Source of the DNA: a virus
Taxonomy: Duplodnaviria; Caudoviricetes
IMG/VR virus record: IMGVR_UViG_3300031949_001696
DNA length: 64,000 nt
Reading direction: 5' to 3' (one strand)
Shown here: piece after piece, positions 1 to 64,000 of the stretch
Layout of the letters: each line of letters begins with the position of its first letter
How positions within the stretch are numbered: position 1 is the first letter of the stretch
Program-made: the position numbers and the translations under genes
Notes under the pieces: model-generated
What the model was told of the DNA's origin: nothing
What the model saw: only the letters and a program-made list of their open reading frames with translations
The model's database searches: none

Positions 1-491
1 TACTTGCCGGGGGACCACGACGCGAGCACCTTCTCGTAGGCGTCGATCGCGCGCTCCAGCTCGTGCTCGCGGTTGTCGAGCTTGACCTTGCGCTGACGAT
101 GCTCGTGGGCGTAGGGCGGCGCGCCGATCCCGTAGGGAGGCTCCTCGCCGTACTTGAGGGTGACAGGCTTCGAAAAATCGAGGGGCCTGCCACGGACGTT
201 GTACTTCGTCGGATACCAGATGAGATCGGGATTCGTTGCCAGCGCGACAAGCTCGGAGCGAACACCATCAAGGTTGGTGCGCGCGCGATCGCGCGCCCAT
301 TGCGTGCCCTCCGTCGAGATCCCGAGATGCGGAAAGCCTGTGCCGCCGCAGGGGCCCGTGTGGTAGCCACCGTGCTGGCCGTGCTGGACGCCGATCGCGG
401 TGAAGCCGTGGCGGATGGGGTGATCGCCGCGCAGCTGCATCATGCGAAGGCAAACACTGCACGTGCCCTGGAGCTTGTCGGAAGCAGCCAT
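1..491 (-). CDS. Hypothetical phage-type protein with GTCxxC...HG...GPCxG metal-binding motif (runs off window)
   Basis: Manual translation MAASDKLQGTCSVCLRMMQ...RHGF...GPCGG; open to position 1; follows the 494-892 gene. Confidence 0.6.
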   Translation of the reverse strand, partial: MAASDKLQGTCSVCLRMMQLRGDHPIRHGFTAIGVQHGQHGGYHTGPCGGTGFPHLGISTEGTQWARDRARTNLDGVRSELVALATNPDLIWYPTKYNVRGRPLDFSKPVTLKYGEEPPYGIGAPPYAHEHRQRKVKLDNREHELERAIDAYEKVLASWSPGK

Positions 492-493
492 CG

Positions 494-892
494 TTACGAC
501 TCCATCTCGTCGTTGTACGCCTCGATGCCGTGCAGCCTGCCGGCTTCCATCGCGCGCTCGCGGCGCCACTCGCCGTCGGAGCGCTCCAGCTCGCGACGAT
601 GACGCTCGCACGACGGGCGATCCGGGTTCTGCGTGACCTCGTGCGTCTCGGGGCCGTCGATCATGACGTACTCCCACGAGCCGCGCGGGCCGCACGCGAG
701 CGACAGCTTCGAGTCATCGGGGAACATCACCACCTCGCGGTAGACGAGGATCGCTTCCTCGCGCGTCGCGAAGTCGTCGCCAGTCCAGCAATCGTCGTTG
801 TCGGTCTCGTCGGGATTCGAGCCCCAGAGCGTCACGCTGTAGGGCTTGTCGAGACCGTGGGTAAAGTCGCGGCGCTCGGTGCTCGTGGTCAT
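494..892 (-). CDS. Hypothetical acidic protein
   Basis: ORF from MTTSTERR; sigma54-like motif 14 nt upstream. Confidence 0.6.
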   Translation of the reverse strand: MTTSTERRDFTHGLDKPYSVTLWGSNPDETDNDDCWTGDDFATREEAILVYREVVMFPDDSKLSLACGPRGSWEYVMIDGPETHEVTQNPDRPSCERHRRELERSDGEWRRERAMEAGRLHGIEAYNDEMES

Positions 893-904
893 GCGCTCTC
901 TCGT

Positions 905-920
905 TGCGAGTAGCGCGCCA
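905..920 (-). promoter_or_regulatory. sigma54-like -24/-12 promoter TGGCGCGCTACTCGCA
   Basis: GG-N10-GC spacing; same 14-nt distance to ATG as at 25360 and 52327. Confidence 0.45.
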
Positions 921-1047
921 GCCGGCAGGTGCGGCAACCTCGTGATCGTACGCGCCTGGTAGGAATCTACCGTGTCGTCGCGACGATGGGTGTCCGATTA
1001 CCCGGATACCAGCAGCTATCGAACTGACGACTGACGAGAGTGTGCCC

Positions 1048-1076
1048 AGAAACCCCCACCGAAAACGGGGGTTTCT
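1048..1076. other. Perfect 10-bp stem-loop AGAAACCCCC-N9-GGGGGTTTCT in divergent intergenic region
   Basis: Inverted repeat read directly. Confidence 0.6.
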
Positions 1077-1307
1077 AGGGAAACTATCCGGGGTACTGGG
1101 AAACGGATTTGACCGTCTCCGTGCTCAGGGTACTTCCGGTCGTGGATGCACCACACGATCTTGGCGCCGAACACGACCCGACGCTTCTTTGGGCTCGCGG
1201 AGCGCGCATCGTCGTCAGCGACAGGGGTCATGGGTGGTGGCGGCGCCGACGATGACGCGCAGGCGACTCGGCGAGAAGGTCACCGAGGAAGATGAGGTCG
1301 AGCAGTA

Positions 1308-1578
1308 ATGCCGTACCGCGATCTGTCTCACGCCGAGCAGCAGAACGTCCTCGGCACACTACGGGCGTTGCGCGCGCGGTTCGGCAACTGGCTCACTGTC
1401 GAGCGCGCGCTGCCGATCTCGCACAGCCAGCGCGTCGAGATGACGGAGGGCCGGACCGAAGTGAGCACGACGATCGCGTTCCGCATCGCGAAGCTCCTCG
1501 AAGTCGCTCCACGACATGCTCCAGGGCCTCGCTCTGCCCAAGCCGACGTGCCCGCACTGCGGGAAGGTGATCGTCTAG
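1308..1578 (+). pseudogene. XRE-like HTH protein with C-terminal CPHCG, frameshifted near 1507
   Basis: MPYRDLS...AFRIAKLLEV continues in a shifted frame as LHDMLQGLALPKPTCPHCGKVIV*. Confidence 0.6.
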
Positions 1579-1631
1579 CCAGGCCGGTAACAAAATGGAC
1601 GAAAGTCCATTCATTTTGTTACCCTCGCTAT

Positions 1632-1985
1632 ATGAACGAGCGCGGACACTACGGAAACGGACCGGCACATACCTCCATGGCCTACGTCGGGTATGCACCT
1701 CCCAAGCCGCCGGATTCGTCTGGGACTGGAGCTGGAACGTTCGTCGTCGGAGCGCTCCTTGTGGGCGGTGCCGTTCTCGGGCTTCGATGGGCCTTCCGCA
1801 CGATGAAGGAAGACGAACGCGAGATCCAACGCGAGACTCGTCGGGCGCGTGCACAACAGGAGCTTCTCGACATGCCCGAGCGTGAGTTCGGCGAGCGCGT
1901 GCGTGAGAGCGGGCTACGGACAGGGATGTCTCAAGCGGAGCACGGTCGCGCCCTGGACGCTTATATCGCCAAGAAGGGGCGCTGA
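1632..1985 (+). CDS. Single-TM membrane protein with MNERGxYG N-terminus
   Basis: Hydrophobic FVVGALLVGGAVLGL; N-terminus shared with next gene; TACCCT-6nt-ATG. Confidence 0.6.
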   Translation: MNERGHYGNGPAHTSMAYVGYAPPKPPDSSGTGAGTFVVGALLVGGAVLGLRWAFRTMKEDEREIQRETRRARAQQELLDMPEREFGERVRESGLRTGMSQAEHGRALDAYIAKKGR

Positions 1986-1988
1986 GGA

Positions 1989-2282
1989 ATGAACGAGCGC
2001 GGACAGTACGGGTACTCATCGGGTGGCTACATCGGCGCAGACCGTACAGAAGCTCCGACAACAAAACCCACATCGGACAAGAACACCAAATGGGTTGTCT
2101 TGACGCTCGCAGGAACACTTGCCGTGGGCGTCCTAGCAAACGTGCTTCTCACGATCCGTAAAGTACGGAAGCAGCCGCGCTCTCCCTATTATCCGAGCGA
2201 GTTGGCTCGACGGGACGCCGAGAGAGCGGAGCGGATGGCCGAGGCGGCTCGTGAAGACAGAGCAAGTCAAAGCCCGAGGTAA
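1989..2282 (+). CDS. Single-TM membrane protein with MNERGxYG N-terminus
   Basis: Hydrophobic WVVLTLAGTLAVGVLANVLL; paralogous N-terminus. Confidence 0.6.
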   Translation: MNERGQYGYSSGGYIGADRTEAPTTKPTSDKNTKWVVLTLAGTLAVGVLANVLLTIRKVRKQPRSPYYPSELARRDAERAERMAEAAREDRASQSPR

Positions 2283-2336
2283 CAGGGATCTGCTCCTGGT
2301 ATTGCCGATTGAGCGAGCGCGCACTACGAACGTCGG

Positions 2337-2630
2337 ATGCGCCTTCGTCCCGCCAACCGCATGCCGCCCGTGGGATCGAAGCACGTCGTGACCTTCCATG
2401 CCGTCGCTCGCATGCTGGGATGGGCTTCAGCACGCATTCGCAGGATCGACGACGTGCTTCGCCCGACCCGAGCAGCGAACGGCGAACGGCTCTACGACGT
2501 CGATCGCGTGCTGTTTCTCGTCGAGACGATGGACAATGCGCCGGCCGTTCCAGCCCCGATCGTGATCAGCGCAGCCGAGTACAAAGAGCTGCGCCAGCGG
2601 TGGCGGGCACAACGCTCGTCGCGCACCTAG
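2337..2630 (+). CDS. MerR-like HTH protein
   Basis: VARMLGW...LRPTRAANGERLY resembles the MerR winged HTH. Confidence 0.5.
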   Translation: MRLRPANRMPPVGSKHVVTFHAVARMLGWASARIRRIDDVLRPTRAANGERLYDVDRVLFLVETMDNAPAVPAPIVISAAEYKELRQRWRAQRSSRT

Positions 2631-2682
2631 CGCGGTTCTACTTCTGTCGAGTTTTGAGGAAGCGCGGTTCTACTTCCGTCGA
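2629..2682 (+). repeat. 22-bp direct repeat AGCGCGGTTCTACTTCYGTCGA x2 (32-bp period)
   Basis: Copies at 2629-2650 and 2661-2682; further TGAGGAA and GCAGCCG repeats to ~2840. Confidence 0.8.
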
Positions 2683-2854
2683 AACTCGTGCGAATGCCGT
2701 CGATGCAGCTCGCGCGCTCCGCGAATCGCCCCACGTAATCACCGGACGTTCACCGAGCTTCTGAGGAAGCCGGCCGGGTATTGAGGAACCGACCCCTTCT
2801 GAGGCACAGCCGCAGCCGGCAGCCGGCAGCCGAAGCAGCCAAACCGTCTGCCGT

Positions 2855-3394
2855 CTACCGGCGTCGCGCCTTCCGCGGCTGCGCTTCGTGGATCTGACCG
2901 CCAGCTGCGCGGATCTCGTCAGGGTGCGTGCCTGCTGCTCCCTTCGAGTGATCGGTCACCGTCATCGCGCCGCTCTTCCCGAAGTGTCGCGAGACCAGCT
3001 TTCGCGGAATCGTCTCGAGCTTGCCGCGGTCGTCGGCCCTTTGGGCGTCCGGCTCGTCCTTGCTCCGGTAGATGTTTCCGCGGTGGTCTTTGTACATCTG
3101 GGGCTGGATGTGCTGGAACGAGAACGTCTCGTCGCCGTATCCCTTAATGGCGCTCGTCGGATGCGTCGGATGTCCTTCGCTCGCGAAGGAGTCGCGCATC
3201 TCCGTCGCGATGCGATGGGAGGTACTCATGCCCGTCGAGCTTGTGCTGCTGGGAATGGAAGGTGCGTCTTCCGCGTGGCTCGCCGCGTGCGTGCCGCTGC
3301 CCGGACCACTGCCGAACGTTCCGTTGCGCCTCGAAAGCACCTCGTTGATCTCGCGATCGAGCTGCGCGGGGCTCTTCTTCTTGGTCGGCGACAT
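2855..3394 (-). CDS. Hypothetical protein with N-terminal KKKSPAQLDREI tag
   Basis: AAAGGAG RBS before MSPTKKKSPAQLDREINEVL. Confidence 0.7.
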   Translation of the reverse strand: MSPTKKKSPAQLDREINEVLSRRNGTFGSGPGSGTHAASHAEDAPSIPSSTSSTGMSTSHRIATEMRDSFASEGHPTHPTSAIKGYGDETFSFQHIQPQMYKDHRGNIYRSKDEPDAQRADDRGKLETIPRKLVSRHFGKSGAMTVTDHSKGAAGTHPDEIRAAGGQIHEAQPRKARRR

Positions 3395-3422
3395 GGAACT
3401 CCTTTCCAATGGAGGCAGCGAT

Positions 3423-3956
3423 CTACTTCAAGGGACGCCCACACCGACGACAAATGCGGGCGTGACCGAGGCTGCGATAGTACCGCTCTTCTTCGGCTGC
3501 CAAGTTCCTCTCGTAGACGTAGTCGGGCAGTCTGAACGCTAGCTGCGACTCGCGAGCGGGACTCGTATCGTTCAACGCGTCGAGGTCGATCCGGTCGAGA
3601 CAGTACGGCTTGCCTTCGGGCATCGCCGCCCAAACAGCCTGCGCGATCGTCTTAGCGCCTCGTTTGCCTTGCAGATCGTACTTGTGGTTGATGGCGTCGA
3701 ATTCGGACGGAAAGACTGCGTAGTCCGCGCCGCCGTAATTCTGGACAACCTCGTAGTTGGTATCGAGAAACGCTTTGAGCGCCTTGGTCTTGGTGTCGTA
3801 GCAGACGCGATCTTCTTCGGGCGCTGCCTTCCGCCACCAGTTCGCGAGTTGGGTGCTGTGGGAAAGGTGACGGTTCGTGAGCGTAGGCGCGCGACCTGAC
3901 GCGAGCGTCTCGGCGATCTCGCGGTCGAGCTGGGCCGCGGTCTTCTTCTTCGCCAT
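3423..3956 (-). CDS. Hypothetical protein with N-terminal KKKTAAQLDREI tag
   Basis: MAKKKTAAQLDREIAETL; TAGGAT-7nt-ATG. Confidence 0.75.
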   Translation of the reverse strand: MAKKKTAAQLDREIAETLASGRAPTLTNRHLSHSTQLANWWRKAAPEEDRVCYDTKTKALKAFLDTNYEVVQNYGGADYAVFPSEFDAINHKYDLQGKRGAKTIAQAVWAAMPEGKPYCLDRIDLDALNDTSPARESQLAFRLPDYVYERNLAAEEERYYRSLGHARICRRCGRPLK

Positions 3957-3969
3957 GTCGGCGATCCTA

Positions 3970-4800
3970 TCAGCTCGACGGCGACTTCGTAGCTTGAGAG
4001 CCGATCAGCAGCTCGTGATCGAGTCGCGAGAGATCCGCGAAACGATGCAGCCCCGTCTTGTACTCATCAGGGATGCCTTCGAGCCCAAACCGCGCGCCGA
4101 GGACCGCACCCGCGATCGCACCTCGAGTGTCGGTATCGCCACCGAGCTTGATGGCCGCGATCACGCCATCTCGAAAACTATCGTGGTGAAGCGCGCAGTA
4201 GATCGCGGTCGCGGTGATCTGCCACGCGTTACCGCGGCGGCCCGCACTTGCGTTCATGAATTCTTCTGGGCTCGCGCCCAGGGACAACGTGATGCTCGCG
4301 CGAATCAGCGCCCCTTCGACGTGTGTCTGTGGATGTTGGCTGCCGCTACGTCGCGAGAAGCTAATCAGTCTGTCGATCACGTGCGGCAGGATGGCGCGGC
4401 GTGTGACGCCATCCTGAAGTGCGAGGCTGACCGTCATCGCGACCGCGAAGCTCGCCGCGATGGCTTCTGGATCTGCGTGCGTGATGTACGCGTCCGATCT
4501 GCACGCGTTAAGAAGCGCCGCTCCGTTTTTGTAGAACGCGCCGATCGGAGCAGCCCGCATCGGTGGAGCGCTGCCGACCTTGTGAGGATCGTCGAACGCT
4601 ATGCCGCTATGTTGCCAGCGCACGCCCTCGCCCAGCGCTTCCATCGCCAGCCGCGTTGTTCCGCCCATGCCGTGCGGTGTCCCCTGCGACCATGCGAGGT
4701 AGCGCCTGGCGACGTCGGCGCCGTCGAAGCCGTGACACGCGATCAGCGACGTCGCGAGGCATTCGGCCATCTCGGTGTCGTCCGTAAAATGTCCGGCCAG
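3970..4800 (-). pseudogene. ADP-ribosylglycohydrolase (ARH/DraG family), C-terminal ~275 aa; N-terminus lies at 29302-29448
   Basis: LAGHFTDDTEMA, MRAAPIG, TH, GGDTDTRGAIAGA motifs; the GDALG N-terminal motif is absent here. Confidence 0.85.
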
Positions 4801-4871
4801 TCCTCCTGTTTCAGTTGCTCGCGCAGCTCGCGAATCTGCGCGTCGGTGATCGTGCCGGCCGTGAGCTTCAC
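4798..4871 (-). pseudogene. N-terminal half of a 'TITDxQIREL...CAEILNAR' family gene; C-half at 29446-29602
   Basis: VKLTAGTITDAQIRELREQLKQED then loses family similarity. Confidence 0.75.
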
Positions 4872-5260
4872 GTACCGCTCCTGGCGTTGAGGATCTCGGC
4901 GCAGCGCGCGCGAACCTGCTCCTTGGCGCGCGGAATCTCGGCCTCGGTCGCGCAGCCGTAACCGATATACGTGCCGTCGGGCAGGGTGATGCCCACCGAC
5001 CACACGCCTAGCTCGCCGTTGTACTCCGCGAGGATCTGCTCGTTCGTGATCAACCGCAACGCACGCGCGTTGAACAGCTCGGCGCAGTGGGCGCGAGCCT
5101 CCCGGCGATCTTCCGTGCTCCAGCCAGGCAGCGTCGCCACGGTCAGCTCGATGGCAGCGATCTCGTCCGCGTAGAACAGCTCGCGGATCTGATCGTCGGT
5201 GATCGTGGCGGCGGTGAGCTTCGCGGCATTATCTGCACGGGAAGTGATCAAGTCGCCCAT
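4868..5260 (-). CDS. 'TITDDQIREL...CAEILNAR' family protein (two units)
   Basis: KLTAATITDDQIRELF...CAELFNAR...CAEILNAR. Confidence 0.7.
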   Translation of the reverse strand: MGDLITSRADNAAKLTAATITDDQIRELFYADEIAAIELTVATLPGWSTEDRREARAHCAELFNARALRLITNEQILAEYNGELGVWSVGITLPDGTYIGYGCATEAEIPRAKEQVRARCAEILNARSGT

Positions 5261-5622
5261 GGCTCTGCTCCTCGCTCGTCCCAGAGTTGCTCGAATGCCG
5301 ATTCTCCGGTGTCGGGATCTTTCCCGGCCCGCGCCGCGGCAGTGCGCCAGTATGCCCGGGCGACTTCTTTGAGACGTAGTGCTTCGGAGATCTGTGCGGC
5401 GCTCACGACGTGCAGCTCGATCTGGACATCTGGCACCTGGAATAGATTGTGTTCGGACGCCTCGGCGATCACCTGGGCGTGCGCGTCCTGCATGCTCGTC
5501 GCGCGTACGAACACAGCACGCCGGAATTTGGCTGATCCGGTCGTCGTTATTGCCAGGAATGGCGCCTTGTCGTCGTTGAGGAATTTCCTCGCGTCCTTGC
5601 GCGCCTTAGATCTCGCTTTCAC
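5248..5622 (-). CDS. Hypothetical protein
   Basis: Coupled ORF from [10 protein letters not shown]. Confidence 0.5.
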   Translation of the reverse strand: MKARSKARKDARKFLNDDKAPFLAITTTGSAKFRRAVFVRATSMQDAHAQVIAEASEHNLFQVPDVQIELHVVSAAQISEALRLKEVARAYWRTAAARAGKDPDTGESAFEQLWDERGAEPWAT

Positions 5623-5780
5623 GGACAGCCCCCGAGCATGATGGTGGCGAGGACGAAGAGGAGCGCCACGACCGCCCACGCGGTCAACGAGCCCTCGGTA
5701 GGCGAAGAGCACTGTTGCTCGCGCTCGGCGGCGGCGTAGAACGTGATCGAGCGATCGGGGCCGTAGATGGGATCATTCAC
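5619..5780 (-). CDS. Small membrane protein
   Basis: C-terminal [16 protein letters not shown]; overlapping start/stop. Confidence 0.5.
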
Positions 5781-6358
5781 GAGGGGCTCCTTTCTTCGTT
5801 GGCCTTCTTGAGCGCAAAGAACAGCTCGCCTTGCTCGATCGCGTCGTCGATCGCGACATGCGTGTGCGGACGGCTCTTCGACACGTACTTCTTCATCGTC
5901 TGCTTGGTGACCTCGCGGTACCCGCAGCGCATGAGCGCCATCGCGTAGGTCTTGATGTCGAGCGCGGAGAACGAGAACGGACTCTTGCCAGATCCAAGGA
6001 ACCGGATCAGGTACCAATAGACGAATAGGAAGTCGAAGCCGGCCGGATATCCGACGAACACAGGCTTGCCTCCGCCACGCTCCGCCACGCTCTTGACCCA
6101 GCTTGCGAACATCGGCATCGCGACGTCGGGCGAGATCGGGCTAGCGCGACACGCCTTCCACGCCTCGGGCTGCGTCTCCCACCACTTCATGGTGTCTGCG
6201 TCGGAGATCGCGCCGCGCAGCTCCTCAAGGTTGATCGTGTACGTGTCGATCATCTTGCCGGTACCGTCGAAGGCGGCGGCGCCCAACGACAGCATTGAGT
6301 TGATGCCCGGAATGGGCCCGTCGGTCTCGATGTCCACGCTGAAGTAGATTTCGCTCAT
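5777..6358 (-). CDS. DEDD 3'-5' exonuclease (DnaQ-like / Rv2179c-like)
   Basis: SVDIETDGP (ExoI), AGFD (ExoII), THVAIDDA (ExoIII). Confidence 0.85.
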
Positions 6359-6561
6359 GTCAAGGTTCCCGGTTCGATTCGTTTTCCGAGGATCGCGTCG
6401 AGCGCGACCATCAGGTCGTCGATATCTGCGCGCTCGATCACGATCTCGGCGCTGGGCGTATGCGTCTTCGAGATCCGGAGGTTCCCGCCGCCGGTCTCCT
6501 CGACGAGGATCGATCCGACGACGTGACGTGATCGACTAGTGATGGGGCTATTGATCGTCAC
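6355..6561 (-). CDS. Hypothetical protein
   Basis: Coupled [11 protein letters not shown]... Confidence 0.5.
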
Positions 6562-6749
6562 GAGGTTTTCTCCGCCTGCGCGGCAGCGCGCTCCAGGTTT
6601 TGGGCGTGCAGATCGCTGCCGTGCTCGCGGAGCTTCGTTGCCGCGAGACGGTACGCAGCGGCGACGACGTCTCCGCCTCTCGCGTGGCTGCTGTCGTACT
6701 CGCGCGCGGCGGCGAGCAGGATCTTGGTGGCGTGCCAGGTGTCGTGCAT
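6558..6749 (-). CDS. Hypothetical protein
   Basis: ORF with AAGGA RBS. Confidence 0.5.
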   Translation of the reverse strand: MHDTWHATKILLAAAREYDSSHARGGDVVAAAYRLAATKLREHGSDLHAQNLERAAAQAEKTS

Positions 6750-6764
6750 GGGCGTGTCCTTGTT

Positions 6765-7046
6765 TCAGTAGTAGGGGTCGTATTCGCGGACGATCGGAGG
6801 CTCGTAGCCGTCGAGGTAGATGACGGGTGCCAAGAAGCCGGCGCGCTCGCGCAGCCCGCGCTTCATGTCGACGAGGAACTCGTCGGTGATCGCGTAGCGA
6901 TCTTGCGGAGCGACCTTGATCACGATTTCGAGGTCGAAGCGTCCGTGGATGCGCGCGAAGTTCGCGGTCTCCTTGTCCTTGCAGCGCGTCTCGATCTGGT
7001 TCATGAGCCAATCGAGGTGCTCCTGCGAGATGTCGTTGGTTTTCAT
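6765..7046 (-). CDS. Hypothetical protein
   Basis: MKTNDISQEH..., AGGAG RBS. Confidence 0.55.
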   Translation of the reverse strand: MKTNDISQEHLDWLMNQIETRCKDKETANFARIHGRFDLEIVIKVAPQDRYAITDEFLVDMKRGLRERAGFLAPVIYLDGYEPPIVREYDPYY

Positions 7047-7285
7047 TCGGACTTCTCCTTGATGACGATGGCTTCGACCGTCGGCGTGTCGAAGAGCGCG
7101 CGTACGGCCTTCATGGGCACTTGAATAATCAGCTCGCGCACGAGCTTGTCTTCGCGTCTCTTGAGGTACTCGGGTGGAAAGCCGCCGTTCTCGTCGACGG
7201 TGTACTCGTCGACAGCGGTGACGAGCCATGGAAGGTCGTCGCCGTCGCCCGCGTGCCAGAGGGTGTAGATCATCATCGGGGTCAT
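7043..7285 (-). CDS. Hypothetical protein
   Basis: Coupled ORF. Confidence 0.55.
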   Translation of the reverse strand: MTPMMIYTLWHAGDGDDLPWLVTAVDEYTVDENGGFPPEYLKRREDKLVRELIIQVPMKAVRALFDTPTVEAIVIKEKSE

Positions 7286-7626
7286 GGGCGCACCGTCCCG
7301 ACGACGTGGACCTCGGTTAGCTTGTCGCCACTAAAGCGCGGGCCTCCGACCTGCCAGCGCACGATGCCGCCCACGACGGATCGCTTCGCCGCCGATACGA
7401 CTTGCCCGCGGCGGGTCGTGAGATCGAAGTCGGCCGTGATCGGTTCCAGCTGGTGCTCGAACACGGCGCTCGGCATGCTCCAGCGACCGTCGGCTGCCGA
7501 GGGATTTGACGAGTGCTGCCAGCGGCAGACGCGGAGCTTGCCGGCCTTCTGCGATGGCTCCAGTACGATGACGATCTTGAACGTCTTGCACGTCCGATCG
7601 CGGCAGATCTGGCCTGAGTCTATCAC
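7282..7626 (-). CDS. Hypothetical protein
   Basis: Coupled ORF. Confidence 0.5.
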   Translation of the reverse strand: MIDSGQICRDRTCKTFKIVIVLEPSQKAGKLRVCRWQHSSNPSAADGRWSMPSAVFEHQLEPITADFDLTTRRGQVVSAAKRSVVGGIVRWQVGGPRFSGDKLTEVHVVGTVRP

Positions 7627-8018
7627 GAAGGATCCTTGGCGAGTTCGCGCTGGTCAGCTTCGCCCCGCGGGAGACGCACGAACGTGCAGTTTTTCCAACG
7701 CCGCTCGCGCCCGTCGAAGGCGCGGATCGTGTACTCGCTTTCGCCCTCGATCGCGATCAGTTCACCGACGCAATCGATCGGCCTGCCGCGGATGTTGGTC
7801 ACCTCCAGGACGAGCTGACCAGGCGCGATCTCGCGCATCCAGTCGAACAAGCGGCGAGCCGCGGGCGTAACGTTGTGTGACGATCTCCAGAGCTGCTCGC
7901 CGGTCGCAACGAGCATGGCGGCGAGGTTTTCGACGGCTTCACGCTTCTCGTATTCGAGTCGCTGACAGCCGTCGCAATCGGGATACGGGTCGCCTGGGAG
8001 CTGTGGATCGTCAGTCAT
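7623..8018 (-). CDS. Hypothetical protein with LPGDPxPxCxGCQRxEYEKRE module
   Basis: Module also present near 30310-30390. Confidence 0.6.
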   Translation of the reverse strand: MTDDPQLPGDPYPDCDGCQRLEYEKREAVENLAAMLVATGEQLWRSSHNVTPAARRLFDWMREIAPGQLVLEVTNIRGRPIDCVGELIAIEGESEYTIRAFDGRERRWKNCTFVRLPRGEADQRELAKDPS

Positions 8019-9004
8019 TTGGTTTCTCCCCGGACCTTGCCGCGACCCTTGCGGTAGCGGAATGGACGCCGGGTCCGGTTGGCCTCGATCAGGTCGTCGC
8101 GTTCGAGGTTCGTCAGCGCGACGATCACAGTCGTAGCCTTGACGGCAGTGCCGCGGTCGGCAGCGCTTTGCACGATGTCGCGCGTTGTCATCCACGGGAA
8201 GTCGCGCGGCATCCCCAGGATCTCAAGCACGAGCGCTGTCGTCGTTCCCGCGCGCGGCGGCGGGCGTAGTGGCCGATCCCACGACGCGCGAGGGTGCTCG
8301 TGCCAGATCTTGGGTGCCGCGTCGAGTGCGGCTTTGTGTGCGAGATTAGCGGAAGCGTAACGCCGGATGTCGCCGCTCTGCGTCCGCAGGAAGCTGCCGT
8401 CGACGTAGGCCATCCAACGCGGCAGCTCGCTCTGGGGCGCTTCGTCATAAACGACGCCCACGCCCTCACACGGAGGTCGATCTGTGTCCTCGAAGATGTT
8501 CTTGAGGTGAGGGCAGCCGCAGTACCGGTGCTCGCCCCAGATGCGCTCGCACCCGGCGTTGCACAGATCGCAGCGGATGCTCGGTGCGGACTCGGCGTCA
8601 ATCTGGGAAAGCGCGGCCATGGAGGCGGCGATCGCGTCGATGACGTTGTCGCCCGTGAGCTTCCACTCGGGCCTGTGGATCACGGTCGGATCGTAACTGC
8701 ACAGATCGAGCCCCGGAGACCACTTGCGGTGGTCGTGGCCGTAGCCGTCGTGGCCTATGAGCGTTCCGAGCCCATAGCGCGCTGCGAACCGACCGAGACC
8801 GGCGATGAACCGTGGATCGCTCTCGGAGAGGCGATCTGGGGTCGCGTCCCAGAACTCGACTAGCGGCTCCGCGCTGTCGTGCACGATACCGTGATGCCAG
8901 AAGCCGTCGTTTCTGCCGTAGGTATCTCCCTCGCGCACGATCCGAACGTTGAAGGCTCGACCAACATCGTTCACGACGCGCGTGACGATAACCGGCGCGT
9001 CCAT
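8015..9004 (-). CDS. Multidomain hypothetical protein (N-domain paralogous to 9678-10049; C-terminal winged-HTH-like)
   Basis: AFNVRIVREGDTYG...EPLVEFWDA...DPRF..GLG shared. Confidence 0.65.
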   Translation of the reverse strand: MDAPVIVTRVVNDVGRAFNVRIVREGDTYGRNDGFWHHGIVHDSAEPLVEFWDATPDRLSESDPRFIAGLGRFAARYGLGTLIGHDGYGHDHRKWSPGLDLCSYDPTVIHRPEWKLTGDNVIDAIAASMAALSQIDAESAPSIRCDLCNAGCERIWGEHRYCGCPHLKNIFEDTDRPPCEGVGVVYDEAPQSELPRWMAYVDGSFLRTQSGDIRRYASANLAHKAALDAAPKIWHEHPRASWDRPLRPPPRAGTTTALVLEILGMPRDFPWMTTRDIVQSAADRGTAVKATTVIVALTNLERDDLIEANRTRRPFRYRKGRGKVRGETK

Positions 9005-9005
9005 G

Positions 9006-9251
9006 TCAGTTGCTCTCTTCGCGGATCTGCGCGGCCTGCGCACTCTGCGAAAGCACGTAGACGACCGCGTATGCGAGGTAGCGGGGGTCGTTTTCCTGGC
9101 CGAGCTTCTCGTTGATCGCGGGCATGTTCGGCTCGATCACGCGCGTCAGGATCTGCGCCGTTGCGTCGAGATCACCGTGGATTTCGTACAGCCGCGCAGC
9201 TTCGTTGATCTGCGCTTCGGTCAGAAACTGCGGCAGGGTGAAGGTCTTCAC
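9006..9251 (-). CDS. Hypothetical protein
   Basis: ORF in operon-like array. Confidence 0.55.
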   Translation of the reverse strand: MKTFTLPQFLTEAQINEAARLYEIHGDLDATAQILTRVIEPNMPAINEKLGQENDPRYLAYAVVYVLSQSAQAAQIREESN

Positions 9252-9514
9252 GACGACAGCCTCCTCACGGTCTCGGCGACGAGAACGAGATCGCCCGTTG
9301 GCTCACTGGGTTCGCGAGTCATTTCGGCTGCTCGACGCTTGGCCTGCGCGAAGCTGGGCCAGTCGCCGCGGTACTCGTTGTCGACGTAGAGTCCCCAGCC
9401 GGTGACTTTGGCGCGCTCCTTGAGACGGACCAGACACGCGCGACCGTCCTGTTGGTCGTAGCCGCCGGGTGCCTTGCGCCACCACGTCGGATCGAGGGGT
9501 CGCAGCGGCTTCAC
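9248..9514 (-). CDS. Hypothetical protein
   Basis: Coupled ORF VKPLRPLDPTWW. Confidence 0.5.
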   Translation of the reverse strand: MKPLRPLDPTWWRKAPGGYDQQDGRACLVRLKERAKVTGWGLYVDNEYRGDWPSFAQAKRRAAEMTREPSEPTGDLVLVAETVRRLSS

Positions 9515-9681
9515 GACAGCGCTCCTTCGATGCGAGAGCCGCACTCGGACCACCACTTGTCGAACGCCTTTTCGGCCTCGCGACCTACGGCGTCGTGATT
9601 GCCGAGCGAGCTTCGACCGTGCAAGTAGCCTACGACGAACAAGCGAAGCGCCTCGCGGCGGCGTTGATCTTCGGACTTCAC
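9511..9681 (-). CDS. Hypothetical protein
   Basis: Coupled ORF VKSEDQRR. Confidence 0.45.
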   Translation of the reverse strand: MKSEDQRRREALRLFVVGYLHGRSSLGNHDAVGREAEKAFDKWWSECGSRIEGALS

Positions 9682-10049
9682 GACGCCACCTCCGCCAGCG
9701 CTGTCTCGGCGGCAGCGATCACTTCCATCACGTTGGCACCCGTCACCTTCCACTCGGACACGTGGCCGCACAGATCGAGCCCGGACGAACCCAGACGGTG
9801 ACCTTGGCCGAAGTAGCCGTCCTTGCCGGTGAGCGTGCCGAGGAAGTAGCGAGAAGCGAACTGGCCGAGTCCGGGCGTGAACCGCGGATCGTTCTCCAGG
9901 GACGCGTCCCAGAACTCGATGAGGGGCTCGTTCCGGTCATGGACGAGGACGTCGTCGAGGCCGTAGCAGTCACCCTTGCGCACGAGGCGCACATTGAACG
10001 CATAGCCGACGCTGTTGACGACACGCGCGATGATCATCGGAGTCTTCAT
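9678..10049 (-). CDS. Hypothetical protein, paralog of the 8015-9004 N-domain
   Basis: AFNVRLVRKGDCYG...EPLIEFWDA...DPRFTPGLGQF. Confidence 0.65.
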   Translation of the reverse strand: MKTPMIIARVVNSVGYAFNVRLVRKGDCYGLDDVLVHDRNEPLIEFWDASLENDPRFTPGLGQFASRYFLGTLTGKDGYFGQGHRLGSSGLDLCGHVSEWKVTGANVMEVIAAAETALAEVAS

Positions 10050-10267
10050 TGATTGGGCTCCCACTGCATGCCGCACGGGACGAGTCCGGCGGCGTCGAAG
10101 TCTTCGGGGTACGGCTTGGCATCATCGAAGCTCCACTCGTCTGGTGGAACGCGTGCGACGCACAGAAGCGTGAGATCGGGGGACTTCGCCCGTTCGCCGT
10201 TGCCCTGGATGAGCTGCGTGTTGGTGTTGCCGCAGTGCGGGCACTTCGCGCGAGTCGGGTGCTTCAT
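10046..10267 (-). CDS. Small Cys-rich (CPHCG) protein
   Basis: Coupled ORF. Confidence 0.55.
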   Translation of the reverse strand: MKHPTRAKCPHCGNTNTQLIQGNGERAKSPDLTLLCVARVPPDEWSFDDAKPYPEDFDAAGLVPCGMQWEPNQ

Positions 10268-10698
10268 CGGTTCGCCATTTCCTCTGCGAGATGCAGCACC
10301 GCGTTGTCAGCGGCGTCCGTCGCAATCCTGACGCGTTCGGAGGTTGGATCTCCGAGAGCCTCGGCTTGACCTTCCAGGTTGTGATCGCGATCCGGGTAGC
10401 TCGGTGGTGTTGCGGACAGCACGCGTACATAGACGGCGGCCCAGACAGCATCGAGGCGCGTTTGGGGCATCTTTGCCTTCTTCACGACCGAGGTCCGCGG
10501 TAACACGACCGGTTTACTTGCAAGGGCCGCCTTGATCGCTCGGCGTTCGGCCTCTTCCGCACCGGCCTTGGATGGGGAGAGGTCGTGGTATGGCCCGGGA
10601 ATTCCCGGCGTTCCGAACACGCGCCGTTTCCCGTCGGGAAAATGGAGGATGGTTCTAAAAAACCATTGTCCAGTTCGCGCGTCGCGTCTGACGGGCAT
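10264..10698 (-). CDS. Protein with integrase arm-binding-like N-terminal domain, no catalytic domain
   Basis: MPVRRD...WFFR...PDGKRRVFGTP...KAGAEEAERRAI resembles phage integrase N-termini. Confidence 0.5.
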   Translation of the reverse strand: MPVRRDARTGQWFFRTILHFPDGKRRVFGTPGIPGPYHDLSPSKAGAEEAERRAIKAALASKPVVLPRTSVVKKAKMPQTRLDAVWAAVYVRVLSATPPSYPDRDHNLEGQAEALGDPTSERVRIATDAADNAVLHLAEEMANR

Positions 10699-10743
10699 GT
10701 TACTGCCGTTCCTGTGCGCTCTGCGCTGGCGGCGTCTTGGTTT

Positions 10744-11199
10744 TCATCGCGGCACTGCCTTGTCGATGGCGTACTTCGCGATGTTCATGAGCTGACGGAT
10801 GGTGTTCGCACGGTCGGCGTTGGGCACCGACCACTCGATCACGCCCTCGTACGACGAGCGCTGGATCAGCTCCTGCGCGTTCGAGAGTGTACCCATCGCG
10901 TACATCGCGATGTCGCGCGGGTCCTTACCAGCGAGAGCTTCGTCGATCGCGACGGTGGTGCAGCCGAACATCTCGCGCTGGCGTGCTTCCTGGGCCGTGA
11001 CCGGCTCGTTAGCCAGCGTTTGGACCGACTCCTGGAACTTCTTCCAGAACGTGTCGCTGAGCATCGAGGGGAGGTTGGGAGCTTCGAGCGCGTCGAGCAG
11101 CTCGTGCGCGCGCGGCGCGTCGTCGCTGCTTTCCAGGTACGTGGCGACAAGCTCGCGTAGCTCACGGAGCGCGGCGCTGCGATCGATGACTTTCTTCAC
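10744..11199 (-). CDS. Hypothetical protein
   Basis: ORF from VKKVIDRS. Confidence 0.55.
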   Translation of the reverse strand: MKKVIDRSAALRELRELVATYLESSDDAPRAHELLDALEAPNLPSMLSDTFWKKFQESVQTLANEPVTAQEARQREMFGCTTVAIDEALAGKDPRDIAMYAMGTLSNAQELIQRSSYEGVIEWSVPNADRANTIRQLMNIAKYAIDKAVPR

Positions 11200-11599
11200 G
11201 ACAGCTTTTCCTTGGAGGGGTTGCGGATGAAATCGATCGCCTTGCGCGCACACTGGTCGGCCAGCGCGCCCAACGCGTTCGAAGGCTTCAGATCGTCGCC
11301 CGTATAGAAAACGGACCTTCCCAGTCGAGATCCGACGACCGGAAGCCGACCTGCTGGAGCAACGCGACGTCGGTACGTGTCCAACAGGGGCACTGGCAGT
11401 TGTTGCAGATGCCAAGCTCGTGACCCTCGGGGCGCGCGACTTCTTCAGTGCGGTTCATCGCGGCCACGACTTGGAGGTGCTTCGGGTAGTGCTGCGCGCG
11501 TGGACTGTTCTTGAGCCCAGCGTAGTCGCACTCGACGCACAAGACCTGCGCCCATGGTGTCCACACACCATTGCGCGCCTTCGTCGGCTCTGCGGACAC
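11196..11599 (-). pseudogene. Hypothetical Cys-rich gene with frameshift/deletion near 11305
   Basis: N-part 11599-11288; C-part FYTGDDLKP...KEKLS* in another frame overlapping next start. Confidence 0.4.
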
Positions 11600-11600
11600 G

Positions 11601-11930
11601 TTACTTGACCTCCGTCGACGTCGACGCCGACGCCCATGGGATCGGGTGCTTCGCGTAGCCGACGAGCACGTCCTCGGTCGCCTGGATGTAGCCACGCCAG
11701 TGTGCGATCACGCGATCGGCCGAGCTGAGCTTGGCGTCGAGGCTGTGCTCGCCGAAGCGCCCACCCTTGAACACGACGCGATCGCTTTCCAGCACCGCGT
11801 AGAGCCGAACAGTGCGCTTGCCGATCTGCATCCAGCTCCACATGAGGCCGCGGTCATCGACCGTGACCAGGGTGTCGAGACCGTCGATGCCGATGTTGCG
11901 GAGGCTGATGCGGGGATCCGTGAAGCTCAT
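11601..11930 (-). CDS. Hypothetical protein
   Basis: ORF in array. Confidence 0.55.
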   Translation of the reverse strand: MSFTDPRISLRNIGIDGLDTLVTVDDRGLMWSWMQIGKRTVRLYAVLESDRVVFKGGRFGEHSLDAKLSSADRVIAHWRGYIQATEDVLVGYAKHPIPWASASTSTEVK

Positions 11931-12084
11931 GGCATTTGTTCAGAGCAGCTCGCGTGCCGGCCGCGCGTTCGTATAAAGGTGCGACGGGAAACTCTGGGTA
12001 GCTCCATACCCGTCTCTGGCCGACAGCTGTCGCACTGAGCTCGTGGCGCTCGAGACACGGGTAGCAGATCACCCAGGGCGCAGG

Positions 12085-12333
12085 TCATTCTTCATCGAGT
12101 CCTTCGAACGGTTCCGTTCGCAGCACGCAGCCGTTGGGATGTTTCGCAAAGAATGCTCCAAAGGCCAGCCACCATGCAGGTGGCACCTCATGTTCGTTGG
12201 GATACTTCGCAGGATGTGCCAGCGACCACCATTCGGGCACGGGATCTCGCGGCTCGTAGCGCGCGTAGACGCTTGTGACGGCCTCGAACATTTCACGGCT
12301 GGTCTTCCACTTTAGTTCGTGTTGCAAAGCCAT
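12085..12333 (-). CDS. Hypothetical protein
   Basis: ORF in array. Confidence 0.45.
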   Translation of the reverse strand: MALQHELKWKTSREMFEAVTSVYARYEPRDPVPEWWSLAHPAKYPNEHEVPPAWWLAFGAFFAKHPNGCVLRTEPFEGLDEE

Positions 12334-12352
12334 GTTCTATCGTCCAGCCTTT

Positions 12353-13027
12353 CTAGTCCTCGACCCATCGCCGGAGCAGGTTGGTGTGCGTCTTGGACAA
12401 CAGATCGACCTCCGGCGTCTTGCCGAGCTGCTTGGCCAGTCGGTGATGAGCGGTTCGGAGGTCGAAGATGATCTCGCGCTTCGCGGCGTCGCGCACGAGG
12501 CTGCGGATCCACGTCACCGCGGCCAGGCGCGTTCCCCTCGTGATTTCTTCGACTCGGTGGAGCGCGGTCGCTGGATAGAGGACCGCGCTGCCGGGCGGCA
12601 GCTTGATCGAGCGCTCGCCGGTCGGGAAGTCGATCACGAGCTGCCCGCCGTCGTAGTCGGCCGGATCGGACAGGAACAGGGTGAGCGCGAGGTCGACGCG
12701 CATGTCGCCCATGAGCGCGTTGTCCATGTGCGTGCCGTAGCTCATGCCGAGCGTGTAGCGGGAGAACAGCGGCGGATGGATCTCTTTAGGCTGCGCCGCG
12801 GCCATGAAGAGGCCGTGGTCCCAGAGCAGGTCTTCGAGGAAGTCCTGCATCTTCTCGAGCTGCGGATCGCAGTTGTCTGGATCGTCGCTGACCTGCTCGT
12901 TACGTTTGACCTTGGCGGCGTTTCCACCCGCGGTGGCGCGGCCGTCCTCGAAGGTGGCCTCGGCCAGCCAGCCGCGAAGGCGGGCGACGGTGGCTTCGTC
13001 GATCAGGTTCTCGATGAGGGTCAGCAT
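12353..13027 (-). CDS. PKHD-type Fe(II)/2-oxoglutarate hydroxylase (PiuC/YbiX family)
   Basis: DGRATAG...VKRNEQ, PPLFSRY, YGTHMDNA (HxD), YDGGQL, LHRVEEITRGTR, C-terminal NLLRRW. Confidence 0.9.
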   Translation of the reverse strand: MLTLIENLIDEATVARLRGWLAEATFEDGRATAGGNAAKVKRNEQVSDDPDNCDPQLEKMQDFLEDLLWDHGLFMAAAQPKEIHPPLFSRYTLGMSYGTHMDNALMGDMRVDLALTLFLSDPADYDGGQLVIDFPTGERSIKLPPGSAVLYPATALHRVEEITRGTRLAAVTWIRSLVRDAAKREIIFDLRTAHHRLAKQLGKTPEVDLLSKTHTNLLRRWVED

Positions 13028-13038
13028 GGGACCTTTCG

Positions 13039-13425
13039 TCAGGCGACGGCGCCCTTGATAGCGATCACGAGCGAGCACAGGTGATCCGCTGGGATGTTTT
13101 TCGTTACGAGCGCCGGGACTGCCGCTTGGCAGGAACGGATCGTGCTGGATCGATCGTTGCCCAGAGCCGTCGGTGAGAGTCGGACCTGGATCGTGGCGGT
13201 TCGCACGCTGGCCGCTCCGCGGACCATCCGCCGAAGCGCCCCGCCTGGCTTCTTGATCTCGATCTTGGTCAGCAGGCCCTGGTCCTTCGACACGTGCTCG
13301 GTGATGAGGGCTTCGAGCGCCTGCTGGATGCGATCGATGGTGGTGTCTCGATCGTACGCGTCCGTCGCGCCTGGCGTGCCGCCGCTCTTGCTGGAGATGA
13401 TCGAGACGCTTAGTAATAAGTTCAC
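13039..13425 (-). CDS. Hypothetical protein
   Basis: AGGAG RBS; ORF. Confidence 0.5.
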   Translation of the reverse strand: MNLLLSVSIISSKSGGTPGATDAYDRDTTIDRIQQALEALITEHVSKDQGLLTKIEIKKPGGALRRMVRGAASVRTATIQVRLSPTALGNDRSSTIRSCQAAVPALVTKNIPADHLCSLVIAIKGAVA

Positions 13426-13436
13426 GGCAGGATCTC

Positions 13437-13850
13437 CTAGTGCCCTGGTGCGAAGGGTCTGCGATCACCGACGCGCAGCTGCTCGTCGATCTCGTGCTTG
13501 TAGATCTCGCGCACGATGTGCCGCACGAAGTCCGCGGCGTTCTCGGCGTGGAAGGCCGGCAGCCTGTAGCGCGCAGTGAGGGGTACGGGGAAGCCTTCTG
13601 CGATCCTGATCGGGATCTTGTTCGGCTCTGCGGGGGTCTGTGTCTCGGGAGCGGGCGAAACGTAGGGAACGATCACTTCGACAATGACGTGGTCGCCGTC
13701 CGGGCGAAACGTGACTGGTAGCGCGCCGCCAACGCGCACCGTGGGAAGGAAGGCTGCCCAGTGCGCGAGGTCGGCGGCAGTGAGCTTGGGATCTGCGTCG
13801 CGATCACGCGGTTCCGCGAGAGTCACGACTTCCGCATCTGGGGAGTTCAC
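13437..13850 (-). CDS. Hypothetical protein (HEIDE motif); truncated paralog at 19460-19660
   Basis: DLAHWAAFLPTVRVGGAL...VEVIVPYV shared. Confidence 0.6.
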   Translation of the reverse strand: MNSPDAEVVTLAEPRDRDADPKLTAADLAHWAAFLPTVRVGGALPVTFRPDGDHVIVEVIVPYVSPAPETQTPAEPNKIPIRIAEGFPVPLTARYRLPAFHAENAADFVRHIVREIYKHEIDEQLRVGDRRPFAPGH

Positions 13851-13939
13851 GAAGGCGTCTCCGACTCGCACATCTTGTAGACGCGGCCCCATGCCGCTGT
13901 CCGCTGTCAGCGCGCGCGCACGGGTACCATTCCAGGTCA

Positions 13940-15469
13940 TTACGCGCCTTTCTGAGCAGTGCGCGGAGCCAATCGCGCTCGGCCATAAAGCAGTCTCTCA
14001 ATAGCCGCGCTAATGGCTAGTTTGTCTTTCTGCCAGTTACGAACGGTGTCAGGAGACACGGCCAGAAGATCAGCGGCAGCTGAGATACTCGCGCCATGAA
14101 ACGTCGGGCTCGCTGCGGACCGAGCTGCGCGCAGGATGCTGCGCACGCATTCTTTGTCTCCGCATGACTTTCGTTTCGCGAAGACGCACGGACTGTCGCC
14201 GTCCCGTGGTTCAAGCAGCACACTACAGCCTGGACATCGGCGCCCATCAACAAGCTTCGTGGTGGTTCGTACCAGAGAGGCGTATTTGCTCGCACATGTC
14301 CCTTCACCACAGGTCTTTCGCCCTACGAAGTTTTCTAGCCTTTCCCCGGCCCTCCGCTCAATAAGCTCATCACAGATTGGACAGTGCCTCGCGACAACCA
14401 CGGTGACGGCTCTTTTGAGCGCGCTTGCTTTGGTCGCGCAGCCTGCTTTCATGCCGCACGTCTTCCGCCTCATGAAAACGCACGGCGTTTCGCCGCCTTT
14501 TCGTTTGAGTGGTTTCGTACAGCTCGGGCAGCACCGCCCTGCGATAACCTTCGTAGTCGTCTGGAGGTTGCTTGCGCATTTTTGGCCGCACGTCGAGCGC
14601 TTCGCGAATTCGTATAGCGGTTCGCCCTCTTTCCGCTCGAGCAACTTCTTGCAACTCGGGCGTGGGCAGCGACGCCCCGCGACGATCTTCGTCGTGGTGC
14701 GTACCATAGACTTGTACTTGCTCACGCACGCCTTATCACAGCACGTGGCGCGTTTGGAAAACCACGTCAGGCTTTCCCAGGCCCTCCGCTCAAGCACCGC
14801 GTCACAGCTTGGACAACAGCGTCCCGCAACAACCTTCACGGCGGGTTTTTGTGCGGCAACCCACGCAAAAGCGCACTTACGACTGCACGTCTTTCGCTTC
14901 ACGAACCTGTGCTGCGCTTCGCCTTCCTTCTGCTTGAGCGTTTTTCTACAACTCGGACTCGGACAGCGGCGACCGGTAACGACCTTCGTAGTCGTCCTGA
15001 ACTTGCTCAGGCACTCGTCTCGGCCGCACGTCTTCCGCTTCGCGAATGACCACGTCTTCTCACCCTCTTTTTGCCTGAGCAGCTTCTTGCAGCTCGGACA
15101 GCGGCGTCCAACGACGATCTTCGTCGTGGTCCTCACCGCGGACAAGAGTTTGGCCCCGCAGCCCTCTTTATTATGGCCGCACGTCTTCCGCTTCGCGAAC
15201 GCAGACAGTGACTCGGCCTTTTTTTGCTTGAGCAGCTTCTTACAACTCAGGCAACGGCGACCGACGACGATCTCGGTGACAATTCTTTTCGCCGCGCCAA
15301 GCTGATAGACGCACGTGCGATCGCACGTCTTTCTTTTTGCGAAGTCACACGGCTTCTCTCCGTTTTTGCGCTTGAGCTTCTTCTTGCAGCTCTCACAACG
15401 GCGCCCTGTGACATCCTTCGTAGCGATCAGTGGCGCAGTGAGCTTGGAGCGGAGGGAGGAGAGCTTCAC
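13940..15469 (-). CDS. Tandem Cys4 zinc-finger repeat protein (9 repeats of ~48 aa) with C-terminal HTH
   Basis: Repeat TTKxVxGRRCPSCxKxLxxKxGE-xxxx-FAKRKTCG..C; GGAGG RBS before GTG 15469. Confidence 0.8.
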   Translation of the reverse strand: MKLSSLRSKLTAPLIATKDVTGRRCESCKKKLKRKNGEKPCDFAKRKTCDRTCVYQLGAAKRIVTEIVVGRRCLSCKKLLKQKKAESLSAFAKRKTCGHNKEGCGAKLLSAVRTTTKIVVGRRCPSCKKLLRQKEGEKTWSFAKRKTCGRDECLSKFRTTTKVVTGRRCPSPSCRKTLKQKEGEAQHRFVKRKTCSRKCAFAWVAAQKPAVKVVAGRCCPSCDAVLERRAWESLTWFSKRATCCDKACVSKYKSMVRTTTKIVAGRRCPRPSCKKLLERKEGEPLYEFAKRSTCGQKCASNLQTTTKVIAGRCCPSCTKPLKRKGGETPCVFMRRKTCGMKAGCATKASALKRAVTVVVARHCPICDELIERRAGERLENFVGRKTCGEGTCASKYASLVRTTTKLVDGRRCPGCSVLLEPRDGDSPCVFAKRKSCGDKECVRSILRAARSAASPTFHGASISAAADLLAVSPDTVRNWQKDKLAISAAIERLLYGRARLAPRTAQKGA

Positions 15470-15551
15470 ACGCCCTCCCAAAGCTCGGCGATCTGCCTCG
15501 CGGTGAGTACGGCGGCGCGTTTCACGAACTCGCCACCAAAGCCATTCCAGC

Positions 15552-17054
15552 TCACCGCACACCTTCTTGAGTGGTGCGCGGAGTCGGGCGTGCTCGATTA
15601 CAAAGGTCTTTCGGCTGGAGGGACTTCTCGATAGCCGTGTCGATAGTCATTCCACAGCTCCGCCAATTATGAATCGTAGAGCTTGTCACACCTAGAAGTG
15701 CAGCGGCAGCTGAGACGTCCGTCCCATGAAACAGTTTCTTATACTGACACTCTTCATCTCGACATAACTTTCGTTTTGCGAAACTGCTCGCGCTCTCGTT
15801 ATTCCGTTGTTCAAGCAGCTTTCTACATCTCAGGCATCGCCGCCCAGCGATGACCTTTGTAGTGGTGCGCACCCTGGATTTATTCTTACGAACGCATACT
15901 TCATCACCGCACGTCGCTCGTTTTGCAAAAGCACTCGGACTTTCCCCGGCGCTCTGCTCAAGAAGCTCAGCGCAGATTGGACAACGGCGCCCTGCGACGA
16001 TCTTCGTGGTAGTTGTGTGTGCCGCTCCCAGCAGGACGGCACACTCACCGCCGCATGTCTTTCGTGCCGCGAATGCACTTGGCGCCTCCCCCTTTCTTGG
16101 TTTGAGTAGCTTCGTACAACTCGGACAGCGGCGCCCGACGACAACCTTCGTGGTCGTCAGGAACCTATACACACATCGTTTTTTACCGCACGTTTTCCGC
16201 ACAGCGAACGCGGCTACGGGCTCGCCCTCTTTTCGCTTGAGCGACTTCCTACAACTCGGACAGCTTCTCCCTGCGACGACCTTCGTGGTGGTCAGCACTT
16301 CGGCCAAGTGTTTTGCTGCGCAGCCCGCTTTCTTGCCGCACGTCTTTCGACTCAAAAAGTCATTCCGTGACTCTCCTTCTCTTCGCTTCAATGCTTTTTT
16401 GCAGCCGGGTGCCAGACAAAAACGCGCTGGATCGCTCTTCGCCCAGGTCGCGGATAGCAGGCTGCCATAACATTTCTCCCCGCACGTCTTCCGTCCCGCG
16501 AAGGCGTTTAGCGCCTCGCTCTTTCTTCGCTTGAGCAGCTTCCTACAACTCGGACAGCGTCGCCGCGTGACGGTGCGAACAACTCCGCCGCTGTGAATGA
16601 CATGTTGGTGCCAGCTCACGCACTTCTTTCGACCACACGTCTTCCGTCTTGCAAATGAGCTTAGCGACTCGCCTTTTTTTCGCTTGAGCAGCTGCTTACA
16701 ACTTGGGCAACGTCGCCCCGCGACGACCTTGATGGTGGTCCTTGTCGCCTTGCTAAGTTTTGCCGCACAGCCTGCTTTATGACCGCACGTCTTCCGCCGC
16801 GCGAAGAAAAAAGGCGATTCGCTCTCCTTTCGCTCAAGCACTTTGTCGCAGATCCGACAACAACGCCCCGCGACGATCTTGGTAATGAACCTTTTCGCCA
16901 TGCCCAGTAGGGCCGCACAGCCCGCTTTCTTACCGCACGTCTTCCGACTTGCGAAGTTACCGAGCTGCTCTCCCTCCTTCCGCTTGAGCACCTTGCCGCA
17001 GACCAGGCAACGACGCCCTGCGACGATCTTGAAGGAAGAGCGTTGCGCCATCAT
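15552..17054 (-). CDS. Tandem Cys4 zinc-finger repeat protein (9 repeats) with C-terminal HTH, paralog of 13940-15469
   Basis: Same repeat; ends FHGTDVSAAAALLGVTSSTIHNW. Confidence 0.8.
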   Translation of the reverse strand: MMAQRSSFKIVAGRRCLVCGKVLKRKEGEQLGNFASRKTCGKKAGCAALLGMAKRFITKIVAGRCCRICDKVLERKESESPFFFARRKTCGHKAGCAAKLSKATRTTIKVVAGRRCPSCKQLLKRKKGESLSSFARRKTCGRKKCVSWHQHVIHSGGVVRTVTRRRCPSCRKLLKRRKSEALNAFAGRKTCGEKCYGSLLSATWAKSDPARFCLAPGCKKALKRREGESRNDFLSRKTCGKKAGCAAKHLAEVLTTTKVVAGRSCPSCRKSLKRKEGEPVAAFAVRKTCGKKRCVYRFLTTTKVVVGRRCPSCTKLLKPRKGEAPSAFAARKTCGGECAVLLGAAHTTTTKIVAGRRCPICAELLEQSAGESPSAFAKRATCGDEVCVRKNKSRVRTTTKVIAGRRCLRCRKLLEQRNNESASSFAKRKLCRDEECQYKKLFHGTDVSAAAALLGVTSSTIHNWRSCGMTIDTAIEKSLQPKDLCNRARPTPRTTQEGVR

Positions 17055-19207
17055 CGTGTCCTCGACCGCTCATTCCCGCGCCCTGCGCGATCGATGTGCT
17101 CGATCCACTCCGCGGGGATTTTACCTGCCTGCACGGCTTTCTCCGCACGCGCCCGTAGCTCCGCACGCCGCTCCTCAAACTGCTTCCAGTTCAACAGGAC
17201 GAGTTCGGCCTCCTGCTCCTCAAAGATCTGTCGCCGCGGCTTCCTCTCCGGCTGCTCAGCGCCGCAGTGTTTGCACTTGGTGCACGACCACGCGATCACC
17301 GCTGGACATCCGACACAGTCTTTGACGCGCGGTTCAACGTCTGCGTTAGGGCGCTCCCCCGCGCCATGCTCAAGAGACCATGGCCAATCTTCGCCGGGAA
17401 CGTGCAGAAGGCGCTCACAGTTTGCGCCGTGATCGAGCACGATCTTTTTGGTCGGTCCTTCTGCGCGTAGCACGCGGGCGATCATCTGCATGAATCTGGC
17501 GAGGCTCTTGGTGGGACGCGCGATGATGACTGCGCCGAGCTCTGGCAGATCCCAGCCCTCGCAAAGCACGTCGACGTTGCACAAGACTTCAAGCTCGCCG
17601 CGGCGAAACCTGCCGATGAGCCGTTCGCGCTCAGTCGCGTCTGTCTCACCGTCGAGATAAGCCGCCTTGATCCCAGCCTTCCTGAACTGCGCGGCGATCC
17701 TCTTCGCGTGCTGACGGGTCGCACCAAACACGAGCTTGCGAACACTCGGAGCCCACTTGATGGCCTCCTTGACGACGTGGCCGATCAGTAGCGGCCGATC
17801 CACCGCGCGACGGAGCGACGACGACGCGTAATCGCCGCCGATCGTCTTTGCACCTTTGAGACCCTTCGCGAGTGCTGCAATAATCTTGGCATCTGCATGG
17901 AGCGTGACAGGATCACGCAGGTAGCCGGCGGCATACAATTCGCTGGGCTTGGCGGCGACCTTCAGAACCTGAAAGAAGTCGCCGAGACCACGACCATCGA
18001 GACGGCACGGCGTGGCCGTCAAGCCGAGCGCGTCGGCACGCGGACACCTCGCCGCAATCGCCTGATACGAATCGGCCATCGCGCGGTGCGCCTCGTCGAA
18101 GACGATCAGGTCGATGTCTTCCGGCAGCTCACGGAGGCTGATCGTCTGCACGCTGCCGATCTGAACACGTGCGTCGAGGTCCACGTGCTCGGGGTAGAGC
18201 TGCTCGTACTTCGCACACTGGACGCCGCAGCGCACGCCAAGTTTCACGAGTCGAGCGCGCGCCTGACCGATCAGCTCAGTCCGATGGGCCAGCCAGAGCA
18301 CACCACGCCAACGCTTTGTCCGCGAAATGAGAAGTGACGCAATGACGGTTTTTCCAGATCCTCCGGGAGCGACCAGGAGAACGCGACGATCTTTCGCGAG
18401 CAGCGGGTCCAGCTCGACGACGGTGCGCTCCTGATACGGACGACGATCTAGTTCCTGTGAAATGCCTGCGGCAAGTCGAAAGGCCGCTACGCGTTCGGCA
18501 GGCAGCGCGTACGGTGAAGCAGCTGCTGGATAAGCACGGGAGGCGGCTAGATCATCTGTAGTGATCCGGGCGAACGCCGGTTGCATCACCGAAGACTTCT
18601 CGATGGAGCTATCGCGCCAGAGCGCCGCACACATCGGCATTCGATGTCCCGTATAAGCCAGGACGGACACGAGCCGATGATCTTGCGGGGTTCGCCTGTC
18701 AAGCAATTCCACGCGGCCCGCCAGTATCGGATCTGGGATCCCCCCGAATGTTCCGTGATCGTACTGCTCGACGACATCACGTCCATAAGAGAACGTGAGC
18801 ATGAAGACCCCACGACGAACGATCGCCGAGTAGACGTCAACCACATTCTCGACATCACGTGTGATCGAGCCGCAAAGATCCAAGTTGATCGCGTCAACCC
18901 CGTGCAGCTCCTTGAGCGGGGGTCTCTTGAAAAGATCGGCGTGCACAACTAGATCCGCTCCCGCCTTGGTCGCGGCCCGACAACATGCTGGGTCGCGATC
19001 GACGGCAATCACCACAGCCGTTGGCATGTGCCGACGAATGCATGCGATCTCTTCAGCCGGCTCGGGACCGGCAACCATAGCCAGCCGCCATTTGGCATGG
19101 TGGACTCTGTCCCGACGCCGAAGAAACGCTTTTACCGCGAGCCAGTGCTCTTCGCGGACAAAGCGCTTGGCATCGGTGCTCTTGGAAGCGTCAAACTTAC
19201 GAGTCAC
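17051..19207 (-). CDS. SF2 DEAH helicase (RadD/YejH-like) with N-terminal SAM-binding-like domain and C-terminal Zn ribbon
   Basis: RPYQ, APGGSGKT, FDEAH, TATP, LCEGWD, QMIARVLR, CxxC..CxxC; N-term VIAVDRD / DAINLDLCG. Confidence 0.85.
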   Translation of the reverse strand: MTRKFDASKSTDAKRFVREEHWLAVKAFLRRRDRVHHAKWRLAMVAGPEPAEEIACIRRHMPTAVVIAVDRDPACCRAATKAGADLVVHADLFKRPPLKELHGVDAINLDLCGSITRDVENVVDVYSAIVRRGVFMLTFSYGRDVVEQYDHGTFGGIPDPILAGRVELLDRRTPQDHRLVSVLAYTGHRMPMCAALWRDSSIEKSSVMQPAFARITTDDLAASRAYPAAASPYALPAERVAAFRLAAGISQELDRRPYQERTVVELDPLLAKDRRVLLVAPGGSGKTVIASLLISRTKRWRGVLWLAHRTELIGQARARLVKLGVRCGVQCAKYEQLYPEHVDLDARVQIGSVQTISLRELPEDIDLIVFDEAHRAMADSYQAIAARCPRADALGLTATPCRLDGRGLGDFFQVLKVAAKPSELYAAGYLRDPVTLHADAKIIAALAKGLKGAKTIGGDYASSSLRRAVDRPLLIGHVVKEAIKWAPSVRKLVFGATRQHAKRIAAQFRKAGIKAAYLDGETDATERERLIGRFRRGELEVLCNVDVLCEGWDLPELGAVIIARPTKSLARFMQMIARVLRAEGPTKKIVLDHGANCERLLHVPGEDWPWSLEHGAGERPNADVEPRVKDCVGCPAVIAWSCTKCKHCGAEQPERKPRRQIFEEQEAELVLLNWKQFEERRAELRARAEKAVQAGKIPAEWIEHIDRAGRGNERSRTR

Positions 19208-19242
19208 GCGACACTCTCGAATTGTTGGCCATGCGCGTCACT

Positions 19243-19419
19243 TCATTCCGCGCCCTTGAGGCTCTTGAGCCCGAGCACCACCATCTCGGTGGTGACGCTC
19301 GCAATCGTGTGCGGATAACCCCGCTCCTCGACAAGCTGCACGACTTGGCGATGCTGCTCGGGGTGTAGTCGCACGTACGTGACGATGCGGTCGTCGCGCT
19401 TCTTCTTTGCACGAGCCAT
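19243..19419 (-). CDS. 58-aa ribbon-helix-helix-like regulator
   Basis: Manual translation MARAKKKRDDRIVTYVRLHPEQHRQVVQLVEERG...; heads the helicase operon. Confidence 0.55.
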   Translation of the reverse strand: MARAKKKRDDRIVTYVRLHPEQHRQVVQLVEERGYPHTIASVTTEMVVLGLKSLKGAE

Positions 19420-19449
19420 GCGGAAGCTGTATCAGTGTTCTCGCGCGCT

Positions 19450-19468
19450 TTGCAATATGTTATTGCAA
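19450..19468. promoter_or_regulatory. Palindromic operator TTGCAATA-tgt-TATTGCAA
   Basis: Perfect 8-bp inverted repeat just upstream of the RHH-like gene. Confidence 0.6.
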
Positions 19469-19660
19469 CCTGTAGCAGCTGGAGTCCGCGGAGGGTTGCG
19501 TCTTGGGCAGTACGTAGGGGACGATCACCTCGACGACGACGTACTCACCGTCCGATCGAAACGTGACAAACAGCGCGCCACCCACGCGCACGGTCGGAAG
19601 GAAGGTTGCCCAGTGCGCGAGGTCCTGCGCATCGAGATTGGGTTCGTCGGAGGTCGACAC
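19460..19660 (-). pseudogene. Truncated copy of the 13437-13850 gene
   Basis: DLAHWATFLPTVRVGGALFVTF...VEVIVPYV then stops. Confidence 0.7.
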
Positions 19661-19661
19661 G

Positions 19662-19742
19662 TTAGGCGGCGACCTCGGCCATCCAGCCGCGGAGGCGGGC
19701 GAGGGTTGCGGAGTCGATCAGGTTTTTGATGCAGATCGCCAT
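19662..19742 (-). pseudogene. 26-aa remnant of the PKHD hydroxylase N-terminus
   Basis: MAICIKNLIDSATLARLRGWMAE vs MLTLIENLIDEATVARLRGWLAE. Confidence 0.7.
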
Positions 19743-19744
19743 GA

Positions 19745-20299
19745 CTAACCTTTCTTAGCGCCGGTCGCGCGCTCGACACGTTCGGCAAGTTCCTCGATTT
19801 CAGACATACGCATCAGGGGCATGAATTCGCGTCTCGGCCTGAAGATGAAAGCGTAGGGGCAGTTGTAAGGAACGATCATCTGGTCGTTGAGCATTTGGCC
19901 GAGGTTGAGCACGAACTTTCCTGGAGCACAGGTTCCGAATTCAACGAAGAGCGTGGCTTTCTCATCGGGAAAGTCGATAGCGAGATCTGCTCTGCCAAAC
20001 AGCGTGTTGATTTCGCGTTCACTGCTGTTTCCGAGTGCTGCGACGAAGCGCCAGGCTGGCTCCCTTGGGTCGTGACAGGTCAACGGCTGTGGTAAAGGCA
20101 AGTGGAAAACTTCGACACGATCTGCTTGAACCCAGGCAGCCAAGAGTGAACATGCCCAGGGATCCGAGAGGCGCCGTTCACCCCATGGGATGAAGACCTC
20201 TTGTGGTTTCCAACCACGACCGTCTGGTGTTTTCCAAGTCACGCCGGGAAATGTGATGGCCTTGCGGACGTGCTCGTTTGTCTCAAGAACATCCAGCAT
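19745..20299 (-). CDS. Hypothetical protein, possible PD-(D/E)xK-like motif
   Basis: RADLAI...FVEFG; AAGGG RBS. Confidence 0.5.
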   Translation of the reverse strand: MLDVLETNEHVRKAITFPGVTWKTPDGRGWKPQEVFIPWGERRLSDPWACSLLAAWVQADRVEVFHLPLPQPLTCHDPREPAWRFVAALGNSSEREINTLFGRADLAIDFPDEKATLFVEFGTCAPGKFVLNLGQMLNDQMIVPYNCPYAFIFRPRREFMPLMRMSEIEELAERVERATGAKKG

Positions 20300-20370
20300 T
20301 CTGTTTCCCTTCTTATTGGGGTGTTGCGTTCCGCTGCGGACCAGTGCGGCGAGCTGCTATCGTCGGGACG

Positions 20371-20838
20371 GTGAAAACAGCCAGCGATGCACCGGCAGCG
20401 ATCGAACCGCTGGAGGATCGCGAGGTCGATGGCGCGACGCTCAAGGAGTTGCACACCGCGTACAAGGAGCTCCGCACGGCGTACGTCGACTTGCACAAGA
20501 GACATCACGAGCGGATCACCGATGCGCTCGCTGATCGTAAGGAGGAAGGCAAGAAGACGGGTGGCGATGTGCCGTACGGATACCGACTGGATTCCGACAA
20601 CGAGACCTTGATCGAGGACGAGTCCGAGCAAGCCGTGATCGCCGAAGCCGTGCGGTTGCGCGAAGAGGGCCTATCGCTGCGCCGGATCGCGCGAGAGCTG
20701 TGGAAGCAGAAGCTGCGTCCGAGGCCGGTCCCCCGGGATCGGCGGCGAGGTGCCCTAAAGACGAAGCGCTTTGGAGAATTCGATCCGACGCAGATCAAGC
20801 GCATGATCGAGGCGCACAAGACACGCACTGCGGAATGA
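20371..20838 (+). CDS. Serine-recombinase C-terminal (helix E + recombinase DNA-binding) domain lacking the catalytic domain
   Basis: ERITDALADRKEEGKKTGGDVPYGY...EQAVI...GLSLRRIAREL. Confidence 0.7.
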   Translation: MKTASDAPAAIEPLEDREVDGATLKELHTAYKELRTAYVDLHKRHHERITDALADRKEEGKKTGGDVPYGYRLDSDNETLIEDESEQAVIAEAVRLREEGLSLRRIARELWKQKLRPRPVPRDRRRGALKTKRFGEFDPTQIKRMIEAHKTRTAE

Positions 20839-20842
20839 CGCA

Positions 20843-21805
20843 TCACTTTTTGCGGAACTTCTTGGGCAAGAGATCGAGGAACTGCTTCGCCGGCGCATTG
20901 GGGCTGTCCGCAAGCTTCATGTAGCGCTCGGTCGTGTCCCGCTTGCTGTGCAGAAGGCTCCGTTGCACGACGTCGATCGGAACGCCGCGCTGCTTGGCGA
21001 TCGTAGCGACGGATCGTCGGAACGCGTGCGGCGTGAACTTCGAGTGGTCGACGAACTTCGCCCGAGCTGCCTGCCTCTTGACCGCGTTTCGCACGGTGCC
21101 CACGCCGATACCCCTCGCACCCTTCGCGGTGCCGCGGAACAAGGGACCGGCCGTGATGCAGAACTCCGCGGCCCAGGCCCGCAGGAGCTTGGCGAGTGGC
21201 GCGACAAGCTCGATGCGGCCGTACTTGCCGCCCTTGACGCGAACACGAAGAAACCAGTTGTCCGAACCAGCCTGCGGCTCGAAGGCGTCGATCGCGACAC
21301 GCGCGACTTCGGCTCGGCGGAGGCCCGTCATCGCGAGCGTCATCGCTATCAGGTAGTCGCGGCGCTCGACGAAGCTGTCGTCGTCGGGGCCGGCACCGAG
21401 GAACTTCTCTAGCTCTTCGGCCGACAGCCACGGTGTCTTCAGCTCGGCGTTGTCGCCCTTGGGGTTGCGAGCCTCGCGCGCTGGGTTCGCGACGACGAGC
21501 ACGCCCTCTCGAGCGAGCGCCGCGTAGACGGCGCGGATCACGGCAAGTGCACGAGCGCGGGTGCTCTGGCGTTTTCCGCTCGATCGGAGACCGAGCAAAT
21601 AGGTCTGCACATCGAACGTGGTTGCGGCGAGCGGGGATGTCCCCTTCGCGGCGAGGTACGAAATGAAGCGCTGCCACTCCTCGCGGTACGCGCGAACGCT
21701 CTCGGGGCTGCCGAGGTCGGAGAGGATCCGGGCGAAGGCGGCGGCGACGCGCGGATCGGCACTAGGGACGACGACGAGGGCATTGGTGGGGTCCTGGGCT
21801 CTCAT
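20843..21805 (-). CDS. XerC/D-like tyrosine recombinase
   Basis: TGLRRAEV, VKGGK, PHAFRRS, LLHS, TTERY: R-K-H-R-H-Y set present. Confidence 0.9.
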   Translation of the reverse strand: MRAQDPTNALVVVPSADPRVAAAFARILSDLGSPESVRAYREEWQRFISYLAAKGTSPLAATTFDVQTYLLGLRSSGKRQSTRARALAVIRAVYAALAREGVLVVANPAREARNPKGDNAELKTPWLSAEELEKFLGAGPDDDSFVERRDYLIAMTLAMTGLRRAEVARVAIDAFEPQAGSDNWFLRVRVKGGKYGRIELVAPLAKLLRAWAAEFCITAGPLFRGTAKGARGIGVGTVRNAVKRQAARAKFVDHSKFTPHAFRRSVATIAKQRGVPIDVVQRSLLHSKRDTTERYMKLADSPNAPAKQFLDLLPKKFRKK

Positions 21806-21817
21806 TCGGGCACTTAT

Positions 21818-21848
21818 ATTTGACGATAATGGGACCTTACCGGCAAGT
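21818..21848. promoter_or_regulatory. dif/res-like recombination core site ATTTGACGATAA-TGGGACC-TTACCGGCAAGT
   Basis: 12-bp imperfect inverted arms (9/12), 7-bp spacer, 13 nt upstream of the recombinase start. Confidence 0.55.
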
Positions 21849-21937
21849 GCGACGTAAACTATTGAAATCTATGTGACGCTTATATGAAGTGTCTCAAATC
21901 GATCACGATCGCACGATCGCGCTGGTAAGGTCGGGGG

Positions 21938-22225
21938 ATGCCAAGGGCCCAGGTGAGCTACTACGAGCTGATCTACGAGGCGATCCGAGCCAAGCTAGTC
22001 GCCGAGACCAAGCACCGTAAGAAACGCGCGCTCGAAGCGTGGATCCTCGCCGAGCGCGAGTGCGTGATGCGCGAGATCAACCACCATCGTGGTCTGCTCG
22101 CCTACGAGCCCGTCGACCTCGCGGTCGTCAAGCGCGCCGAGCGTCTGGCCGTCGGGCACAGCGACTACGTCTCGAAGTATGCCCACGCGGCGGCGGACCT
22201 GGTGTGCCGCAAGGAGACAACGTGA
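21938..22225 (+). CDS. Hypothetical protein, first gene of the rightward array
   Basis: TAAGGT-6nt-ATG. Confidence 0.6.
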   Translation: MPRAQVSYYELIYEAIRAKLVAETKHRKKRALEAWILAERECVMREINHHRGLLAYEPVDLAVVKRAERLAVGHSDYVSKYAHAAADLVCRKETT

Positions 22226-22479
22226 TCCGCGAGAAAACAACGGCGCTGAAGAATCATCGACAGGCCACGCCGGGATCCGGCGCGCGAGCTGCGTGGTGGT
22301 ACGGAAACCGTTCCGAGATCGAAGTCGTGATCGAGTGCCGAACGCCCGGCGGCGGCACGGTGACCGGCCTCGCGAAGATCAGCCGTCAGGCGCTGGCGGA
22401 GTGGCTCGACGCGAACAACGGCAAGCCGGGCACCTTCACGTGGCGAGGCAGGGCACGGCGGGATCGAGGTGCACGATGA
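22222..22479 (+). CDS. Hypothetical protein
   Basis: AAGGAG RBS, coupled. Confidence 0.55.
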   Translation: MIREKTTALKNHRQATPGSGARAAWWYGNRSEIEVVIECRTPGGGTVTGLAKISRQALAEWLDANNGKPGTFTWRGRARRDRGAR

Positions 22480-22673
22480 CTCGGTGCCGGTGTTGCGGTC
22501 TCTACGACGGCGCGCACTACAAGGACTGCCTAGCCGAGGAGCGAGCTGCCAAAGAGAAGTTGCAGGCCGCGTGCGATCACCGCGACGACTACGGCACAAC
22601 ACAAACGACGGGCGACCAGTTGGGACCTCGACGCTGCGGCAGATGCGGGATCGAGTTGAAAGGACGGGTATGA
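22476..22673 (+). CDS. Small Cys-rich protein
   Basis: CRCC...CGRCG, coupled. Confidence 0.5.
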   Translation: MTRCRCCGLYDGAHYKDCLAEERAAKEKLQAACDHRDDYGTTQTTGDQLGPRRCGRCGIELKGRV

Positions 22674-22981
22674 GGCGGCCCTCTAAGAACGCGTGGTTCG
22701 AGAAGCAGCTGTGCGGACCGCTTGTCGTCTACTTCACCGTGTACGACAACGACGCTAACGATGTACGTGTCGAGTGGTGCATCTGCCCGGACGATGAGGA
22801 CAAGAGCGAGGAGCGTGCCTTCGCGGGATCGGATCACGAAATTCGTGGTCCTGCGCGTGAACTCGACGCACTCATCGATCGCGCTGTGAAGGATGCCGCT
22901 GCCGCCGCCACGCGCATCGCGCGGGAGATCCTTGCGTGGGCGCAGGACGGCCTCGATCAGCAGTCTCAGGAGGCGACGTGA
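22670..22981 (+). CDS. Hypothetical protein
   Basis: Coupled ORF. Confidence 0.55.
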   Translation: MRRPSKNAWFEKQLCGPLVVYFTVYDNDANDVRVEWCICPDDEDKSEERAFAGSDHEIRGPARELDALIDRAVKDAAAAATRIAREILAWAQDGLDQQSQEAT

Positions 22982-23235
22982 CTCGCAAGAAGAGCATCAG
23001 CAGCTACGTCGAGGCCGCTGGCTACGCGTTTGGCAAACCGCCGCCGAAGCCTCCTGGCAAGCCGCCTGACCTGCGCGGTGCCCACGCCTTCGAGGCGTGC
23101 AAAGACGGAGCGCTCATCATCTACGTCACGATGCCCGATGGCGACGGCGAGCCGATCCGCATCGAGCCCCACCGCGTCTGCGCGGTCCTGGCCGCGTGCG
23201 GCGACGCTCTCGCGAGGAAGCCGAGCACCCGATGA
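22978..23235 (+). CDS. Hypothetical protein
   Basis: AGGAGG RBS, coupled. Confidence 0.55.
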   Translation: MTRKKSISSYVEAAGYAFGKPPPKPPGKPPDLRGAHAFEACKDGALIIYVTMPDGDGEPIRIEPHRVCAVLAACGDALARKPSTR

Positions 23236-23633
23236 CCCAGGACGAAGAGCTTCGCTCCCTCCGGGCACGTGTCTCCGAGCTAGAGGTCGAGCGCGATCGG
23301 ATGCTGCCGATCTACACGGCCCACGTCGCGGAGGAGCAACGAGTCGCTGAGCGGCGCGAGCGGGCGCGCCTGCGCGTCGCCGCGCTGACCGAGCACGAGC
23401 TACACCGCGAGCAGCGGCACCCAGACTACGAGTACGAGTCGACGGAGAACGCCAGGAAGAGCGGCGATTCTCCGATGCCGCCTGGTGAGGGCTGGGAGGC
23501 GAACGATATCGTGGAGTGCCACATCTATAGGGACGCTGTCGTGTTCGAAGAGCGCTGGCGCAACTGGACCCGCGGCGACTTCACCGAGACCAACTACTGG
23601 AGGCGCAGGAAACCTGCGAAGGAGCAGTCGTGA
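23232..23633 (+). CDS. Hypothetical coiled-coil protein
   Basis: Coupled ORF MTQDEELR. Confidence 0.55.
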   Translation: MTQDEELRSLRARVSELEVERDRMLPIYTAHVAEEQRVAERRERARLRVAALTEHELHREQRHPDYEYESTENARKSGDSPMPPGEGWEANDIVECHIYRDAVVFEERWRNWTRGDFTETNYWRRRKPAKEQS

Positions 23634-24208
23634 TGGAAACAGCCTTCAAACTCGCGAAGTGCGCCGTGCTGACCTGCCCCAACGAGGCAGATCCGCGCTG
23701 GTTCGCGCGTGACGTGAACGATCACCCCGTCATGATCTGCGACGGCCACGTGCCGATGCCGAAGCCCGCCGAGGTGGCCGCGCGCCCGCTGGATCCCGCC
23801 GCGCTGGACCTCGCGGCGCGCATCGTCCGCAATGGCTACTCACCGACGCCCAGTGAAGTCGAGCGTGTTTCCCACGCGCTGCTCGACGAGCAGGAAGAAC
23901 TGGCCGAGCTGCGCGACATCGCGGGCCTCGTGAGCGATGCCGACATCAACGCGCTGCCGCTCGAGCTGCTGGTGGTACGGCAGCGTTGGTTGGCCGCGCG
24001 CCACGCCAAGGAAGTGGCCGAAGCCGCGGTCGCTCTCGCCGCGATGGGGTGCCAGCAACGTTTCCCATCAACGATTACTGCGACGCAACTCGTGGTGATG
24101 GAGCGTACCTGGCTTGGCCTTCCCAAGCCGAACGCGAAGTGCTTGCTCAAGCTCGGCCATTCTGGGCCGCACATGTGCGAGCAACCGCCGCCGCTGGAAC
24201 AGCCATGA
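23630..24208 (+). CDS. Hypothetical protein
   Basis: AAGGAG RBS, coupled. Confidence 0.55.
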   Translation: MMETAFKLAKCAVLTCPNEADPRWFARDVNDHPVMICDGHVPMPKPAEVAARPLDPAALDLAARIVRNGYSPTPSEVERVSHALLDEQEELAELRDIAGLVSDADINALPLELLVVRQRWLAARHAKEVAEAAVALAAMGCQQRFPSTITATQLVVMERTWLGLPKPNAKCLLKLGHSGPHMCEQPPPLEQP

Positions 24209-24335
24209 CCAAGACCGCCTACGCCAAGCGTTTGTCGGACGAAGAAGTCGCCGAGCAAACGAAAGACATGGCGCCCGAGGATCGCGAGGAGTACCGCATC
24301 GAGAACGCGACCAGCCCCTTGTTCGACATGTGGCT

Positions 24336-25181
24336 TCAAGAGCTAGGCGCGCGAGCCCCGCGCGCACGTTTCATCCGCTCTAGTTTCAGTTCTAACTCGG
24401 CCTCCATCTCCTTGGCCAAGTGAAACAGGTCGGTGCTCTCGATGTCGCGAGCGAACCGGGACAGAACTCGTCGCAAGTCTGTCGCTGAGGCCAGAAGCGC
24501 GTCGTCGCGCTCAACAGCATTTCGCACGTCGTCTACCGACATGTCCCGCGTCAAGAGGTGCGGAAGCGCAAGGCGCCGAACTTCGCCGGCAAGATGAAAC
24601 GCCGCGCGAGTCGCGGTGATCTCCTCGGCGTCTCCGAGGGTCCGCATCATTTCATGCGTGTAGATCCATGCCTGATCTGGCGCGATCTTGGATAAATCAA
24701 CGACGCGCGACGGTGAGTGCCCGTTGTAGAGCCTGCTGATGTCGACGCGGTTGCCTAGGAACAGATCGAGCATCACGTAGCCGATCAAGCCGAACCCCGG
24801 CGAGCCCACCTCGATTTTCGCTTTCTCTTGCTGCCTGTCGAAAATCACGTACGCGTGATCTTCGTCGATTTCGCCATCGCCAGCTCGACGCCGCGCGATC
24901 CAGCTCTCGGCATCTCCCGCCTTGCGAAACGTGACCCAAGGCTCGGAGACCCCGTCCTCCAGTGCGATCACGCAGTCGTCCCACATGATCCGGATCTCCT
25001 GTCGGATCGACTCTGGGGATCCCACAGGTCGCGCGGTTACGCTTAACGTGCAGCCGCATTCGAAACCGTGTTGGTGCGCTGACGTCGGAGAGGCTTCCGT
25101 CCATCGAAGATGGCCGCCCGATGGATTTAGGAAGAAGTTGTCCCGCGCCACGCTAATGCGGTGCTGCTCTGTGGTCGCCAT
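24336..25181 (-). CDS. Hypothetical protein, opposite to array orientation
   Basis: 281-aa ORF; TACCAT-6nt-ATG; 3' end overlaps the 24205 ORF. Confidence 0.6.
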   Translation of the reverse strand: MATTEQHRISVARDNFFLNPSGGHLRWTEASPTSAHQHGFECGCTLSVTARPVGSPESIRQEIRIMWDDCVIALEDGVSEPWVTFRKAGDAESWIARRRAGDGEIDEDHAYVIFDRQQEKAKIEVGSPGFGLIGYVMLDLFLGNRVDISRLYNGHSPSRVVDLSKIAPDQAWIYTHEMMRTLGDAEEITATRAAFHLAGEVRRLALPHLLTRDMSVDDVRNAVERDDALLASATDLRRVLSRFARDIESTDLFHLAKEMEAELELKLERMKRARGARAPSS

Positions 25182-25359
25182 GGCGCGATGGTAATCCGAG
25201 GCGGCGCGGGGCGGGGCGGCTCATAGTCCTCCTGGGTAGCTGGAGACCCGGATATTTCGGGCTCCGCTCCATGCAACTTGGCGATGGCGCCGTGTAGCTT
25301 GAGACACGGGTGCGGGGCTACCCAGGTTTTGCGATCGCGCCCTTGCGCGCCGAACAGAT

Positions 25360-25375
25360 CGGCACGCGGGCAGCA
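25360..25375 (+). promoter_or_regulatory. sigma54-like promoter CGGCACGCGGGCAGCA
   Basis: GGCACG...GCA with GG-N10-GC; ATG 14 nt downstream. Confidence 0.45.
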
Positions 25376-25387
25376 ATACCTGCCGGC

Positions 25388-25651
25388 ATGAAGGAACTGC
25401 TCCTCACCGCCGAACAGCTCGCCCTCGTGGTCGAGCCCGTCGTGACCGCGGCGCCTGCCGTGCTCGACGACGCCGCGCTGATGGCGATGCCGCTGGTCGA
25501 CGCCAAGCGCCTCGTCGCGGCCGAGTTCGAGCGGCGCTACCTCGTGCTCCTGATGGAGCGCGCGGAGGGTTCTGTTTCGGAGGGCGCACGGCTGTCGGGC
25601 CTCGATCGCACCAACTTCCGCCGTCTACTCCAGCGGCACGGACTTCGCTGA
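25388..25651 (+). CDS. Stand-alone Fis-type HTH (C-terminus of sigma54 enhancer-binding proteins)
   Basis: AKRLVAAEFERRYL...GSVSEGARLSGLDRTNFRRLLQRHGL. Confidence 0.8.
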   Translation: MKELLLTAEQLALVVEPVVTAAPAVLDDAALMAMPLVDAKRLVAAEFERRYLVLLMERAEGSVSEGARLSGLDRTNFRRLLQRHGLR

Positions 25652-25659
25652 GAACCGCC

Positions 25660-25914
25660 ATGCGCGACAAGACAGAAATCGCGGCGAGCATCGAGCACTG
25701 GGAGCGGCTCGCTACGGAGGCCGAGTCCCAAGCGCAGTGGGATCGCGACCACGGTCTCGATCTCTCGAAGCCCGGATGCTCTGCGGGCGACTACCGCGCG
25801 CAGCTGTATCGGCGATGCGCCGAGACCCTTCGCCTGGAAATGCAGACGGGCCTCCCGCACTGCACGACTTGTCTCGGGGCTCATCCCAACCATCACCACG
25901 GCCACCGTGGATAA
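25660..25914 (+). CDS. Hypothetical protein
   Basis: ORF in array. Confidence 0.5.
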   Translation: MRDKTEIAASIEHWERLATEAESQAQWDRDHGLDLSKPGCSAGDYRAQLYRRCAETLRLEMQTGLPHCTTCLGAHPNHHHGHRG

Positions 25915-26147
25915 CAACGGATCGCCAGGAAGAAGAGTCATGTCGAAGAAGCGCACGAAGGACACCAAGAATGTCAGGCCCACGGTTACGATCTTGACCG
26001 TCACGCAGGTCTACATGCGGGGCGAGACCAGCGAGCTGACGCTCGCGTTCGCCTCACGCGAGCGGGCTCTGGAAGCGATCCAGGCTCACGTGATTAACCC
26101 TGAAGCGATCACGACGATCAGCATTCGTACGCTGGCGGTCCTGGCCG

Positions 26148-26387
26148 ATGCGTAACATCCCCGACAAGCTCGCCATGCTCCGCGCCGTCACGCGCAAGGC
26201 GCTCGCTGCTCGCGACGCGATCGACGACTGCTTCTCGCCCGAGTGGCGCGACGCGCACGAGGCGACAGTCGCCGCGTGCAAGCTCGCGACCGCCGAGATG
26301 GAGCGGCTCGCCAAGGATCCCAAGACCCGCTACGGCAGCTGGCGCACGTCGGCCGACGTCGAGCTGATGGCGCTCGGACTTCTCTAG
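26148..26387 (+). CDS. Hypothetical protein
   Basis: ORF in array. Confidence 0.5.
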   Translation: MRNIPDKLAMLRAVTRKALAARDAIDDCFSPEWRDAHEATVAACKLATAEMERLAKDPKTRYGSWRTSADVELMALGLL

Positions 26388-26411
26388 CATTCTAGCAAGG
26401 AACAAATCGCG

Positions 26412-26768
26412 ATGATGACGACACCGAACAACCTGGGTTTTTCCGAGTGCGACAAGTCTCGCGCTCCGAGCGGCTGGGGGCACACGTTCCATCACACCGA
26501 GCCGCAGCGGCGCGTCCCGTGCGTGCTCGGCGACATGCTCGCGCCGCGCAGCTCCGACGACATCCCGCCGATCACGCCCGAGGCGATGGCCTCGGTGCAG
26601 GCCGCGCTGACGCTGCTCGCGAACCTCATCGCCGATCGTGATCTTGCCCTGTTCATGGGCAGCTTCGAGCGCCTGGAGGACCACCGCAGCAAGGCGAGCG
26701 ACATCCTGCTCGTCGCCAAGGGGTTGGCCGGTATCCTCCGCGTCTCCTCGCCGGAGCAAGCTCCGTGA
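26412..26768 (+). CDS. Hypothetical protein
   Basis: AAGGA RBS. Confidence 0.5.
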   Translation: MMTTPNNLGFSECDKSRAPSGWGHTFHHTEPQRRVPCVLGDMLAPRSSDDIPPITPEAMASVQAALTLLANLIADRDLALFMGSFERLEDHRSKASDILLVAKGLAGILRVSSPEQAP

Positions 26769-26980
26769 TCCGCGCCATCGCCCTCATCATCGATGCCGGC
26801 TCGCCCGCGTTCGATTGCGCGTACCAGATCCTCACGTGTCCCGCCGATCCCGAGATGGAACGCTACACGTTCACGGCGCCACGCGAGGTGACCCGCCGTC
26901 GCATCGGCCAGTACGCCGTCGTGAAGTTCTGTCCCGACGATCAATTCGCCTACGAGTGCAAGGAGGCACTACAACCGTGA
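26765..26980 (+). CDS. Hypothetical protein
   Basis: Coupled ORF. Confidence 0.5.
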   Translation: MIRAIALIIDAGSPAFDCAYQILTCPADPEMERYTFTAPREVTRRRIGQYAVVKFCPDDQFAYECKEALQP

Positions 26981-27279
26981 AGACCACCGACGACTACACC
27001 GATGACGATGCTGCCGACACGCTGCGCTTCCGCCGCGTCGATCTCGACTTCGAGGCCCCGGCCGACCCGGACGCGACCTCGATCTATGACCTCACACCCT
27101 CGCCGGTGAGCTACGTCGGTCGCAGCCGCGTCTCGCCGCGTCGCCGCCGCCAGATCCGCGACACGCGCGAGAACGTCCTGCGGCTTCGCGCAGCGCTCGC
27201 GGCGGGTTGGGACATCGCGCCCGAGCTGGCGCACGAGGAGCAGCGCCTGTCTGGCCTGATGACGGCAGATCGCCGGTAG
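26977..27279 (+). CDS. Hypothetical protein
   Basis: AGGAGG RBS, coupled. Confidence 0.5.
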   Translation: MKTTDDYTDDDAADTLRFRRVDLDFEAPADPDATSIYDLTPSPVSYVGRSRVSPRRRRQIRDTRENVLRLRAALAAGWDIAPELAHEEQRLSGLMTADRR

Positions 27280-27558
27280 GTGATGACCATGCGCCAATAC
27301 ACGTTCCGCATCTTCCTTTTCGAGCAGCCCAAAGACGGCAACGCGCTCGATCATCGCGAGGTCGCGTCGTACGAGGGTATCACCGCTCCGCCGTGGGTGC
27401 CTCCGCAAGGCTCCTACTTCCGGTTCCGCGATCCGAATCCACCGGGCCGTCCCGCTGATCATCGCGAGGTCGCTGGATACGTCGATCAAGTCGTGACGGT
27501 GTTCTACGGCACGAGCACGACGATCGAGATCTATCTCAAGGACAAGAAAAACACATGA
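27280..27558 (+). CDS. Hypothetical protein
   Basis: ORF with internal DHREVA duplication. Confidence 0.5.
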   Translation: MMTMRQYTFRIFLFEQPKDGNALDHREVASYEGITAPPWVPPQGSYFRFRDPNPPGRPADHREVAGYVDQVVTVFYGTSTTIEIYLKDKKNT

Positions 27559-27917
27559 CCGACGGGACAAAGCGTCACTGCATCCCCGATCCGTTCCCCG
27601 AAACGATCGGGGTCTCCGCCATGACGATCTTCGTCCCCGATGACTTCCGCGGCGACGCCGAGATCATCTGGTGGTACCCTGGCATGAGCGACGACAAGTA
27701 CAAGCAGCGCATCACATGCAGCGCCTCCGCGCTGCTCCAGGGCGTGCTTCGTGACGTCCGCGGCGCGCGTCCCACCGCGGACGAGCATCTGGTCGCGGCC
27801 GACCAGGTCGGCGCTCGCGCGGTTGCACTCGTCGTGCACGCGTTCTACAAGCTGCGGATCGAGAGTGCAGCGCGTCTTGAGGCCGCGTACCAGTGGCGGT
27901 CCTACACGAAAAAATAA
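27555..27917 (+). CDS. Hypothetical protein
   Basis: Coupled ORF. Confidence 0.5.
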   Translation: MTDGTKRHCIPDPFPETIGVSAMTIFVPDDFRGDAEIIWWYPGMSDDKYKQRITCSASALLQGVLRDVRGARPTADEHLVAADQVGARAVALVVHAFYKLRIESAARLEAAYQWRSYTKK

Positions 27918-27995
27918 CGCGCGACCCATGCAATTCCAGAGGCGCTCGCGCGCATGTCTTTGGGAAGCAGCTGGGCTGCAACAAGGAAACGCATC

Positions 27996-28214
27996 ATGAA
28001 TATCAAGAGCATCAAACAGGGTTCGATCGTGGAGACCACCGTGGGTGTGGGTCTCGTGAAGCGCGTCGGCGGAACGCATCCGCCGAGCGTGCAGATCGCC
28101 GTCGTCACGCCCATTCCTCGCGGCATTTGCAACGTGCGTCCTCGTGACGTGTTGCGTGTGCTGTCGGAGGCCGAGGTCGCCGAGCTGCGCGCCCAAGGAC
28201 TGAATCTCGGATGA
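27996..28214 (+). CDS. Hypothetical protein
   Basis: AAGGA RBS, MNIKSIKQG. Confidence 0.5.
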   Translation: MNIKSIKQGSIVETTVGVGLVKRVGGTHPPSVQIAVVTPIPRGICNVRPRDVLRVLSEAEVAELRAQGLNLG

Positions 28215-28894
28215 TGCCCGACGACGAATTCGAGCGCGAGCACCCGAGCTACGGGATCCTTCACATCTCGCGCACGAGCGGCGGGACGAGTGCGATCCGG
28301 CTCTTTGGCTCGCCGCTCGCGACGCACTACGGAACGATCCGGCTGACGATCTCCAAGGGCAAGTGGATCCACGGCCTCAACCACGATCGCTACTACGGCA
28401 TGAACAAGGACTTCATCGAGGTCGAGATGTCGGCCGCACAGTTTGCCGACGCGATCACGAGCCTCAACATGGGCAGCGGCACCCCGTGCACGATCCGATA
28501 CGTCGACGGCGAACGCGTTGCCGCGCCGCCAGTCCACGCGACCGAAGCCGAACACATCCGTGACAACTTCGAGGGCACGCTCGACAAGTACAAGGCCAAG
28601 GCGCGCACCTATCGCAAGCGCATCGAAGAACTCGCGAGCAAGCTGTCCACGAAGGCGCGCGAGGAGATCCGGATCGCGCTCGACGTGATGGAGCAGCAGC
28701 TCGCCTCCAACGTACCGTTCGTGGTCGAGCAATTCCAGGAGGCCACGTCGCGCATCACGACGTCAGCCAAGGCCGAGGTCGACGCCTTCGTTACCGGGGT
28801 CGTCCGCGCCGCAGGGCTGCAATCGATCGCGGAGGGCCGTCTGCCGTCGCTCCTGCCGAGCGGCGATGTGAAAGAGCCGGAGGACAAGCCGTGA
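28211..28894 (+). CDS. Conserved phage-type hypothetical protein
   Basis: HPSYG...LFGS...IEVEMSAAQFADAITSLNMGSGTPCTI. Confidence 0.65.
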   Translation: MMPDDEFEREHPSYGILHISRTSGGTSAIRLFGSPLATHYGTIRLTISKGKWIHGLNHDRYYGMNKDFIEVEMSAAQFADAITSLNMGSGTPCTIRYVDGERVAAPPVHATEAEHIRDNFEGTLDKYKAKARTYRKRIEELASKLSTKAREEIRIALDVMEQQLASNVPFVVEQFQEATSRITTSAKAEVDAFVTGVVRAAGLQSIAEGRLPSLLPSGDVKEPEDKP

Positions 28895-29301
28895 GCAGCA
28901 TCGACATCTACGCGGTGTTGGAGAAGTTTCGGCACGATTGGAACGCGTATGAAGGCAGCGCCGTGCAGGTCATCGATTCGATCACCGAGCACCTGCGCGC
29001 GGCCGAGCAGACGGGCTACCTCGGGACGCTCTACCGCACTGACTTCGAGGTCGAGGGCACCGGCGCGTTCCCGATCGACATGCTGCGCTACACGAACGCG
29101 TGGCCCAAGGGCGAGATCGACTCGCAGGCGATCGAGGACTCACTCGACGACGCAGTTGCCACGGCGTCACCGCGCCGCGGCCCGCGCACGATCACGCTAA
29201 CGAAGTACCACCGCGATCCCGAGCCGCAGCTCGCGGGCGATCGCTGGCAGGCCAAGTTCCGGTGGCGCGTCGCGCGCGTCATCGAGACGGCGGTGATCTA
29301 A
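28891..29301 (+). CDS. Hypothetical protein
   Basis: VEGTGAFPIDMLRY motif; coupled. Confidence 0.6.
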   Translation: MSSIDIYAVLEKFRHDWNAYEGSAVQVIDSITEHLRAAEQTGYLGTLYRTDFEVEGTGAFPIDMLRYTNAWPKGEIDSQAIEDSLDDAVATASPRRGPRTITLTKYHRDPEPQLAGDRWQAKFRWRVARVIETAVI

Positions 29302-29448
29302 GTGACTGCCACGCGAACATCCGCAGTTCTCGTCGGCCAGGGCATCGGCGACGCGCTTGGAATGCCGTTCGAAAAGCTCGACGACGAAGTGCATCCCGAT
29401 CTCGCGACGTGGGACGGCTCGTATCAGCCCGGTACGTGGCACGAGCTG
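29302..29448 (+). pseudogene. ADP-ribosylglycohydrolase N-terminal 49 aa (rest at 3970-4800, minus strand)
   Basis: LVGQGIGDALGMPFE...GTWHEL. Confidence 0.85.
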
Positions 29449-29602
29449 CCACGCCAAGAAGGGACCGCGCACATGGGCAAGAGTCGCCGTGTGCAATAGC
29501 GCCCTCGCTGGCGCCAATGCGCAGTCCGCCGTCGTGCGTGAGGTACGTCAGCACTACCGCGGCCTCTGTGCCGAGATCCTCAACGCAAGGAGCCCCACGT
29601 GA
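29446..29602 (+). pseudogene. C-terminal half of a TITD/CAEILNAR family gene (N-half at 4798-4871)
   Basis: ...HYRGLCAEILNARSPT* with no own family N-terminus. Confidence 0.75.
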
Positions 29603-29859
29603 AGCTCACCGCCGACACGATCACCGACGATCAGATCCGCGAGCTGTTCACGGCCCACTGCGAGTGCCGCCCGCTCGACGTCGATCGCCCCTCGCACAGC
29701 CACGACTGCGACGACGACATCGTGGAAGACTGCCGCGTGGCACTCGGCGGCTATCCGAACGGACAGATCGGCCCACGCAGCACGATGACCGCGATCATCC
29801 AGCGCCAGGCCGCGCGCCGGATCTGCACGGAGCGGCTCAACGAGAGAGACGCCAAGTGA
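29599..29859 (+). CDS. TITDDQIREL family protein
   Basis: VKLTADTITDDQIRELF...RRICTERLNER. Confidence 0.7.
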   Translation: MKLTADTITDDQIRELFTAHCECRPLDVDRPSHSHDCDDDIVEDCRVALGGYPNGQIGPRSTMTAIIQRQAARRICTERLNERDAK

Positions 29860-30581
29860 GCGCCATGACCCTCGACGAGGCACACGCCGCGCTCCACCGT
29901 TTCGCGATGACGCGCGAAAGCGAAGCCGCGCTCGCAGCGATCCTCGTACTCGACGAAGTCACGCGACTGCGTACGCTGTGCCGAGATCCTCAACAACCTC
30001 GAACCCGGAGCACTGCCGTAAGGCACATCGCTCTGTTTCGGCATCCCGCCAGGCTCGTCCGTCGCGCGCCCGGTGATCTACACCGACTGCCGTCCGCGAC
30101 GATCTTCGAATTCGAGACGACGCACCTCGCTGTCCAGCTCTCCAGCTTCGGCGAGACGAGCCCGTTCCACGACCTGCCTGACAGCGCCACCGTCTACGTC
30201 GAGATCGGCGTCGACGCCGAGTTCACGCAGCCCGAGGTGAAGAAGGTCGCCGAAGAGTTCGTCCGCCACGGCCGGCGGCCGAAATTTGGCCCGCCGATCA
30301 TCGACGCTGACGACACGTCACTCCCCGGTGATCCGGATCCCAACTGCGAGGGCTGTCAACGCTTTGAATACGAGAAGCGTGAGCTGGTTGACGAAGTAGC
30401 ATGCCTGCGCCAACTTCTGCGCGACCTCGTCGACTTCGACATGGGCATGGCGCCAGAACTCGACCAGCTCGATGCGGAGTACGGATCGCGCCAGATCGCC
30501 CGCATGGGGCGCGCCTGGGAGGCCGCGATCGCGGAGGTCGGTCCTCGCAACCAACGTCGCTTCGTGGGAGACGAACCATGA
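29856..30581 (+). CDS. Mosaic hypothetical protein
   Basis: Shares modules with 7623-8018 and 30578-30892. Confidence 0.5.
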   Translation: MSAMTLDEAHAALHRFAMTRESEAALAAILVLDEVTRLRTLCRDPQQPRTRSTAVRHIALFRHPARLVRRAPGDLHRLPSATIFEFETTHLAVQLSSFGETSPFHDLPDSATVYVEIGVDAEFTQPEVKKVAEEFVRHGRRPKFGPPIIDADDTSLPGDPDPNCEGCQRFEYEKRELVDEVACLRQLLRDLVDFDMGMAPELDQLDAEYGSRQIARMGRAWEAAIAEVGPRNQRRFVGDEP

Positions 30582-30892
30582 CAACCACGATCACCCTATA
30601 CACAATGACGGCCGAGGAAGCGCGCAAGGAGCTTCGTCGCTACGCGTTGGAGCACGAAACCTACGCCACGATCGCGGCGCGTCTGGTGCTCGACGAAGCT
30701 GCGCAAGCCGAGCGGCTGCGACAACTCCTGCGTGACCTCGTCGACTTCGACATGGGCGAACCGCCCGAACTCGACGCGCTCTGCGCGGTCGAGGGACCGC
30801 GCAAGCTCGCGCGCATGGAGCGCGCGTGGAAGGCGGCGGTCGCCGAAGTCGGTCCACGCAACCAGCGCCGCTACGAGGGAGACGAGCCGTGA
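30578..30892 (+). CDS. Hypothetical protein, paralog of the preceding gene's termini
   Basis: LRQLLRDLVDFDMG...AEVGPRNQRRxxGDEP duplicated. Confidence 0.6.
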   Translation: MTTTITLYTMTAEEARKELRRYALEHETYATIAARLVLDEAAQAERLRQLLRDLVDFDMGEPPELDALCAVEGPRKLARMERAWKAAVAEVGPRNQRRYEGDEP

Positions 30893-31245
30893 CGCAAACC
30901 CTACGCGACTACGCGGCCGAGCAGCTCGACGTGATCGTCGCCGAGTACGGGCCGCCAAGCGACGGCCGAGATCAGGCGATCGAGCGCTGGATGCGCCACC
31001 TGGTCGGCGTCGGCCAGGTGCCCGACGGCATCCTCGAAGCGATGCCGGAGGTGTCGCGCCACAACGAGCCCCAGATCAGCCCGCAGGAGTACGAGTGTGG
31101 CTGCGTCGCGGTCACCCGCATCACCGATCGGGACTGTCGGACGTGGCGGGGCTACGACGAGAAGCCGTTCGAGATGCATCTCGCCATGCCCTGCAACGGA
31201 ACGGGCTGCAAGCTGGCACATCTGCGCGAAGGAGCCGTCAAATGA
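30889..31245 (+). CDS. Hypothetical protein
   Basis: Coupled ORF. Confidence 0.5.
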   Translation: MTQTLRDYAAEQLDVIVAEYGPPSDGRDQAIERWMRHLVGVGQVPDGILEAMPEVSRHNEPQISPQEYECGCVAVTRITDRDCRTWRGYDEKPFEMHLAMPCNGTGCKLAHLREGAVK

Positions 31246-31517
31246 CCACCTCGACACTGTCCACCGACATCCAACGGCACATCACCGAACTCCGAGCCTC
31301 ACGTCCTTACGACGGCAGACGCGTGACGCTGCGCGAGTCCCGCGGCGGCTGGAAGTACACGGGCCTCAGCGGGATCTGCACGCACCTCGCAGCTGACCGC
31401 CACTACATGGTGCTCGTGGTCGAGCACGACCCCGAAGGCTACTGGCCGATCGTCATGGAGATCTTGGCCGAACTCGACCACGAGAGCGTTCCCATGTTCC
31501 ACAACGAAGGAAACTGA
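31242..31517 (+). CDS. Hypothetical protein
   Basis: AAGGAG RBS. Confidence 0.5.
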   Translation: MTTSTLSTDIQRHITELRASRPYDGRRVTLRESRGGWKYTGLSGICTHLAADRHYMVLVVEHDPEGYWPIVMEILAELDHESVPMFHNEGN

Positions 31518-31519
31518 TC

Positions 31520-31858
31520 GTGCACTGCATCGACGACAAGCCGAACGGGATCATCCTCAACCACAACAGCGACTGGTCCGGCGAGGTCCGGATCGCCTGG
31601 TATGTGGCCGCCGAGCGGCGCGATCCCGGCCCGACGCCACCTTCGTTGCAAGAGTGCTGGTGCGAAGGGAAGGACCTCGTCGCCGGCCGCTTCACGCCCG
31701 CGAGCACGAGCGGCGAGCCGACGCCTGGCGCCATCCTCGTCCCCGAGCCTCCGGTCAACGTCCTTACCCGCGCGGTCGCGCTCGCCGTCGAGACGTATTT
31801 ACGGCGCAAGATGGAACACGCCCTCGACGAGCTCTTCATCCACCGAGGCAAGCTGTGA
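31520..31858 (+). CDS. Hypothetical protein
   Basis: HNSDWSGEV motif; RBS. Confidence 0.55.
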   Translation: MHCIDDKPNGIILNHNSDWSGEVRIAWYVAAERRDPGPTPPSLQECWCEGKDLVAGRFTPASTSGEPTPGAILVPEPPVNVLTRAVALAVETYLRRKMEHALDELFIHRGKL

Positions 31859-32169
31859 AGACGCTGCCCGAGATCCTCCGCGACGCGATGCTCCTACTCG
31901 ACGACGAACGCGAGGACGTCGTAATCGCACGTGGGCAGCAGCTCGCGTCATTCGATGGGCAAGCTCTGCGGCTGCTATCCAGCAAGGCGTACCAGATACG
32001 GCTTCGGCACGACACGCGAGACGACCCGGACCAGTCTCAATACAGGTGCGAGGCCCGAACGTGGCTCGGCGCGGAGTGGTCGAGCTGGAGCGAACAGTGT
32101 GGGTGGCTCGGCGGTGCCGGTTTCGACATCCGCGACGTGCTCGCGACGGACTGGAGGATCGTCTCGTGA
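31855..32169 (+). CDS. Hypothetical protein ending FDIRDVLATDW
   Basis: Coupled ORF. Confidence 0.55.
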   Translation: MKTLPEILRDAMLLLDDEREDVVIARGQQLASFDGQALRLLSSKAYQIRLRHDTRDDPDQSQYRCEARTWLGAEWSSWSEQCGWLGGAGFDIRDVLATDWRIVS

Positions 32170-32444
32170 AGCTCGCGCAGGAATTGATCCGCTTCGGAGA
32201 GCAGCTCGCCGCAGAGAACGTGGCGGCGCGCGATTTGTGGTCGTGGTTGCCCTCCCACAAGGTCGCGCAGAAGCATCACGGCGACTACGCCTCGGAGCAC
32301 TGCCCGAACAACCGGGACGTCATGCACGAAGCGGCGCTGTACCTGGCGAACGCGAGCCGCTGCAACACGGAGATGACTGCCGAGGAAGAGGAGTGGTTCA
32401 CGCGCTGCCCGTGCGGCGAGGATCACGAAGGAGACGCGCCGTGA
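32166..32444 (+). CDS. Hypothetical protein
   Basis: Coupled ORF. Confidence 0.5.
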   Translation: MKLAQELIRFGEQLAAENVAARDLWSWLPSHKVAQKHHGDYASEHCPNNRDVMHEAALYLANASRCNTEMTAEEEEWFTRCPCGEDHEGDAP

Positions 32445-32628
32445 CTGATGTCGACAAGACGTGCACCCAAGATGAGCTGCAACACTTACGTGCCGCGATG
32501 ATTGCCAACAAACATGGTGCGCCGCCAGCGCCCGCGCTTGAGGCCGCCGAAGAAGCCCTCTTGCGATTGCTGTTCTCCGAGCAAGAAGTCTCCGCGTATC
32601 TCCAGTCCCCTGGCGCGCAGGTGTACCG

Positions 32629-32784
32629 ATGATCAAGCCCGAGCCGCACCCGCACCAGCTCATCCCCGAGGAGTGCGCTGCCGACACGGCCCGCGCACAT
32701 CTGAGCCAAGCCAAGGCCACCACACTCGACGGCGACAGTTTCGACATCCGCGACGTACTCGCGACCAACTGGATCGCCTCGTGA
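32629..32784 (+). pseudogene. Chimeric ORF: N-terminus of the 33974 family fused to the C-terminus of the 31855 family
   Basis: EPHPHQLIPEECAADTARA + FDIRDVLATNW. Confidence 0.6.
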
Positions 32785-32981
32785 AGCTCACTGCCGCGAC
32801 GATCACCGACGCGCAGATCCGAGAGCTGTACGACGAGCTTCGGCAGCGTGACGAATGGATCGGGGGCGGGCTGGACTGCGAAGACGCGCTCTTCCGCTTA
32901 TCAGGACACGAACAAGCCCGTGCTCGCTGTGCCGAGATCCTCAACGCAAAGAACCATGCTTATCCGGTTAACACCCCGTGA
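32781..32981 (+). CDS. TITD/CAEILN family protein, 3' end altered by cassette insertion
   Basis: VKLTAATITDAQIRELY...ARARCAEILNAKN. Confidence 0.7.
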   Translation: MKLTAATITDAQIRELYDELRQRDEWIGGGLDCEDALFRLSGHEQARARCAEILNAKNHAYPVNTP

Positions 32982-33954
32982 GTGACCTAGATCAACATAA
33001 CGAGAACGCTTCGCTCTTGGTCGGCGACAGCCTGTCTCGGCTGCGCGAGATCCCGGACGGATCGGCTCAGTGCTGCATCACGTCGCCTCCCTACTGGGGG
33101 CTGCGAGATTACGGCGTCAATAGTCAGATCGGGCAGGAAGCCACGGCCGACGAGTACGTGGCGAACCTCGTCGGCATCACTCGCGAGATCAAGCGCGTTA
33201 TCGCGCTAGATGGATCCTTCTGGCTCAACATCGGGGACTCGTACTATGGGGGTCCACCGGACCAGCAACCGAAGGACGCCAGCCACCTGACGCGCAGGCG
33301 CACTCTCCAGACCAAGAGTTGCGAGACCTGCGGAGCCGATTTCGTTGGCAAGTCCACCCGGCGTTTCTGCACCTCGAAGTGCGCGAGCTATTCCTCTGGG
33401 CAGAAGCGCATCGGATTCGATCGACCAAAGTGCATGCTTGCGCTGCCTTGGCGAGTCCTCTCTGCACTCGTCGAGGACGGATGGGTTATCCGCAATGACG
33501 TCATCTGGTACAAGCCGAACCACCTCCCTACGATGGCGCGCGATCGACTGGCCTGCTCGTACGAGCACCTGTTCCACCTCGTCCATCCCGGGCGGTGGCG
33601 TGGGAAGACGTACGACGGATCGTACTACTACGACGCGCGGGCATTCGAGGGCCTCGATGATGTCTGGGCGATCCCGACGGTTCCCGGAGCGTCCGATCAT
33701 GCAGCGCCGTTCCCCGAGTCACTCGTCCGCCCAATTGTCGTAGGGACATGTCCTCTCGGCGGAACGATTCTCGATCCGTTCGCCGGAAGCGGTACTGCGG
33801 GCGTCGTCGCGCTCCAAGAAGGTCGCCGGTTCCTCGGTGTCGAGTTGAATCCAAACTACGCCGCGAGGGCGTGGGATCGGATGTCGAAAGCCGTGCCGAG
33901 TCTACAACTAACAAAGGCGGTCAACCTGTGAGGGGTGACAACCGGATAAGCATG
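32955..33954. mobile_element. Non-autonomous 1000-bp insertion cassette (23-bp terminal IRs, 8-bp TSD) carrying a DNA methyltransferase
   Basis: IRL CATGCTTATCCGGTTAACACCCC, IRR GGGGTGACAACCGGATAAGCATG (21/23); TSD CAAAGAAC at 32947-32954 and 33955-33962. Confidence 0.85.
32978..33931 (+). CDS. Beta-class N4-C/N6-A DNA methyltransferase with inserted CxxC...RFCxxxC zinc finger
   Basis: ITSPPYWGLRDY (motif IV), LDPFAGSGT (motif I), HAAPFP. Confidence 0.9.
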   Translation: MSDLDQHNENASLLVGDSLSRLREIPDGSAQCCITSPPYWGLRDYGVNSQIGQEATADEYVANLVGITREIKRVIALDGSFWLNIGDSYYGGPPDQQPKDASHLTRRRTLQTKSCETCGADFVGKSTRRFCTSKCASYSSGQKRIGFDRPKCMLALPWRVLSALVEDGWVIRNDVIWYKPNHLPTMARDRLACSYEHLFHLVHPGRWRGKTYDGSYYYDARAFEGLDDVWAIPTVPGASDHAAPFPESLVRPIVVGTCPLGGTILDPFAGSGTAGVVALQEGRRFLGVELNPNYAARAWDRMSKAVPSLQLTKAVNL

Positions 33955-33973
33955 CAAAGAACAAGGAACGTCC

Positions 33974-34219
33974 ATGAAGAGGAATGCCCGATCTGAACCG
34001 CATCCACACCAGCTCACCCCCGAAGAGTGTGCTGCCGACACGGCCCGCGCGCAGCTGAACCAGGCCAAGGCCGCCGCGCTCGACGCCTGGCACGCCGCGA
34101 AGCGCTGCCTGGATCACCTCGACGAGACCGCCGATCCGGCGTGGATCGCGGACGCGGAAGCTGCCGCGAAGCACGCGCGAAAGCTCTTCGATGCGCTCGT
34201 GCTGGAAACGGAGTGGTAG
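33974..34219 (+). CDS. Hypothetical protein
   Basis: EPHPHQLTPEECAADTARA family. Confidence 0.55.
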   Translation: MKRNARSEPHPHQLTPEECAADTARAQLNQAKAAALDAWHAAKRCLDHLDETADPAWIADAEAAAKHARKLFDALVLETEW

Positions 34220-34253
34220 CCGTGACGAAACCGATCGAGCAGCGGGAGGACCG

Positions 34254-34484
34254 ATGATCCAGAAGCGCATGCAAGAGCGTCCCTATGTCCCGCGCAATCG
34301 AACGAGCGCGATGGGCAAGAGCTCCGTCGTCGCCGACTGTCCGTTCTGCGGCGACCCCGTGGTGATCTTTCTGTGGTCGATCGCCGGCAACGGCAAAAAG
34401 CTCTGCGCGTGCGGCGCCGCGCTGCACTCCGATCGGATCGCTCGCAAGCTCGTAGAGCTCAACGTTGAGGAAGTGGAAGCATGA
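34254..34484 (+). CDS. Small zinc-ribbon protein
   Basis: CPFCG...WSIAGNGKKLCACG. Confidence 0.55.
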   Translation: MIQKRMQERPYVPRNRTSAMGKSSVVADCPFCGDPVVIFLWSIAGNGKKLCACGAALHSDRIARKLVELNVEEVEA

Positions 34485-35080
34485 TCGAAAAACTCGCGGT
34501 ACTGGCCGATAAGACCCCGCGCCCATACGTCAGCGCGGCACACAGTAGCGGGGCTCAAAAGAGCCGCGACATCCTGCACAGCTTCTTGCCGTTCTCGCCG
34601 CGACTTGGGGCTGTGCTCAGACAACATCCAAAGTCCAGCCGTTCGCGTTTGGTCTACGCACTCCTCAACAACGATGTCTACACGTTGTCGCGCCTGTGCG
34701 CGATGACGTGGGCCGATGTTCGGCGCTGGGAAAACGTCGGCGCGAGATGTCTCAACGATCTTGAACAAACCCTTGCGGCGTTTGGGCTGGCGCTTACGGA
34801 CGGACAGTCACCCGCCAAGCGCCTCCTCAACGCAACCTGGTTTCGCGCACAAATCGCCGAGCTTGTTGCTGACTGCGATGAGAACATCACCGAAGACCAG
34901 GAGCTGGCCGCCAAGGAGCGCGATGATGTCCGCCGCGGCAGGTATCTCGCGAGCGTCGAGATCAACAGCCACTGGAAGCGGCAGCTTGAGCGCGTCCTCG
35001 CCGGAAAGAACTCCGCAGAGGACCTCGCAGACACCCTGATCGCAGACACCCTGAAGGCCCTAGAGAAGGTCCAACCATGA
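34481..35080 (+). CDS. Protein with RNA polymerase alpha-CTD-like domain
   Basis: RLVYALLNNDVYTLSRL...DVRRWENVGARCLNDLEQTLAAFGLAL aligns by eye to the alpha-CTD HhH. Confidence 0.6.
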   Translation: MIEKLAVLADKTPRPYVSAAHSSGAQKSRDILHSFLPFSPRLGAVLRQHPKSSRSRLVYALLNNDVYTLSRLCAMTWADVRRWENVGARCLNDLEQTLAAFGLALTDGQSPAKRLLNATWFRAQIAELVADCDENITEDQELAAKERDDVRRGRYLASVEINSHWKRQLERVLAGKNSAEDLADTLIADTLKALEKVQP

Positions 35081-35571
35081 ACCGCACCCGCACCGTCGGC
35101 GGTGTCGTGTTCGAGTGTGTGCGCCCAGGGCTGTGGGTCACGTTCGATCATCGCTACGCGATCGTCGAGCAGATGCAGGGAAGCGTCGATCACGAGTGGC
35201 TCCTGTTCCGCACGAATCGACACGAGTTGTCTGACCAGCCGATCACGCTTCCGGTCGACCTCGAAGACGCCGACTTCTGGTCCGGCTGGCAGATCGGACA
35301 GCACTTCACGATGGGCGAGCTGGCGCACGACGTGGCCACCGAGGTCTTGACCGTCGATCAAATCAAACGCGTGCGGCGCGCCATGCTCGGGGTGCCCCAC
35401 AAGACGGCCCATCACCGCGCGGTTCTCGCGGATTGCCGCGGCGCGCTGAAAGGCGATGCACGGTGCCGATCCACGGTCGCGCGTGAGTGGCTCAAGCTCA
35501 ACGCGCCAAAGCCGTCGCCCGGCGTTCCCAACATCTTTGATGACCTATTTCCGTCCAAGAAAGCGCCATGA
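35077..35571 (+). CDS. Hypothetical protein
   Basis: Coupled ORF. Confidence 0.55.
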   Translation: MNRTRTVGGVVFECVRPGLWVTFDHRYAIVEQMQGSVDHEWLLFRTNRHELSDQPITLPVDLEDADFWSGWQIGQHFTMGELAHDVATEVLTVDQIKRVRRAMLGVPHKTAHHRAVLADCRGALKGDARCRSTVAREWLKLNAPKPSPGVPNIFDDLFPSKKAP

Positions 35572-35819
35572 AGAAGCGTTGCACGAAGATCTGCGGTAAC
35601 CCGGATTGCTGCGTCTCGACCGGTATCCACGAAGGACTGACCTTCGGAAGCGGCGCTCTGGATTTCCACGGTTTCTGGGCGAAGCCCTGCCCCCCGTGCG
35701 CGCGTGCGTGGGAGCGTGCGCATCCCGAGAGCGGTCCGTGCTGGCCGTTCGCAGACGTCAACCTGTCAGATCAGGGTCCCGACAACCGTCAGATAGGTGA
35801 GAACGCGACATGCCACTAG
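35568..35819 (+). CDS. Small Cys-rich protein
   Basis: CGNPDCCVSTGIHEGLTFGSG. Confidence 0.55.
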   Translation: MKKRCTKICGNPDCCVSTGIHEGLTFGSGALDFHGFWAKPCPPCARAWERAHPESGPCWPFADVNLSDQGPDNRQIGENATCH

Positions 35820-36325
35820 AACCGCTCGATCCGCCGCCGCTCGATCCGCACCACGTCGTGCACTACCTCGCCGCCTGCACGATCGCACGTGTACCGGTCG
35901 CGCGGACGAGCCCGATCGAGATGCGCGCACTGATCGCGCGCCTGTCTCGTCTGTCGATCCCGGACGCCGTCACGCTCCTGCGCGCAGAATCTTCGAGGGA
36001 GCCATGACCAAGAAGAGGCGACGCGGCGACGAGTGCCCGCGCATGCAGCGCGATGGCCGCTGTTGCCCTGGCGCGTGGCTCTGTCGCATCTGCAAGCAGT
36101 GGCACTACCTCAGGCGCAATCCTGTCCGGCGCGGGACCGTGCACGCCAAACGCAATGGAGATCCCGTCGACTGGAGCCTTCTCTTTTGAGGCGGGTACGA
36201 AACTACCCGTGTCTCGAGCGCCACGAGCGCCACGAGATCCGTGAACCTTCGCTCCGGGTAAAAAACGACCCATGCACAGCGGTCGCGGACTTGGCACCTC
36301 GCGTGTGCGGCATGCCGGCTGCTCT

Positions 36326-36556
36326 ATGAAGAAACCCATGAAGACCAAGCGCGCTTCTAAGAAGAGCCCGTCCAAGGCCGCCGTCCCCACCGCCGTCCCC
36401 ACGTACGACCAGGTCGACGCATGGTGCGAAGTGCACGACAACGAGTCGATCCAGGGCTGGCTCACGAGCGTCCTGGACGGCACCTTCTCGGTGGAAGAAT
36501 TCCGCGCCGCGGTGCTTGAAGATCGCCGCCCCCGCCAGTCCTCGGAGGTCAAGTAA
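36326..36556 (+). CDS. Hypothetical protein with Lys-rich N-terminus
   Basis: After an intergenic region with sigma54-like motif. Confidence 0.5.
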   Translation: MKKPMKTKRASKKSPSKAAVPTAVPTYDQVDAWCEVHDNESIQGWLTSVLDGTFSVEEFRAAVLEDRRPRQSSEVK

Positions 36557-36557
36557 C

Positions 36558-37268
36558 ATGGCGGCGAGCAAGCGTCGCGCGCGGTCTCGTCGCGTGGTCG
36601 TCGATCGGTCGGCTACCACCGACGTCGTCTCGCAGCTCGAATGTGCCGCGCGCAATCCTCATGCGGCCCTGATCGGCGCCCTGATCGGCGGCCTCGTGCC
36701 GTGGTTCGGCCGCACGCTCGCGCATGACCAGGTCCCGACTGCATGGTCGGCCGGCAACACGTCGCTCGTGATGGTGATGCTCGCGGTCGTGCTGGGCTGC
36801 GCGCTGTTCTCCGCGCTGTCCGTCTACAAGTTCGGCAAAGCCGCGTTCGGCGACTCGAAGAAAGCGCTCGGCTTCGTCCTCGCCCTGGAGGGCGTGATGC
36901 TCGTGACGACCGGCGCTACGAGCACGGTCGCGCTGGCGGTCCTGATCCTCATCAACGCGGTCGCGAACGGATCGGTGATCGCACTCTCGCGCGACGCAAC
37001 GAACAAGCGCCGCGAGGCCGACGCCCGCCGCGCCGCGACCCGTGCCCGCAGTCGCGCGCCAGGGCCGATTGCCCAGCCCAGTCACCAGGCCCCCATCGAA
37101 GTAATCGAGCCCGAGCCCGAGACCACGGCTGCGCCGCGCCGCGCCCCGCGACGCACGCCAGTGACCAGCGCCGCCGTGGTCAAGGTGCCGCGCACGTGGC
37201 GCAAGGCGACGCTCGACGACGACGTGATCGACGCGGAGATCGTCTCCGAAGAAAGGCTCCTGGCGTGA
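36558..37268 (+). CDS. Multi-pass membrane protein
   Basis: Four hydrophobic segments. Confidence 0.65.
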   Translation: MAASKRRARSRRVVVDRSATTDVVSQLECAARNPHAALIGALIGGLVPWFGRTLAHDQVPTAWSAGNTSLVMVMLAVVLGCALFSALSVYKFGKAAFGDSKKALGFVLALEGVMLVTTGATSTVALAVLILINAVANGSVIALSRDATNKRREADARRAATRARSRAPGPIAQPSHQAPIEVIEPEPETTAAPRRAPRRTPVTSAAVVKVPRTWRKATLDDDVIDAEIVSEERLLA

Positions 37269-37810
37269 GCGACTTCACGAAAGACGAGCTGGCGCTCGGC
37301 GAGCGGATGTTCGACTCGCAACCGGACTCCCCGTGGACTGCATTCTGCGAGCTGCGTGAGCTGTTCGGCGAGATGTCACTCGAACGACGGCAAGAGCTTC
37401 ATGACGTCGTCGCGAAGCGGCGGGCGCTTCCCCCCTTGTGTGTCGGGCCGATCCAGCGCGGATTCGAGTACGAAGTACGCCTGGTCGTGTCGATCCCGAT
37501 CGCGTGGGCGACGCTGCTCAAGGAAGCCTCCAAGCACCACTACGACTACAAGTGTCGCGATACCGGCAAGCACGGCACGGTCAACGGTCTCTACAACACC
37601 GCCTGCGACGGCGAGTACGCCAGCACCCTCGCCGTCTCCTGGTCGGATCTCGACCTCACCACCAAGGTCGCCGAGCAGCTCGAATACCACACCACCGATC
37701 ACGCGATGATCCGCGCGATCCGCGTGTGGCTGCGCGAGACAATGGACGCGATCGCCCACCAACGAAACGCGTGCATGGCGCTGCCCGGCACCGCCAAGGA
37801 GGACGCGTGA
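37265..37810 (+). CDS. Hypothetical protein
   Basis: Coupled ORF, HYDYKC motif. Confidence 0.55.
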   Translation: MSDFTKDELALGERMFDSQPDSPWTAFCELRELFGEMSLERRQELHDVVAKRRALPPLCVGPIQRGFEYEVRLVVSIPIAWATLLKEASKHHYDYKCRDTGKHGTVNGLYNTACDGEYASTLAVSWSDLDLTTKVAEQLEYHTTDHAMIRAIRVWLRETMDAIAHQRNACMALPGTAKEDA

Positions 37811-37991
37811 GTCGCTCGAAGCCACGTGTGACTGCCGCGCAGCAAGCGGCACACGATTACGATCCCGGCGCTACGCTCTGCGGCCACGGCACGCGCATCA
37901 CACAGCGCTCCCACTACCTCGGCGGCGGCTTGTGGGTCTGCTTCGAGTGCTTCGCGAAGCTCTTGCTCGGCGGTCGAAAGAAGTCGGCGTG

Positions 37992-38294
37992 ATGCAGGTA
38001 GCTAACGTCTCGACCAACGATCCGACGGTTCGGAGCGAGATCGACGGCTGGACGTTCGAGGACGCGAGCCTTCTGGTGAAGAAAGCATCCGCGTCGGACC
38101 CCAGCAAGATCTTCATCGGCTACACGCCGTCGCCCAAGGACATCCCGCTCTACACCACCGTCCTGGAGATGTTAGCGGACGGCTGGGAGCTTCTTAGCCC
38201 GCCCGAGCGTGAGACGTGGGAGAACGACGGCAAGCAGCACGAGCAGTGGAGCTGGTGGCTCCAGCGCAAGCCTCAGCGGAGGGTTCCGGCATGA
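37992..38294 (+). CDS. Hypothetical protein
   Basis: Coupled ORF. Confidence 0.55.
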   Translation: MQVANVSTNDPTVRSEIDGWTFEDASLLVKKASASDPSKIFIGYTPSPKDIPLYTTVLEMLADGWELLSPPERETWENDGKQHEQWSWWLQRKPQRRVPA

Positions 38295-39268
38295 GCAAGC
38301 AACAGGTCCGCGCACGTCTGCTCGACGCGCTCATCGCCAACATCATCCTACCGCCGTTGTCGACGGGCACCAACTTCATCAACGAAGAGGAAGCCTTCGC
38401 CCACAATGCCGCACTACGAGCGATTCTCGACGGCGCGACGTGCATCGAGGCGACGAACGTCGCGCGCTTCTTCGACGATAGTTACCTCGGAGATGGAGCT
38501 TCTTTCGACGCGTTCTGGACCGACCTCAAGTGCCTCGTGCCGCCGCACAAGCGCTTCTTCATCGAGTGGGAAAAGCCGCTCATCCCGCACGCCAAGCGCA
38601 TGGGCATGTTGTTCCTCGCCTGCCCGCCCGAGCTAGCGGAAGCGACCGCTCGGATGATCATCGGAGCAAACGCTCAGTCGACACCCGCGAAAATCGCAGA
38701 GTTTCGACAGAACGTCCGCTGCCGTTGGATCTACCTGACGCTGGAGTTCTTGGAGTTCGACCACAAAAACGACGACGACTACATCTCGGGCTTCCGCGGG
38801 CCCTACCACATCACCACGATGTCCGTTGCCGAAGACGGCACGCTCCTCGACTTTTGGATGAGCCGCGCGACAAGGAACTTGCCCGACGACGAAGCGATGC
38901 AGGTCGCGGGCGCGTCCCTCGTCGCGTGGACGACGCTCGCGATGATGAACTGCGCCAACATCACCACGACCGAGCACAAGACACCCGACGCGTTTCAGAA
39001 GGCACGCGTGCGAAGCGGCAAGAAACCTCTCGTCTCGTACCACACGGTGAGCGTCGACCTCGGCAAGACGCCGCGGCAGATCGCAGCTGAGAGCCTGCCC
39101 GGCGACGGATCGACGCCGCGCCGCCACAAGAAGCGCGGGCACATAAAGGACTACCGCAAGGGCCAAGGGCTGTTCGGCCGCTACAAGGGCGTCTGGTACT
39201 GGGGGCCGATACTCGCCGGATCGGAAGAAGAAGGCATCGTCGTGTCGGACTACGAGGTGACTCCATGA
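38291..39268 (+). CDS. Phage-type hypothetical protein with C-terminal RxHxxRGH motif
   Basis: PRRHKKRGHIKDY...GLFGRYKGVWYW. Confidence 0.65.
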   Translation: MSKQQVRARLLDALIANIILPPLSTGTNFINEEEAFAHNAALRAILDGATCIEATNVARFFDDSYLGDGASFDAFWTDLKCLVPPHKRFFIEWEKPLIPHAKRMGMLFLACPPELAEATARMIIGANAQSTPAKIAEFRQNVRCRWIYLTLEFLEFDHKNDDDYISGFRGPYHITTMSVAEDGTLLDFWMSRATRNLPDDEAMQVAGASLVAWTTLAMMNCANITTTEHKTPDAFQKARVRSGKKPLVSYHTVSVDLGKTPRQIAAESLPGDGSTPRRHKKRGHIKDYRKGQGLFGRYKGVWYWGPILAGSEEEGIVVSDYEVTP

Positions 39269-40350
39269 GTTACGTCAAAGATCTCATGACGGCCGCCGCC
39301 GAATGGATGAAGCTCAATCCAAGTGCGTCGGGAAAGCTCAAGGTCCCTCGCGATGAATTTGCAATCGACAATTATGATCTCGATCATTTGTTCGCGGCTT
39401 TCGAGAAGCGCTCACAGGAAGCCGCTGCAAAAGATCCTGCACGAAGTGCGGAGATACTTGCGCACCTCGACGACATGCGCGCCCAACACGAGAAGCTTTT
39501 AGCGGGACGAAAACATATTCGCGAGCATGAGGACGCGGTCGAACGCAGCATAAACGAGACCGACGCGACCGGTCATGCCAAGCTCGACATGGGAGATTGC
39601 ACAGTCGCGGCGACACCGCTCGTGCTCGGCCGCTGGTGCTTGGCCTGGGCCTACGCCGGCTACAACGTGTTCGAGCTAGGCAATGACTTCGTAGCTGCGA
39701 TGTTGCTCACCGATCCTCGCGAGATCCGTTTCGAGGATCTGCGCATCCCGTTCCCGGGTCTTCTGATCACGATCCCGAGCGGATTCACGGCCGGCAATGA
39801 AGGATTGCCCTATACAAAGATCCATCTCTCCCACGTCGACGGTGAGTGGAAACTCTACGCGACCGACGGCATTCGTGTCTTGGATACGACCGTCGGCGAA
39901 GGAGAAGCACTCAGTTGGGATCTGCTCGAAAGTCTTGAGACCGAAGACGATGAGATCACGGGCTCTGATGCCGAGGTCGTTCGGACAGTTCGACAGATCG
40001 CATTTGGGATGCTCGCATACGTCAATGCCGTCGATCGCGCCATCGAAGAGCGCGACGGAGCCAAGCGGTCAAAGAACAAGCGTACGCACGATAATGGACC
40101 TCGGCCGCGGGTCCACGACGTCGGGCGAACCGTCAAGATCGATCCGATCCTCGTCAAGTATGCACGCGCCGGCTCACGAGAAATCACATTACAGATCAAG
40201 AGCCGTTTCATCGTGCGGGGGCACTATCGGAATCAGGCCCATGGCCCCGAACATCGCGATCGCAAGCTGATCTGGATCGAGCCGTTCTGGAAAGGACCAG
40301 TGGAAGGCGCGAAGATCGTGCACACCTATCGACCGGACGTCTCCAAATGA
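39265..40350 (+). CDS. Phage-type hypothetical protein with C-terminal VRGHxRxQ...WIEPFWKGP motif
   Basis: Related C-terminal motif to preceding gene. Confidence 0.65.
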   Translation: MSYVKDLMTAAAEWMKLNPSASGKLKVPRDEFAIDNYDLDHLFAAFEKRSQEAAAKDPARSAEILAHLDDMRAQHEKLLAGRKHIREHEDAVERSINETDATGHAKLDMGDCTVAATPLVLGRWCLAWAYAGYNVFELGNDFVAAMLLTDPREIRFEDLRIPFPGLLITIPSGFTAGNEGLPYTKIHLSHVDGEWKLYATDGIRVLDTTVGEGEALSWDLLESLETEDDEITGSDAEVVRTVRQIAFGMLAYVNAVDRAIEERDGAKRSKNKRTHDNGPRPRVHDVGRTVKIDPILVKYARAGSREITLQIKSRFIVRGHYRNQAHGPEHRDRKLIWIEPFWKGPVEGAKIVHTYRPDVSK

Positions 40351-40384
40351 ACGGTGCAGCAACGCCAATTCACAAGGTGTCGCT

Positions 40385-40672
40385 ATGAAGCGAGAAGTAC
40401 CCGCATGGTGGCCGCCGAAGGTCGGGGACAAACTCCGACACGAGACACTTCACGGCACCAGCGGCGCGGATCGATCCCGTATGGGAGTGAAGCATGTCGA
40501 TGCACTGCTTCGCGTGCTCGCGGTGTTCGAAGACATGGACGGCGCCCCACGGATCGTGACTGCGGAATGGTTTCCGACACGACAGCGCTGGAACTACGAA
40601 GTCTTCACGTCGGCCCACGCGCTGGTCGGAACCATCTGGCCCGACGACGCAGAGAAGCCGAAGGATCGCTGA
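40385..40672 (+). CDS. Hypothetical protein
   Basis: ORF in array. Confidence 0.5.
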   Translation: MKREVPAWWPPKVGDKLRHETLHGTSGADRSRMGVKHVDALLRVLAVFEDMDGAPRIVTAEWFPTRQRWNYEVFTSAHALVGTIWPDDAEKPKDR

Positions 40673-40689
40673 TCAAAGAAAGGACGGCC

Positions 40690-41100
40690 ATGGGAGCGAG
40701 CTACTACGCACACGCAGTGATCGGTGTCGAGGCGACCGGCAAGCTGCATACGACCACCCAAGAACCATCGTGCGCGCACAAACCGACTGGCGCGTTCTGC
40801 TCGACGTGCGGAAAACCGAACAAGCCGGTCGACGTCAAGACGCCCATCGCGGGCTACGACGAAGACCGAGGATCCATTAGCGAGCTGCGCGTCGTGCACT
40901 CGACGGACGAGAAGAAGTCGTTCGTCGGGATCGCGGTCCGCACCGGCGACATCAACTACGCCGAGAACAACCAGCGGCTGCCTCTGACGCCATCCGATTT
41001 CATGGTGCGCGTCGAAGATCTACGAAGACAGCTCACCGAGATCGGCCTGTGGGACGAAGCCAGCTTCGGGCTCTGGGCGGTCGGCTACTGCTCGTACTGA
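40690..41100 (+). CDS. Hypothetical protein with FCSTCG zinc ribbon
   Basis: AAGGA RBS. Confidence 0.55.
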   Translation: MGASYYAHAVIGVEATGKLHTTTQEPSCAHKPTGAFCSTCGKPNKPVDVKTPIAGYDEDRGSISELRVVHSTDEKKSFVGIAVRTGDINYAENNQRLPLTPSDFMVRVEDLRRQLTEIGLWDEASFGLWAVGYCSY

Positions 41101-41524
41101 GAAAGATCCAGAAGACAGTGAGCAGCACAGCAGACCGCGAACACTGTGGCGACCTCTCATACCGGATCGACAGGAACATCGACTGGTGTCCGATCTGCGG
41201 AGCCCTGCGCGTCAACGAAGATCGCTGGATATCTCCGCGAAGCCCCACGAATCCGGCAGCCGAACGAAACGGAGAACCCATGCGACTCGTCTGGTATCGA
41301 CGTCAAGATGGCCTGTGGAACGCTGCCTGCGCATGCAACGCGTGCATCGCTGGCGTCGCCTTCGAAAAACGAGCAGAGGCTGAGCAATGGCACGAGCAGC
41401 TCGCGAACACGGAGCGCGCGCGGCGTGAGGCGAACCCCGTGAGCTTCGAGCGCAACCAGATCCCAGCTTGCGGACCGAAGCTCCCCGAGCCCAACCCCAA
41501 TCTCCCTGATCCCTTCGTGTTCGC

Positions 41525-41884
41525 ATGAGGGCCAAGCAGGGAGAGCGCGTGTACGCGGTCCTGACCGCGACCCCCGACGAGGTGTCTCTCCTCGGGTTCG
41601 GCGTGTACGTCGGCGACGAGGTCCCGCCCGCGCCGATGGGATTCGTCCGCGCTGTCTTCAGAGCCTCCACGTGGGAGGAGTTCGACCGCGTCGTCGCCGA
41701 GGACGCGGGCTGCGAGCCGAACCCCGCTGCCCGCCCGACCAACCCGAAGATCGTCCTCGACGACGGCCAGGTCGTGTGGGGAGCAGAGTGCTGGTGGGGC
41801 GCGGAGTCGCTGTACGCGGCGTTTCGCGGTGAGCGCTCGGAGAAGCGGTGCTCGATCACCGACGAGCGGAAGGTGTTGCCGTGA
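41525..41884 (+). CDS. Phage-type hypothetical protein
   Basis: GFGVYVGDEVP...NPKIVLDDGQVVWGAECWW. Confidence 0.65.
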   Translation: MRAKQGERVYAVLTATPDEVSLLGFGVYVGDEVPPAPMGFVRAVFRASTWEEFDRVVAEDAGCEPNPAARPTNPKIVLDDGQVVWGAECWWGAESLYAAFRGERSEKRCSITDERKVLP

Positions 41885-42098
41885 TGCGCTACTTCAGCAA
41901 CGGGACGTGGCGCCCCGCTGCGCCGGAGATCGAGGAAGTCCCCACGCCAATCGGCGAGAGGTGCCTCGCGTGCGACGCGGCGATCCAGGACGGCGACTGC
42001 GGCGTCTCGATGGTGCACGTGAGTTCGAGCGGAACCGCGTACCGGCCGTGGCACCTCGCCTGTTTCCGACGCGCACTCGGGATCGAAGGAGCACAAGC

Positions 42099-42401
42099 AT
42101 GACGCCTGGCGAATATCAAAGGATCTGCGATCGTCTCGCGCGCAAAGCGAACCGCTTCGCCGCGAAGATGGTCGCTGACGAGGATCCCGGCGACGGCGCA
42201 GCGCAGCGCGAGCACTGGATCGAGGTCTTCTTCTCCGAGCAGCTGCCCGACATCGATTCCGACGCGCTGCTCGAAGTGACACGCCGTGCGGACACCTGGG
42301 ACAAGGTCGGCGGATACGCGGGTGCCGGCAAAGACGTCCGTGCACACGCCGCCTTCGAGGCGGACGTGTGGGACGCGATCAACCGAATGGAAAGCACATG
42401 A
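42099..42401 (+). CDS. Hypothetical protein
   Basis: AAGGAG RBS. Confidence 0.55.
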   Translation: MTPGEYQRICDRLARKANRFAAKMVADEDPGDGAAQREHWIEVFFSEQLPDIDSDALLEVTRRADTWDKVGGYAGAGKDVRAHAAFEADVWDAINRMEST

Positions 42402-43129
42402 CCGAAGAAGATCTCAAGCGCATGCAGGACGGCTTCCTCGAGACCTCGAAGAAGCTCCTCCTAGAAAGAGGGCATATCGGGCCCGTCGGCTTCGTCATCA
42501 CGCTGCACAAGCACGTCGACAAGCTCCTCGAAAGCGGCTTCGAGTTTCTCGATCCCAAGGCGTGTCTGCGCGACCACAAGGACGACAGCGTCGCCGCGAT
42601 CCTCGTCGACCTGGCGATGGACTGGAAGAAGCTCTACCACGCCGTCCTGAACGTGTTTCCCGAGACCCGCGACATCCTGCCCGAGATGATCGCGCTCGGT
42701 TCGAAAATCGACGTCGACAACGTGTACATGCGGGTGATGCGCGCGTTCATGAAGGCTGCGGAGATGGACGAGAAGGACGTCATCGCTGCGACGATGCGCC
42801 AGATCTGCGACAAGGTAGACGCCTTTGCCTGCATCCTGCATTCAGAAGCGTGGCTCCGCATCATCGATCCGTCCTCCGAGACCCTCGACGAGATCTACAA
42901 GAACGCGCCGAAGGGGCTCGGGCAAGACACGAAGTCCGTCGAGGTCATCTTCAGCTCGATGGAGACCCACGACTTCTCGCGCATGATCACGGTTCCCGTC
43001 CACCGAGAGCCGTCGAAGACGCGCGACGACGGAAAGGTCCTCAGCTTCGGAGAGCCGACGGAGAACGCGGACGGCGCGCTCGGTGGCCGCATGGCAGGGT
43101 TTCTCAAGCCACTGAAGGACGCGTCGTGA
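42398..43129 (+). CDS. Hypothetical protein
   Basis: 243-aa coupled ORF with SEAW motif. Confidence 0.6.
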   Translation: MTEEDLKRMQDGFLETSKKLLLERGHIGPVGFVITLHKHVDKLLESGFEFLDPKACLRDHKDDSVAAILVDLAMDWKKLYHAVLNVFPETRDILPEMIALGSKIDVDNVYMRVMRAFMKAAEMDEKDVIAATMRQICDKVDAFACILHSEAWLRIIDPSSETLDEIYKNAPKGLGQDTKSVEVIFSSMETHDFSRMITVPVHREPSKTRDDGKVLSFGEPTENADGALGGRMAGFLKPLKDAS

Positions 43130-43447
43130 CCGCGAAAACAACCGAAGAGCGTGACGCGATCCGCGAGAGCAACCGCCGTCGTAAGAACTGCGCGAAGTGC
43201 GGCGGGGCGTGCGATCTGCTCACCGGACTCGACGACGATGCCCACTTCCCGAGCGTCGTCTACAAGCGTTGCATCGCGTGCGGCTGGGAGATCGCGATGA
43301 AAGGACGCGCGCCGTGAAAGACGGAGATCAGGTCGAACGCGACGGTAAAAAGTACCGCGTGGGGTGGTTCCAGTTGTTCGAGAAGCCCCATCCCAGCAGA
43401 CAGAAGTACGACCTCGTCGCCCGGAAGGCCCGGAAGGAAAGCCACAC

Positions 43448-43882
43448 GTGACGCCGATCGAGCGCGCAACCACGATCGCCCGCGACGTTCGCACGGGACT
43501 GCTCCGTCTCGACGAGACACCACGCGACCTCGCCGGCCAATGTGGGATCGTCTCGATGCTCGTAGCCGTCGCGCTCGACAACCCGCAGGTCCTTCGCACC
43601 GGCTTCTACATGAAGTTCCAAACGTACCTCGGCAGGCACGGTCGCTACCCGCACCGCCACGCCTGGTGCCGCGTCGGGACGATGATCGTCGACGTCACCG
43701 CGACACAATTCGACCGCGGCAACAAGGCCGTGCACGTAGCCCACTTCGACGAGGACCCGCGCTACATCGAGACCGCGAGCGGCAGCGACGCGCTCGACGA
43801 CATCATGGACAACTGGCGTGGGCGCAAGCTGCTCGCGTACGTACAGATCGCCAAGAAACTGCGACGAGGCCGCGATGAATAG
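43448..43882 (+). CDS. Transglutaminase/papain-like fold protein (Cys-His-Asp)
   Basis: AGQCGIVS...HAWC...IVDVTATQF. Confidence 0.5.
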   Translation: MTPIERATTIARDVRTGLLRLDETPRDLAGQCGIVSMLVAVALDNPQVLRTGFYMKFQTYLGRHGRYPHRHAWCRVGTMIVDVTATQFDRGNKAVHVAHFDEDPRYIETASGSDALDDIMDNWRGRKLLAYVQIAKKLRRGRDE

Positions 43883-44462
43883 GGCCGCGACCATCCGAGG
43901 CTACCTGCAAGCCGGCCAAAGCGTCTGTCCGTTCGCCAAGGCGTGTCCATTCGAAATGACCACGGTGTCAGCGAACGCGCGAGCAGATCGCGCGGGTCTC
44001 CTCCGAAGCGTCACGACGTTCGCCGCAGCGCGCGGCAACGCGATCGTCCTTTTGGCGAAGGCAGACAAAGGCTTCGCAGCCACAGCGACCTGGGCCGCGG
44101 AAGTTTTTCTAGAGCTGATGATCTGTTGTGCCCAGATCAGCCAGCCGACGACCCCGATCGCGGAGATCGAGCACTACGTAGAAAGCAGCATTCGACCCAT
44201 CCTCAGCTCCCCCGAGATCCGCCCCCACCTCGCTTTGCACGGAAAGGCGCTGATGACGATCTGTATGGCGCCTCTCTATCCAGCAACGCATCCGCGCTAT
44301 GCGCCCCACACGATTCTCGTGGTGACCTGGAGCGCCGACGTCGCCGCGGCATTAGGCGCGGAGGGTATCCCGAAGATCCGAGAGGCCATGGCCAAGGCAC
44401 ACGGCCACGTCTATGACGCCAACGAGCTGATGCTGCCGCTGCCAACGAAGGAGCCTACATGA
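43875..44462 (+). CDS. Hypothetical protein
   Basis: VCPFA...PLYPATHPRYAP; coupled. Confidence 0.55.
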   Translation: MNRAATIRGYLQAGQSVCPFAKACPFEMTTVSANARADRAGLLRSVTTFAAARGNAIVLLAKADKGFAATATWAAEVFLELMICCAQISQPTTPIAEIEHYVESSIRPILSSPEIRPHLALHGKALMTICMAPLYPATHPRYAPHTILVVTWSADVAAALGAEGIPKIREAMAKAHGHVYDANELMLPLPTKEPT

Positions 44463-44907
44463 AGAAGAAGAAGAAACGCGCGCGGAAGATCCCGAAGACC
44501 GTCTACGTCTACGTGCTCGTCACACACGACCCGTACGACAACTCGATCGGCAGTCCCAACGACTACGCGTACGGGATGTGATCGTGAACGTCCACGAGGA
44601 AAGCGCCTGGAGAGTGCTGATCGAGCTGGGGGCTCGCGAGACCATGATCGGCGGCAAGCATGCGCTCGATCTCACGCCAATCCGCATCACGAGCAAGGAC
44701 AAGCTCTGCCTCTACACGCAGTCCGTGCTCGGCGTCGTCGGACGCAGCAACGCGAATCGTCGGCACGTGGACCGCCGCGGCTGTCCGATCTACGTCGTCA
44801 CCGACTTCTACACGGTCAGCCGACCGAACGACCGCGACCGCCACGATCCCGAGATCAAAGCGCGCGTCGAACGAACCCGCCGCGCGAAGAAAGAAAACGA
44901 ATCGTGA
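44459..44907 (+). pseudogene. Hypothetical gene frameshifted near 44575
   Basis: MKKKKKR...YAYG continues in a shifted frame as DVIVNVHEES. Confidence 0.45.
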
Positions 44908-45088
44908 GCTATCCACCGTCTCGATCGTCAAGCTGATCGAGCAAGTACAAGTCGCAGCCAAAGCCCGACATTGAAGATTGTACAGGAGAAGCCGTGAAGA
45001 AGACAAATCGCTACGGCGTGCACCGCCTTCTACGAAGCGGACGAGCTGGAGGTTCTAACGTGACCCGTGACGCGAAGGAGGTCTGACC

Positions 45089-45367
45089 GTGAGATCAAAC
45101 GACTTCAAGAAATTTCTGAAGGCATGGACCGACGAAGCGATCAAGGCCAATGGCGGTATCGATAATGTTCGAGAGATGCACCACAGCATGGACATGGCCA
45201 GGTTTCTGACCGGCTGGGTGTGCGGGAGCGTCTACGCGTACATGCCGCAGTGTCGCCGCAACTGGGAAGACACACCCTCGAACGATCCGCACTACACGCT
45301 GGAAGAAGTCAGACGAATCTCCGACTACGTGCGCCTGACAATTGAAACAGAATCGACTACGGCATGA
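45089..45367 (+). CDS. Hypothetical protein
   Basis: AGGAGG RBS. Confidence 0.55.
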   Translation: MRSNDFKKFLKAWTDEAIKANGGIDNVREMHHSMDMARFLTGWVCGSVYAYMPQCRRNWEDTPSNDPHYTLEEVRRISDYVRLTIETESTTA

Positions 45368-45645
45368 CGAAGTCCAACAGCAACCGCACGTCGAAGCGCA
45401 CGACCACTCAACGCGTGGTCCTGTACCTGCACAAGCACGGCCCTTCGGGCTGCTTCGAGGTCGGCGAAGTCATCGACAACCGTCGCGGGCGCATCGCGGC
45501 AAACGGTGGCGGCGGCGACTACGCGGCGCAGATGCTACTCGGACGCATGCGCAAGGCCGGGATCGTACGCGTGAGCAACTACGAAGGCAGCTCGAAGTGG
45601 GAGCTCACACAAGGCGGGCTACAGCTCGCACGACAGCTCGCGTGA
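45364..45645 (+). CDS. Winged-HTH-like protein
   Basis: LLGRMRKAGIVRV...WELTQGG. Confidence 0.5.
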   Translation: MTKSNSNRTSKRTTTQRVVLYLHKHGPSGCFEVGEVIDNRRGRIAANGGGGDYAAQMLLGRMRKAGIVRVSNYEGSSKWELTQGGLQLARQLA

Positions 45646-45859
45646 ACGGGGTAGAAAATGAGCGGACTAAACTACAGCGATAGCGAGCCACGCATCCACG
45701 TCGAATCCGGCGAATGTGTATCTGTCCTGCTTCGACACCACGACGCCGAAGGCGCCTACGTCGACGTGCGGTTCCCTGACGGTCGCGTCAAGCGTCTTCA
45801 TCCTTCACACGTCCGTCCGCTCACCTTCCTGGAACTACTTGCGTGGAGGAGTGAAGGTC

Positions 45860-46057
45860 ATGCGAACCGCTGACACGATCACCGACGATCAAATCCGCGC
45901 GTTGCGCGACTGGGCGCGGCGCCTTCAAGACGACGCGCAATTCGCACTGCTGCGCGGCGAACGCGGCGAGGTCAAGAGCCCGTCGCTACTGCACGAAATC
46001 AACAAGGCACGCACTCGTTGCGCCGCTATCTTCGACACCTGTGAGCTGAAGCCATGA
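45860..46057 (+). CDS. TITDDQIR family protein
   Basis: MRTADTITDDQIRAL...ARTRCAAIF. Confidence 0.6.
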   Translation: MRTADTITDDQIRALRDWARRLQDDAQFALLRGERGEVKSPSLLHEINKARTRCAAIFDTCELKP

Positions 46058-46304
46058 ACAGACACGAAGAGCAAACCACACTGATCATCAAGATCAAAGA
46101 CCGCTACAGCACGTACAGCGTGGGCGCGATCGAGAAGAAGACGCTTCGTGTCGTGCGCCGCGGCACCAAGCGCGATGTCACCAGGAGCCGCAAGCTGCTC
46201 GAAGATCGCCGCATGCCCTGGACACGCATCGAATGGGGCGACGACGGGCAGCCCAACTACATCCACGACGTGCGCGAGTTCCCAGCCCCGCCTTGGAGTT
46301 CGAA

Positions 46305-46535
46305 GTGATCCGATGGAAGCGATCTCAGGACGGCTTCGTCGAATCGCACTGCGGTCGATGGCAGATCACGCCCGAGTATTGGAGCTGCACCGAGCCGCAA
46401 GCGTTCACGCTCCATCACAACGGAAAGATCGTGACCCGTGGCTGCGAGACACAGCGCGACGCCAAGGACACCGCAGACAGTCTCTTCGCAAAGGAGTCTC
46501 TCGCAAAGGAGTCTCTCGCAAAGGAGTCCTCGTGA
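46305..46535 (+). CDS. Hypothetical protein ending in a 15-bp tandem repeat (SLAKE x3)
   Basis: AGTCTCTCGCAAAGG repeats near 46480-46530. Confidence 0.55.
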   Translation: MIRWKRSQDGFVESHCGRWQITPEYWSCTEPQAFTLHHNGKIVTRGCETQRDAKDTADSLFAKESLAKESLAKESS

Positions 46536-46914
46536 GGCGACTATCGTTTCGCGACCGACGAGGAGATCTCGCCGGATCCAAAGGTCAGATCGATCGTGTA
46601 CAAAACGACACGCCAACCATGAACGCCGACAACATGGCTCTTCTGTGCTCGATCTACGCGTGCGATCGCGCGGGCAAGCAAATCGTCGACCTGCCACTCC
46701 CCGGCACACCCGAGTGCAACGCACTCTTCCTCGCGACGTGGGCGGCGTTCCGCCACGTGACGACCGAGCTGGGCAAGCAGCGCATGGCCGAGGAAAACCG
46801 CACACGGCGAGTCGATCCGCTGGAAGCATTCGTGCTCGGCCGCCAGATCCCCGCACACCTCCGCTGGGCAGAGACCGAAGCGATGATCCGCGCCGGCGAA
46901 TGGTCCGCGTAACG

Positions 46915-47580
46915 ATGCTGCACTTCACCAGCGGCGACATGTTCGAGCTACCTGTCGACATTCGGGTGAACACCGTGAATTGTGTCGGTGTGATGGGTGC
47001 AGGCGTCGCCCTCGCTTTCAAGACTCGCCACCCAGCGATGTTCCGATCGTACAAGAAGGCTTGCGACGCAGGTGAAATCAGACCCGGAGCACTCAACATT
47101 TGGCACACGCTCAGCGAGTGGGTCATCAACTTCCCCACGAAGCGCCACTGGCGCGAAAACTCGAAATACGAGGACATCGAAGACGGGCTCAAGGCGCTTC
47201 GAACGTATTTGGATAGCATCGGACGCGCCGTGCGTGTTGCGCTGCCGGCGCTTGGGTGCGGTCACGGTGGACTGGATTGGTCGCGCGTTTCTAAACTCAT
47301 CGAGTGCCATCTCGCGACAACGGACGCTGAGGTCTTCGTGTTTGAACCTGCCGATTCGAGACGTGCGGGCGCGATAGCCTCGCAGCTGAAGAAGTCCAAG
47401 ATCGAACCTCGCTCCGACATGGTGTCGTATCCGACGTCGTCGGTCAGGATGGAAAGCATCGTGCTGATCGGGCCGCCCCATACACGGGCAGCGCTCGCGC
47501 CACCATCGAGCTTACCGATGCCGAGCGCAGAGACGGCCCCAGCGTCCCTCAAGGTCGAGGATCCCGAAGGCGGCTCGTGA
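46915..47580 (+). CDS. DarG-like macrodomain (ADP-ribose glycohydrolase)
   Basis: GDMF, VNTVNCVGVMGAGVA, INFPTKRHW, PALGCGHGGLDW. Confidence 0.9.
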   Translation: MLHFTSGDMFELPVDIRVNTVNCVGVMGAGVALAFKTRHPAMFRSYKKACDAGEIRPGALNIWHTLSEWVINFPTKRHWRENSKYEDIEDGLKALRTYLDSIGRAVRVALPALGCGHGGLDWSRVSKLIECHLATTDAEVFVFEPADSRRAGAIASQLKKSKIEPRSDMVSYPTSSVRMESIVLIGPPHTRAALAPPSSLPMPSAETAPASLKVEDPEGGS

Positions 47581-48105
47581 GACCGTATTTGCTCATCGGC
47601 GATACGCGCAACGATCTCGATTTTGCCGAGAGCGCGGCGAAGCGCGCACGCGAGCACGGTGCCGAAATGATCCAGTGCGGCGACTGGGGATTCCTGTGAC
47701 CGGGCAGCTCGCAGCTCGACGAACTCTCCGACATGCTCGTCGGCCTCCGAATCGTGGTGGCCCGAGGAAACGATCACGAAGGAACAGCTCGATCTCGCGC
47801 TGTCAGCCAAGGGGCCGATCCACGTGCTCGTCACGCACGACGCCCCCGCCTTCCCGCCGGGCTTCACGGCCAAGGGCTCATCCGACTACCAGCGCGACCA
47901 GGTGCTCTCGATGAAGCACGTCGACAAGCTCATCCGACACCACCGTCCGATGCTGCTCGCACATGGCCATTGGCACACCCGCGCAACCACATATCGAGGC
48001 ACCACACGCGTCGAAGCACTCGATTGCAACCAGAACGACCCCACGTACCTCGACGCCTCCACGCTCTTGTGGTCGCGATCGCTTGCCGAGGACTCGCGCG
48101 CGTGA
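47577..48105 (+). pseudogene. Calcineurin-like metallophosphoesterase, disrupted
   Basis: IGDT, QCGDWG, in-frame TGA 47697, frame break, then WWPEE, VTHDAP, HGHWH. Confidence 0.75.
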
Positions 48106-48304
48106 AGGCCTGCGAGCGCTGCGGAGATCTCGTGCTGCGACGAACACGCTGCGCGATCTGCCGACGCCTCTGCTGCGCCGAGTGCATCGACTGGCCCCGA
48201 ATGACAGGCTGCGTGCACTGGTGCCGCAAGCCCAAGCACGTCGAACACATCATGATCGAGGACCTCGAGCCGACGGGCTGCGACGCGCCTCGAACCCAAA
48301 AGCC

Positions 48305-48907
48305 ATGACCGACTTCGATCTCGATCTCTACGTCAACTTCGGGATGCACGCGATCCTCGGGAGGCTCGGCGAGGCCGACCAGATCATGCGCCTCGGTGGT
48401 GACGCCGTCCGTCGCGTCGCAGCACACCTCTGCGAACGACTGCCGATCGATCACGTCTCGCTCCACCGCGGCATGCTGCTCGATCCCGAGAAGCCGTTCG
48501 CGCCAGATCCCAGTCTCACGTTCTTGTCGTGGAGCGAAGATCGCGACGTCGCGCTGTGGTTCGCCTGTCCACGATCCGTGGTCAGCGAGCCGCTCATGCA
48601 GCAGAACCCGAAGCTCCGCGGACACGTCGTCTCGATACCAGAGCCGCGATCGCGCGTGCTGTTCCACTACACGTGGGCCCACGTCTTCGGCGGCCTCGCG
48701 CAGCTCGCTCTCGCGCACCCCCTGATGGGCGCAGAGGGTTGCCGACAGATCGCGTGGTCTCTGCGCACGCAGCGCGAGATCATCACCGAGCCCGTGGCCG
48801 ATCTCCACCCCGAGCACGTTGGCGACCTCGACACCGCGGCGCTCGAGGAGCTGGAGAGGCGACTGTCACCGCCGTGGATCATCGAAGAGGAGGGCATCAG
48901 AACGTGA
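48305..48907 (+). CDS. Putative ADP-ribosyltransferase-fold protein (R-S-E type)
   Basis: LHRG ... LSWSxxxxVALWF ... QRE. Confidence 0.45.
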   Translation: MTDFDLDLYVNFGMHAILGRLGEADQIMRLGGDAVRRVAAHLCERLPIDHVSLHRGMLLDPEKPFAPDPSLTFLSWSEDRDVALWFACPRSVVSEPLMQQNPKLRGHVVSIPEPRSRVLFHYTWAHVFGGLAQLALAHPLMGAEGCRQIAWSLRTQREIITEPVADLHPEHVGDLDTAALEELERRLSPPWIIEEEGIRT

Positions 48908-49689
48908 AGCTCACCGAGAAGCAGCGCCAATGTCTGGAATACGTCGCGAAGGGCGATCCGCCGCCGTTCAAGATCACGACCGTGGAGTCGTTGGCCCGAA
49001 AAGGACTCGTCGAGCACACGTCACTCGGCTGGCGCGTGACGTCTGAAGGCCGCGAGCTGTTGTCGAAAGGACGAGCAAAGGCACCCCGTACGCCACCCGC
49101 AAAGACTTCGAGCGTCCAGAAGTCGGCTCCAAAGCCCAAGCCGCGTGCCAAGTCCCGCGCAAGCAGCCAGGCGCTCACAAGAGAGACGCGGTTTGGAGAG
49201 CCACAACTACCAAGGCATCTCAGGCCGCTCGCAGACGACGTCACTGTAAAGGACGAGGCCGAGGCAATCTTTTACTTCGGAAACATCGACGCGCGTCTCG
49301 CGAAGGCATGGAAGCGCGACGTCGTGATGCACGAGGGCCCCATCACGATCCGCCGCTTTCTTGCGCCGTCCCACTTCGACTCCACACACTACGCGTACGT
49401 CGACCGACGACTGCTCTGGTACCTCAAACACGATCCATCCGATCCGCTTGGCACCAAGTGGGAGGGCTACCTGCGGAGCGCGGGCGACGTGCCGCGGGGC
49501 GCGATCGCTGTCTTTGTCGGCCTCGACGTCGTGGCCAAGAAGTGTCCGCCCCAGCTCGCGGACGGCGCAGGCTCTCTCGACGAGCGCGCTGCCCTTGAGG
49601 TTGTCGACAGAGCCAAGAGCGAAGATCAGGTCTCGCGAAGACGCGGCGGCACCGCGACCAGCGGCGAACCGGTGGAGACGAAGCGATGA
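48904..49689 (+). CDS. Hypothetical protein with N-terminal winged-HTH
   Basis: LTEKQ...TVESLARKGLVE...WRVTSEG. Confidence 0.55.
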   Translation: MKLTEKQRQCLEYVAKGDPPPFKITTVESLARKGLVEHTSLGWRVTSEGRELLSKGRAKAPRTPPAKTSSVQKSAPKPKPRAKSRASSQALTRETRFGEPQLPRHLRPLADDVTVKDEAEAIFYFGNIDARLAKAWKRDVVMHEGPITIRRFLAPSHFDSTHYAYVDRRLLWYLKHDPSDPLGTKWEGYLRSAGDVPRGAIAVFVGLDVVAKKCPPQLADGAGSLDERAALEVVDRAKSEDQVSRRRGGTATSGEPVETKR

Positions 49690-49928
49690 CGGCGCTCGTG
49701 AAACAGGCACTCGATCACGCACGCCAGGCGACGCATGAGCCGCGCGAGTACCTTGACCGTCATCCGCCCGTCGAAACGCTCGCGCTCGGGCTGCTCGAAC
49801 TGCATGAGGAGAACGGTCGGTTGCGGCTTGCGCTAGCCGAGGCGGTCAACACGCTTCGTGAGCACGTGACCCTCCGCAACGACTACGAGGCGACTATTCG
49901 TAAACTCGGGAAGTTGGTGACACCGTGA
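49686..49928 (+). CDS. Hypothetical coiled-coil protein
   Basis: Coupled ORF. Confidence 0.5.
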   Translation: MTALVKQALDHARQATHEPREYLDRHPPVETLALGLLELHEENGRLRLALAEAVNTLREHVTLRNDYEATIRKLGKLVTP

Positions 49929-49992
49929 CCAAGCCGCCCGTCACGCGGGCACTGCGAGGACGCCCATTGCGAGTTGCAGGGTGGGGTAACCC

Positions 49993-50502
49993 GTGAAGCT
50001 TCTCCTCACCGAAATCCACGACCTCGCGTGCCGTTTCGTTCCCGCGATCGCTGCCGACTATCGCCTCTACGAAAAAGATGACCGCTCGTGGTGGCCAGCT
50101 CACGAGATCGGTCATTTTCTCGTCGCTACACCTGCCGAGTGCCGCGAGCACAAGTTCGGCATCGACGACTATGCGACCAACGGATCCTTGAAGTACCACT
50201 ACATCGTTGCCCGTGAGATCGCAGCGATCTCGATCTCGCAGCGCCTGCTCCGCCGATCGGGTCACGCGGATCTCGCCGACGACGAGATCCAGCTCACGGA
50301 CGAGAACACGATCGACTGTTCGTTCGAGCGCTGGTGCAAACGATCGGTCCACAAGCTGCTGCACGAGAACCGAGTCGTGCGCCTACCGACCACGTTCGCG
50401 CGCCTCGAAGCGCTGCTCGCGCGCAAGGCTCACGAGTGCGACACACCGACCGCAGCGCGCCGCGGTGAGACTGTCGGTCCACGCCGGTATGCTGAACATT
50501 GA
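49993..50502 (+). CDS. HExxH-motif putative metallopeptidase
   Basis: AHEIGH with downstream Glu. Confidence 0.5.
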   Translation: MKLLLTEIHDLACRFVPAIAADYRLYEKDDRSWWPAHEIGHFLVATPAECREHKFGIDDYATNGSLKYHYIVAREIAAISISQRLLRRSGHADLADDEIQLTDENTIDCSFERWCKRSVHKLLHENRVVRLPTTFARLEALLARKAHECDTPTAARRGETVGPRRYAEH

Positions 50503-50580
50503 TGATCAAGACCCCGATCCGATAGACCTAGCCAAATCCTAAAAATTCACTCTTACCGCGACGGCCCATAGAATGAAGCT

Positions 50581-51096
50581 ATGGCCGACAGGACAGCACG
50601 CAGTGGGTCGACGCGACCGGCGCGTCGGCGTGATCAGCGCATGCGTGTGATTTTGATCTTCGTGTTGATGCTGGCATGCGGTCCTTTGCCCGAGCGACCG
50701 TTGCCCTCTGGTCGACAGACCAACCGAGTGACGTTCGAGCTTCGCGTAGATGATCCAACGCTGGAAGCCGATCTCGACAAGGCGCTCGTCGGCTGGGCCT
50801 CGATCGGACTCGTACGCGTCAAATCGGGAGGTCAAATAGCTGCGATACTCGTCGAGCGTGTCGCCACGATCGAAAACAACGCGGCCGGTGTCACCAACAG
50901 GCTGGAGCGTCGAATTTCAGTACGCGCGGACCTCCGTGGCTTCAACTTGTGGGTGACGCTCGCCCATGAAGTGGGTCACGGCGTGCTCGACACGAGCACG
51001 CACACGTCCTGCGGGATCATGGGCGGGAAAGATCTGATTCCCTGCGCGGAAGACAAAGCCCTCGCGTGCCGCCGCGTCAGGCTCGGTTGTCCGTGA
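50581..51096 (+). CDS. Lipoprotein zinc metallopeptidase (metzincin-like)
   Basis: VILIFVLMLAC lipobox; AHEVGHGV...H...GIMG. Confidence 0.6.
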   Translation: MADRTARSGSTRPARRRDQRMRVILIFVLMLACGPLPERPLPSGRQTNRVTFELRVDDPTLEADLDKALVGWASIGLVRVKSGGQIAAILVERVATIENNAAGVTNRLERRISVRADLRGFNLWVTLAHEVGHGVLDTSTHTSCGIMGGKDLIPCAEDKALACRRVRLGCP

Positions 51097-51161
51097 ACAT
51101 ACGATCGCGGCGATGGGTCGACGACTGATCAGCTCGGTGCGATAGACTGAACGAGCCTGCC

Positions 51162-51956
51162 ATGGCGAAGAAGAAAACCGCGAAGCAGCTCGAGCGCGAC
51201 ATCCAGGCCGTGCTCCGACGTGACAAGCGATCGCATGCCACGAAGAAGTCCTCGGCACAGATCAGCCGCGAGATCACGGTCGCGCTCCACGCCCCCACGA
51301 TCACGAACCGCGAACAGATCTCCGATCGCACGTTACGCGCGCTGGGCGATGAACTCGACGAAGCCGCGGTTCGCGCTGTCGAGGCCGGCGGTGTGGGTGA
51401 CCTGACGTACCAGGGAGCTGGGGCAACCGGGATCGTGTTCTGTGACGCACGAAAAACCGCGTACAAGGTTGCGCGCCGCGGTCGCGAAACGTCCGTCTTC
51501 GAAGAGGCCGAATGGCTCGTGAAGGCCGGGCAGGTACCCGGGGCACGCGAGCACGTGGCACGCGACACGCGATACGACAAGAAGCATGACGTGCTCGTGC
51601 GCGAGTGCGTACCAGGCCCTGTCGGCACGTCGCGCCAGACTTCCAAGCTGTTCGACCTTCACAAGGGAATCCGAACTGCGATGACGCCTTATGGTTGGCT
51701 GTCACCAGAATTCAAAGAGGACAGCTACGTCATGGCCCGCGGGCGCGGCCCTGTGCTGGTGGATGCTTCGTCAGCACTCCGAGTCGGCGGCGAGCTGGTC
51801 CGCTACGCACAAGATGTTCTCGCCGCACGCCGGCCACAGACCGAGCGTCTGGAAGATATCGCGTTCGCCATTCGCCAGGAGCGTGGCAGCTCGATCCCAG
51901 AGGCGGTAGCAGACAAGTTGCTCGCCAAACTGCGAGCACGCGGCATCGATACCTGA
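51162..51956 (+). CDS. Protein-kinase-like fold protein with two N-terminal KK-QLxREI tags
   Basis: GAGATGIVF, AYKV, EEAEWL, VLVD; tags AKQLERDI and HATKKSSAQISREI. Confidence 0.6.
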   Translation: MAKKKTAKQLERDIQAVLRRDKRSHATKKSSAQISREITVALHAPTITNREQISDRTLRALGDELDEAAVRAVEAGGVGDLTYQGAGATGIVFCDARKTAYKVARRGRETSVFEEAEWLVKAGQVPGAREHVARDTRYDKKHDVLVRECVPGPVGTSRQTSKLFDLHKGIRTAMTPYGWLSPEFKEDSYVMARGRGPVLVDASSALRVGGELVRYAQDVLAARRPQTERLEDIAFAIRQERGSSIPEAVADKLLAKLRARGIDT

Positions 51957-51972
51957 AGCGCCAGCTCAGCGC

Positions 51973-52182
51973 TCAACGCATCTTCTGCCAAGGGCCGACG
52001 ACGATCTCATAGTCGCCCTCGGGAAGCTCGAAGCAGCGCGGATCCTGGTAGCCGCACGCGATGCAGATCGGGTTGAGGGCCTGGCAGTCACGGCTCGCTC
52101 GACATCTCGGACAGGTGAACGTGTTCGTGGACGCTGCGACACCCGGAGCGAAACCGCGGACTACTTGCGGAGACTTTGACAT
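51973..52182 (-). CDS. Small zinc-ribbon protein
   Basis: CPRC...CIAC; TATAAT-7nt-ATG. Confidence 0.55.
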   Translation of the reverse strand: MSKSPQVVRGFAPGVAASTNTFTCPRCRASRDCQALNPICIACGYQDPRCFELPEGDYEIVVGPWQKMR

Positions 52183-52354
52183 AGTGTAAATTATACACAT
52201 CCGTGGGACTGGGTGTCCAGATACCCGTATCTCGAAGGCGCAGCAGGCGCAGCCGGTGTGCCCGCTCAAGCCCGGGTGTCCCGTGCCCCAGGCCCGTGCA
52301 GAAGCGTACTTGCGCCTTACCTCGGCCGGCACGCCGCGTGTACTACGTGGGTGC

Positions 52355-52927
52355 ATGGCGAGCATGGCAACCCGGCACGACGTCGAGCAACAGATCCTAA
52401 CCCTCATCGAGACCTCGATCGAGGACACCGTCATCCCGGACGCGATCGCGGCGCACGCCGACAAACGCGCGGGCAAGCCGGTCACCAAGACCGACGCCGC
52501 GCAGCTCGAAGCCCAGGTCGGCGTGCCGGTTCGCATCCGCCGCCAGCACGGCATGACGCACGTCGGGTGGGCAGCCGGCAAGGGCGGCAACCCCTGGCTC
52601 GACGAGCGCTCGGTCCTGCTCGCGCATTCGGACACCGGCGTCCGTTGGCCGAGCGGCGACGAGCTTCGCAAGAAGGAGCCCGCGTACTTCAGCGCGCGCG
52701 ACGAGCGCAACCTTGCCCGCAAGCAGCTCCTGCAAGAGCACGCGACCCTGCGCGGAGCGATCGGAAGCGAGATCCCGGACCACGCTGACGAGAGCACGGT
52801 CTATCGTGCGGCGCAGGCGATCGTCAAGCTTCGTGAAGCACAGGAGGAGTTGCAGAAGCTCGTCGACTACGGCCAGCCGCTCCACGTCGTGCGCTTCCCC
52901 ATCGAGAAGCTCGCGAAGGCCGAGTAG
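52355..52927 (+). CDS. Hypothetical protein
   Basis: GGCACG...GTA motif 14 nt upstream; PAYFS..DERN. Confidence 0.6.
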   Translation: MASMATRHDVEQQILTLIETSIEDTVIPDAIAAHADKRAGKPVTKTDAAQLEAQVGVPVRIRRQHGMTHVGWAAGKGGNPWLDERSVLLAHSDTGVRWPSGDELRKKEPAYFSARDERNLARKQLLQEHATLRGAIGSEIPDHADESTVYRAAQAIVKLREAQEELQKLVDYGQPLHVVRFPIEKLAKAE

Positions 52928-52936
52928 GATTCGACT

Positions 52937-53176
52937 GTGAGCGTCTTTCGCTTTCTCAGTAGTCAGCGTCGATCGCAGTACGGTGTGTCGCGCGGTGACG
53001 AGCGCATTGGCTTCGTCACCAAGATCGTGCATCGTCACACCGAGCGAGGGGTCACGCGGAATATCGTCGCCGGGTGGACACCCAGCACGCTCGATGGACG
53101 CGATCTCGCGACGGAGAAGACACGCGAAGCCGCCGCCCGTGTCCTATGGTCCCTGCATCAGAAGGAGCAGCGTTGA
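52937..53176 (+). CDS. Hypothetical protein
   Basis: TAGGAT-6nt-GTG. Confidence 0.55.
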   Translation: MSVFRFLSSQRRSQYGVSRGDERIGFVTKIVHRHTERGVTRNIVAGWTPSTLDGRDLATEKTREAAARVLWSLHQKEQR

Positions 53177-53178
53177 TC

Positions 53179-53322
53179 ATGTCTGCGGCTACACGCAAGG
53201 ACGGCGTGCGCTGGATCGACACCACCGATCAGCCTGCGCGCTTCGGCCCCGCGCCGGAACCAAAGAAGACCGCCAAGCAACTCGACGAGGAGATCGCCGA
53301 GAGACTCGGCATCAAGGATTGA
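53179..53322 (+). CDS. 47-aa protein ending in KKTAKQLDEEI tag
   Basis: AAGGAG RBS; tag at C-terminus. Confidence 0.55.
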   Translation: MSAATRKDGVRWIDTTDQPARFGPAPEPKKTAKQLDEEIAERLGIKD

Positions 53323-53325
53323 CCG

Positions 53326-54141
53326 GTGGCGGTTCGCGACATCGAAGACATGGAGAGACTCGGGGCCCCCGATCCTGGGATCTGGCCCACGCGCTTGTCG
53401 ACGCAGCCGACCAACACTGCACGCGGCGTCGAGCGATTCTTCTCGGGCGGCGGCGGACTCAAGGAACGGCTCGCGGCGCGTGCCCAAGGCGAAAACATGG
53501 TCACCGCTGATCATTCGTGCGTGATCGGAGACGACAGCCAGGCGCTCGCGCACGGAGCGCTCGTGATCGGGACGCGATCGACCGCGTCTGGGATCGGATC
53601 GATCGCGCTCGGCAACCTTCTGAACGCAGAGCGAAATGGACAAATCCTGATCGAATCGGTGTGGGAGCGAACTCGGCGAACTCGTCCTCGGGCGTACTTC
53701 GAGGGCGAATACGACCTGTTCATGAGCTGTCTCATGACAGTTTCCATCGAACAGTACGCAACCGTAGCGGGTATCGTGATGCACGCGGACGTGTACTGCT
53801 CGTGCGGACACCGCGCCACCCGCGGGCATGTCTGGGCTAACGCGATCGAGATCGCGGAACCCCTCCAGCAGCTCGCCCGAATGGTCACCGATCACGAAGG
53901 ACGTCAGCTGAACAACGTCTGGCTCTTCGAGCCCGGGAATCAGATCGAGCAAATCGACCGAGCGTTTCGATCCCTACGCTACGCGGGGGAGCCCTTGCCG
54001 ATAGTCGAGACCGCCGAGGACGCCGCGCGGCTCATGGTCTGGTGCGACGCCCGCCTCCGAGATCTCGCGGGTACGCAGTACACGTGGTGGTTGGAGGAGT
54101 GGTCTCAGCGCGCAAACGGTATGCTGAAAGAAGCGCTATGA
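53326..54141 (+). CDS. Hypothetical protein
   Basis: 271-aa ORF; start uncertain. Confidence 0.5.
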   Translation: MAVRDIEDMERLGAPDPGIWPTRLSTQPTNTARGVERFFSGGGGLKERLAARAQGENMVTADHSCVIGDDSQALAHGALVIGTRSTASGIGSIALGNLLNAERNGQILIESVWERTRRTRPRAYFEGEYDLFMSCLMTVSIEQYATVAGIVMHADVYCSCGHRATRGHVWANAIEIAEPLQQLARMVTDHEGRQLNNVWLFEPGNQIEQIDRAFRSLRYAGEPLPIVETAEDAARLMVWCDARLRDLAGTQYTWWLEEWSQRANGMLKEAL

Positions 54142-54458
54142 CCGTCGACGAAGTCGTCACGACGCTCTTTGAGCTTGGCTTCTCGCCGGCAGGAGAAACG
54201 CCCCTGGAGCACGTGCGCATCCCGACGATGAAAGCGCCCGTCCTCGGTGGTATGGGCGGCGAGCGGCGCACGCTCGGTGGCAGAGCGCGCTACGTATTGT
54301 CTGGCACCGATCTACGGGTGACCGTCGGGCCGCGCACGACTAACGTGTACTTCTCACGCAGTGGCAAGACCGAGTTCGTACTGAACGAAAATACCAAGGA
54401 TCTAACCGCGCAGGCACTGCGGGACGTCGTTACCGCGGCAACGGGGAAGGCTACATGA
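54138..54458 (+). CDS. Hypothetical protein
   Basis: Coupled ORF. Confidence 0.55.
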   Translation: MTVDEVVTTLFELGFSPAGETPLEHVRIPTMKAPVLGGMGGERRTLGGRARYVLSGTDLRVTVGPRTTNVYFSRSGKTEFVLNENTKDLTAQALRDVVTAATGKAT

Positions 54459-54736
54459 AGTCAAAAAAGACGAAGAAGACGCACACACAGCTCGACCGCG
54501 AGATCACCGCCACGCTCTCCAAGCGAAAGCGCCGGCCGAAGCATCTCCTCACTTCACGGAGGTTGATCGTGATCGAATCCGACGGTGACCGCGACACGAC
54601 GACCTGGGAAGACTTCGTCGACGCTAACCGCGAGATGCCGGAGCTAGAAGACGTCGCGGCGGAGCTGCGACGCCACGGTCGCGCCACGGTCGGCGGTGGC
54701 GCGGCGCCGCTGACGGTGATCAGACTCGCCAACTAA
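54455..54736 (+). CDS. Hypothetical protein with KKTHTQLDREI tag
   Basis: N-terminal tag; C-terminal VGGGAAP. Confidence 0.65.
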   Translation: MKSKKTKKTHTQLDREITATLSKRKRRPKHLLTSRRLIVIESDGDRDTTTWEDFVDANREMPELEDVAAELRRHGRATVGGGAAPLTVIRLAN

Positions 54737-54746
54737 GATCGTCGTC

Positions 54747-55469
54747 ATGAGCAGCCTCCATCCATATTTCGTCTACTACGGCGGCAAGTGGCGCGCGGCG
54801 CCTAGATACCCAGCTCCCCGCCACAACGTGATCGTGGAGCCATTCGCTGGGAGCGCGGGCTACGCGCTGCGGTACCATGAACGCCAGATCGTACTCGTCG
54901 AGAAGGATGAGGTGCTGGCGGAGCTGTGGCGCTACCTCATCCGGGCCACCGCAAACGACTTTCTCAGTCTCCCCGATTTGCGTGGAGATGCGACGGTAGA
55001 CGACTTGAGCATCTGCGCCGGAGCCAAAGCGCTGATCGGCTTCTGGCTCAACAAGGGCGTGGAGCGCCCGCGCAAGAGCCCCAGCGCGTGGATGCGCAGC
55101 GGAATCCGTCCCAAGAGCTACTGGGGTCCCGAGGTACGCGCGAGGCTCGCGGCCCAAGCCGGCAAGATCGCGCACTGGCAGATCATCGAGGGCGACTACA
55201 CTGCCGCGCCCGATGTCGAAGGGACCTGGTTCATCGATCCGCCGTACGTCGACGCCGGCCGCCAGTACAGGCATTCGTCCAGAGACATCGACTACGCGGC
55301 CCTAGCCTCGTGGTGTCTGGCACGACGCGGTCAAGTGCTGGTCTGCGAGAGCAGCGGAGCGAACTGGCTCCCGTTCGAGGATCACATCGTCGCGAAGTCG
55401 CTCCCAGGATCGCGCGGCAAGGGACACAGCCGCGAAGCTCTATGGACGAATGAAACGGAGGCCGCGTGA
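54747..55469 (+). CDS. DNA adenine methyltransferase (Dam/D12-like, alpha class)
   Basis: YYGGKW, VEPFAGSAGY, FIDPPY. Confidence 0.85.
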   Translation: MSSLHPYFVYYGGKWRAAPRYPAPRHNVIVEPFAGSAGYALRYHERQIVLVEKDEVLAELWRYLIRATANDFLSLPDLRGDATVDDLSICAGAKALIGFWLNKGVERPRKSPSAWMRSGIRPKSYWGPEVRARLAAQAGKIAHWQIIEGDYTAAPDVEGTWFIDPPYVDAGRQYRHSSRDIDYAALASWCLARRGQVLVCESSGANWLPFEDHIVAKSLPGSRGKGHSREALWTNETEAA

Positions 55470-55666
55470 GCGTCGAGTATCAGGGCCGCACGATCGACGA
55501 CGACGAGATCCGTGACATCTTCGCCTCGATCCCCGAGCTTCAGGCCGAGGTGTCTCGCTGCAAGAAGGTACTCCGCAGCATCGCGGCGCTCTGCAACGCG
55601 CCGCACTGGACGGCAGAGCGTCGGTGGAAAATCGCGGCGCTCGCTTCGGAACGTGAGGCACCATGA
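55466..55666 (+). CDS. Hypothetical protein (weak TIxDxxIR family similarity)
   Basis: RTIDDDEIRDIF; GGAGG RBS. Confidence 0.5.
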   Translation: MSVEYQGRTIDDDEIRDIFASIPELQAEVSRCKKVLRSIAALCNAPHWTAERRWKIAALASEREAP

Positions 55667-56271
55667 CCACAAGAACCATGACCAGCAAGAAGACTAGCAA
55701 GAAGACCGCCGCGAAGCCGACGAAGCAAACCGCGATGTCCGAAGCAGTCGCGGCAGAGACCGTCCGCCGCCTCATGCAATCGGCAGGATTCGACGAGGAA
55801 GAAGTTTACGGTGGCAAGACCAATCAGCTCCACTTCGCGTCTCGCGAGGAGGGCGACGTCCTCGAAGGTCGCGCCGATCCTGGGACGGTTCGGTTCGCGC
55901 GAGAGAAGGCCAAGGAAGTCGAGACCGCCGTACCCGGCACGCAGGCGCGCGTCGAAGTCGTTGACGAATGGGTGTCGATCGAGGTGACGCTGCCAGGGGG
56001 TGTTCCGCCACGGCCGCCACCCGCGAAGTCGCCAACAGCCAAGATCGAACCTGCACCCGAGTGGGCTCAGCGTTTTGAAGAGAGTGCGCCCAAGTACCTC
56101 CGGCCCGGCGACGAGGTCAAGTACACGAACTTCACCGTCGGCGGTTCATACGAGGGCACCGCGATCGTGACCTGGGATCACGGCAAAAGAGGCGTCGAGG
56201 CACGCTCGCTCGGCGGCGAGAAGTTTCGCCTGGAGCGTGCGGCTGACGGATCACTCAGGAGATTCACGTGA
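55663..56271 (+). CDS. Hypothetical protein, Lys-rich N-terminus
   Basis: Coupled ORF. Confidence 0.55.
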   Translation: MTTRTMTSKKTSKKTAAKPTKQTAMSEAVAAETVRRLMQSAGFDEEEVYGGKTNQLHFASREEGDVLEGRADPGTVRFAREKAKEVETAVPGTQARVEVVDEWVSIEVTLPGGVPPRPPPAKSPTAKIEPAPEWAQRFEESAPKYLRPGDEVKYTNFTVGGSYEGTAIVTWDHGKRGVEARSLGGEKFRLERAADGSLRRFT

Positions 56272-56564
56272 GCGACGAGTCTGCGAGCCAAGGCGTGCGT
56301 CGCGACCAGGCAGCAAAAGGGAGCATGAAGAGCGTCGCGATTCGCTTCCGCAACGCGGCGGCCCGGAAGGCGTATCTCGCCGCACTTCGCAGACGTTGGA
56401 AGGAGGTCGGCTACTCCGCCGACTACATCGACGACTGGATCCGCGCAGTCTTCGATCCGAAGCTGCCGGTCGCGTACGTATTCGGTCGCGACGACGCCGA
56501 TCGAGCTGCCGATGTCGCGCTCGATATCCCCGGAGTCTCTTACACGTTCGAAGAGAGCGCGTGA
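56268..56564 (+). CDS. Hypothetical protein
   Basis: Coupled ORF. Confidence 0.5.
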   Translation: MSDESASQGVRRDQAAKGSMKSVAIRFRNAAARKAYLAALRRRWKEVGYSADYIDDWIRAVFDPKLPVAYVFGRDDADRAADVALDIPGVSYTFEESA

Positions 56565-56642
56565 GCGACGGCACCAGATGACCCTCGAAGACTTCAACGC
56601 GATCGCCTGTGACTCAGTTCACGACGACATCGTGAGGTTCAC

Positions 56643-57002
56643 GTGAGTGCGCGCGAGCGGCGTAAGCAAGTACGCGAGGGGCTCGAACGCCGGATGATCA
56701 CGACCCCCGGCGGGCGCTACATCGACGAAGTCGGTGAAGCGTACAAGATGGGCCAACAGCGTGCGACGCGCGCCTGGATCGGCATGAACCCATTTGATCC
56801 CGCACACGGCAAGCTCGAACGCGGCGTTGCGCTCGTAGCTCTCGATCTTGTGACCGACGATAAACTTGAGGCTGCACTGAAGCTGCTCGGGTTCAGATCG
56901 CCTGACTTCGATCTCGGTGATCGTGCCGTTAGTGAAGGCTACCGACGCGGCTACGCGAACCAGCTCAAGGACTACTTGAGCTACGAAGGACGGAAGACGT
57001 GA
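56643..57002 (+). CDS. Hypothetical protein
   Basis: Coupled ORF. Confidence 0.5.
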   Translation: MSARERRKQVREGLERRMITTPGGRYIDEVGEAYKMGQQRATRAWIGMNPFDPAHGKLERGVALVALDLVTDDKLEAALKLLGFRSPDFDLGDRAVSEGYRRGYANQLKDYLSYEGRKT

Positions 57003-57274
57003 CCCTCGAAGACTTCAACACGATCGGCTGGCGCGACTTCCTCCTGTGGGCGTGGAACGAGCCCGAGATGCGTGCGCAGTTCACCGCGAAGACCGGCATC
57101 GAGATCCAATCGGTGACCTCTCCGATCAATGCTGCGATCGACGCGGCAACCGGAGCGAACAAGAGCGTCGCCGCGCGGTTCATCGAGTGGGCGACGCGCG
57201 AACACTGGGGCGTCGAGCATGCCCCCGCGGCGTATCAGAAGGCGATCACCGCCGAGGGGACGCGGAGCACGTGA
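56999..57274 (+). CDS. Hypothetical protein
   Basis: Coupled; its 5' end is duplicated near 56579. Confidence 0.55.
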   Translation: MTLEDFNTIGWRDFLLWAWNEPEMRAQFTAKTGIEIQSVTSPINAAIDAATGANKSVAARFIEWATREHWGVEHAPAAYQKAITAEGTRST

Positions 57275-57851
57275 ACGCACGCGCGATCCGCACGCTGTCG
57301 GAGGCGGAAGTAATCCGCCGCTGGGCGGAGCTGTATGCGGCCGGCAAGCACAAGGGGTACGCGCCGCCGAACCCAGAGCCGTACCTCGGACGCGGCGCGA
57401 CGTGGGTCGAGATCGAGGTGCCGCACGATCTCTATGACGCGGACTGGAACGCCCCCGAGAGCATGCCGCCGCGGAAGCAGCGTTCGACGAACGCGCATAT
57501 CGCAACTACGAAGGTATGGGCGATGACGACGAGAACGTCGTTATTGAGCGAGGCGGTCGCGAGCTTCGTCGTTTCGGTCCTGAGCTTCATCAGCCAACTT
57601 ATTTCGGAAGTCCACGCTCGAAGACAGCACGACGTCACTCGACGAAGAAGAAGTCTCCTGCCCAACTGGAACGCGAGATCGCCGAAGCTCTCTATCCCAA
57701 ACGCGACCGTAGGTCGTACTCGACAAAAAAACCGGCTCTAACAGAGCCGAAGGCCCGTGAGTACACGAAGCTCGCGACCGCGACGAACGTCCCGCGCATC
57801 GAGAAGTACATCAACGATTTCGCTTACTCAACAAACTACCGTGTCGATCCT
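57271..57851 (+). pseudogene. Fused gene fragments; second fragment carries RRHSTKKKSPAQLEREI tag and is cut by the micro-inversion
   Basis: Frame break near 57480; ends at NYRVDP. Confidence 0.5.
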
Positions 57852-58030
57852 CAGCGAGCGCTTGAAAGATTTCGCGGTCGAGTTGGTGAGCCGACTTTTT
57901 CTTTTTCTTCGGCATGTCTCTTCCTCCCCCTGCCTCAGCGCATGCGTCCGAACAAAAATCCACCACGGTAACGCATCACGAACCAGTTCTCCGGCGGCAC
58001 CTTGACCGGATTCGTGATTTGAAGCGTCTC
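57851..58030 (-). other. Inverted ~180-bp segment holding one gene's 3' end and the next gene's RBS and 5' end
   Basis: Minus strand reads ETLQITNPVK...FGRMR* GGAGG MPKKKKKSAHQLDREIFQALA. Confidence 0.7.
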
Positions 58031-58649
58031 TCACTCCACCAGGGAGCCAAGATCGTCTACGCGCCGGATCCACTCCACCAAGAAGGCAGGATCCTCTACG
58101 ACCCGCCGCTGGATCCACAAGGATGTCGCGCGCAGCTACAGCGTTCCCGAGGACGTCGTGCGACGCATCTACGCGACCGTGCAGACCGCCAAGCGTCAGG
58201 GTCTCTACGGTGGGTACTATCTCGATCTTCTTGAGCGCAACGTCGGTCGAAAGCTCGTGGGAGCCGAGTACACCGTCAGCACGCTGGCGAAAGAGCACCT
58301 GGGCTACGATCCACCAAGCGGCTACCAGGGTCCGAAGCCGAAGGGCTCTGCGAAGGAACCCCAGCGCCCGAAGTACGACGATCCGAAGGTTCGAGCTGCG
58401 GATCCGATCCGCTCAAGCGCAGAGAGGATCATCAAAGCCGTCCTCGATCGGAGGAGAGACCCGCGCTTCGGTTGGGACGAGTCGAATGATTCGCAGGATC
58501 GAGAGCTCCTCCAGCGGGCGGCGGACGAGCTGGACGTGGCCGCGGACCTCACCGAGGAAGCTGGAGCGCGTGTGTGGGCCGGGACGCTTCGCGAGCGCGC
58601 CAAGCAGGCCCGGCGAGGCGACTACAGGCTCCTGGACGCTTACAACTGA
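58029..58649 (+). pseudogene. C-terminal part of a tag-bearing protein whose start lies in the inverted segment
   Basis: SHSTREPR...IHSTKKAG...VVRRIYATVQ frame. Confidence 0.6.
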
Positions 58650-58830
58650 AGCTGCCTTCGCGACGACGCCTCGCGATCTGGGCAGCCGGGCGGCGATCTT
58701 CTTGCGCGACATGGCCTCAAGAAGACCGCGATGACGCTGCATCGCGCCGACGCGCACGTGCCTCTCGATCGTCCCGGCGCGCAGTAAGTCATTCGTGACC
58801 CGGTCGCGTGTTGCGGTTAGGATGCGACCG

Positions 58831-59064
58831 ATGGCCAAGACGAAGAAGGACACCCGCGAACTTGAACAGCAAGCTGCTCAGTACGGCAAAGCATTTCATG
58901 TCCTCATCGAATGGCCGGATGGCCGTTAGCAGCCGTGGCTTATTTTGATCCACGCCAAGGATGCGATCGAGGCCAGGCGCGTCGTCGGGAATTCGAGCGA
59001 CATCCGAGAAGCCGGCGGCAAGGTTGTGAAGGTGGACCTCGCGTCGAACGGTGATGTCGCGTAA
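58831..59064 (+). pseudogene. Hypothetical gene with in-frame TAG at 58927
   Basis: TAGGAT-7nt-ATG; frame stays open after the TAG. Confidence 0.45.
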
Positions 59065-59312
59065 CGTCGCGTGACCAAGAAGTTGCAGCCGCCGCGCCTA
59101 CGATTCGGTTGCGGGTGCGCCGCGCGCAGCAGTGCTCAAAGACGGCCTGGTGGGTGACGCACCAGATCACGCTGTCGCTGCTCGCGCTCCATGCCTCCTC
59201 GACGCACGCAGCGACTCTTTGGCGTGCTCGATTGCGCCACGATGTCCGAGACTGGAAGTGAGTCGCGGCACTTTTCTTGTGTCACTCCGGGGGGAGGGCC
59301 TAGCATCGTCAT

Positions 59313-59807
59313 ATGGCCGACATCAGCAAACGGACTCTAGACTGCGACGACGACGAGCGCGGCAAACGTGGCAAGCGGGGCCGCCAAGGACCTCCGGGCC
59401 CGGCGTCCGGTGGGCTGCTCAAATTCAGCGGTCCCGCGGCGGTCGAGCCTGAGTCCCAGGTGGTAAGCTTCCTGGCAGACTCCGGAGCCGAAGGCGCCTC
59501 GGCCCAAGACGATCCTCTGGGCTATCCCGTGGCCGTCGCGCACAACCTGCGCAACATGGCGGTGAACATTGGGGCGTTCGTCGTGCCTCTTATCGTCGGC
59601 TCGATTATCATCGAGCTGATCAAGAATGGTGGACCGTTGGCGGTGCCCGGCTTCACGATCACTTACGGCCCCGGCGGGACCGGCATCATGTCGGTCCTGG
59701 CCGGCCCCGAGCTGTTCGCGATCGAGGACACGTTCGACCTTCGGGTCACCACCTTCAATGTGGGGTCGGTGGAGGTGGAAATGTCGGCGACGGTCGGGGT
59801 GGAATAA
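59313..59807 (+). CDS. Short collagen-like (Gxy) segment plus beta-rich C-terminal domain
   Basis: GKRGKRGRQGPPGPA then GGLLKFSG... Confidence 0.6.
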   Translation: MADISKRTLDCDDDERGKRGKRGRQGPPGPASGGLLKFSGPAAVEPESQVVSFLADSGAEGASAQDDPLGYPVAVAHNLRNMAVNIGAFVVPLIVGSIIIELIKNGGPLAVPGFTITYGPGGTGIMSVLAGPELFAIEDTFDLRVTTFNVGSVEVEMSATVGVE

Positions 59808-60119
59808 GCGTCTCGGAGTAAAATCGTCACGGGTGACTGACGACGCGCCGTTTCGCCAGCGGAGGCCCACGGTGCAGATCAGCCGTGCAGCGACTCCGGG
59901 TCTCGACGACAATCTAGGTTCACCGATGTTCCCGCTCACTCCACGATCTCTGCTGGTCCAAGGTCTCGTGGAGTAGCTCGGGGATCGAGACAGAACCCAC
60001 GCGGAACTCCCATTTTGTCCCGCCAAGCGGTACAAGCGCGCCTACGATGGCCACATCATCGATCTCGTGGACTACGACAATGGGACGGTCAGGCTAGTAA
60101 CAACAAAAACGAGCTGGTG

Positions 60120-60509
60120 ATGCGTACCAAAACCACCGCCCAGCTCGACGCCGACATCGCCGAGTCCCTCCGCACCCGGAAGAAATTCCGCCGCGACAAA
60201 TCCACGCGGAAGAAACTTCCCGATGCCGCACGTGCCGCGATCGAGGATCGCGTCCTCACGATCATCGAGGGCACGTACAAGCGCTACGAAGAGTTCGGCA
60301 AATCCATCGGCCACAAGGAGCCGTGCCTCTCCGTCGGTCTCATCACCGACGATCTGCGCCAGCAGTCGGGCTTGCCCGAAGACTTCCGCTGGGCGACCAA
60401 GACGCGGCAGCGCACGTGGACGCGGACGATCCTCGAGTCGATGCGGCGTCGGGGATTGATCGGAGCGTCATTCGGCGTAGGGTCCCGCTGCTACGAGCCC
60501 AAACCATGA
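60120..60509 (+). CDS. Winged-HTH-like protein with KTTAQLDADI tag
   Basis: MRTKTTAQLDADIAESL; LESMRRRGLI. Confidence 0.6.
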   Translation: MRTKTTAQLDADIAESLRTRKKFRRDKSTRKKLPDAARAAIEDRVLTIIEGTYKRYEEFGKSIGHKEPCLSVGLITDDLRQQSGLPEDFRWATKTRQRTWTRTILESMRRRGLIGASFGVGSRCYEPKP

Positions 60510-60615
60510 GCAAGCACCCAAAGCCCATGCCCACGAGAGAGCTTCGCCGTCAGCGCTTTGTCGTCGGAGAAACGGAACCACGTAGCCGTTCGGACGCGCG
60601 ACGTTCACCTTCAAT

Positions 60616-61545
60616 TCAATATCCGTAGATCCGCGCGAGACGCGCGAACTCATCCCGTACGAGACACGACGGCAGGCACTCCCACGTCAGGGGAACGTAT
60701 GTCGAAGGACGCGGATGATGGTTGGTGCGAGCGTTCGTTGCCGCCAGGGCAGCTCGGATGCGTTCGAGGTCAACATCAATCTTGGCAGCCTCGCAAAGTG
60801 TCTTGAGGATCGTCGCGCCGCGAACCTCGCGCAGATCTTCCACGCGGTAACGACTATCCGTCCGACGCGCGCAACGACGGTTCATCTCCACCCACAGCCA
60901 CATCGCGGCCTGAATGGGCGCGCGATCCCACTTCGCACAGAATCCCGGAAACGCCTTCTCGAGGAGGCCCCACGCGGGTCCCTCACCCGCACACAGCCAT
61001 GAGTTGATCCAGGCGATGGGATCGCGCGTCTGGTGTGCGACCACGATGTCCGAAGGAACTGTGGCGAGTGCAAGGACTGCCTCCCAGGCGACTTCTGCCA
61101 CGTTGCTGCTCTCAACCACACAACCATGGAGCGTGTAGATCGCCTCATGCCCACAGGAGATCCCAGCAGTTTGCAGTGCCTTGGCTGTAAACATGGTCCC
61201 AGAATGGCGCCGGTCTGTTCCGCGATAGAAAGTGGTTTCGCCTTTGAGGGGTCCGCTGCCCCATACATGATATTGGGCAGCTGACTTTTTCGTGGCGTGA
61301 TGCCGTTTCGGCGCCTGACTGGGTAAAGGTGGCAAGCCGATCCGTTCGAGCTTGATCGCCTTGAACGTTTCCTCGGCGTTTCGACCCAATGCCGCGACCG
61401 CGTCACGGTGCCACTCCGGCGGGTTATAGCGAAAGGTCTTGGCGCTCCGACCGCGCTTGACCCAGTCTCGTTTTTGAGAGGCGGTCTCCTTCGAGGCTTC
61501 CCGCTCCAGCCATCGCTGGCCCGCTGACCACCAGTCGCTGCTCAT
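60616..61545 (-). CDS. Probable chimera: HATKK-tag protein N-terminus fused to a sulfotransferase-like domain
   Basis: RHHATKKSAAQ; HSGTMF...CGHE, RDPIAWINSW, YRVEDL, ARIYGY. Confidence 0.55.
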   Translation of the reverse strand: MSSDWWSAGQRWLEREASKETASQKRDWVKRGRSAKTFRYNPPEWHRDAVAALGRNAEETFKAIKLERIGLPPLPSQAPKRHHATKKSAAQYHVWGSGPLKGETTFYRGTDRRHSGTMFTAKALQTAGISCGHEAIYTLHGCVVESSNVAEVAWEAVLALATVPSDIVVAHQTRDPIAWINSWLCAGEGPAWGLLEKAFPGFCAKWDRAPIQAAMWLWVEMNRRCARRTDSRYRVEDLREVRGATILKTLCEAAKIDVDLERIRAALAATNARTNHHPRPSTYVPLTWECLPSCLVRDEFARLARIYGY

Positions 61546-61652
61546 GGCTGAAGTCTATCGTCTGGAGGGACAGAATTGAAGTTTCCGGCCTGTTTCACGC
61601 GCCTGGGCATCAGCAAGATGATCCCACCGAGCCCACTGACGGTCCAAACAGA

Positions 61653-62009
61653 TCAACGCTCGTACAACGGGAGCCCGGACGGAGGCGCGAAGATCAGATT
61701 GCCGACCCCACCACCAGCCATCCCCCCGAGGATGAACCCCCAGACGCGATGGGATTTCCACAGCACGGCTCCCGCGACGGATCCGATCGCCGACAGTCCG
61801 AGCGAACGCTGGAATGCTTGGTGCTGAGCTTCGGTCCAGGGACGCTTCGACTGCCACGACGAGTAGCCGCGGCGAGGCGCGTACCGTCCGCGATCGGGCG
61901 TAGGTGGTGCGGGCGCGGGCGGAGCGAGTGGCACCGGAGACTCCGTCTTCGGAGGTAGCTTATCGGCCCCGTTGCTGCCAATGAAGGATCGATATTCACC
62001 ACGCGCCAT
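61653..62009 (-). CDS. Membrane protein (two hydrophobic segments)
   Basis: MARGEYRSFIG start; TAAGAT-6nt-ATG. Confidence 0.6.
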   Translation of the reverse strand: MARGEYRSFIGSNGADKLPPKTESPVPLAPPAPAPPTPDRGRYAPRRGYSSWQSKRPWTEAQHQAFQRSLGLSAIGSVAGAVLWKSHRVWGFILGGMAGGGVGNLIFAPPSGLPLYER

Positions 62010-62021
62010 GCGGAGATCTTA

Positions 62022-62318
62022 TCACGGGTCTTGGAGGTATTGCTTGAGCGACTCGGGCAGGAGTGCTCGACGGAGCTTGGCGAACGCGGCCTCGATCGCG
62101 GTCGCTTCGGTCGGGCCTGTGCCTTGGTAGAAGCCTGTCGCGTGGTGCACGACTGCTTCGAGTATTCCTTCGAAGGCTTCTCGGCGCGTCGACGCTTCGA
62201 CGGCTTCGCTGAGTGACGGGTAGACGCGGATCGCGATGACTTCGAGGAGTAGGCGCTGCTCGCGCAGCTCGCCGAGCGTGGTCTCTTCGGTGATGTTTTT
62301 GGGATCGGGCACGCTCAA
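62022..62318 (-). CDS. Hypothetical protein
   Basis: GGAG RBS. Confidence 0.55.
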   Translation of the reverse strand: MSVPDPKNITEETTLGELREQRLLLEVIAIRVYPSLSEAVEASTRREAFEGILEAVVHHATGFYQGTGPTEATAIEAAFAKLRRALLPESLKQYLQDP

Positions 62319-62524
62319 CGCTCTCCCACCGCCGCGTAGTAGGCAACTTTTCCTGCCTCGGCGGCACGGTACGAAGCGCCTTTCCCTCGATACGCCGCGC
62401 TCGTCAGCGCGAGGCCATGCTCGACAAGCTTAGGAAGTACGCGGCGCAGTGATGCAAAAGACGCTGCTGCGATTCGGAAACAGGATCATGAGTTCGAGTA
62501 CGTCGCGCTGGTTCGCGGTTAGCT

Positions 62525-63019
62525 TCATACGACCTCGTAGATCCGATAACCGTTCCCGTGTTCGTCGACTCCGACGGTTTCTCGGAGCAAACCCATCTGG
62601 GCAAGTCGCGTGACCGTCTTCGAGTGCAGTCCTCGGACGGGCAAATTGATGACCCGCTTGTCGCCGATCATCGGATAGAACTGGAACTTGTACCGGTAGA
62701 CGCGTCTGTGCGAGCGAAGGATCTCCAGGTTGCGCTTCTGTGCCGCGGTCAACTTGGGAACCGCTTCCGTTTCGCGCGAGACGCTCGCGCACGGGGTCGA
62801 CCGTTTGTGCTCGACTTCCCACACCTCGACCTCGTCGTCGCTGTCATCTCCCTGAACGGCGAGCTGCCAGTCGAGCGGAAACAGCGCCTTCGTCTCGCGG
62901 ATCGCAGCTCGTGCGGCGCGCGCCGGGCCCATCCCCGCGTTCACGTGCCGTCGAGCGGCTTTCGCGAGCTGACTGCACGCGTGTTCGATCAGGTCTTGGT
63001 CGAGCTGTTGCGTGGCCAT
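62525..63019 (-). CDS. Hypothetical protein with C-terminal winged-HTH-like region
   Basis: KTVTRLAQMGLLRE...YRIY. Confidence 0.5.
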   Translation of the reverse strand: MATQQLDQDLIEHACSQLAKAARRHVNAGMGPARAARAAIRETKALFPLDWQLAVQGDDSDDEVEVWEVEHKRSTPCASVSRETEAVPKLTAAQKRNLEILRSHRRVYRYKFQFYPMIGDKRVINLPVRGLHSKTVTRLAQMGLLRETVGVDEHGNGYRIYEVV

Positions 63020-63020
63020 G

Positions 63021-63464
63021 TTAGTTGTCCGTTGGCGGCTTGTGGTAGTTCAAGATCCTGCCGTTCATGTCGCTCACGATGCGGCGGAAGCAGATGTAAC
63101 AGATCGGGCGTGCAGACCAGTCGGAGGTGTCGTGACAAGCGTCCATCCGTCCCCGTACGTCGGGCGCCGCAGTAGCAGCTTCTACCGCCCGGCGCGCCGC
63201 GGAACTACCGATATCAGCGTCGCCGACGACCAGTGCTGCGACGCCGCGATCGCCGAGCCAGTCGCCGATGCGAGCTGCCGGGTCGCCTGGCGGCGCGAGG
63301 CTCGCCCCGCATGAGCAGATCGCGATCGCGAACCGCGGCTTGTTGGGATCCTGCGTCTGAAACACGCGGCCGCATTCGTTACACATGACGTGAAACTTCC
63401 AACGCCTCGCACCGTGGACCTCACACGAGATCACGCGGACGTTTGCCGAGCTTGTAGAACTCAC
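63021..63464 (-). CDS. Cys-rich hypothetical protein
   Basis: GGAGG RBS; CNECG, CSCG, CYIC. Confidence 0.5.
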   Translation of the reverse strand: MSSTSSANVRVISCEVHGARRWKFHVMCNECGRVFQTQDPNKPRFAIAICSCGASLAPPGDPAARIGDWLGDRGVAALVVGDADIGSSAARRAVEAATAAPDVRGRMDACHDTSDWSARPICYICFRRIVSDMNGRILNYHKPPTDN

Positions 63465-64000
63465 GCGTCCTCCACGAGGATTCGCGCGAGGTCGTCGCGA
63501 TCGATCCGGCTCCACGCCGCCGGATCTTCGCCGGCGGGATCCGAGGTTCTCCAGATCGGCGCGGCTACTTGGATGTACCAGTGATCGTCGTCGTGTCCGA
63601 CCCACAGTGCTGCGGGGAGCGCGCTGCGAAGCTTCTTGCACGCGGCTTCGTACTCGGCCGTATCTGCGGTTGCGCGCGCGACCGCCAGGGCGCCGCGCCC
63701 AGCGCTGGACAGATCGACGTGCTCGGAGATCGCGGCGGCCCGCGCGCGCTGCGCGGTCCGTCCGAGCCGACGTGGTCGCGATCGTGGCTTGGCGATCACG
63801 GACGCGATCTCGCGATCGAGCACCTTTTCTTTCTGCCGCGGCGTGACCTCGACGACTTGGCCACCGACCTCGCGCGCGAACATGTCGGCCGTTGACCGCG
63901 CGTAGATCCACGAGGCGCGCGGGTTGTCGGGGCGCGAGTCGGGTGGGATCCACGCTGTTCCGTCAGGAAGGCGCACCTGCCAGATCTGCTCGGCGCTCAC
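63461..64000 (-). CDS. Hypothetical protein with internal KxKVLDREI tag variant
   Basis: QKEKVLDREIASVI; start at window edge. Confidence 0.5.
   Translation of the reverse strand: MSAEQIWQVRLPDGTAWIPPDSRPDNPRASWIYARSTADMFAREVGGQVVEVTPRQKEKVLDREIASVIAKPRSRPRRLGRTAQRARAAAISEHVDLSSAGRGALAVARATADTAEYEAACKKLRSALPAALWVGHDDDHWYIQVAAPIWRTSDPAGEDPAAWSRIDRDDLARILVEDA

Follow-up and report, generated by a model that had tools for sequence, protein, structure and literature searches.

The 64-kb stretch of DNA analysed here (64,000 nucleotides, hereafter the window), from a giant uncultured soil virus, encodes multiple copies of a peptide tag that is carried by unrelated proteins. The tag forms a self-contained module of some 20 residues with the full consensus R-H-H-A-T-K-K-S-P-A-Q-L-D-R-E-I-A-E-A-L, and most likely represents an undescribed tether or address label. 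To our knowledge, bacterial viruses rarely use linear address labels common to dozens of proteins that are otherwise unrelated. New here are the full consensus, the H-[AS]-T joint associated with the tag, the swap between tag and membrane anchor in three protein families, and the mutual exclusion of tags and transmembrane (TM) segments.

Six-frame regular-expression and profile scans of the window detected nine to ten in-frame copies of K-K-[ST]-x-x-Q-L-D-R-E-I-x-x-x-L, where about 0.05 are expected (Table 1). Shuffling of DNA blocks or of residues within proteins yielded 0.05 and 0.01 copies, respectively, versus the eight to nine observed. Strong copies scored 36-43 bits in the profile scan, and the best unrelated frame of the window reached at most 3 bits. 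An earlier sequence-only reading had listed about ten copies on unrelated proteins, placed N-terminally, internally, C-terminally and doubled. The scans recovered its copies, and each of these placements occurs in the window; nine of the listed sequences are copies of the tag, seven of them strong and two weaker (53263-53307, 17 bits, and 60126-60170, 10 bits), the one at about 61300(-) consists of R-H-H-A-T-K-K-S-A-A-Q lacking the helix, and the one at about 63820(-) is marginal. The latter shares its frame with a high-GC3 gene and is similar to the N-terminal end of P0225, a tagged relative. An H[AS]TKK match at 58071(+) probably lies in a non-coding frame. At 57636-57692 the public gene call (57271-57741) uses a different frame from the tagged one, 57516-57971, in which a further Y-S-T-K-K is found at 57717-57731. 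Antisense to the 3' end of this frame runs 57811-57915(-), which may be a real mini-gene or a remnant.

Table 1. Tags, junctions and tag-like elements located in the window
Feature	Position	Strand	Details
N-terminal tag, gene 2855-3394	3335-3391	-	42 bits; start M-S-P-T-K-K-K-S-P-A-Q-L-D-R-E-I
N-terminal tag, gene 3423-3956	3903-3953	-	41 bits; AlphaFold2 helix 7-19, then low-confidence linker
H-S-T junction, tag linker/cargo of gene 3423-3956	3852-3860	-	residues 33-35; stretch of pLDDT ~50
First, degenerate tag of kinase-like gene 51162-51956	51165-51215	+	37 bits with window profile, 16-18 with clade profile; model helix 7-20
H-A-T junction between both tags of gene 51162-51956	51234-51242	+	in model coil 21-30
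Second tag of kinase-like gene 51162-51956	51243-51287	+	37 bits; model helix 31-42
C-terminal tag, 47-codon gene 53179-53322	53263-53307	+	17-29 bits; protein is database representative P0022
N-terminal tag, gene 54455-54736	54464-54517	+	38 bits
H-S-T junction and internal tag, frame 57516-57971	57636-57692 (tag 57645-57692)	+	41 bits
34-codon tag-only putative frame	57811-57915 (tag 57856-57912)	-	43 bits, top copy with window profile
N-terminal tag, Q-L-D-A-D-I variant, gene 60120-60509	60126-60170	+	10-24 bits
R-H-H-A-T-K-K-S-A-A-Q, junction and first tag half without helix, inside gene 60616-61545	61273-61305	-	11-13 bits
Marginal tag-like K-V-L-D-R-E-I-A-S-V-I, frame 63461-64000	63794-63820	-	6 bits

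Conservation of the tag is at the protein level, as had been claimed from the differing codons, since codons vary between copies and the DNA upstream of them is unrelated. Among the window tags, 108 of 342 identical residue pairs are encoded by different codons, and the Ser position is encoded by both TCN and AGC. The six N-terminal copies are preceded by 80-nt stretches that cannot be aligned with one another, which rules out a promoter or leader cassette. Residue conservation is likewise strong across contigs of 60-69% GC.

The tag consists of two lysines followed by a 13-residue helix and a disordered Arg/Lys-rich linker. The helix, [ST]-P-A-Q-L-D-R-E-I-A-E-A-L, is N-capped, acidic and amphipathic, displaying Leu/Ile/Ala/Leu on one face and a hydrophobic moment of 0.49-0.52; I-A-E is present inside five of the nine window tags and is not invariant. 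With three acidic residues, a net charge of -2 and no aromatic residue, the helix favours a protein partner over lipid. In both AlphaFold2 models (genes 3423-3956 and 51162-51956) the tag appeared as an isolated helix; the linker joining tag and cargo is variable and basic. In the first model, low-confidence linker residues 21-30 (mean pLDDT ~50, below 50 at 27-30) lead into a confident cargo domain, for which no PDB match was found (Foldseek E>=2; VIA-align Z<=2.7). In the second (mean pLDDT 94), H-A-T lies in a coil of pLDDT ~70-79 and the cargo matches the kinase domains of Rio2, RIP2 and PknB, so that the earlier description as kinase-like was correct. Besides this minimal protein kinase, tagged cargo comprises a DUF5661 protein, sigma-region-4 and SprT-like proteins, and many proteins of unassigned function.

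Placement of the tag is bimodal: 44 tags have at most 6 residues before K-K, 99 have at least 41, and 16 fall in between. The first group contains H-A-x in a single case, whereas H-[AS]-x is present in 77 of the 99 tags of the second. In the window and related loci together, 77 tags are N-terminal, 70 internal and 10 C-terminal. As H-A-x is missing from about one-fifth of internal tags and no fewer than 10 tags sit at the C-terminus, a free N-terminus is no absolute need.

Within the basic linker, H-[AS]-T constitutes a separate joint at module boundaries, around which modules recombine, and the complete junction motif reads (R)-(R)-[SAHG]-H-[AS]-T-[KRM]. An H-[AS]-[TV] site follows 20% of tags at a distance of 0-16 residues, and 80 additional sites of this kind occur in basic linkers, four times the composition expectation. 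N-side and C-side modules, forming 56 and 77 clusters respectively, combine freely, which bears out the portability of the tag among unrelated proteins, and protein families are almost all wholly tagged or wholly untagged. A module that is free-standing in one locus terminates six residues ahead of H-A-T in its fused form. In gene 3423-3956, H-S-T lies shortly ahead of the conserved cargo start Q-L-A-N-W-W, and orthologues keep this junction as [LA]-[SA]-H-S-T. H-A-T is probably a processing site; such a role had been suggested for H(A/S)TKK, and H-[AS]-T-K-K does act like a motif of its own at junctions, which is what one would expect of a processing site. When gene pairs were compared in fused and split form, few cases emerged, and in none of them were the genes arranged as neighbours in precisely the way needed to prove fission at H-A-T; no protease was found among the window proteins.

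In three cargo families, the orthologues of a tag-free sister lineage have a TM helix and an Arg cluster, N-terminal in two families and C-terminal in one; TM segments were called throughout by hydropathy alone. In the kinase family (64 tag versus 10 TM) and the 3423-3956 family (68 versus 10), distant orthologues place an N-terminal hydrophobic helix followed by R-R-R in the tag slot, and tag and TM labels cluster on the trees of both. DUF5661 carries an N-terminal tag in the tag lineage versus a C-terminal TM-like helix in the sister lineage. Four sister-lineage loci (74 kb) contain no tag, the best score being 6.7 bits. Of the 1014 distinct tag-lineage proteins, 159 bear a tag and 49 a TM-like segment; no protein combines the two (expected 7.7, P = 2e-4). 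The 60120-60509 family, tagged in 18 of 20 homologues, showed no membrane-anchored relatives among only these 20. By the positive-inside rule, the sister-lineage equivalents would be membrane-anchored with their domain facing the cytoplasm. The tag resembles the N-terminal signal-anchor helices of membrane proteins from phages and bacteria in occupying the same slot on orthologous cargo and in preceding a similar Arg-rich stretch. Unlike them, it is hydrophilic, cannot span the bilayer and must rely on a partner protein for its action. The swap indicates an equivalent slot, not an identical destination. It favours a membrane-proximal site over the capsid interior. A membrane protein (36594-37268) recurs near tags in seven loci, with no link to the tag.

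Occurrence of the tag is restricted to one virus lineage. An exhaustive profile search retrieved 235 representatives at E<=0.001, with nearly every helix position conserved, and the tag is found on at least 235 metagenome protein clusters, on contigs of up to 502 kb. Tagged genes are situated in accessory-gene islands; about one gene in six is tagged in these gene-dense islands of viruses up to ~500 kb, a density biased by the choice of related loci for carrying tags. One genome from each of 185,579 prokaryote species contained no tag, and a 20 kb megablast against phages gave no match. Exact and degenerate DNA patterns of the tag did not match in IMG/VR either, and on this ground the tag clade is taken to be absent from it. 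No Pfam family matched the tag in eight window proteins or in the tag regions of 150 tagged representatives, no PHROGs match of the 140 window proteins was attributable to it, and literature searches for QLDREI and for DUF5661 found nothing. The sequence-only reading, which recognised no described family, had named a known domain, frequent occurrence in cellular proteomes and DNA-level conservation as findings that would speak against it, and none of the three was encountered. The K-x-x-x-x-L-D-x-E-I-x-x-x-L pattern recalls the N-terminal half of a ribbon-helix-helix domain. That domain continues with a G-x-[STN] turn and a second helix, whereas the sequence downstream of the tag helix is variable, basic and disordered, and Pfam gave no match to this family among window proteins or tagged representatives. 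In the spacing of hydrophobic residues, the tag appears to fit none of the clamp-binding motif (Q-L-[SD]-L-F), PIP box, Pup helix, DnaK motif and ClpX tags.

The reading we favour, to which we give somewhat less than an even chance, is that the tag is a helix that docks on a protein and so tethers soluble accessory proteins at the place for which relatives employ a membrane anchor. The tag would dock on one common putative protein receptor specific to the virus lineage, for which the window and the related loci yielded no candidate, and docking might hold otherwise soluble accessory proteins where a TM helix holds their sister-lineage orthologues. The tethering place would be a membrane surface: that of the inner membrane of the host and, should the virus itself contain an inner membrane, also whatever it builds from that of the host. 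The junction motif would most likely be a protease site. Cutting at H-A-T might bring internal tags near a new N-terminus, like the tags at gene starts, and could free the cargo from the tag or from adjacent modules. The anchor exchange makes the question testable, since the receptor would be expected in the tag lineage only and probably at the membrane; if confirmed, peptide and receptor could form a compact orthogonal tethering pair for engineering. A broader version, in which a lineage of giant, tailless soil viruses swapped the TM anchors of accessory proteins for a universal soluble docking peptide, its receptor and a dedicated H-A-T processing site, is tentative and appears rather doubtful. 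If true, a bacterial virus would possess a modular system of polyproteins and protein addressing, in which genes fuse, split and shuffle freely while the joint is cut first and the label read afterwards, and the H-A-T joint would explain the free shuffling of small modules in these genomes.

The T4 capsid-targeting sequence (CTS) is the textbook case of a viral address label; it is part of a head with the HK97 fold, and the gp21 protease cuts it off. The T4 prohead-protease site is of the (L/I)-x-E type. In the tag the corresponding I-A-E is not invariant, and the recurring junction is H-[AS]-T. A cleavable capsid-loading signal in this strict sense, in which the tag would bind the scaffold or inner capsid face, the cargo would be packed along with the DNA, and H-A-T would then be cut by a maturation protease, is an unlikely explanation, although the first among the alternatives. 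It is in line with the common layout of tag, basic linker, H-A-T and cargo, and with cargo that resembles take-over or counter-defence equipment (kinase, sigma-region-4, SprT-like). Moreover, as in the T4 internal proteins, a short conserved peptide is the only element shared by diverse small phage proteins and is followed by a candidate cut site (PMC3012670). However, the CTS of IPI-III and Alt is strictly N-terminal and works through the scaffolding core (PMC3012670), whereas the tag, which shows no sequence similarity to it, is often internal or C-terminal and is replaced in relatives by membrane anchors. Close to half of the tags lie internally, downstream of H-A-T, so that a cut would leave the tag on the cargo; the sister-lineage equivalents, anchored and facing the cytoplasm, would not obviously lie in a DNA-filled lumen; tagged genes are situated in accessory islands, and no protease was found in the window. 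The address or docking idea of the sequence-only reading gained indirect support from the anchor swap and the tag/TM exclusion; its suggestion of T4-like virion packaging or injection found no support.

Encapsulin cargo-loading peptides, terminal and attached by a flexible linker, also load varied cargo into a protein shell; their consensus is rich in Gly/Ser/Ile/Leu, and they are mostly C-terminal and extended, differing from the helical tag. Less probable still than capsid loading is that the tag recruits clients to a virus factory or condensate, with its helices binding a scaffold or one another; doubled tags, which do occur, would raise valency. The design would be that of microcompartment encapsulation peptides, amphipathic helices of 15-20 residues on a disordered linker that are found at either end of unrelated enzymes or between domains and dock on shell or scaffold (PMC4594438, PMC12339742, PMC11157265). 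The tag is similarly modelled as an amphipathic helix (7-20, 31-42 and 7-19) within this 15-20 residue range, has a comparable hydrophobic moment and charge, and is joined to the functional domain through a linker that shows little conservation. In contrast, encapsulation peptides retain only the hydrophobic pattern, whereas the viral tag keeps almost every residue, which suggests one fixed pocket, and possesses a Lys-Lys prefix, a basic linker and a separate junction motif. Furthermore, a cytoplasmic condensate does not predict the anchor swap, and no microcompartment shell family appeared in the Pfam matches of the 140 window proteins or of 145 family representatives from relatives.

It is very improbable that the tag serves as a handle for a chaperone (viral DnaJ with host DnaK) or a protease, as a timed-degradation degron exposed after the H-A-T cut. 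In relatives, a gene for a complete type-I DnaJ does occur amid the tagged ones, and a cut after H-A-T would expose Lys, but this DnaJ is merely a neighbour in loci chosen for their tags and a degron leaves the replacement of the membrane anchor unexplained. DnaJ and DnaK also prefer hydrophobic and aromatic residues, in which the tag helix is poor. Marginally less probable again is direct binding to the membrane as an in-plane amphipathic anchor, which the replacement of a TM helix and the basic residues flanking the tag helix could suggest. The net negative charge, the three acidic residues beside a narrow hydrophobic face and the lack of aromatics argue against it, and the membrane-targeting sequences of MinD and FtsA are unlike such a helix. 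Finally, a recombination joint or neutral linker without addressing role, kept by frequent module shuffling, is the least credible alternative, because even though modules recombine around the tag and H-A-T, selection on the peptide is evident from codons that differ synonymously and within the Ser family, from flanks without relationship and from the strong conservation of its residues, and families retain the tag stably.

The sequence-only reading had proposed one portable peptide on otherwise unrelated proteins of the window, kept at the protein and not at the DNA level. Both claims were borne out, since eight copies were found with a strict regular expression and nine with a looser one, against 0.05 by chance in shuffled DNA and 0.01 in shuffled proteins, while a profile built from seven window copies scored these sources at 36-43 bits, four further sites at 6-17 bits and the best unrelated frame at 3 bits. 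Moreover, codons differed at one third of the residues identical between copies, including TCN versus AGC for Ser, and alignment of the DNA upstream of N-terminal copies revealed no similarity. When tags are aligned on their core, the complete consensus reads R-H-H-A-T-K-K-S-P-A-Q-L-D-R-E-I-A-E-A-L, followed by [ASG] and an Arg/Lys/Ser/Gly-rich run. Two copies lie in frames ignored by public gene calls, and the tag scores there indicate that both frames are, or recently were, translated. The minus-strand frame, of 34 codons and nearly all tag, gave the top score with the window profile and overlaps the 3' end of the plus-strand one in antisense; it may encode a mini-protein made up of the tag alone, or be a remnant. 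GC3 favours the public call that overlaps the plus-strand frame only up to ~57540; a frameshift or two overlapping genes are possible. The N-domain is fused to the kinase in the relative P0271.

In AlphaFold2 models computed with deep alignments, each tag forms a separate helix, at residues 7-20 and 31-42 of protein 51162-51956 and 7-19 of 3423-3956. The H-[AS]-T motif of 3423-3956 falls within a stretch whose pLDDT averages about 50 at residues 21-30 and drops below 50 at 27-30, ahead of a confident domain; that of 51162-51956 lies in coil with pLDDT around 70-79. The cargo of 51162-51956, described earlier as kinase-like, indeed folds as a protein kinase, matching Rio2, RIP2 and PknB at Foldseek probability 1.0, and no solved-structure match was found for that of 3423-3956. 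Among 150 tagged representatives, Pfam recognised only DUF6496 (5), Sigma70_r4, SprT-like, SPOR, HTH_24, NAD_binding_6 (ferric-reductase NAD-binding) and KOW.

Comparison of orthologues revealed what can replace the tag. In the kinase family (120 homologues), close relatives carry two tags and other members one canonical tag, or a tag, basic linker and H-A-T, while in members at roughly 45-57% identity the N-terminus is a hydrophobic helix of ~20 residues, followed by R-R-R and a (G/P)-L-x-(G/D)-(V/I) motif. Likewise, members of the 3423-3956 family (102 homologues) at 54-70% identity show a hydrophobic helix and R-R-R in place of tag, linker and H-S-T. Both anchored forms occur on one tag-free contig, L082, and the four loci that sample this sister lineage, 74 kb in all, contained no tag (best score 6.7 bits). 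DUF5661 bears an N-terminal tag in the tag lineage versus a C-terminal hydrophobic helix in the sister locus L084, and only tagged forms appeared among 20 homologues of the 60120-60509 family. Tag and anchor labels were strongly clustered when trees were built from the cargo domains only. Among 1014 distinct proteins of the tag lineage, 159 were tagged and 49 had a membrane-like segment (called, like the anchors above, by hydropathy only), and none had both (expected 7.7, P = 2e-4). Judged from these orthologues, a given cargo has one slot, which is taken either by the tag or by a membrane anchor. In the sister lineage, the (G/P)-L-x-(G/D)-(V/I) motif recurs between the membrane helix with its Arg cluster and the cargo, and may be the counterpart of the H-A-T joint.

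The position of the tag is bimodal: 44 tags begin at most 6 residues after the start codon, 99 follow a module of at least 41 residues and only 16 fall between. H-A-x precedes 1 of the 44 N-terminal tags, and H-[AS]-x 77 of the 99 behind a module. The joint is also a separate motif: the same proteins contain 80 further sites in their basic linkers, four times the composition expectation, with (R)(R)[SAHG]-H-[AS]-T-[KRM] as consensus, and one tag in five is followed by such a site after 0-16 residues. Modules combine freely around the tag (56 N-side and 77 C-side clusters), and each cargo family is nearly always tagged, or never. The middle module of one fused protein also exists free-standing, the free form stopping six residues short of where H-A-T stands in the fused one. 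H-A-T is most simply read as a processing site, where a cut would make every internal tag N-proximal and gene fusions harmless. The window yielded no identifiable protease; relatives encode a YgjP-like metallopeptidase.

Since tag and anchor share one slot, the tag most likely tethers soluble proteins to a putative receptor at the site where their relatives are anchored, a membrane surface. The cargo could finally end up in the virion, e.g. by way of an inner membrane, or at a site of replication or assembly that is bound to a membrane. A strict T4-like form of the virion packaging that the sequence-only reading suggested, with loading into the capsid interior and subsequent removal of the tag, is a possible but poorer fit, given the many internal tags whose junction lies upstream and the anchored relatives, which present their cargo on the cytoplasmic side. 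The tagged proteins might instead be condensate clients; the tag shares its design with microcompartment encapsulation peptides, yet such a role predicts neither the near-invariant sequence that sets the tag apart from them nor the swap with an anchor. The tag helix, with Leu, Ile, Ala and Leu on one face, a net charge of -2 and no aromatic residues, looks like a peptide fitting a protein groove rather than sitting in a lipid surface; direct lipid binding is less likely than tethering to a receptor, and so is a role as chaperone handle, as degron or simply as a recombination joint.

Outside the window, the profile search proposed earlier, exhaustive over 1.84 billion representative proteins, retrieved 235 at E<=0.001. 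All ten tagged representatives looked up came from metagenomes, several on 250-410 kb contigs, and contigs bearing homologues of window proteins reached 502 kb. The tag appears to be neither a known domain nor common in cellular proteomes: no Pfam family covered it, a literature search for QLDREI returned no paper, and searches of IMG/VR and of 185,579 bacterial and archaeal species, one genome per species, did not detect the motif. JGI metagenomes yielded 81 confirmed tag loci, with up to 8-9 tags per 10 kb in these loci chosen for carrying tags. The kinase-family protein P0206, on a 117.8 kb contig, was deposited within a metagenome-assembled genome at NCBI that carries the label Gaiellaceae, which may point to a host among the Actinomycetota or else reflect a binning error.

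Coordinates of features in the window and in related metagenome loci
Locus	Coordinates	Strand	Feature
Window	57645-57692	+	tag copy, ignored frame
Window	57856-57912	-	tag copy, ignored frame
Window	57811-57915	-	34-codon frame
Window	57271-57741	+	public gene call
Window	57516-57971	+	tag-bearing frame
Window	57271-57971	+	frameshift or overlap region
Window	3970-4770	-	ADP-ribosylglycohydrolase
Window	46915-47580	+	macro-domain protein
Window	13940-19207	-	lower-G+C island
Window	32629-32784	+	small paralogue
Window	33974-34219	+	small paralogue
Window	4743-4871	-	second-peptide carrier
Window	4868-5260	-	second-peptide carrier
Window	29599-29859	+	second-peptide carrier
Window	32781-32981	+	second-peptide carrier
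Window	36594-37268	+	untagged membrane-like protein
L082	2532-3302	-	(G/P)-L-x-(G/D)-(V/I)
L082	10001-10534	+	(G/P)-L-x-(G/D)-(V/I)
L083	8788-9570	+	(G/P)-L-x-(G/D)-(V/I)
L084	9270-10480	+	(G/P)-L-x-(G/D)-(V/I)
L085	3171-3659	+	(G/P)-L-x-(G/D)-(V/I)
L022	13586-14710	+	type-I DnaJ
L020	4112-5236		type-I DnaJ

The window (63% G+C) is densely packed with ~136 short genes, those recognisable including a tyrosine integrase, an N6/N4 DNA methylase, a 2OG-Fe(II) oxygenase, a helicase, an ADP-ribosylglycohydrolase, a macro-domain protein and an exonuclease; a megablast with 20 kb gave no close match among deposited phages. The ADP-ribosylglycohydrolase, which adjoins two tagged genes, and the macro-domain protein are candidate counter-defence genes, as both take off ADP-ribose. 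An island of lower G+C (0.57-0.60) encodes a helicase and two paralogues that combine a ligase-type zinc finger with a C-terminal HTH; its codon usage is unlike the rest of the window, so that it may have been inserted recently. Two small paralogues sharing P-H-P-H-Q-L-x-P-E-E-C-A-A-D-T-A-R-A flank the DNA methylase gene. A second common N-terminal peptide, K-L-T-A-x-T-I-T-D-x-Q-I-R-E-L, occurs on four otherwise different small window proteins and was not seen in 80 related loci. In relatives, a complete type-I DnaJ (J domain, Cys-rich domain and C-terminal domain) lies between tagged genes. Finally, an untagged window protein that has 3-4 membrane-like segments, a basic tail and no evident link to the tag recurs near tags in 7 loci.

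Follow-up and report, generated by a model that had tools for sequence, protein, structure and literature searches.

A 24.65-kb inversion halves two genes of a giant soil virus and is very probably a one-off illegitimate event

Two halved genes and their surroundings

The window, i.e. the whole stretch of 64,000 nt that was analysed, comes from a giant GC-rich soil virus in which a 24.65-kb segment is flipped and two genes, an ARH gene and a small gene of the TITD family, are each halved. The features at the locus are listed below by their position in the window; L008 and L011 are contigs of a sibling strain and P0124 is an intact 75-aa TITD-family protein.

3423-3956, minus: 177-aa gene downstream of the ARH C-terminal piece, collinear with L011 (L011 3564-4071 = 3957-3423)
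3970-4797, minus: ARH C-terminal piece (AGHFTDDT...GGDTDT...), 275 codons, PF03747 positions 45-287 of 287 (E 5e-52)
4743-4871, minus: chimeric 42-aa ORF across the left junction, the N half of TITD being followed by an out-of-frame tail
4797-4871, minus: N half of the split TITD gene, 24 codons plus the Trp codon 4799-4797 (L008 998-1113 = 4912-4797; P0124 reads ...KQEDW)
4798-29448, no strand: inverted segment; collinearity with the un-inverted L008 and L011 stops exactly at both ends
4868-5260, minus: 130-aa TITD-family gene (L008 1-877 = 5590-4821)
20843-21805, minus: intact tyrosine recombinase (PF00589 8.8e-14, PF02899 1.3e-10, phrog_1 1e-35)
21806-21937, no strand: AT-rich intergenic region within the inverted segment, divergence point of both gene arms
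28891-29301, plus: 136-aa gene upstream of the ARH N-terminal piece, collinear with L011 (L011 1881-2443 = 28886-29454)
29302-29454, plus: ARH N-terminal piece (GIGDALGMPFE...WHEL, possibly also PR; ARH frame 29302-29448), PF03747 positions 2-48
29302-29499, plus: chimeric 65-aa ORF across the right junction, the N piece of ARH being followed by an out-of-frame tail
29435-29453, plus: palindrome with 7-bp stem and 5-nt loop on the right junction, mostly ARH coding sequence (T-W-H-E-L-P)
29450-29602, plus: C half of the split TITD gene (HAKKG...CAEILNARSPT), 90% identical to residues 26-75 of P0124
29599-29859, plus: 86-aa TITD-family paralogue, the next gene after the split one, from the L008 alignment

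The preliminary description, made from the letters of the window, had divided ARH into an N piece on the plus strand (29302-29448) and a C piece on the minus strand (4797-3970), and the family test agrees with it: together the two pieces span the PF03747 model (DraG/ARH3-like) at full length. They abut on this model as well as on intact relatives, whose residues 2-48 align to 29311-29451 and residues 49-311 to 4797-4009, i.e. up to both breakpoints. GDALGMPFE is found in the N piece, the metal-site motifs TDDT and GGDTDT in the C piece. As it stands, ARH is not one uninterrupted gene; its pieces differ in strand and are separated by 24.6 kb, and no ATG-started ORF of the C piece is longer than 266 aa, the start of that one lying past TDDTE. 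The C piece contains zero stops and zero frameshifts. Compared with the intact L011 gene, the ARH pieces have a dN/dS of 0.16, which matches the value for intact gene versus intact gene (0.13), and the event would therefore be recent, as judged from the sequences. The low dN/dS of the pieces is also compatible with a gene that is still used now and then.

For the TITD gene a complementary split had been proposed, with the N half ending at 4801 and the C half reaching 29602. The split and the extent of the C half hold, but the end of the N half was off by a base or two (4871-4800 plus TG at 4799-4798). From the C half onward L008 remains aligned to the window (L008 1117-1523 to 29453-29859), and in the ancestral order the 130-aa TITD gene would stand directly upstream of the rejoined one. 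The two chimeric ORFs recur in other assemblies: a protein identical to the 65-aa product is called on a 3,773-bp ERZ27256953 contig, and an SRR9005073 Logan contig has a called 42-aa ORF at the corresponding position.

The segment ends in the triplets CAG (4798-4800) and CTG (29446-29448), just as described beforehand. Also in line with that description, the divergence point lies inside the segment, with genes diverging from 21806-21937 and unequal arms of 17.1 and 7.6 kb on its two sides, and the tyrosine recombinase within the segment is intact: it has Phage_integrase and SAM-like domains and the catalytic motifs RRAE, HAFRRS and ERY.

Assemblies, sibling strain and the two joints

The inverted form is present in a 332,853-bp JGI contig and in the MEGAHIT assembly ERZ27256953 at ENA (left junction on a 38,959-bp contig, right junction on the 3,773-bp one), and a Logan contig of 2,601 bp from SRR9005073 has it too. 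Could a contig have been misjoined, the virus being in truth un-inverted? In favour of this, the window stems from metagenome assembly, and a single read set may lie behind all three assemblies. Nevertheless, three assemblers produced identical junctions, with the ENA set giving both; no repeat at the joints is long enough to fool a k-mer assembler; and 3 nt are missing relative to the intact genes, which a misjoin of true sequences would not yield. A misassembly thus appears extremely improbable. On these assembled sequences the inversion is genuine and not the artefact of a single assembler, with three assemblies in agreement, perhaps from one read set.

The un-inverted arrangement is found in the sibling strain (JGI sample 3300036859), whose two contigs have 84-94% nucleotide identity to the window. 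L011, covering the ARH site, connects window positions 27925-29454 to 4785-3423 via an intact 316-aa ARH (P0125), and L008, covering the TITD site, connects the reverse complement of 5590-4797 to 29453-36271 via the intact TITD gene of P0124. Both sites are un-inverted there, and no repeats occur at them in the two contigs. Other loci were set aside as guides to the ancestral order: in five more distant ones (L001, L002, L004, L006 and L007) ARH stands in other contexts, and two found via the 177-aa neighbour (L009 and L010) have one common domain only and are not syntenic. A search for viral loci via the 136-aa neighbour found none, and neither junction region had a blastn match in the phage collection.

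Flipping the segment in silico brings both genes back into frame, with 324 aa for ARH and 75 aa for the TITD protein, as had been predicted. The further claim that no base is gained or lost fails, however. The two present chimeras sum to 1203 nt versus an expected 1206 (325-aa ARH plus 75-aa TITD), i.e. they are 3 nt short. The flipped ARH reads WHEL-AGHF versus WHxLP[A/R]GH in relatives; it lacks the Pro that 101 of 107 full-length homologues have at this position, where the spacing to TDDT is invariant. The flipped TITD protein reads QED-C-HAKKG versus QED-W-YAKKG in its 90%-identical relative, with Cys for Trp.

Homology at the joints amounts to 1-5 bp, and the 3 bp common to the segment ends (CTG/CAG) are within chance expectation. 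The ancestral joint sequence was deduced from relatives with 84-94% identity, which have either Ala or Arg as the key codon. This leaves a margin of a few nt for each breakpoint (left 4794-4799, right 29448-29454) and makes the length of the microhomology uncertain; at the right junction the alignment reaches through 29454 with L011 and through 29450 with L001. The right joint may accordingly be parsed with an overlap of 5 nt (CACGC, 29450-29454) or of 1-2 nt, and the left joint with 2 orphan nt or an overlap of 1-3 nt. Under either parse the net loss is 3 nt (the alternative parse having a 2-nt and a 1-nt overlap).

No long inverted repeat or recombinase-type arms were found at the junctions, which confirms the earlier impression, and the joints are likewise free of transposons, IS and duplicated elements; the flanks are the two gene halves. 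The nearest inverted repeats are paralogue sequence (4824-4900 with 29570-29646); the left copy is 26-102 bp into the segment from its junction, the right copy 122-198 bp beyond the other junction. A homologous exchange between TITD paralogues (4824-4900/29570-29646 and 5174-5222/29601-29649) was considered and rejected, as the crossover lies outside those repeats. The 7-bp hairpin previously noticed on the right junction does exist, and L001 and L011, whose ARH genes are intact, have partial versions of it (4-5 of 7).

Origin of the inversion

We regard it as very probable, from what the sequences of the joints suggest, that a single, recent and accidental illegitimate inversion of the microhomology type killed two accessory genes. 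The ancestor would have had ARH on its minus strand and, at a distance of 24.6 kb and across the divergence point, the small TITD gene on its plus strand. Both genes would then have been broken and the inner segment rejoined in reverse by illegitimate recombination, the pathway possibly being a template switch during replication, the annealing of short homologies or end joining. Comparison with the closest relatives allows the right joint to be read as a crossover within the 5-nt CACGC common to both genes; at the left joint, 3 nt of CACGC would be gone (TGG-CC-GGA versus TGG-CACGC-GGA). The outcome would be the death of two accessory genes and a pair of short chimeric ORFs. With the divergence point inside the segment, all genes continue to be directed away from it, and this kept polarity is probably why the virus tolerated the flip. 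The preliminary description had offered a one-off microhomology inversion as one of two readings, and the 1-5 bp of homology, the 3 missing nt and an intact sibling without repeats support it.

Its other reading, an ON/OFF switch for an ADP-ribose eraser, finds no such support. In a programmed, reversible switch, a recombinase, e.g. the resident one, would toggle the eraser together with the TITD gene; an intact tyrosine recombinase within the segment, two genes that are in frame again after a flip and ARH pieces without decay (dN/dS 0.16) are what such a device would lead one to expect. But inverted arms are lacking, with merely 3 bp common to the ends, and the exchange was non-conservative, so that the 'ON' ARH would be without its near-invariant Pro and the 'ON' TITD protein would carry Cys for Trp. 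A flip back would not recreate the wild-type genes. The sibling strain has both genes intact with no repeat at the sites, and protein collections represent the present strain by the inverted form only. In viral_contigs and metagenome_contigs, exact-pattern scans matched neither un-inverted joints nor the present left joint; these collections evidently contain neither this strain nor L008, and their blanks carry no weight for either reading. A small un-inverted fraction of the population may exist in the sample. The recombinase gene, moreover, lies 7.6 and 16 kb from the segment ends, and the AT-rich region beside it (21806-21937) has no words of at least 8 nt in common with the junction sites. 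We thus consider a switch very unlikely, and give equally little credence to a reversible flip that needs almost no site homology and for which the one-codon-shorter ARH is a working 'ON' allele.

A recombinase, whether the resident one, a host enzyme or another viral one, might also have misfired once on two pseudo-sites, without any switch being involved. If the key codon is parsed as Arg, both ancestral sites read CTG[C/G]CACGC and agree at 8 of 9 positions, and a quasi-palindrome is present at the ARH site. On the other hand, 3 nt were lost at one joint and conservative recombinases do not lose nucleotides, the crossover is not in the palindrome spacer, and the junctions are unlike the region beside the recombinase gene. 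Nor does a shared 7-mer within 30 nt carry much information, since about 6% of random 30-mer pairs from the window have one; the 7-nt TGGCACG, found at ARH 29437-29443 and at the ancestral TITD breakpoint, was dismissed as a pairing site on the same count. Such a misfire seems unlikely, and nothing implicates the tyrosine recombinase at 20843-21805.

Significance and comparison with known systems

Read as a one-off illegitimate inversion, the locus records, base by base, how illegitimate recombination acted in an uncultured giant soil virus, with the ancestral state documented in a sibling. It suggests that such a genome can tolerate a large inversion when this spans the gene divergence point, and that this strain, at least in its habitat, can do without its ARH eraser and one of its TITD paralogues. 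For annotation it means that the 266-aa, 65-aa and 42-aa ORFs in public databases are fragments or chimeras and not genes. It is a clear but ordinary mutation, and no new kind of system is revealed.

Site-specific invertible switches include those of the Hin, Gin and Cin serine invertases, the FimB/FimE-controlled fimS switch and the invertons of Bacteroides. As in these, the inverted DNA segment includes a recombinase gene and its flip alters gene expression; unlike these, the present segment has no inverted repeat sites, the exchange was non-conservative, relatives have no such sites either, and typical invertons are tens of times smaller. In bacterial chromosomes, inversions around the replication origin or terminus are known as 'X-alignments'. 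These resemble our case in that the divergence point is included, so that gene orientation relative to it is kept, but the arms here are unequal (17.1 and 7.6 kb) and the divergence point is at most a possible replication origin. Spontaneous RecA-independent inversions and rearrangements, illegitimate and with short homology, occur in bacteria and phages, and it is these that the present inversion matches in its breaks inside unrelated coding sequences, in its 1-5 bp of homology with few nt lost, in joints without a mobile element or recombinase site and in being private to one lineage. Illegitimate recombination has been put forward as the process underlying phage genome mosaicism (PMC2327257). 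What sets the present inversion apart from the usual illegitimate ones is that both reciprocal joints are kept and readable to the base, that the virus is giant and uncultured, and that the segment is large (24.65 kb) and extends across the divergence point of the genome.

Exchange of halves between two genes

An ADP-ribosylglycohydrolase gene (ARH, PF03747) and a small TITD-family gene are each cut once in the window and have exchanged their halves, the pattern expected from an inversion of ~4798-29448 (24.65 kb); a reciprocal half-swap of two genes cannot be due to chance. The four parts are:

29302-29448, plus strand: ARH N piece, translation VTATRTSAVLVGQGIGDALGMPFE...GTWHEL
4797-3970, minus strand: ARH C piece, translation AGHFTDDTEMAE...GGDTDT..., ending at a stop
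4871 (start GTG), minus strand: N half of the TITD gene, opening with VKLTAGTITDAQIRELREQLKQED
from 29450, plus strand: C half of the TITD gene, HAKKGPRTWARV...CAEILNARSPT

The preliminary description had placed the ARH parts on opposite strands, and Pfam agrees: the N piece matches positions 2-48 of PF03747 (ADP_ribosyl_GH) and the C piece positions 45-287 of 287 (E 5e-52). Intact homologues (308-322 aa) align to both, with residues 2-48 on 29311-29451 and 49-311 on 4797-4009. The complementary split claimed for the TITD gene is borne out by an intact 75-aa protein, P0124, that bridges its halves.

The window (G+C 62-66%), part of a JGI contig of 332,853 bp according to the protein collection, has a dense array of short genes whose strand switches from minus to plus at ~21.8 kb; tRNA genes were not found in it. 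Since the divergence point (21806-21937) lies within the inverted segment, as had been stated, all genes are still directed away from it after the flip, which carried ~17.1 kb of plus-arm genes into the minus arm in exchange for 7.6 kb from there. The 132-nt spacer 21806-21937, exactly at the strand switch and beside a recombinase gene, is markedly AT-rich compared to the genome (~63% G+C) and possibly represents a promoter or origin region. Also within the segment, 13940-17054 encodes two large basic proteins of 540 and 500 aa that weakly match PF03119 (NAD-dependent DNA ligase, C4 zinc finger); they are adjoined by a 718-aa DEAD/ResIII helicase.

Gene order in a sibling strain and in other assemblies

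The C half of the TITD gene (50 aa), used as query, returned a single protein, P0124 (75 aa, 90% identical, ...KQEDWYAKKG...), encoded on the 5,801-bp contig L008 from JGI sample 3300036859. This contig aligns to 5590-4797 (minus), then, after 3 unaligned bases, to 29453-36271 (plus), with 86-94% identity near the junction, dropping to ~75% further downstream. The same sample holds L011 (6,014 bp), whose intact 316-aa ARH (P0125) falls in the same 90% cluster as the ARH fragment of the window; it aligns to 27925-29454 (plus) and then to 4785-3423 (minus) with 84-91% identity. As these contigs of a close relative bridge both breakpoints un-inverted through intact genes, the arrangement in the window is the derived state. 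L008 also carries the tandem row of TITD-family genes predicted for the order before the flip. This paralogue row differs between sibling and window by deletion or fusion as well: at 534-645 of L008 (window 5053-5060) the sibling has ~110 nt along with individual small genes of 104, 62 and 71 aa, whose equivalent in the window is a single 130-aa gene (4868-5260).

The flipped form occurs in three assemblies: the window's JGI contig, ENA ERZ27256953 and a Logan contig of run SRR9005073. In the ENA assembly, the left junction lies on a 38,959-bp contig, flanked on either side by at least 10 kb, and the right junction, together with the exact 65-aa chimeric ORF, on a 3,773-bp contig; the Logan contig (2,601 bp) crosses the left junction by ~200 bp. 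Since further ENA contigs from this batch are duplicates of JGI contigs, the three assemblies may share reads; they represent independent assemblers but not necessarily independent samples. A misassembly is very unlikely, given the same form from three assemblers and joints free of any repeat that could mislead them. In the ENA assembly, the ARH fragment carries a single substitution relative to the window, Ser instead of Pro at residue 62 of the 266-aa ORF (~4585-4587), in a DDPHK stretch where all close relatives aligned have Pro; this could be an early mark of relaxed constraint or strain variation.

The joints and the mechanism of inversion

Flipping the segment back at the CTG that both breaks share brings both genes into frame, as described, and yields a 324-aa ARH and a 75-aa TITD protein. 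The accompanying claim that no base was gained or lost fails, because the flipped-back sequences are not ancestral. The ARH then reads WHEL-AGHF, one residue short of the W-H-x-L-P-[A/R/S]-G found in all close relatives, and the TITD protein has Cys at the position of P0124's Trp. Among 107 full-length ARH homologues with the TDD[TS] motif, 101 have this Pro, and the spacing H-x-L-P-x-G-x-x-TDDT is fixed. The present chimeras (29302-29602 and 4871-3970) sum to 1203 nt, whereas 1206 nt would be required for a 325-aa ARH together with a TITD gene of 75 aa.

With the closest relatives as a guide (L-P-R at the ARH break in L011), ARH extends through 29454 (CTG CCA CGC) and continues at 4794 (GGA CAT), and the TITD gene extends through 4797 (TGG) and continues at 29450 (CAC GCC); CACGC (29450-29454, 5 nt) is claimed by both genes and CC (4796-4795) by neither. 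The crossover would thus lie within a 5-nt inverted microhomology, CACGC, and the reciprocal joint would have lost 3 nt (TGG-CC-GGA in place of TGG-CACGC-GGA). If the ancestor had Ala, as in the more distant ARH locus L001 (CTG CCx GCC GGA), the joints have overlaps of 2 nt and 1 nt. In either parse, the net loss is 3 nt and the homology at most 5 nt.

Of the two readings offered beforehand, the one-off microhomology inversion is favored by this short homology and by the sibling order. An ON/OFF switch, i.e. a programmed inversion, is highly improbable in view of the lost 3 nt and the lack of long recombinase arms at the junctions, which was noted earlier: the segment ends share CAG/CTG only. 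The tyrosine recombinase in the segment (20843-21805) is indeed intact, at distances of 7.6 and 16 kb from the segment ends. A one-off misfire of a site-specific recombinase on pseudo-sites is unlikely; the AT-rich region beside the resident recombinase gene has no word of 8 nt or longer in common with either junction site, and the 7-nt word TGGCACG common to the ARH and ancestral TITD breaks is a match expected in ~6% of random pairs. The 7-bp hairpin reported at 29435-29453 exists, is mostly ARH coding sequence for T-W-H-E-L-P and has weaker versions in intact relatives. The inverted repeats near the junctions, 4824-4900/29570-29646 (77 nt, 88%) and 5174-5222/29601-29649 (49 nt, 98%), are TITD-family paralogue sequences around gene starts (consecutive genes share a GTGA as stop and start), offset from the junctions and direct before the flip; in their present orientation they could seed further rearrangements. 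Taken together, we are confident that this is a real, recent, one-off and slightly lossy inversion by illegitimate recombination that killed two dispensable genes.

A second gene-splitting inversion (~180 bp) is seen at 57851-58030. The plus-strand ORF is no longer sensible past ...STNYRVDP, and the minus strand reads ...ETLQITNPVKVPPENWFVMRYRGGFLFGRMR, a GGAGG-like site and MPKKKKKSAHQLDREIFQALAED; the ends resemble an imperfect inverted repeat of ~12 nt (GAGCGCTTGAAA versus GAGACGCTTCAAA). With two such flips in 64 kb, the lineage may be prone to these events.

Age and consequences of the break

Compared to the intact L011 gene, dN/dS is 0.165 for the ARH N piece and 0.160 for the C piece, close to the 0.13 between two intact relatives, and neither piece contains stops or frameshifts. 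Nearly all divergence thus appears to predate the break, and the inversion is, by this measure, recent. The split leaves GDALGMPFE in one piece and both TDDT and GGDTDT in the other. In the C piece just one ORF opens with ATG (266 aa, MAECL...), and its start lies downstream of TDDTE. By analogy with DraG/ARH3-type enzymes, these fragments should be inactive.

ARH is an accessory gene with other genome positions in more distant relatives. At L006 9647-10927 and L007 9161-10524, the intact gene directly follows a homologue of a small minus-strand window gene (~51976-52197), so ARH has changed its genomic place within this virus group. Known phage counter-defences include ADP-ribose erasers of other folds, such as NADAR (PMC11825919), and a similar role might be surmised for the window ARH. 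The inversion itself neatly exemplifies a known process and is no new system.

Follow-up and report, generated by a model that had tools for sequence, protein, structure and literature searches.

Array genes and their helicase locus

The DNA considered here, a window of 64,000 nucleotides from a giant soil phage of the class Caudoviricetes, carries two neighbouring genes on its minus strand whose products are built from a small, cysteine-rich repeat and which lie directly downstream of a helicase gene. Array gene A (15552..17054) encodes P0001, a protein of 500 aa in which nine Cys4 zinc-finger repeats span residues 7-441 (15732..17036) and a C-terminal tail, composed of an FHG hairpin and three helices in an HTH-like arrangement, spans residues 442-500 (15555..15731). 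Array gene B (13940..15562) encodes P0002, 540 aa long when read from the GTG at 15562, with nine repeats at residues 47-478 of that reading (14129..15424) and an HTH-like tail (13943..14128) matching HTH_23, HTH_28, HTH_29 and MerR below threshold. In both genes the repeats were delimited through the 18-unit alignment and HMM domains. The start of gene B is uncertain, being either GTG 15562 or GTG 15469, the latter giving 509 aa as called in relatives. A preliminary description of this DNA had proposed two tandem nine-repeat array genes devoid of a nuclease domain, and on both counts it was right: the two ORFs are present on the minus strand with nine repeats each by motif scan and alignment, and a Pfam scan of P0001 and P0002, relaxed to E 1, turns up no nuclease family. 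Opposite-strand ORFs at 14136-15305 and 15850-16470 were dismissed as mirror artefacts of the repeats. Small ORFs neighbouring the arrays gave no family match in a Pfam search.

The upstream gene (P0003, 17051..19207, minus strand) encodes an SF2 helicase of 718 aa, with matches to ResIII (77.9 bits), Helicase_C (61.6 bits), DEAD (39.1 bits) and phrog_16 (1.4e-81). It has an N-terminal extension of about 250 aa, the first 255 aa being without a match in the Pfam search, and its C-terminus is formed by a zinc ribbon, rich in Cys, that bears a helical tail. The ATG of gene A overlaps the helicase stop codon (ATGA), which bears out the translational coupling to the helicase proposed beforehand. 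In L001, L002, L007, L009, L010 and one further contig, too, array genes come straight after an ortholog of the helicase, and gene B itself has orthologs at 5741-7252 in L001 and 3926-5446 in L002. The co-occurrence of homologous arrays with the helicase, a check suggested with the first reading, is seen in seven loci that keep the helicase-then-array order, divergent ones included, with helicase identity reaching down to 57%. The number of array genes per locus ranges from one to four, and these have 3-10 repeats. These seven loci probably represent one viral lineage and hence are not independent.

Complex prediction placed helicase residues 431-718 together with the last finger and its tail at a score of 0.44, the best control reaching 0.01, with runs agreeing in at least 55% of contacts and a partner pLDDT of at least 68. 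The mark used lets through 58 of 80 solved complexes and 2 of 110 mismatched pairs; passing scores of 0.60 or below come from only 7 of the 80 solved complexes and from both of the passing mismatches. The predicted helicase-array contact belongs to this weak class, in which most predictions prove wrong unless a good prior backs them, and lends weak support to a physical partnership.

The repeat unit, its variable surface and the tail

The repeat measures 44-52 aa, with nine copies per protein (motif scan and alignment of 18 units), and its consensus reads TTKxVAGRRCPSCxKLLKRKxGE-x4-FAKRKTCGxxxC. The alignment agrees with the consensus given earlier, where the length had been put at ~45-52 aa. 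Invariant in 18/18 repeats are R8, the four Cys, F28 and R31, while L17 and E23 are conserved in at least 90%, leaving a common finger scaffold of R-x-C-x2-C...L-x-R-K-x-G-E...F-x2-R-K-T-C-G-x2-5-C. All 72 Cys ligands are retained, in two intact frames of at least 500 aa. When the repeat HMM was run against the six-frame translation of the window, matches were restricted to the gene A and gene B frames (E about 1e-182), which excludes a chance origin of the repeats. Pairwise identity between repeats is 35-68%, and they are therefore old; a tandem repeat at the DNA level is detectable only in gene A repeats 1-2 (150 nt, 75%). Repeat comparison also demonstrates that the paralogous arrays are not collinear with each other. 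A recent expansion or a diversity-generating mechanism is ruled out by this combination of divergent repeats and non-collinear paralogs.

Between the conserved E and F lies a four-residue patch, of which all 18 examples listed in the preliminary description (QLGN to SPCV) had been read correctly. It had been called hypervariable, and this holds in part. Across the 18 repeats, patch positions 3 and 4 are the most variable columns (entropy 3.15 and 2.93 bits), but positions 1 and 2 are middling (2.35 and 2.22 bits), and the patch mean of 2.66 bits is equalled in the helix following the last Cys, where four columns average 2.63 bits. The variability claimed for this post-Cys helix is thereby upheld, while variability of the patch above that of the helix is not seen. 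A similar picture emerges from 523 repeats of 147 distant relatives, where patch columns reach 3.56-3.81 bits and are among the top-ranked columns but not alone there, flanked by E in 92% and an aromatic residue in 97%.

Comparison of orthologs gives no significant sign of faster evolution of the patch. For the patch, variable columns stand at 42% against 27% in one gene (p=0.08), and at 32% against 38% in another (p=0.66). In gene B, dN/dS is 0.3-0.4 for whole repeats and 0.06-0.18 for the tail, the most conserved part of the protein among orthologs. Patch values of 1.15-1.68 in the same gene rest on just 2-5 synonymous changes, too few, together with the column tests, for diversifying selection to be claimed. 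In a third array gene, followed through six orthologs, the patches are almost unchanged and 2 of 6 are identical in all six. The patch is therefore better described as repeat-specific than as hypervariable, and the identity of each repeat's patch is maintained across orthologs.

This constancy bears on another conceivable role, in which the arrays would be non-specific or structure-specific nucleic-acid coats, polycationic zinc proteins on ssDNA or dsDNA that act as an SSB-like helper of the helicase or condense the genome. Such a role would suit the net charge of the two proteins (+82 to +86; pI 10.2-10.4), their coupling to a helicase that produces ssDNA, and the variation in repeat length and number among relatives (3 to 10 repeats), which a coat could tolerate. 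The tandem Cys4 ribbons of topoisomerase I bind ssDNA, and one relative has a weak Zn_ribbon_Top1 match (E 0.027). A uniform coat, however, would have no need for each repeat to keep its own patch across orthologs, nor for two to four diverged paralogs to be retained side by side, and we consider the coat unlikely.

The preliminary description also placed an HTH after the repeats. A three-helix tail is indeed present in the AlphaFold2 model of gene A, where a short hairpin precedes three helices at a pLDDT of about 86-88, but Pfam HTH scores remain sub-threshold in both proteins: HTH_23 reaches 19.8 bits in P0002 and 16.8 bits in P0001 against a cut-off of 24.6, and the MerR match of the gene A tail is also below threshold. 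Structural matches to the tail in VIA are weak (Z up to 3.2) and consist mostly of the DNA-binding domains of Par, RacA, MerR and Xis, with Cro protein being the best Foldseek match (E 0.49). The same tail is common to about 18 distant representatives of the family, and HTH_17 is matched at 1.3e-6 in 3 of 149 relatives scanned. Taken from these models and profiles, the tail looks like an HTH of MerR/Xis/Cro type.

Relatives, fold and probable function

No Pfam family covers the repeat. A repeat profile retrieves 705 representatives of metagenomic clusters, most of them carrying arrays of 2-8 fingers, and a Pfam scan covered 149 of these. Nuclease matches among these 149 comprise HNH (27), HNH_3 (9), DUF559 (5), Vsr (4) and MTES_1575 (4), and the finger array is N-terminal in P0024 and P0146, the two relatives inspected for this. 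A Mom-like domain in P0032 is sub-threshold (22.3 bits, cut-off 27.1). The search for homologs of near-equal length returned six relatives, all metagenomic, and two further pair-profile searches added little. P0001, P0024 and P0018 were unmatched by tblastn in 50,697 deposited phage records, a result limited by the low-complexity filter and by tblastn sensitivity. The IMG/VR protein scan gave no match, and a degenerate FAKRKTCG DNA pattern searched against IMG/VR yielded just four chance matches, all to a single unrelated peptide. Leads from ESM Atlas features and shape, with scores of about 0.8 and TM <0.5, are small phage proteins combining a zinc ribbon with a sigma-r4-like HTH, and HNH proteins with DUF2116 or zf-FCS.

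The abundance of HNH and Vsr fusions raises the prospect that the two genes are decayed selfish elements, remnants of homing endonucleases that have neither a nuclease nor a role for the virus. Fluctuation in gene and repeat number among close relatives would be in keeping with this, as would the loss of the third array gene from the window and the frameshift in one array-gene copy of L001. Decay is nevertheless highly improbable, given that both long frames are intact with every Cys ligand in place, that dN/dS takes the values given above in repeats and tail, and that the coupled position behind the helicase holds across helicases only 57% identical.

The fold of the finger was approached through an AF2 model of two repeats (pLDDT 88), in which each repeat is predicted to form a zinc knuckle, a beta bridge, a short helix beginning in the variable patch and a further helix starting at the last Cys. 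None of the structural matches is strong (Z at most 3.2, Foldseek E>0.4). VIA aligns the repeat with YacG (Z 3.2, rmsd 3.1, 37 aa), L24e (Z 2.2) and the FCS finger of L3MBTL2 (Z 2.2), and Foldseek lists weak rows for MYND and YacG (E>1), with nothing at E up to 0.001 for either the repeat pair or the tail. The repeat profile finds nothing below E 2 in a PDB sequence search. On the sequence side, DUF2256 is matched in 8 of the 149 relatives (best 4.7e-9) and zf-FCS in 2 (6.1e-6), and P0129 carries a precomputed PF06467 match, while the Pfam scan of P0001 and P0002 themselves gives no TRASH-clan HMM match. Fingers of the zf-FCS (PF06467)/TRASH type have the Cys spacing C-x2-C-x14-30-[F]C[S]-x2-C (PMC4047054), which the array-finger spacing, C-x2(4)-C-x20-C-x2-5-C, fits. 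Across the family the third Cys is preceded by T (66%) rather than F and followed by S (40%) or G (36%). Sequence and fold leads alike point, weakly, to the TRASH/FCS treble-clef clan.

Many fingers of the TRASH clan bind proteins (YacG binds gyrase; MYND, MYM and HIT fingers bind peptides or SUMO), and therefore the fold alone does not imply DNA binding. The arrays could accordingly be scaffolds or inhibitors in which each finger grips a protein and no DNA is read, whether as a multivalent adaptor, as a docking platform on the helicase or by blocking a host factor, for instance a topoisomerase. Apart from the composition of the clan, this would be supported by the best structural match, YacG bound to gyrase, by the weak MYND rows and by the weakly predicted contact with the helicase. 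The YacG match is itself weak, though, and based on a generic treble-clef core; the arrays of relatives precede HNH/Vsr nuclease domains, where DNA targeting is expected; and extreme positive charge along with an HTH-like tail suits nucleic acid better. Protein binding is on balance quite unlikely.

The reading we favour, at roughly an even chance of being correct, is that P0001 and P0002 are nuclease-free, multi-finger nucleic-acid binders working with the upstream helicase. Nucleic-acid binding, as originally proposed, is a reasonable inference from the nuclease fusions of relatives, the high charge and the HTH-like tail. The architecture, the family, the fusions in its members, the linkage to the helicase and the constancy of each repeat are observed directly; that the proteins hold zinc, bind DNA, prefer particular sequences and partner the helicase is inferred. 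Homing endonucleases employ tandem modular DNA-binding domains plus HTHs (PMC5714182). Each finger would be a small Cys4 TRASH/FCS treble clef, presumably holding one zinc ion, and may derive from a targeting module of homing-endonuclease type such as that placed before HNH/Vsr-type domains in metagenomic relatives; in P0001 and P0002 the tail would have replaced the nuclease and the finger module expanded to nine copies. Two elements would make up the surface particular to each finger: the E-x4-F patch, which opens a short helix, and the post-Cys helix. Since the fingers share a common scaffold while each has its own surface, the array would lay a long, finger-specific surface along DNA. The array genes would be made together with the SF2 helicase and most likely act with it, and the arrays may direct or tether the helicase to particular sites or structures during replication or recombination of the giant phage genome. 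Repeats of 44-52 aa and paralogs that are not collinear argue against a strictly periodic reader, the varying length speaks against a strict form of the repeat code suggested beforehand, and no matching or candidate tandem DNA repeat array that could serve as its target is found in the window.

Comparison with known systems

The array finger resembles members of the TRASH clan (CL0175: zf-FCS/MYM, DUF2256, YacG/DUF329, MYND, HIT, L24e, YHS; clan membership list from PMC4047054) in its similar Cys4 spacing, C-x2-C, ~20 residues, C-x2-5-C, and in its predicted treble-clef layout with the last ligands at a helix start. It differs in having T-C-G/S in place of the F-C-S signature, and an E-x4-aromatic-x2-R-K-T-C core with a short extra helix is specific to the family. 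Animal ZMYM proteins likewise string many fingers of this broad class together within a single chain. Those MYM-type (FCS) arrays occur in eukaryotes, bind chiefly proteins or SUMO, and lack both an HTH tail and a helicase operon. A further likeness is to the finger of NAD-dependent DNA ligase (PF03119), which resembles the first half of the repeat (C-P-x-C-x3-L-x-R-x-E-G-E, profile positions 1-18), the alignment being confined to the knuckle and first strand, whereas the C-x5-C second half of the ligase finger is replaced by x4-F-x2-R-K-T-C-x2-5-C. PF03119 is matched by 7 of the 149 relatives and sums to 34.1 bits in P0002 and 24.1 in P0001 (cut-off 25.8). Membership was rejected because the best stretch covers only positions 1-18 of the 27-position model and P0001 falls below the cut-off.

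Phage homing endonucleases (NUMOD, I-TevI zinc finger plus HTH, zinc-ribbon HNH nickases) are likewise assembled from tandem small modules and an HTH, which target the nuclease (PMC5714182; PMC3592412). The array finger is neither a NUMOD nor the zinc ribbon found beside terminase-linked HNH enzymes, and modules in homing endonucleases are described in one to four copies, compared with nine and no nuclease in P0001 and P0002. Identity with an HNH/Vsr-type homing endonuclease is ruled out, as the catalytic domain occurs only in relatives. The C-terminal domain of topoisomerase I also has several Cys4 ribbons in a row, tied to a DNA-unwinding or strand-passing enzyme system, but these belong to a different ribbon family and are fused to the enzyme in three to four copies, while the arrays are separate genes.

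Judged by sequence, the repeat represents a phage finger family outside Pfam, reaching nine to ten copies per protein, kept as two to four paralogs behind one helicase and reused by many metagenomic HNH/Vsr nucleases. If its fingers read DNA, this would explain site-finding by a class of uncultured homing nucleases, show how a giant phage might direct a helicase and supply the engineering of DNA recognition with a scaffold that is both compact and new. Should they instead bind proteins or coat DNA, this would remain a new domain family of considerable size and worth naming.

Stringing many DNA-binding zinc fingers into one long tandem array is characteristic of eukaryotes and, to our knowledge, hardly known from phages or bacteria. 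With C2H2 and TALE proteins the arrays share tandem small modules, a conserved scaffold, a few repeat-specific surface positions and paralogous arrays in tandem. C2H2 arrays (~28 aa, Cys2-His2) have a different fold, and identity with them is ruled out by the four Cys ligands, the lack of a conserved His and the 44-52 aa repeats; TALE identity (33-35 aa helical repeats with a two-residue variable site) is ruled out by the variable-length zinc fingers and the absence of a TALE-like match. That the arrays form a modular DNA-reading system of a new structural class is very unlikely. In that case the patch and post-Cys helix of each Cys4 finger would engage a short run of bases of fixed length, nine fingers and the HTH would spell a long site, and the two to four paralogs of a genome would aim the helicase at different sites. 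Were this so, the family, which HNH and Vsr nucleases also use, would join C2H2 fingers and TALEs as a third kind of protein scaffold that can be programmed to recognise DNA.

Helicase-array operon

The window encodes an SF2 helicase of 718 aa (17051-19207, minus strand; ResIII 77.9 bits, Helicase_C 61.6 bits, phrog_16 1.4e-81), directly followed by gene A (15552-17054, minus strand, 500 aa), the first array gene, and then by the second, gene B (13940-15562, minus strand, 540 aa counted from the first GTG). Translational coupling to the helicase, proposed in the preliminary description, is borne out by an ATGA overlap between the gene A start ATG and the helicase stop codon. The start of gene B is ambiguous, being either GTG 15562 (540 aa) or GTG 15469 (509 aa, as called in relatives). 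In the relatives the "MSWNG" frame of gene B starts within a GTGA overlap with gene A, and since the junction in the window differs from theirs by 2 nt, this frame is entered here from one of the two GTG codons. The proteins of gene A (P0001) and gene B (P0002) are very basic (pI 10.2-10.4; net charge between +82 and +86). G+C content is 57-60% over the array genes (14001-18000) vs ~63% around, a dip due to Lys/Arg-rich coding and not to foreign origin, while long plus-strand ORFs at 14136-15305 and 15850-16470 were rejected as mirror artefacts of the repeats.

The order of helicase then array recurs at the relatives' loci L001, L002, L007, L009 and L010 and on a further contig, which supports the co-occurrence of arrays and helicase. 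After the helicase, L002 carries an A/B chimera and a six-repeat gene, the further contig genes of 503, 509 and 475 aa, and L007 four array genes (5, 3, 5 and 5 repeats), while in L009 and L010 distant array proteins directly follow a helicase 57% identical to that of the window. L001 has three array genes, the first with ten repeats and a frameshift, followed by genes of nine and six repeats. This first gene (L001 3981-5740), a gene A ortholog in a relative 98% identical, has its tenth repeat at the N terminus and is split by the frameshift; it is either misassembled or a pseudogene. Helicase residues 1-255 (18443-19207, minus strand) form an N-terminal extension of ~250 aa with no Pfam match, which is missing from the 462-aa L007 ortholog. 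Complex prediction places the C-terminal half of the helicase against the last finger and tail of the array (score 0.44 vs 0.01 for the best control; runs agreeing in at least 55% of contacts, partner pLDDT at least 68), tentatively suggesting a contact; by the tool's own caveat, most passes at 0.60 or less are wrong unless there is a good prior.

A third array gene of six repeats, starting M(T/S)WNG, is present in L001 (7252-8343) and L002 (5446-6537) and absent from the window, where the next gene (13437-13940, minus strand, 167 aa, no family found) begins MTWNGT, which resembles what a deletion of all but the opening codons of the third gene would leave. This start motif and an overlapping stop/start junction are found at each boundary between array genes. 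Further downstream lies a PKHD-type 2OG-Fe(II) oxygenase (12353-13030, minus strand; 2OG-FeII_Oxy_3 46.9 bits, PKHD_C 26.1 bits), whose true start in the window probably lies downstream of that of the longest ORF (371 aa), and which also occurs near the helicase-array block in the divergent L007 (2090-2764). The block is flanked by 79%-identical partial copies (19505-19645 vs 13653-13793; 19668-19743 vs 12953-13028) of the 167-aa gene and the oxygenase start, both downstream genes, the upstream copies being broken, with a 26-codon oxygenase start and then a stop. These copies look like traces left by a duplication or rearrangement in which the block was shifted relative to the L007 order of small gene, oxygenase, helicase and arrays.

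Repeats and patch variability

Nine repeats of 44-52 aa per protein emerged from a motif scan and from aligning the 18 repeat units, in agreement with the two nine-repeat arrays described from the sequence, whose eighteen four-residue windows had all been read correctly. No variation occurs at R8, the four Cys, F28 or R31 and very little at L17 and E23, and a repeat HMM found no match outside the two array genes when the whole window was translated in six frames. Pairwise identity among repeats is only 35-68%, the paralogous arrays are not collinear and a DNA-level tandem-repeat signal persists only in repeats 1-2 of gene A, which together mark the arrays as old and diverged and not as products of recent or programmed expansion. 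A fifth Cys occupies the third position of the E-x4-F patch (alignment column 28) in three of nine gene B repeats and in 2/6 repeats of the third array gene of relatives, as seen in P0004, and several repeats carry a Cys right before the first ligand (GRCC); these extra Cys might be alternative ligands or redox-active.

The patch had been described as hypervariable. Among the 18 repeats, patch positions 3 and 4 have the highest entropy of all columns (3.15 and 2.93 bits), but positions 1-2 are unremarkable, and the patch average (2.66 bits) is practically equalled by four columns in the helix after the last Cys (2.63 bits). Family-wide (523 repeats, 147 distant proteins) the four patch columns reach 3.56-3.81 bits between conserved flanks (E 92%, aromatic position 97%), ranking among the top columns with others as high. 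Across three gene B orthologs, dN/dS is 1.15-1.68 in the patch, resting on only 2-5 synonymous changes, vs 0.3-0.6 outside it and 0.06-0.18 in the tail. Column-wise, 42% of patch columns vary in one array gene vs 27% elsewhere (p=0.08), and patches of the third array gene are nearly unchanged among six orthologs (32% variable columns vs 38%, p=0.66). Entropy and ortholog comparisons thus point to a patch that is specific to each repeat and maintained, not hypervariable in the evolutionary sense. A repeat code of the fingers is a hypothesis, treated with caution because repeat length varies, the paralogs are not collinear and no target was found.

Finger family and fold

Pfam holds no model for the repeat, matching P0001 and P0002 only through HTH models below threshold and through the NAD-ligase zinc finger, of whose 27 positions only the first 18 align. 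When 1.84 billion cluster representatives were searched with a profile built from the 18 repeats, 705 proteins were retrieved with E no higher than 0.001, 131 of them at 1e-10 or below, mostly with 2-8 repeats; those looked up were all unnamed metagenomic proteins. The family had no match in 50,697 deposited phage records (tblastn, three members), in IMG/VR (protein scan; DNA pattern search) or among PDB sequences.

Pfam domains counted on 149 of the 705 representatives comprised HNH (27), HNH_3 (9), DUF559 (5), Vsr (4), MTES_1575 (4), DUF2256 (8), DNA_ligase_ZBD (7), zf-FCS (2) and HTH_17 (3), with the array N-terminal to the nuclease in both HNH-type examples read (P0024, P0146). The array-plus-tail design of P0001 and P0002 recurs in about 18 distant representatives (tail HMM). 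Metagenomic P0032 joins five fingers to a sub-threshold C-terminal Mom-family match (22.3 bits vs a cut-off of 27.1), which suggests that the module might also target DNA-modifying enzymes.

A two-repeat AlphaFold2 model, built from 142 adjacent-repeat pairs (pLDDT 88, pTM 0.59), gives each repeat a zinc knuckle and a beta bridge, then a short helix with the variable patch as its first turn and a second helix beginning at the last Cys. VIA matches were weak (YacG Z 3.2, ribosomal L24e Z 2.2, L3MBTL2 FCS finger Z 2.2), as were Foldseek rows for MYND and YacG (E>1). YacG, L24e, the FCS finger, MYND, DUF2256 and zf-FCS all belong to the Pfam TRASH clan (PMC4047054), on which the modelled finger's weak matches coherently fall. 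Protein-binding scaffolds, typical of this clan, are a rival reading of the arrays. The last finger and tail (pLDDT 77) were modelled as a hairpin and three helices, with weak best matches mostly to DNA-binding Par, RacA, MerR, Xis and Cro domains; Atlas searches gave only leads of the same kind.

Interpretation and known systems

Fusions, charge, tail and conserved operon, all indirect, make nuclease-free multi-finger nucleic-acid binders, which would act with the linked helicase, the most economical reading; DNA or ssDNA coats blind to sequence and decayed selfish genes are further rivals. The literature searched yielded neither this finger family nor arrays of nine to ten such fingers, nor a tail-ended, nuclease-free form in tandem paralogs behind a helicase of giant phages. 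The finger class is already known, and modular DNA-binding domains on homing nucleases have been described (PMC5714182; PMC3592412). P0001 and P0002 would represent a nuclease-free, expanded form of a targeting module from phages or homing endonucleases.

Follow-up and report, generated by a model that had tools for sequence, protein, structure and literature searches.

A probable IS1595-derived mobile insertion cassette carrying an orphan DNA methyltransferase in a soil phage genome

The segment at positions 32955-33954 of the window, the whole stretch of 64,000 nucleotides of phage DNA that was analysed, is interpreted as a mobile insertion cassette (MIC), non-autonomous and derived from an insertion sequence (IS) of the IS1595 family, that has lost its transposase and carries an orphan methyltransferase (MTase) as its passenger. 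The probability of this interpretation is put at roughly 0.85. The replicon that hosts the cassette is a soil phage of about 333 kb. Judged from the nucleotide sequence, the recurrence of the inverted repeats (IRs) and of the duplication around them (TSD) goes far beyond chance, with exact copies of the IR core of 20 specified bases, CATGCTTATCCGGTTNNCAYCC, at 70 loci in IMG/VR and at 47 in bacterial MAGs.

Anatomy of the cassette and its methyltransferase

From IR to IR the cassette measures 1000 bp, and its features are listed in Table 1. The earlier note had described two IRs matching at 21 of 23 positions, the same octamer on both sides, and a transposase-less cassette whose single ORF exactly fills the gap between the IRs; every coordinate of this description was confirmed in the sequence. 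The GTG at 32978 starts on the first base past IRL, and the TGA ends at 33931, the last base before IRR. The MTase is the only ORF of the cassette, and no transposase was detected in the 64-kb window by tblastn with three transposases of the family as queries. Both mismatches between the IRs lie at positions 16-17, which are the only freely variable IR positions throughout the element family, so the window IRs are intact and not decayed. An in-frame TAA inside IRL (32969-32971) excludes an MTase start earlier than the GTG. The closest homologue aligns from residue 1 of this start, and the same start is used in the gene calls of two other assemblies of the phage. No match to the 4-kb region came up when phage and plasmid records were searched for near-identical sequences.

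Table 1. Features of the cassette and of the genes next to it (positions in the window)
Feature	Position	Strand	Details
Left TSD copy	32947-32954	.	Octamer CAAAGAAC; 8 bp
IRL, left terminal inverted repeat	32955-32977	+	CATGCTTATCCGGTTAACACCCC; 23/23 identical to the IRL of the L039 cassette
MTase ORF, sole cargo	32978-33931	+	317 aa; GTG start, TGA stop
Sub-terminal right-end segment	33902-33931	+	Encodes the last nine ORF codons and the TGA; tail QLTKAVNL
IRR, right terminal inverted repeat	33932-33954	-	Reverse complement CATGCTTATCCGGTTGTCACCCC
Right TSD copy	33955-33962	.	CAAAGAAC
Interrupted target gene	32781-32981	+	66 aa; end ...NAKN/HAYPVNTP (stop), partly IR-encoded
Downstream 81-aa gene	33974-34219	+	AAGGA ribosome-binding site and ATG intact after insertion

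The cargo is a beta-class N4/N6 DNA methyltransferase, matching PF01555 at 7.8e-35 with 121 bits (cut-off 26.7 bits). The motifs that mark the class are intact, with motif IV (SPPY) at residues 36-39 and the AdoMet motif I (DPFAGSGT) at residues 266-273, and the relatives found in the PDB include N4-cytosine MTases, CcrM and M.PvuII. SPPY as motif IV favours N4-cytosine in such enzymes. The protein scores below every NCBIfam equivalog cut-off, so both m4C and m6A are candidate products. No restriction gene was found near the MTase. Most likely, the enzyme modifies the phage's own DNA and would in this way protect it from host restriction.

An element family with IS1595 ends

Other elements with the same IRs, on which the earlier note had partly made its interpretation depend, were found at more than 100 loci. 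The core copies nearly always form inverted pairs with a flanking 8-bp direct repeat. When plus- and minus-strand core copies were paired, 55 non-redundant complete elements resulted, 101-2563 bp in length; independent insertions with a perfect TSD number 51, and the TSD is 8 bp long in every one of them. Among the MAG hosts of the core, soil Alphaproteobacteria predominate; Acidobacteria, Actinomycetes, Solirubrobacterales, Kofleriaceae and others are also represented. The cargos of the family comprise methyltransferases of the PF01555, D12-class, C5-like and phrog_11619 types, PAPS-reductase-like proteins, a DHH phosphoesterase and several unknowns.

The longer elements with these ends (1169-2563 bp) encode proteins of 336-350 aa that combine a PF12760 Zn ribbon with PF12762 (DDE_Tnp_IS1595), and full-length PF12762+PF12760 proteins are present in at least 13 elements bounded by the same 20-base core. 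On the NCBIfam model NF033547, whose curated cut-off is 75 bits, the family transposases reach 177-185 bits. The minimal autonomous form, consisting of IR, transposase and IR in 1169-1170 bp, is found in bacterial MAGs (L081, L083, L106). In an alignment of nine transposases D142, D226, H261 and K268 (H261-x6-K268), E289, R293 and R296 are invariant, and the element ends read CATGCTTATC, with ends of the CATGCTTATCCGGTT type. The window ends and the residues of the sister transposases fit the ISfinder criteria of the ISSod11 group, the end motif nnnGCnTATC and the transposase signature DDHK+ER4R7, the comparison being with these motifs. The group within IS1595 is thus probably ISSod11.

The IS1595 family comprises seven groups and is characterised by 8-bp TSDs and by transposases with Zn-ribbon and DDE_Tnp_IS1595 domains (PMC8101967); for the family and its groups both PMC3129680 and PMC8101967 cite Siguier, Gagnevin & Chandler 2009. 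The window cassette has the 8-bp TSD of this family and the IRs of elements whose transposases carry these two domains. It differs from an IS1595 IS in that it has no Zn-ribbon and DDE_Tnp_IS1595 transposase of its own, carries an MTase instead, and has a jumbo phage genome as its host, not a bacterial chromosome. Having no transposase, it counts as a non-autonomous derivative and is not itself an IS.

Apart from the copies in the phage itself, the MTase has its closest relative in P0003, with 61% identity over 305 residues from residue 1 onwards, and P0002 is another relative at 61%. P0003 is encoded in an autonomous sister element on a 336-kb contig (L071:7015-9032), where an IR, the P0003 gene (7064-7996), a 3-nt gap, an IS1595 transposase (8000-9010) and a second IR follow each other in this order. 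Its IRs are at 7015 and 9032, its TSD is GTTTCTTC, and it points in the opposite direction to the genes around it. The contig has nothing else in common with the window, so the MTase travels with the IS and not with the phage backbone. Other sisters that combine a passenger with a transposase are L050 (PF01555 MTase), L006 (C5-MTase-like), L046 and L013. Together with L071 these have exactly the form of the transporter IS (tIS; Siguier 2009, cited in PMC3129680), whose passenger is placed between one IR and the gene for the transposase. The window element has no transposase gene and is accordingly a tIS derivative, not a tIS. At six loci only a C-terminal transposase remnant of 30-42 aa is left beside the IR, and these loci look like deletion intermediates. 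No IRs of this family were found around the more distant MTase relatives L149, L154 and L160 from metagenomes (47-62% local identity), nor around L162 and L163 (~50% identity).

Three further observations concern the variety of the family. MITE-size derivatives of 101-235 bp with the same IS1595 ends and 8-bp duplications are found in bacterial MAGs (L080:2567-2667, L092:480-613, L109:3117-3288, L105:6768-6959 and L122:7461-7695), their hosts being Burkholderiales, Nitrotoga, Accumulibacter and Gallionellaceae. At L066:3546-4580 two left IRs (3546 and 3989) are combined with a single right IR (4580), and the octamer GAAAGAAC precedes both left IRs; two cassettes, of 592 and 1035 bp, are thus nested or in tandem here. 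A cassette of 1010-1013 bp with a DHH phosphoesterase (phrog_4771, 310 aa) is present at L037, L038, L051 and L065, in all four with the duplication GACCAAAT. These four loci are from different samples and probably represent one phage lineage sampled repeatedly.

Insertion site and expression

The insertion point lies four codons before the natural stop of the target gene. This gene belongs to a family of multi-copy small genes with the signature VKLTAxTITDxQIR...ARCAEILNA[KR]xxx (stop), and the same 66-aa gene is called in two other assemblies of the phage, which carry the same insertion. When 32955-33962 is removed, the reading frame is restored to ...CAEILNAKNKERP (stop), the stop and the start of the next gene overlapping in ATGA, and the reconstructed empty junction joins ...CTCAACGCAAAGAAC directly to AAGGAACGTCC.... 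This bears out the earlier proposal that excision gives back ...EILNAKNKERP (stop) coupled to the next ATG. Intact paralogues in the window (~29.5 kb and ~4.9 kb) and in L072 end in ...CAEILNARSPT, ...ARSGT and ...ARSAK, each followed by a stop and each with GTGA onto the next gene, and the reconstructed site has the same stop/start-overlap architecture. Copies of this small-gene family occur on both strands of the window (29553-29640, 4840-4950 on the minus strand, and the interrupted copy) and on related phage contigs (L072:2967-3529).

The related contigs L072-L075 have many genes in common with the window, at 55-85% amino-acid identity. Their homologues of the 81-aa gene have a 4-bp overlap with the upstream gene and no cassette between them. 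An orthologous empty site, which the earlier note had suggested looking for in relatives, was not found in these contigs, where the cassette is absent but another gene occupies the upstream position. A degenerate junction pattern gave no match in the viral contigs, and no relatives were found there with the MTase or the 199-aa downstream neighbour as query. The paralogues and the cassette-free relatives indirectly support the pre-insertion site as reconstructed from the sequence.

Pooled over both orientations, the 51 insertion sites have a weak palindromic preference, T-n-GWWCGWWC-n-A, and the window site, CAAAGAAC followed by aA, matches the right half of this consensus. Purine-rich sites resembling ribosome-binding sites (GGAGTAAC, GAAGGAAG, AAGGAAC) are frequent among the 51 targets, and may be part of the reason for cassettes landing at gene boundaries. 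A crude longest-frame heuristic for the orientation of the flanks assigned those of the window element wrongly, the DNA being high in G+C, and no family-wide conclusion is drawn from it.

The junction at the 5' end of the MTase can be read directly from the sequence. The TGA of the target gene overlaps the GTG of the MTase (GTGA), the target gene reading through IRL as HAYPVNTP before it stops. The other two frames close within 8 nt of the MTase start, one at the TAA of IRL and the other at a second TGA, within GTGAGTGA. The cassette is co-directional with the surrounding operon, and no promoter-like site or plus-strand terminator-like site was found in it. With no promoter-like site, no Shine-Dalgarno sequence and the GTGA overlap, read-through and reinitiation are the most likely route; the MTase is thus probably transcribed by read-through and translated by termination-reinitiation. 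The GTGA overlap also suggests translational coupling of the MTase to the truncated target gene.

Two other features of the window were noted. A second paralogous pair is formed by 32629-32784 and 33974-34219 (M..EPHPHQL.PEECAADTARA.L.QAKA...), which are 86% identical over 91 nt. In the upstream copy of the pair the C-terminus is different and shorter (...DIRDVLATNWIAS); it is met again in the last residues of an ORF ending at 32169, and this suggests a mosaic shuffling of small-gene modules. For the 361-aa gene at 39265-40350, the gene table of another assembly of the phage lists a precomputed Pfam match, PF26125 (AcrVA2-like), and the gene may be of the anti-CRISPR type.

Mobility, cargo exchange and significance

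In the proposed mechanism, an IS1595 transposase supplied in trans would cut the cassette at its IRs and paste it into the phage genome. The transposase could come from an autonomous copy in the host chromosome, from elsewhere in the phage or from a co-infecting phage. Since the window element has no transposase, it would be movable only in trans. The cassette retains the 23-bp IRs of the family and about 30 nt of sub-terminal right-end sequence, its TSD and IRs are intact, and many sister cassettes are found at different sites. No second copy of the exact MTase cassette was found elsewhere in the data searched, and a single unit is known.

The presence of the same insertion in the other two assemblies may mean that the cassette is fixed and no longer moving. 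It is conceivable, at somewhat below even odds, that the cassette came by IS1595 transposition and is now an immobile, domesticated phage gene, with no cognate transposase for the phage or its host and with IRs that persist through recency or a role in expression. The sharing of the insertion by three assemblies of the phage, the absence of a transposase from the 64-kb window and a cassette G+C (0.612) close to that of the window (0.630) are in line with such a relic. A relic would be harder to reconcile with the perfect TSD and with IRs that differ only at the variable dinucleotide, and hence are without decay, and soil bacteria and phages commonly harbour autonomous elements with these ends. 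The question here is one of present activity, and either answer is compatible with the origin of the cassette from IS1595.

The ends of the ORF bear on how the MTase came to lie between these IRs. The earlier note had regarded the ORF as precisely trimmed and its zero-spacer fit as unusual. At the 5' end this view holds, as most cassettes of the family have 10-25 nt with AGGAG between the IR and the ATG, whereas the window cassette has zero spacer, a GTG start and no Shine-Dalgarno sequence. At the 3' end it does not hold. The window cassette and the L039 cassette agree in every base of their last 53 nt, a stretch that in the window takes in the final 30 nt of the ORF. The cargo of L039, with 204 aa (phrog_12600), is unrelated to the window MTase, and both ORFs end in the same tail, QLTKAVNL (stop). 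Homology to the L071 MTase ends at 33892. Given this end of homology and the 53-nt identity, the final nine codons of the ORF, together with its stop, are part of the end of the element and not of the MTase. In the family, the stops of cargos and transposases commonly abut the IR or fall inside it, with offsets mostly of -18 to +9 nt in the cargo cassettes examined. The exact fit is therefore partly built into the element, and only the 5' zero spacer is really unusual. The possibility that the tail QLTKAVNL is the remnant of a transposase C-terminus was rejected, as the family transposases end in ...ELY(D/S)GDWxHP....

The shared ends also allow for an exchange of cargo, in which recombination placed the MTase into a pre-existing cassette, empty or differently loaded, instead of a simple deletion of the transposase, and the ends supplied the start context, the C-terminal tail and the stop. 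Identical IRLs and right ends around unrelated cargos, and a common tail unlike the C-termini of transposases, are what such an exchange would leave. This course of events is nevertheless considered unlikely, for the L039 cassette is the only other element in the viral collection with the extended 53-nt right end, two sister passenger-carrying IS could each have lost their transposase independently, in-frame entry into the shared segment has a chance of about 1 in 3, and no recombination site or enzyme is evident. More doubtful still is a broader proposal that the IS1595 (ISSod11-like) ends form an expression-ready modular chassis, whose cargos are swapped as in an integron-like shuttle among soil phages and their hosts and are not independent deletion derivatives. 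Under it the left end would give the start context, usually AGGAG with a spacer, while in the window the stop/start overlap would couple the cargo to whichever gene was hit; the right end would give a short tail and a stop, and the cargos would mostly be DNA-modification genes along with other counter-defence genes.

The derivation from IS4/IS231 favoured by the earlier note, with CAT-ended IRs recognised by an IS4-family transposase, is highly improbable: the ends do begin with CAT, and IRs around a passenger gene without a transposase recall the MIC231-type architecture (concept: PMC3129680), but all autonomous elements found with these ends encode IS1595-family transposases (PF12762+PF12760; NF033547) and none an IS4/DDE_Tnp_1-type enzyme, and the 8-bp TSD of all 51 insertions is a hallmark of IS1595 (PMC8101967).

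The preferred interpretation, an IS1595-derived MIC, places the cassette in a class that has been described before. Transporter IS with passenger genes are on record, as are MICs and MITEs that lack a transposase (PMC3129680). The window cassette has the make-up of a MIC, with IS-type IRs and a TSD around a passenger gene and no transposase. MIC231 of Bacillus cereus, from the IS231/IS4 family (De Palmenaer et al. 2004, cited in PMC3129680), follows the same scheme, with IS ends around one or more passenger genes, no transposase, and mobilisation in trans by the cognate IS. The window cassette differs from it in belonging to IS1595 and not IS4, in its phage replicon and in its DNA MTase cargo, and here mobilisation in trans is inferred from sequence. 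Within the library searched, there was no paper linking IS1595 with jumbo phages and none on IS1595-derived MICs in phages. The class being already known in principle from MICs and transporter IS, the value of this case is cumulative rather than surprising. What it adds is an autonomous sister element, a 3' end encoded by the chassis and an unusual coupled 5' junction.

Phages need DNA-modification genes against host restriction, and the route by which these are acquired is only partly understood. The elements described here illustrate one such route, in which a bacterial IS carries MTases as passengers, the transposase is lost, and cassettes of 0.3-1 kb persist in phage genomes. Located at the ends of genes, the cassettes can be expressed by read-through without cost. 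The family is widespread among viral and bacterial loci, and methyltransferases of three classes are abundant among its cargos, as are PAPS-reductase-like genes. In terms of annotation, the cassette accounts for an apparently 'orphan' MTase and for a small gene with an odd C-terminus.
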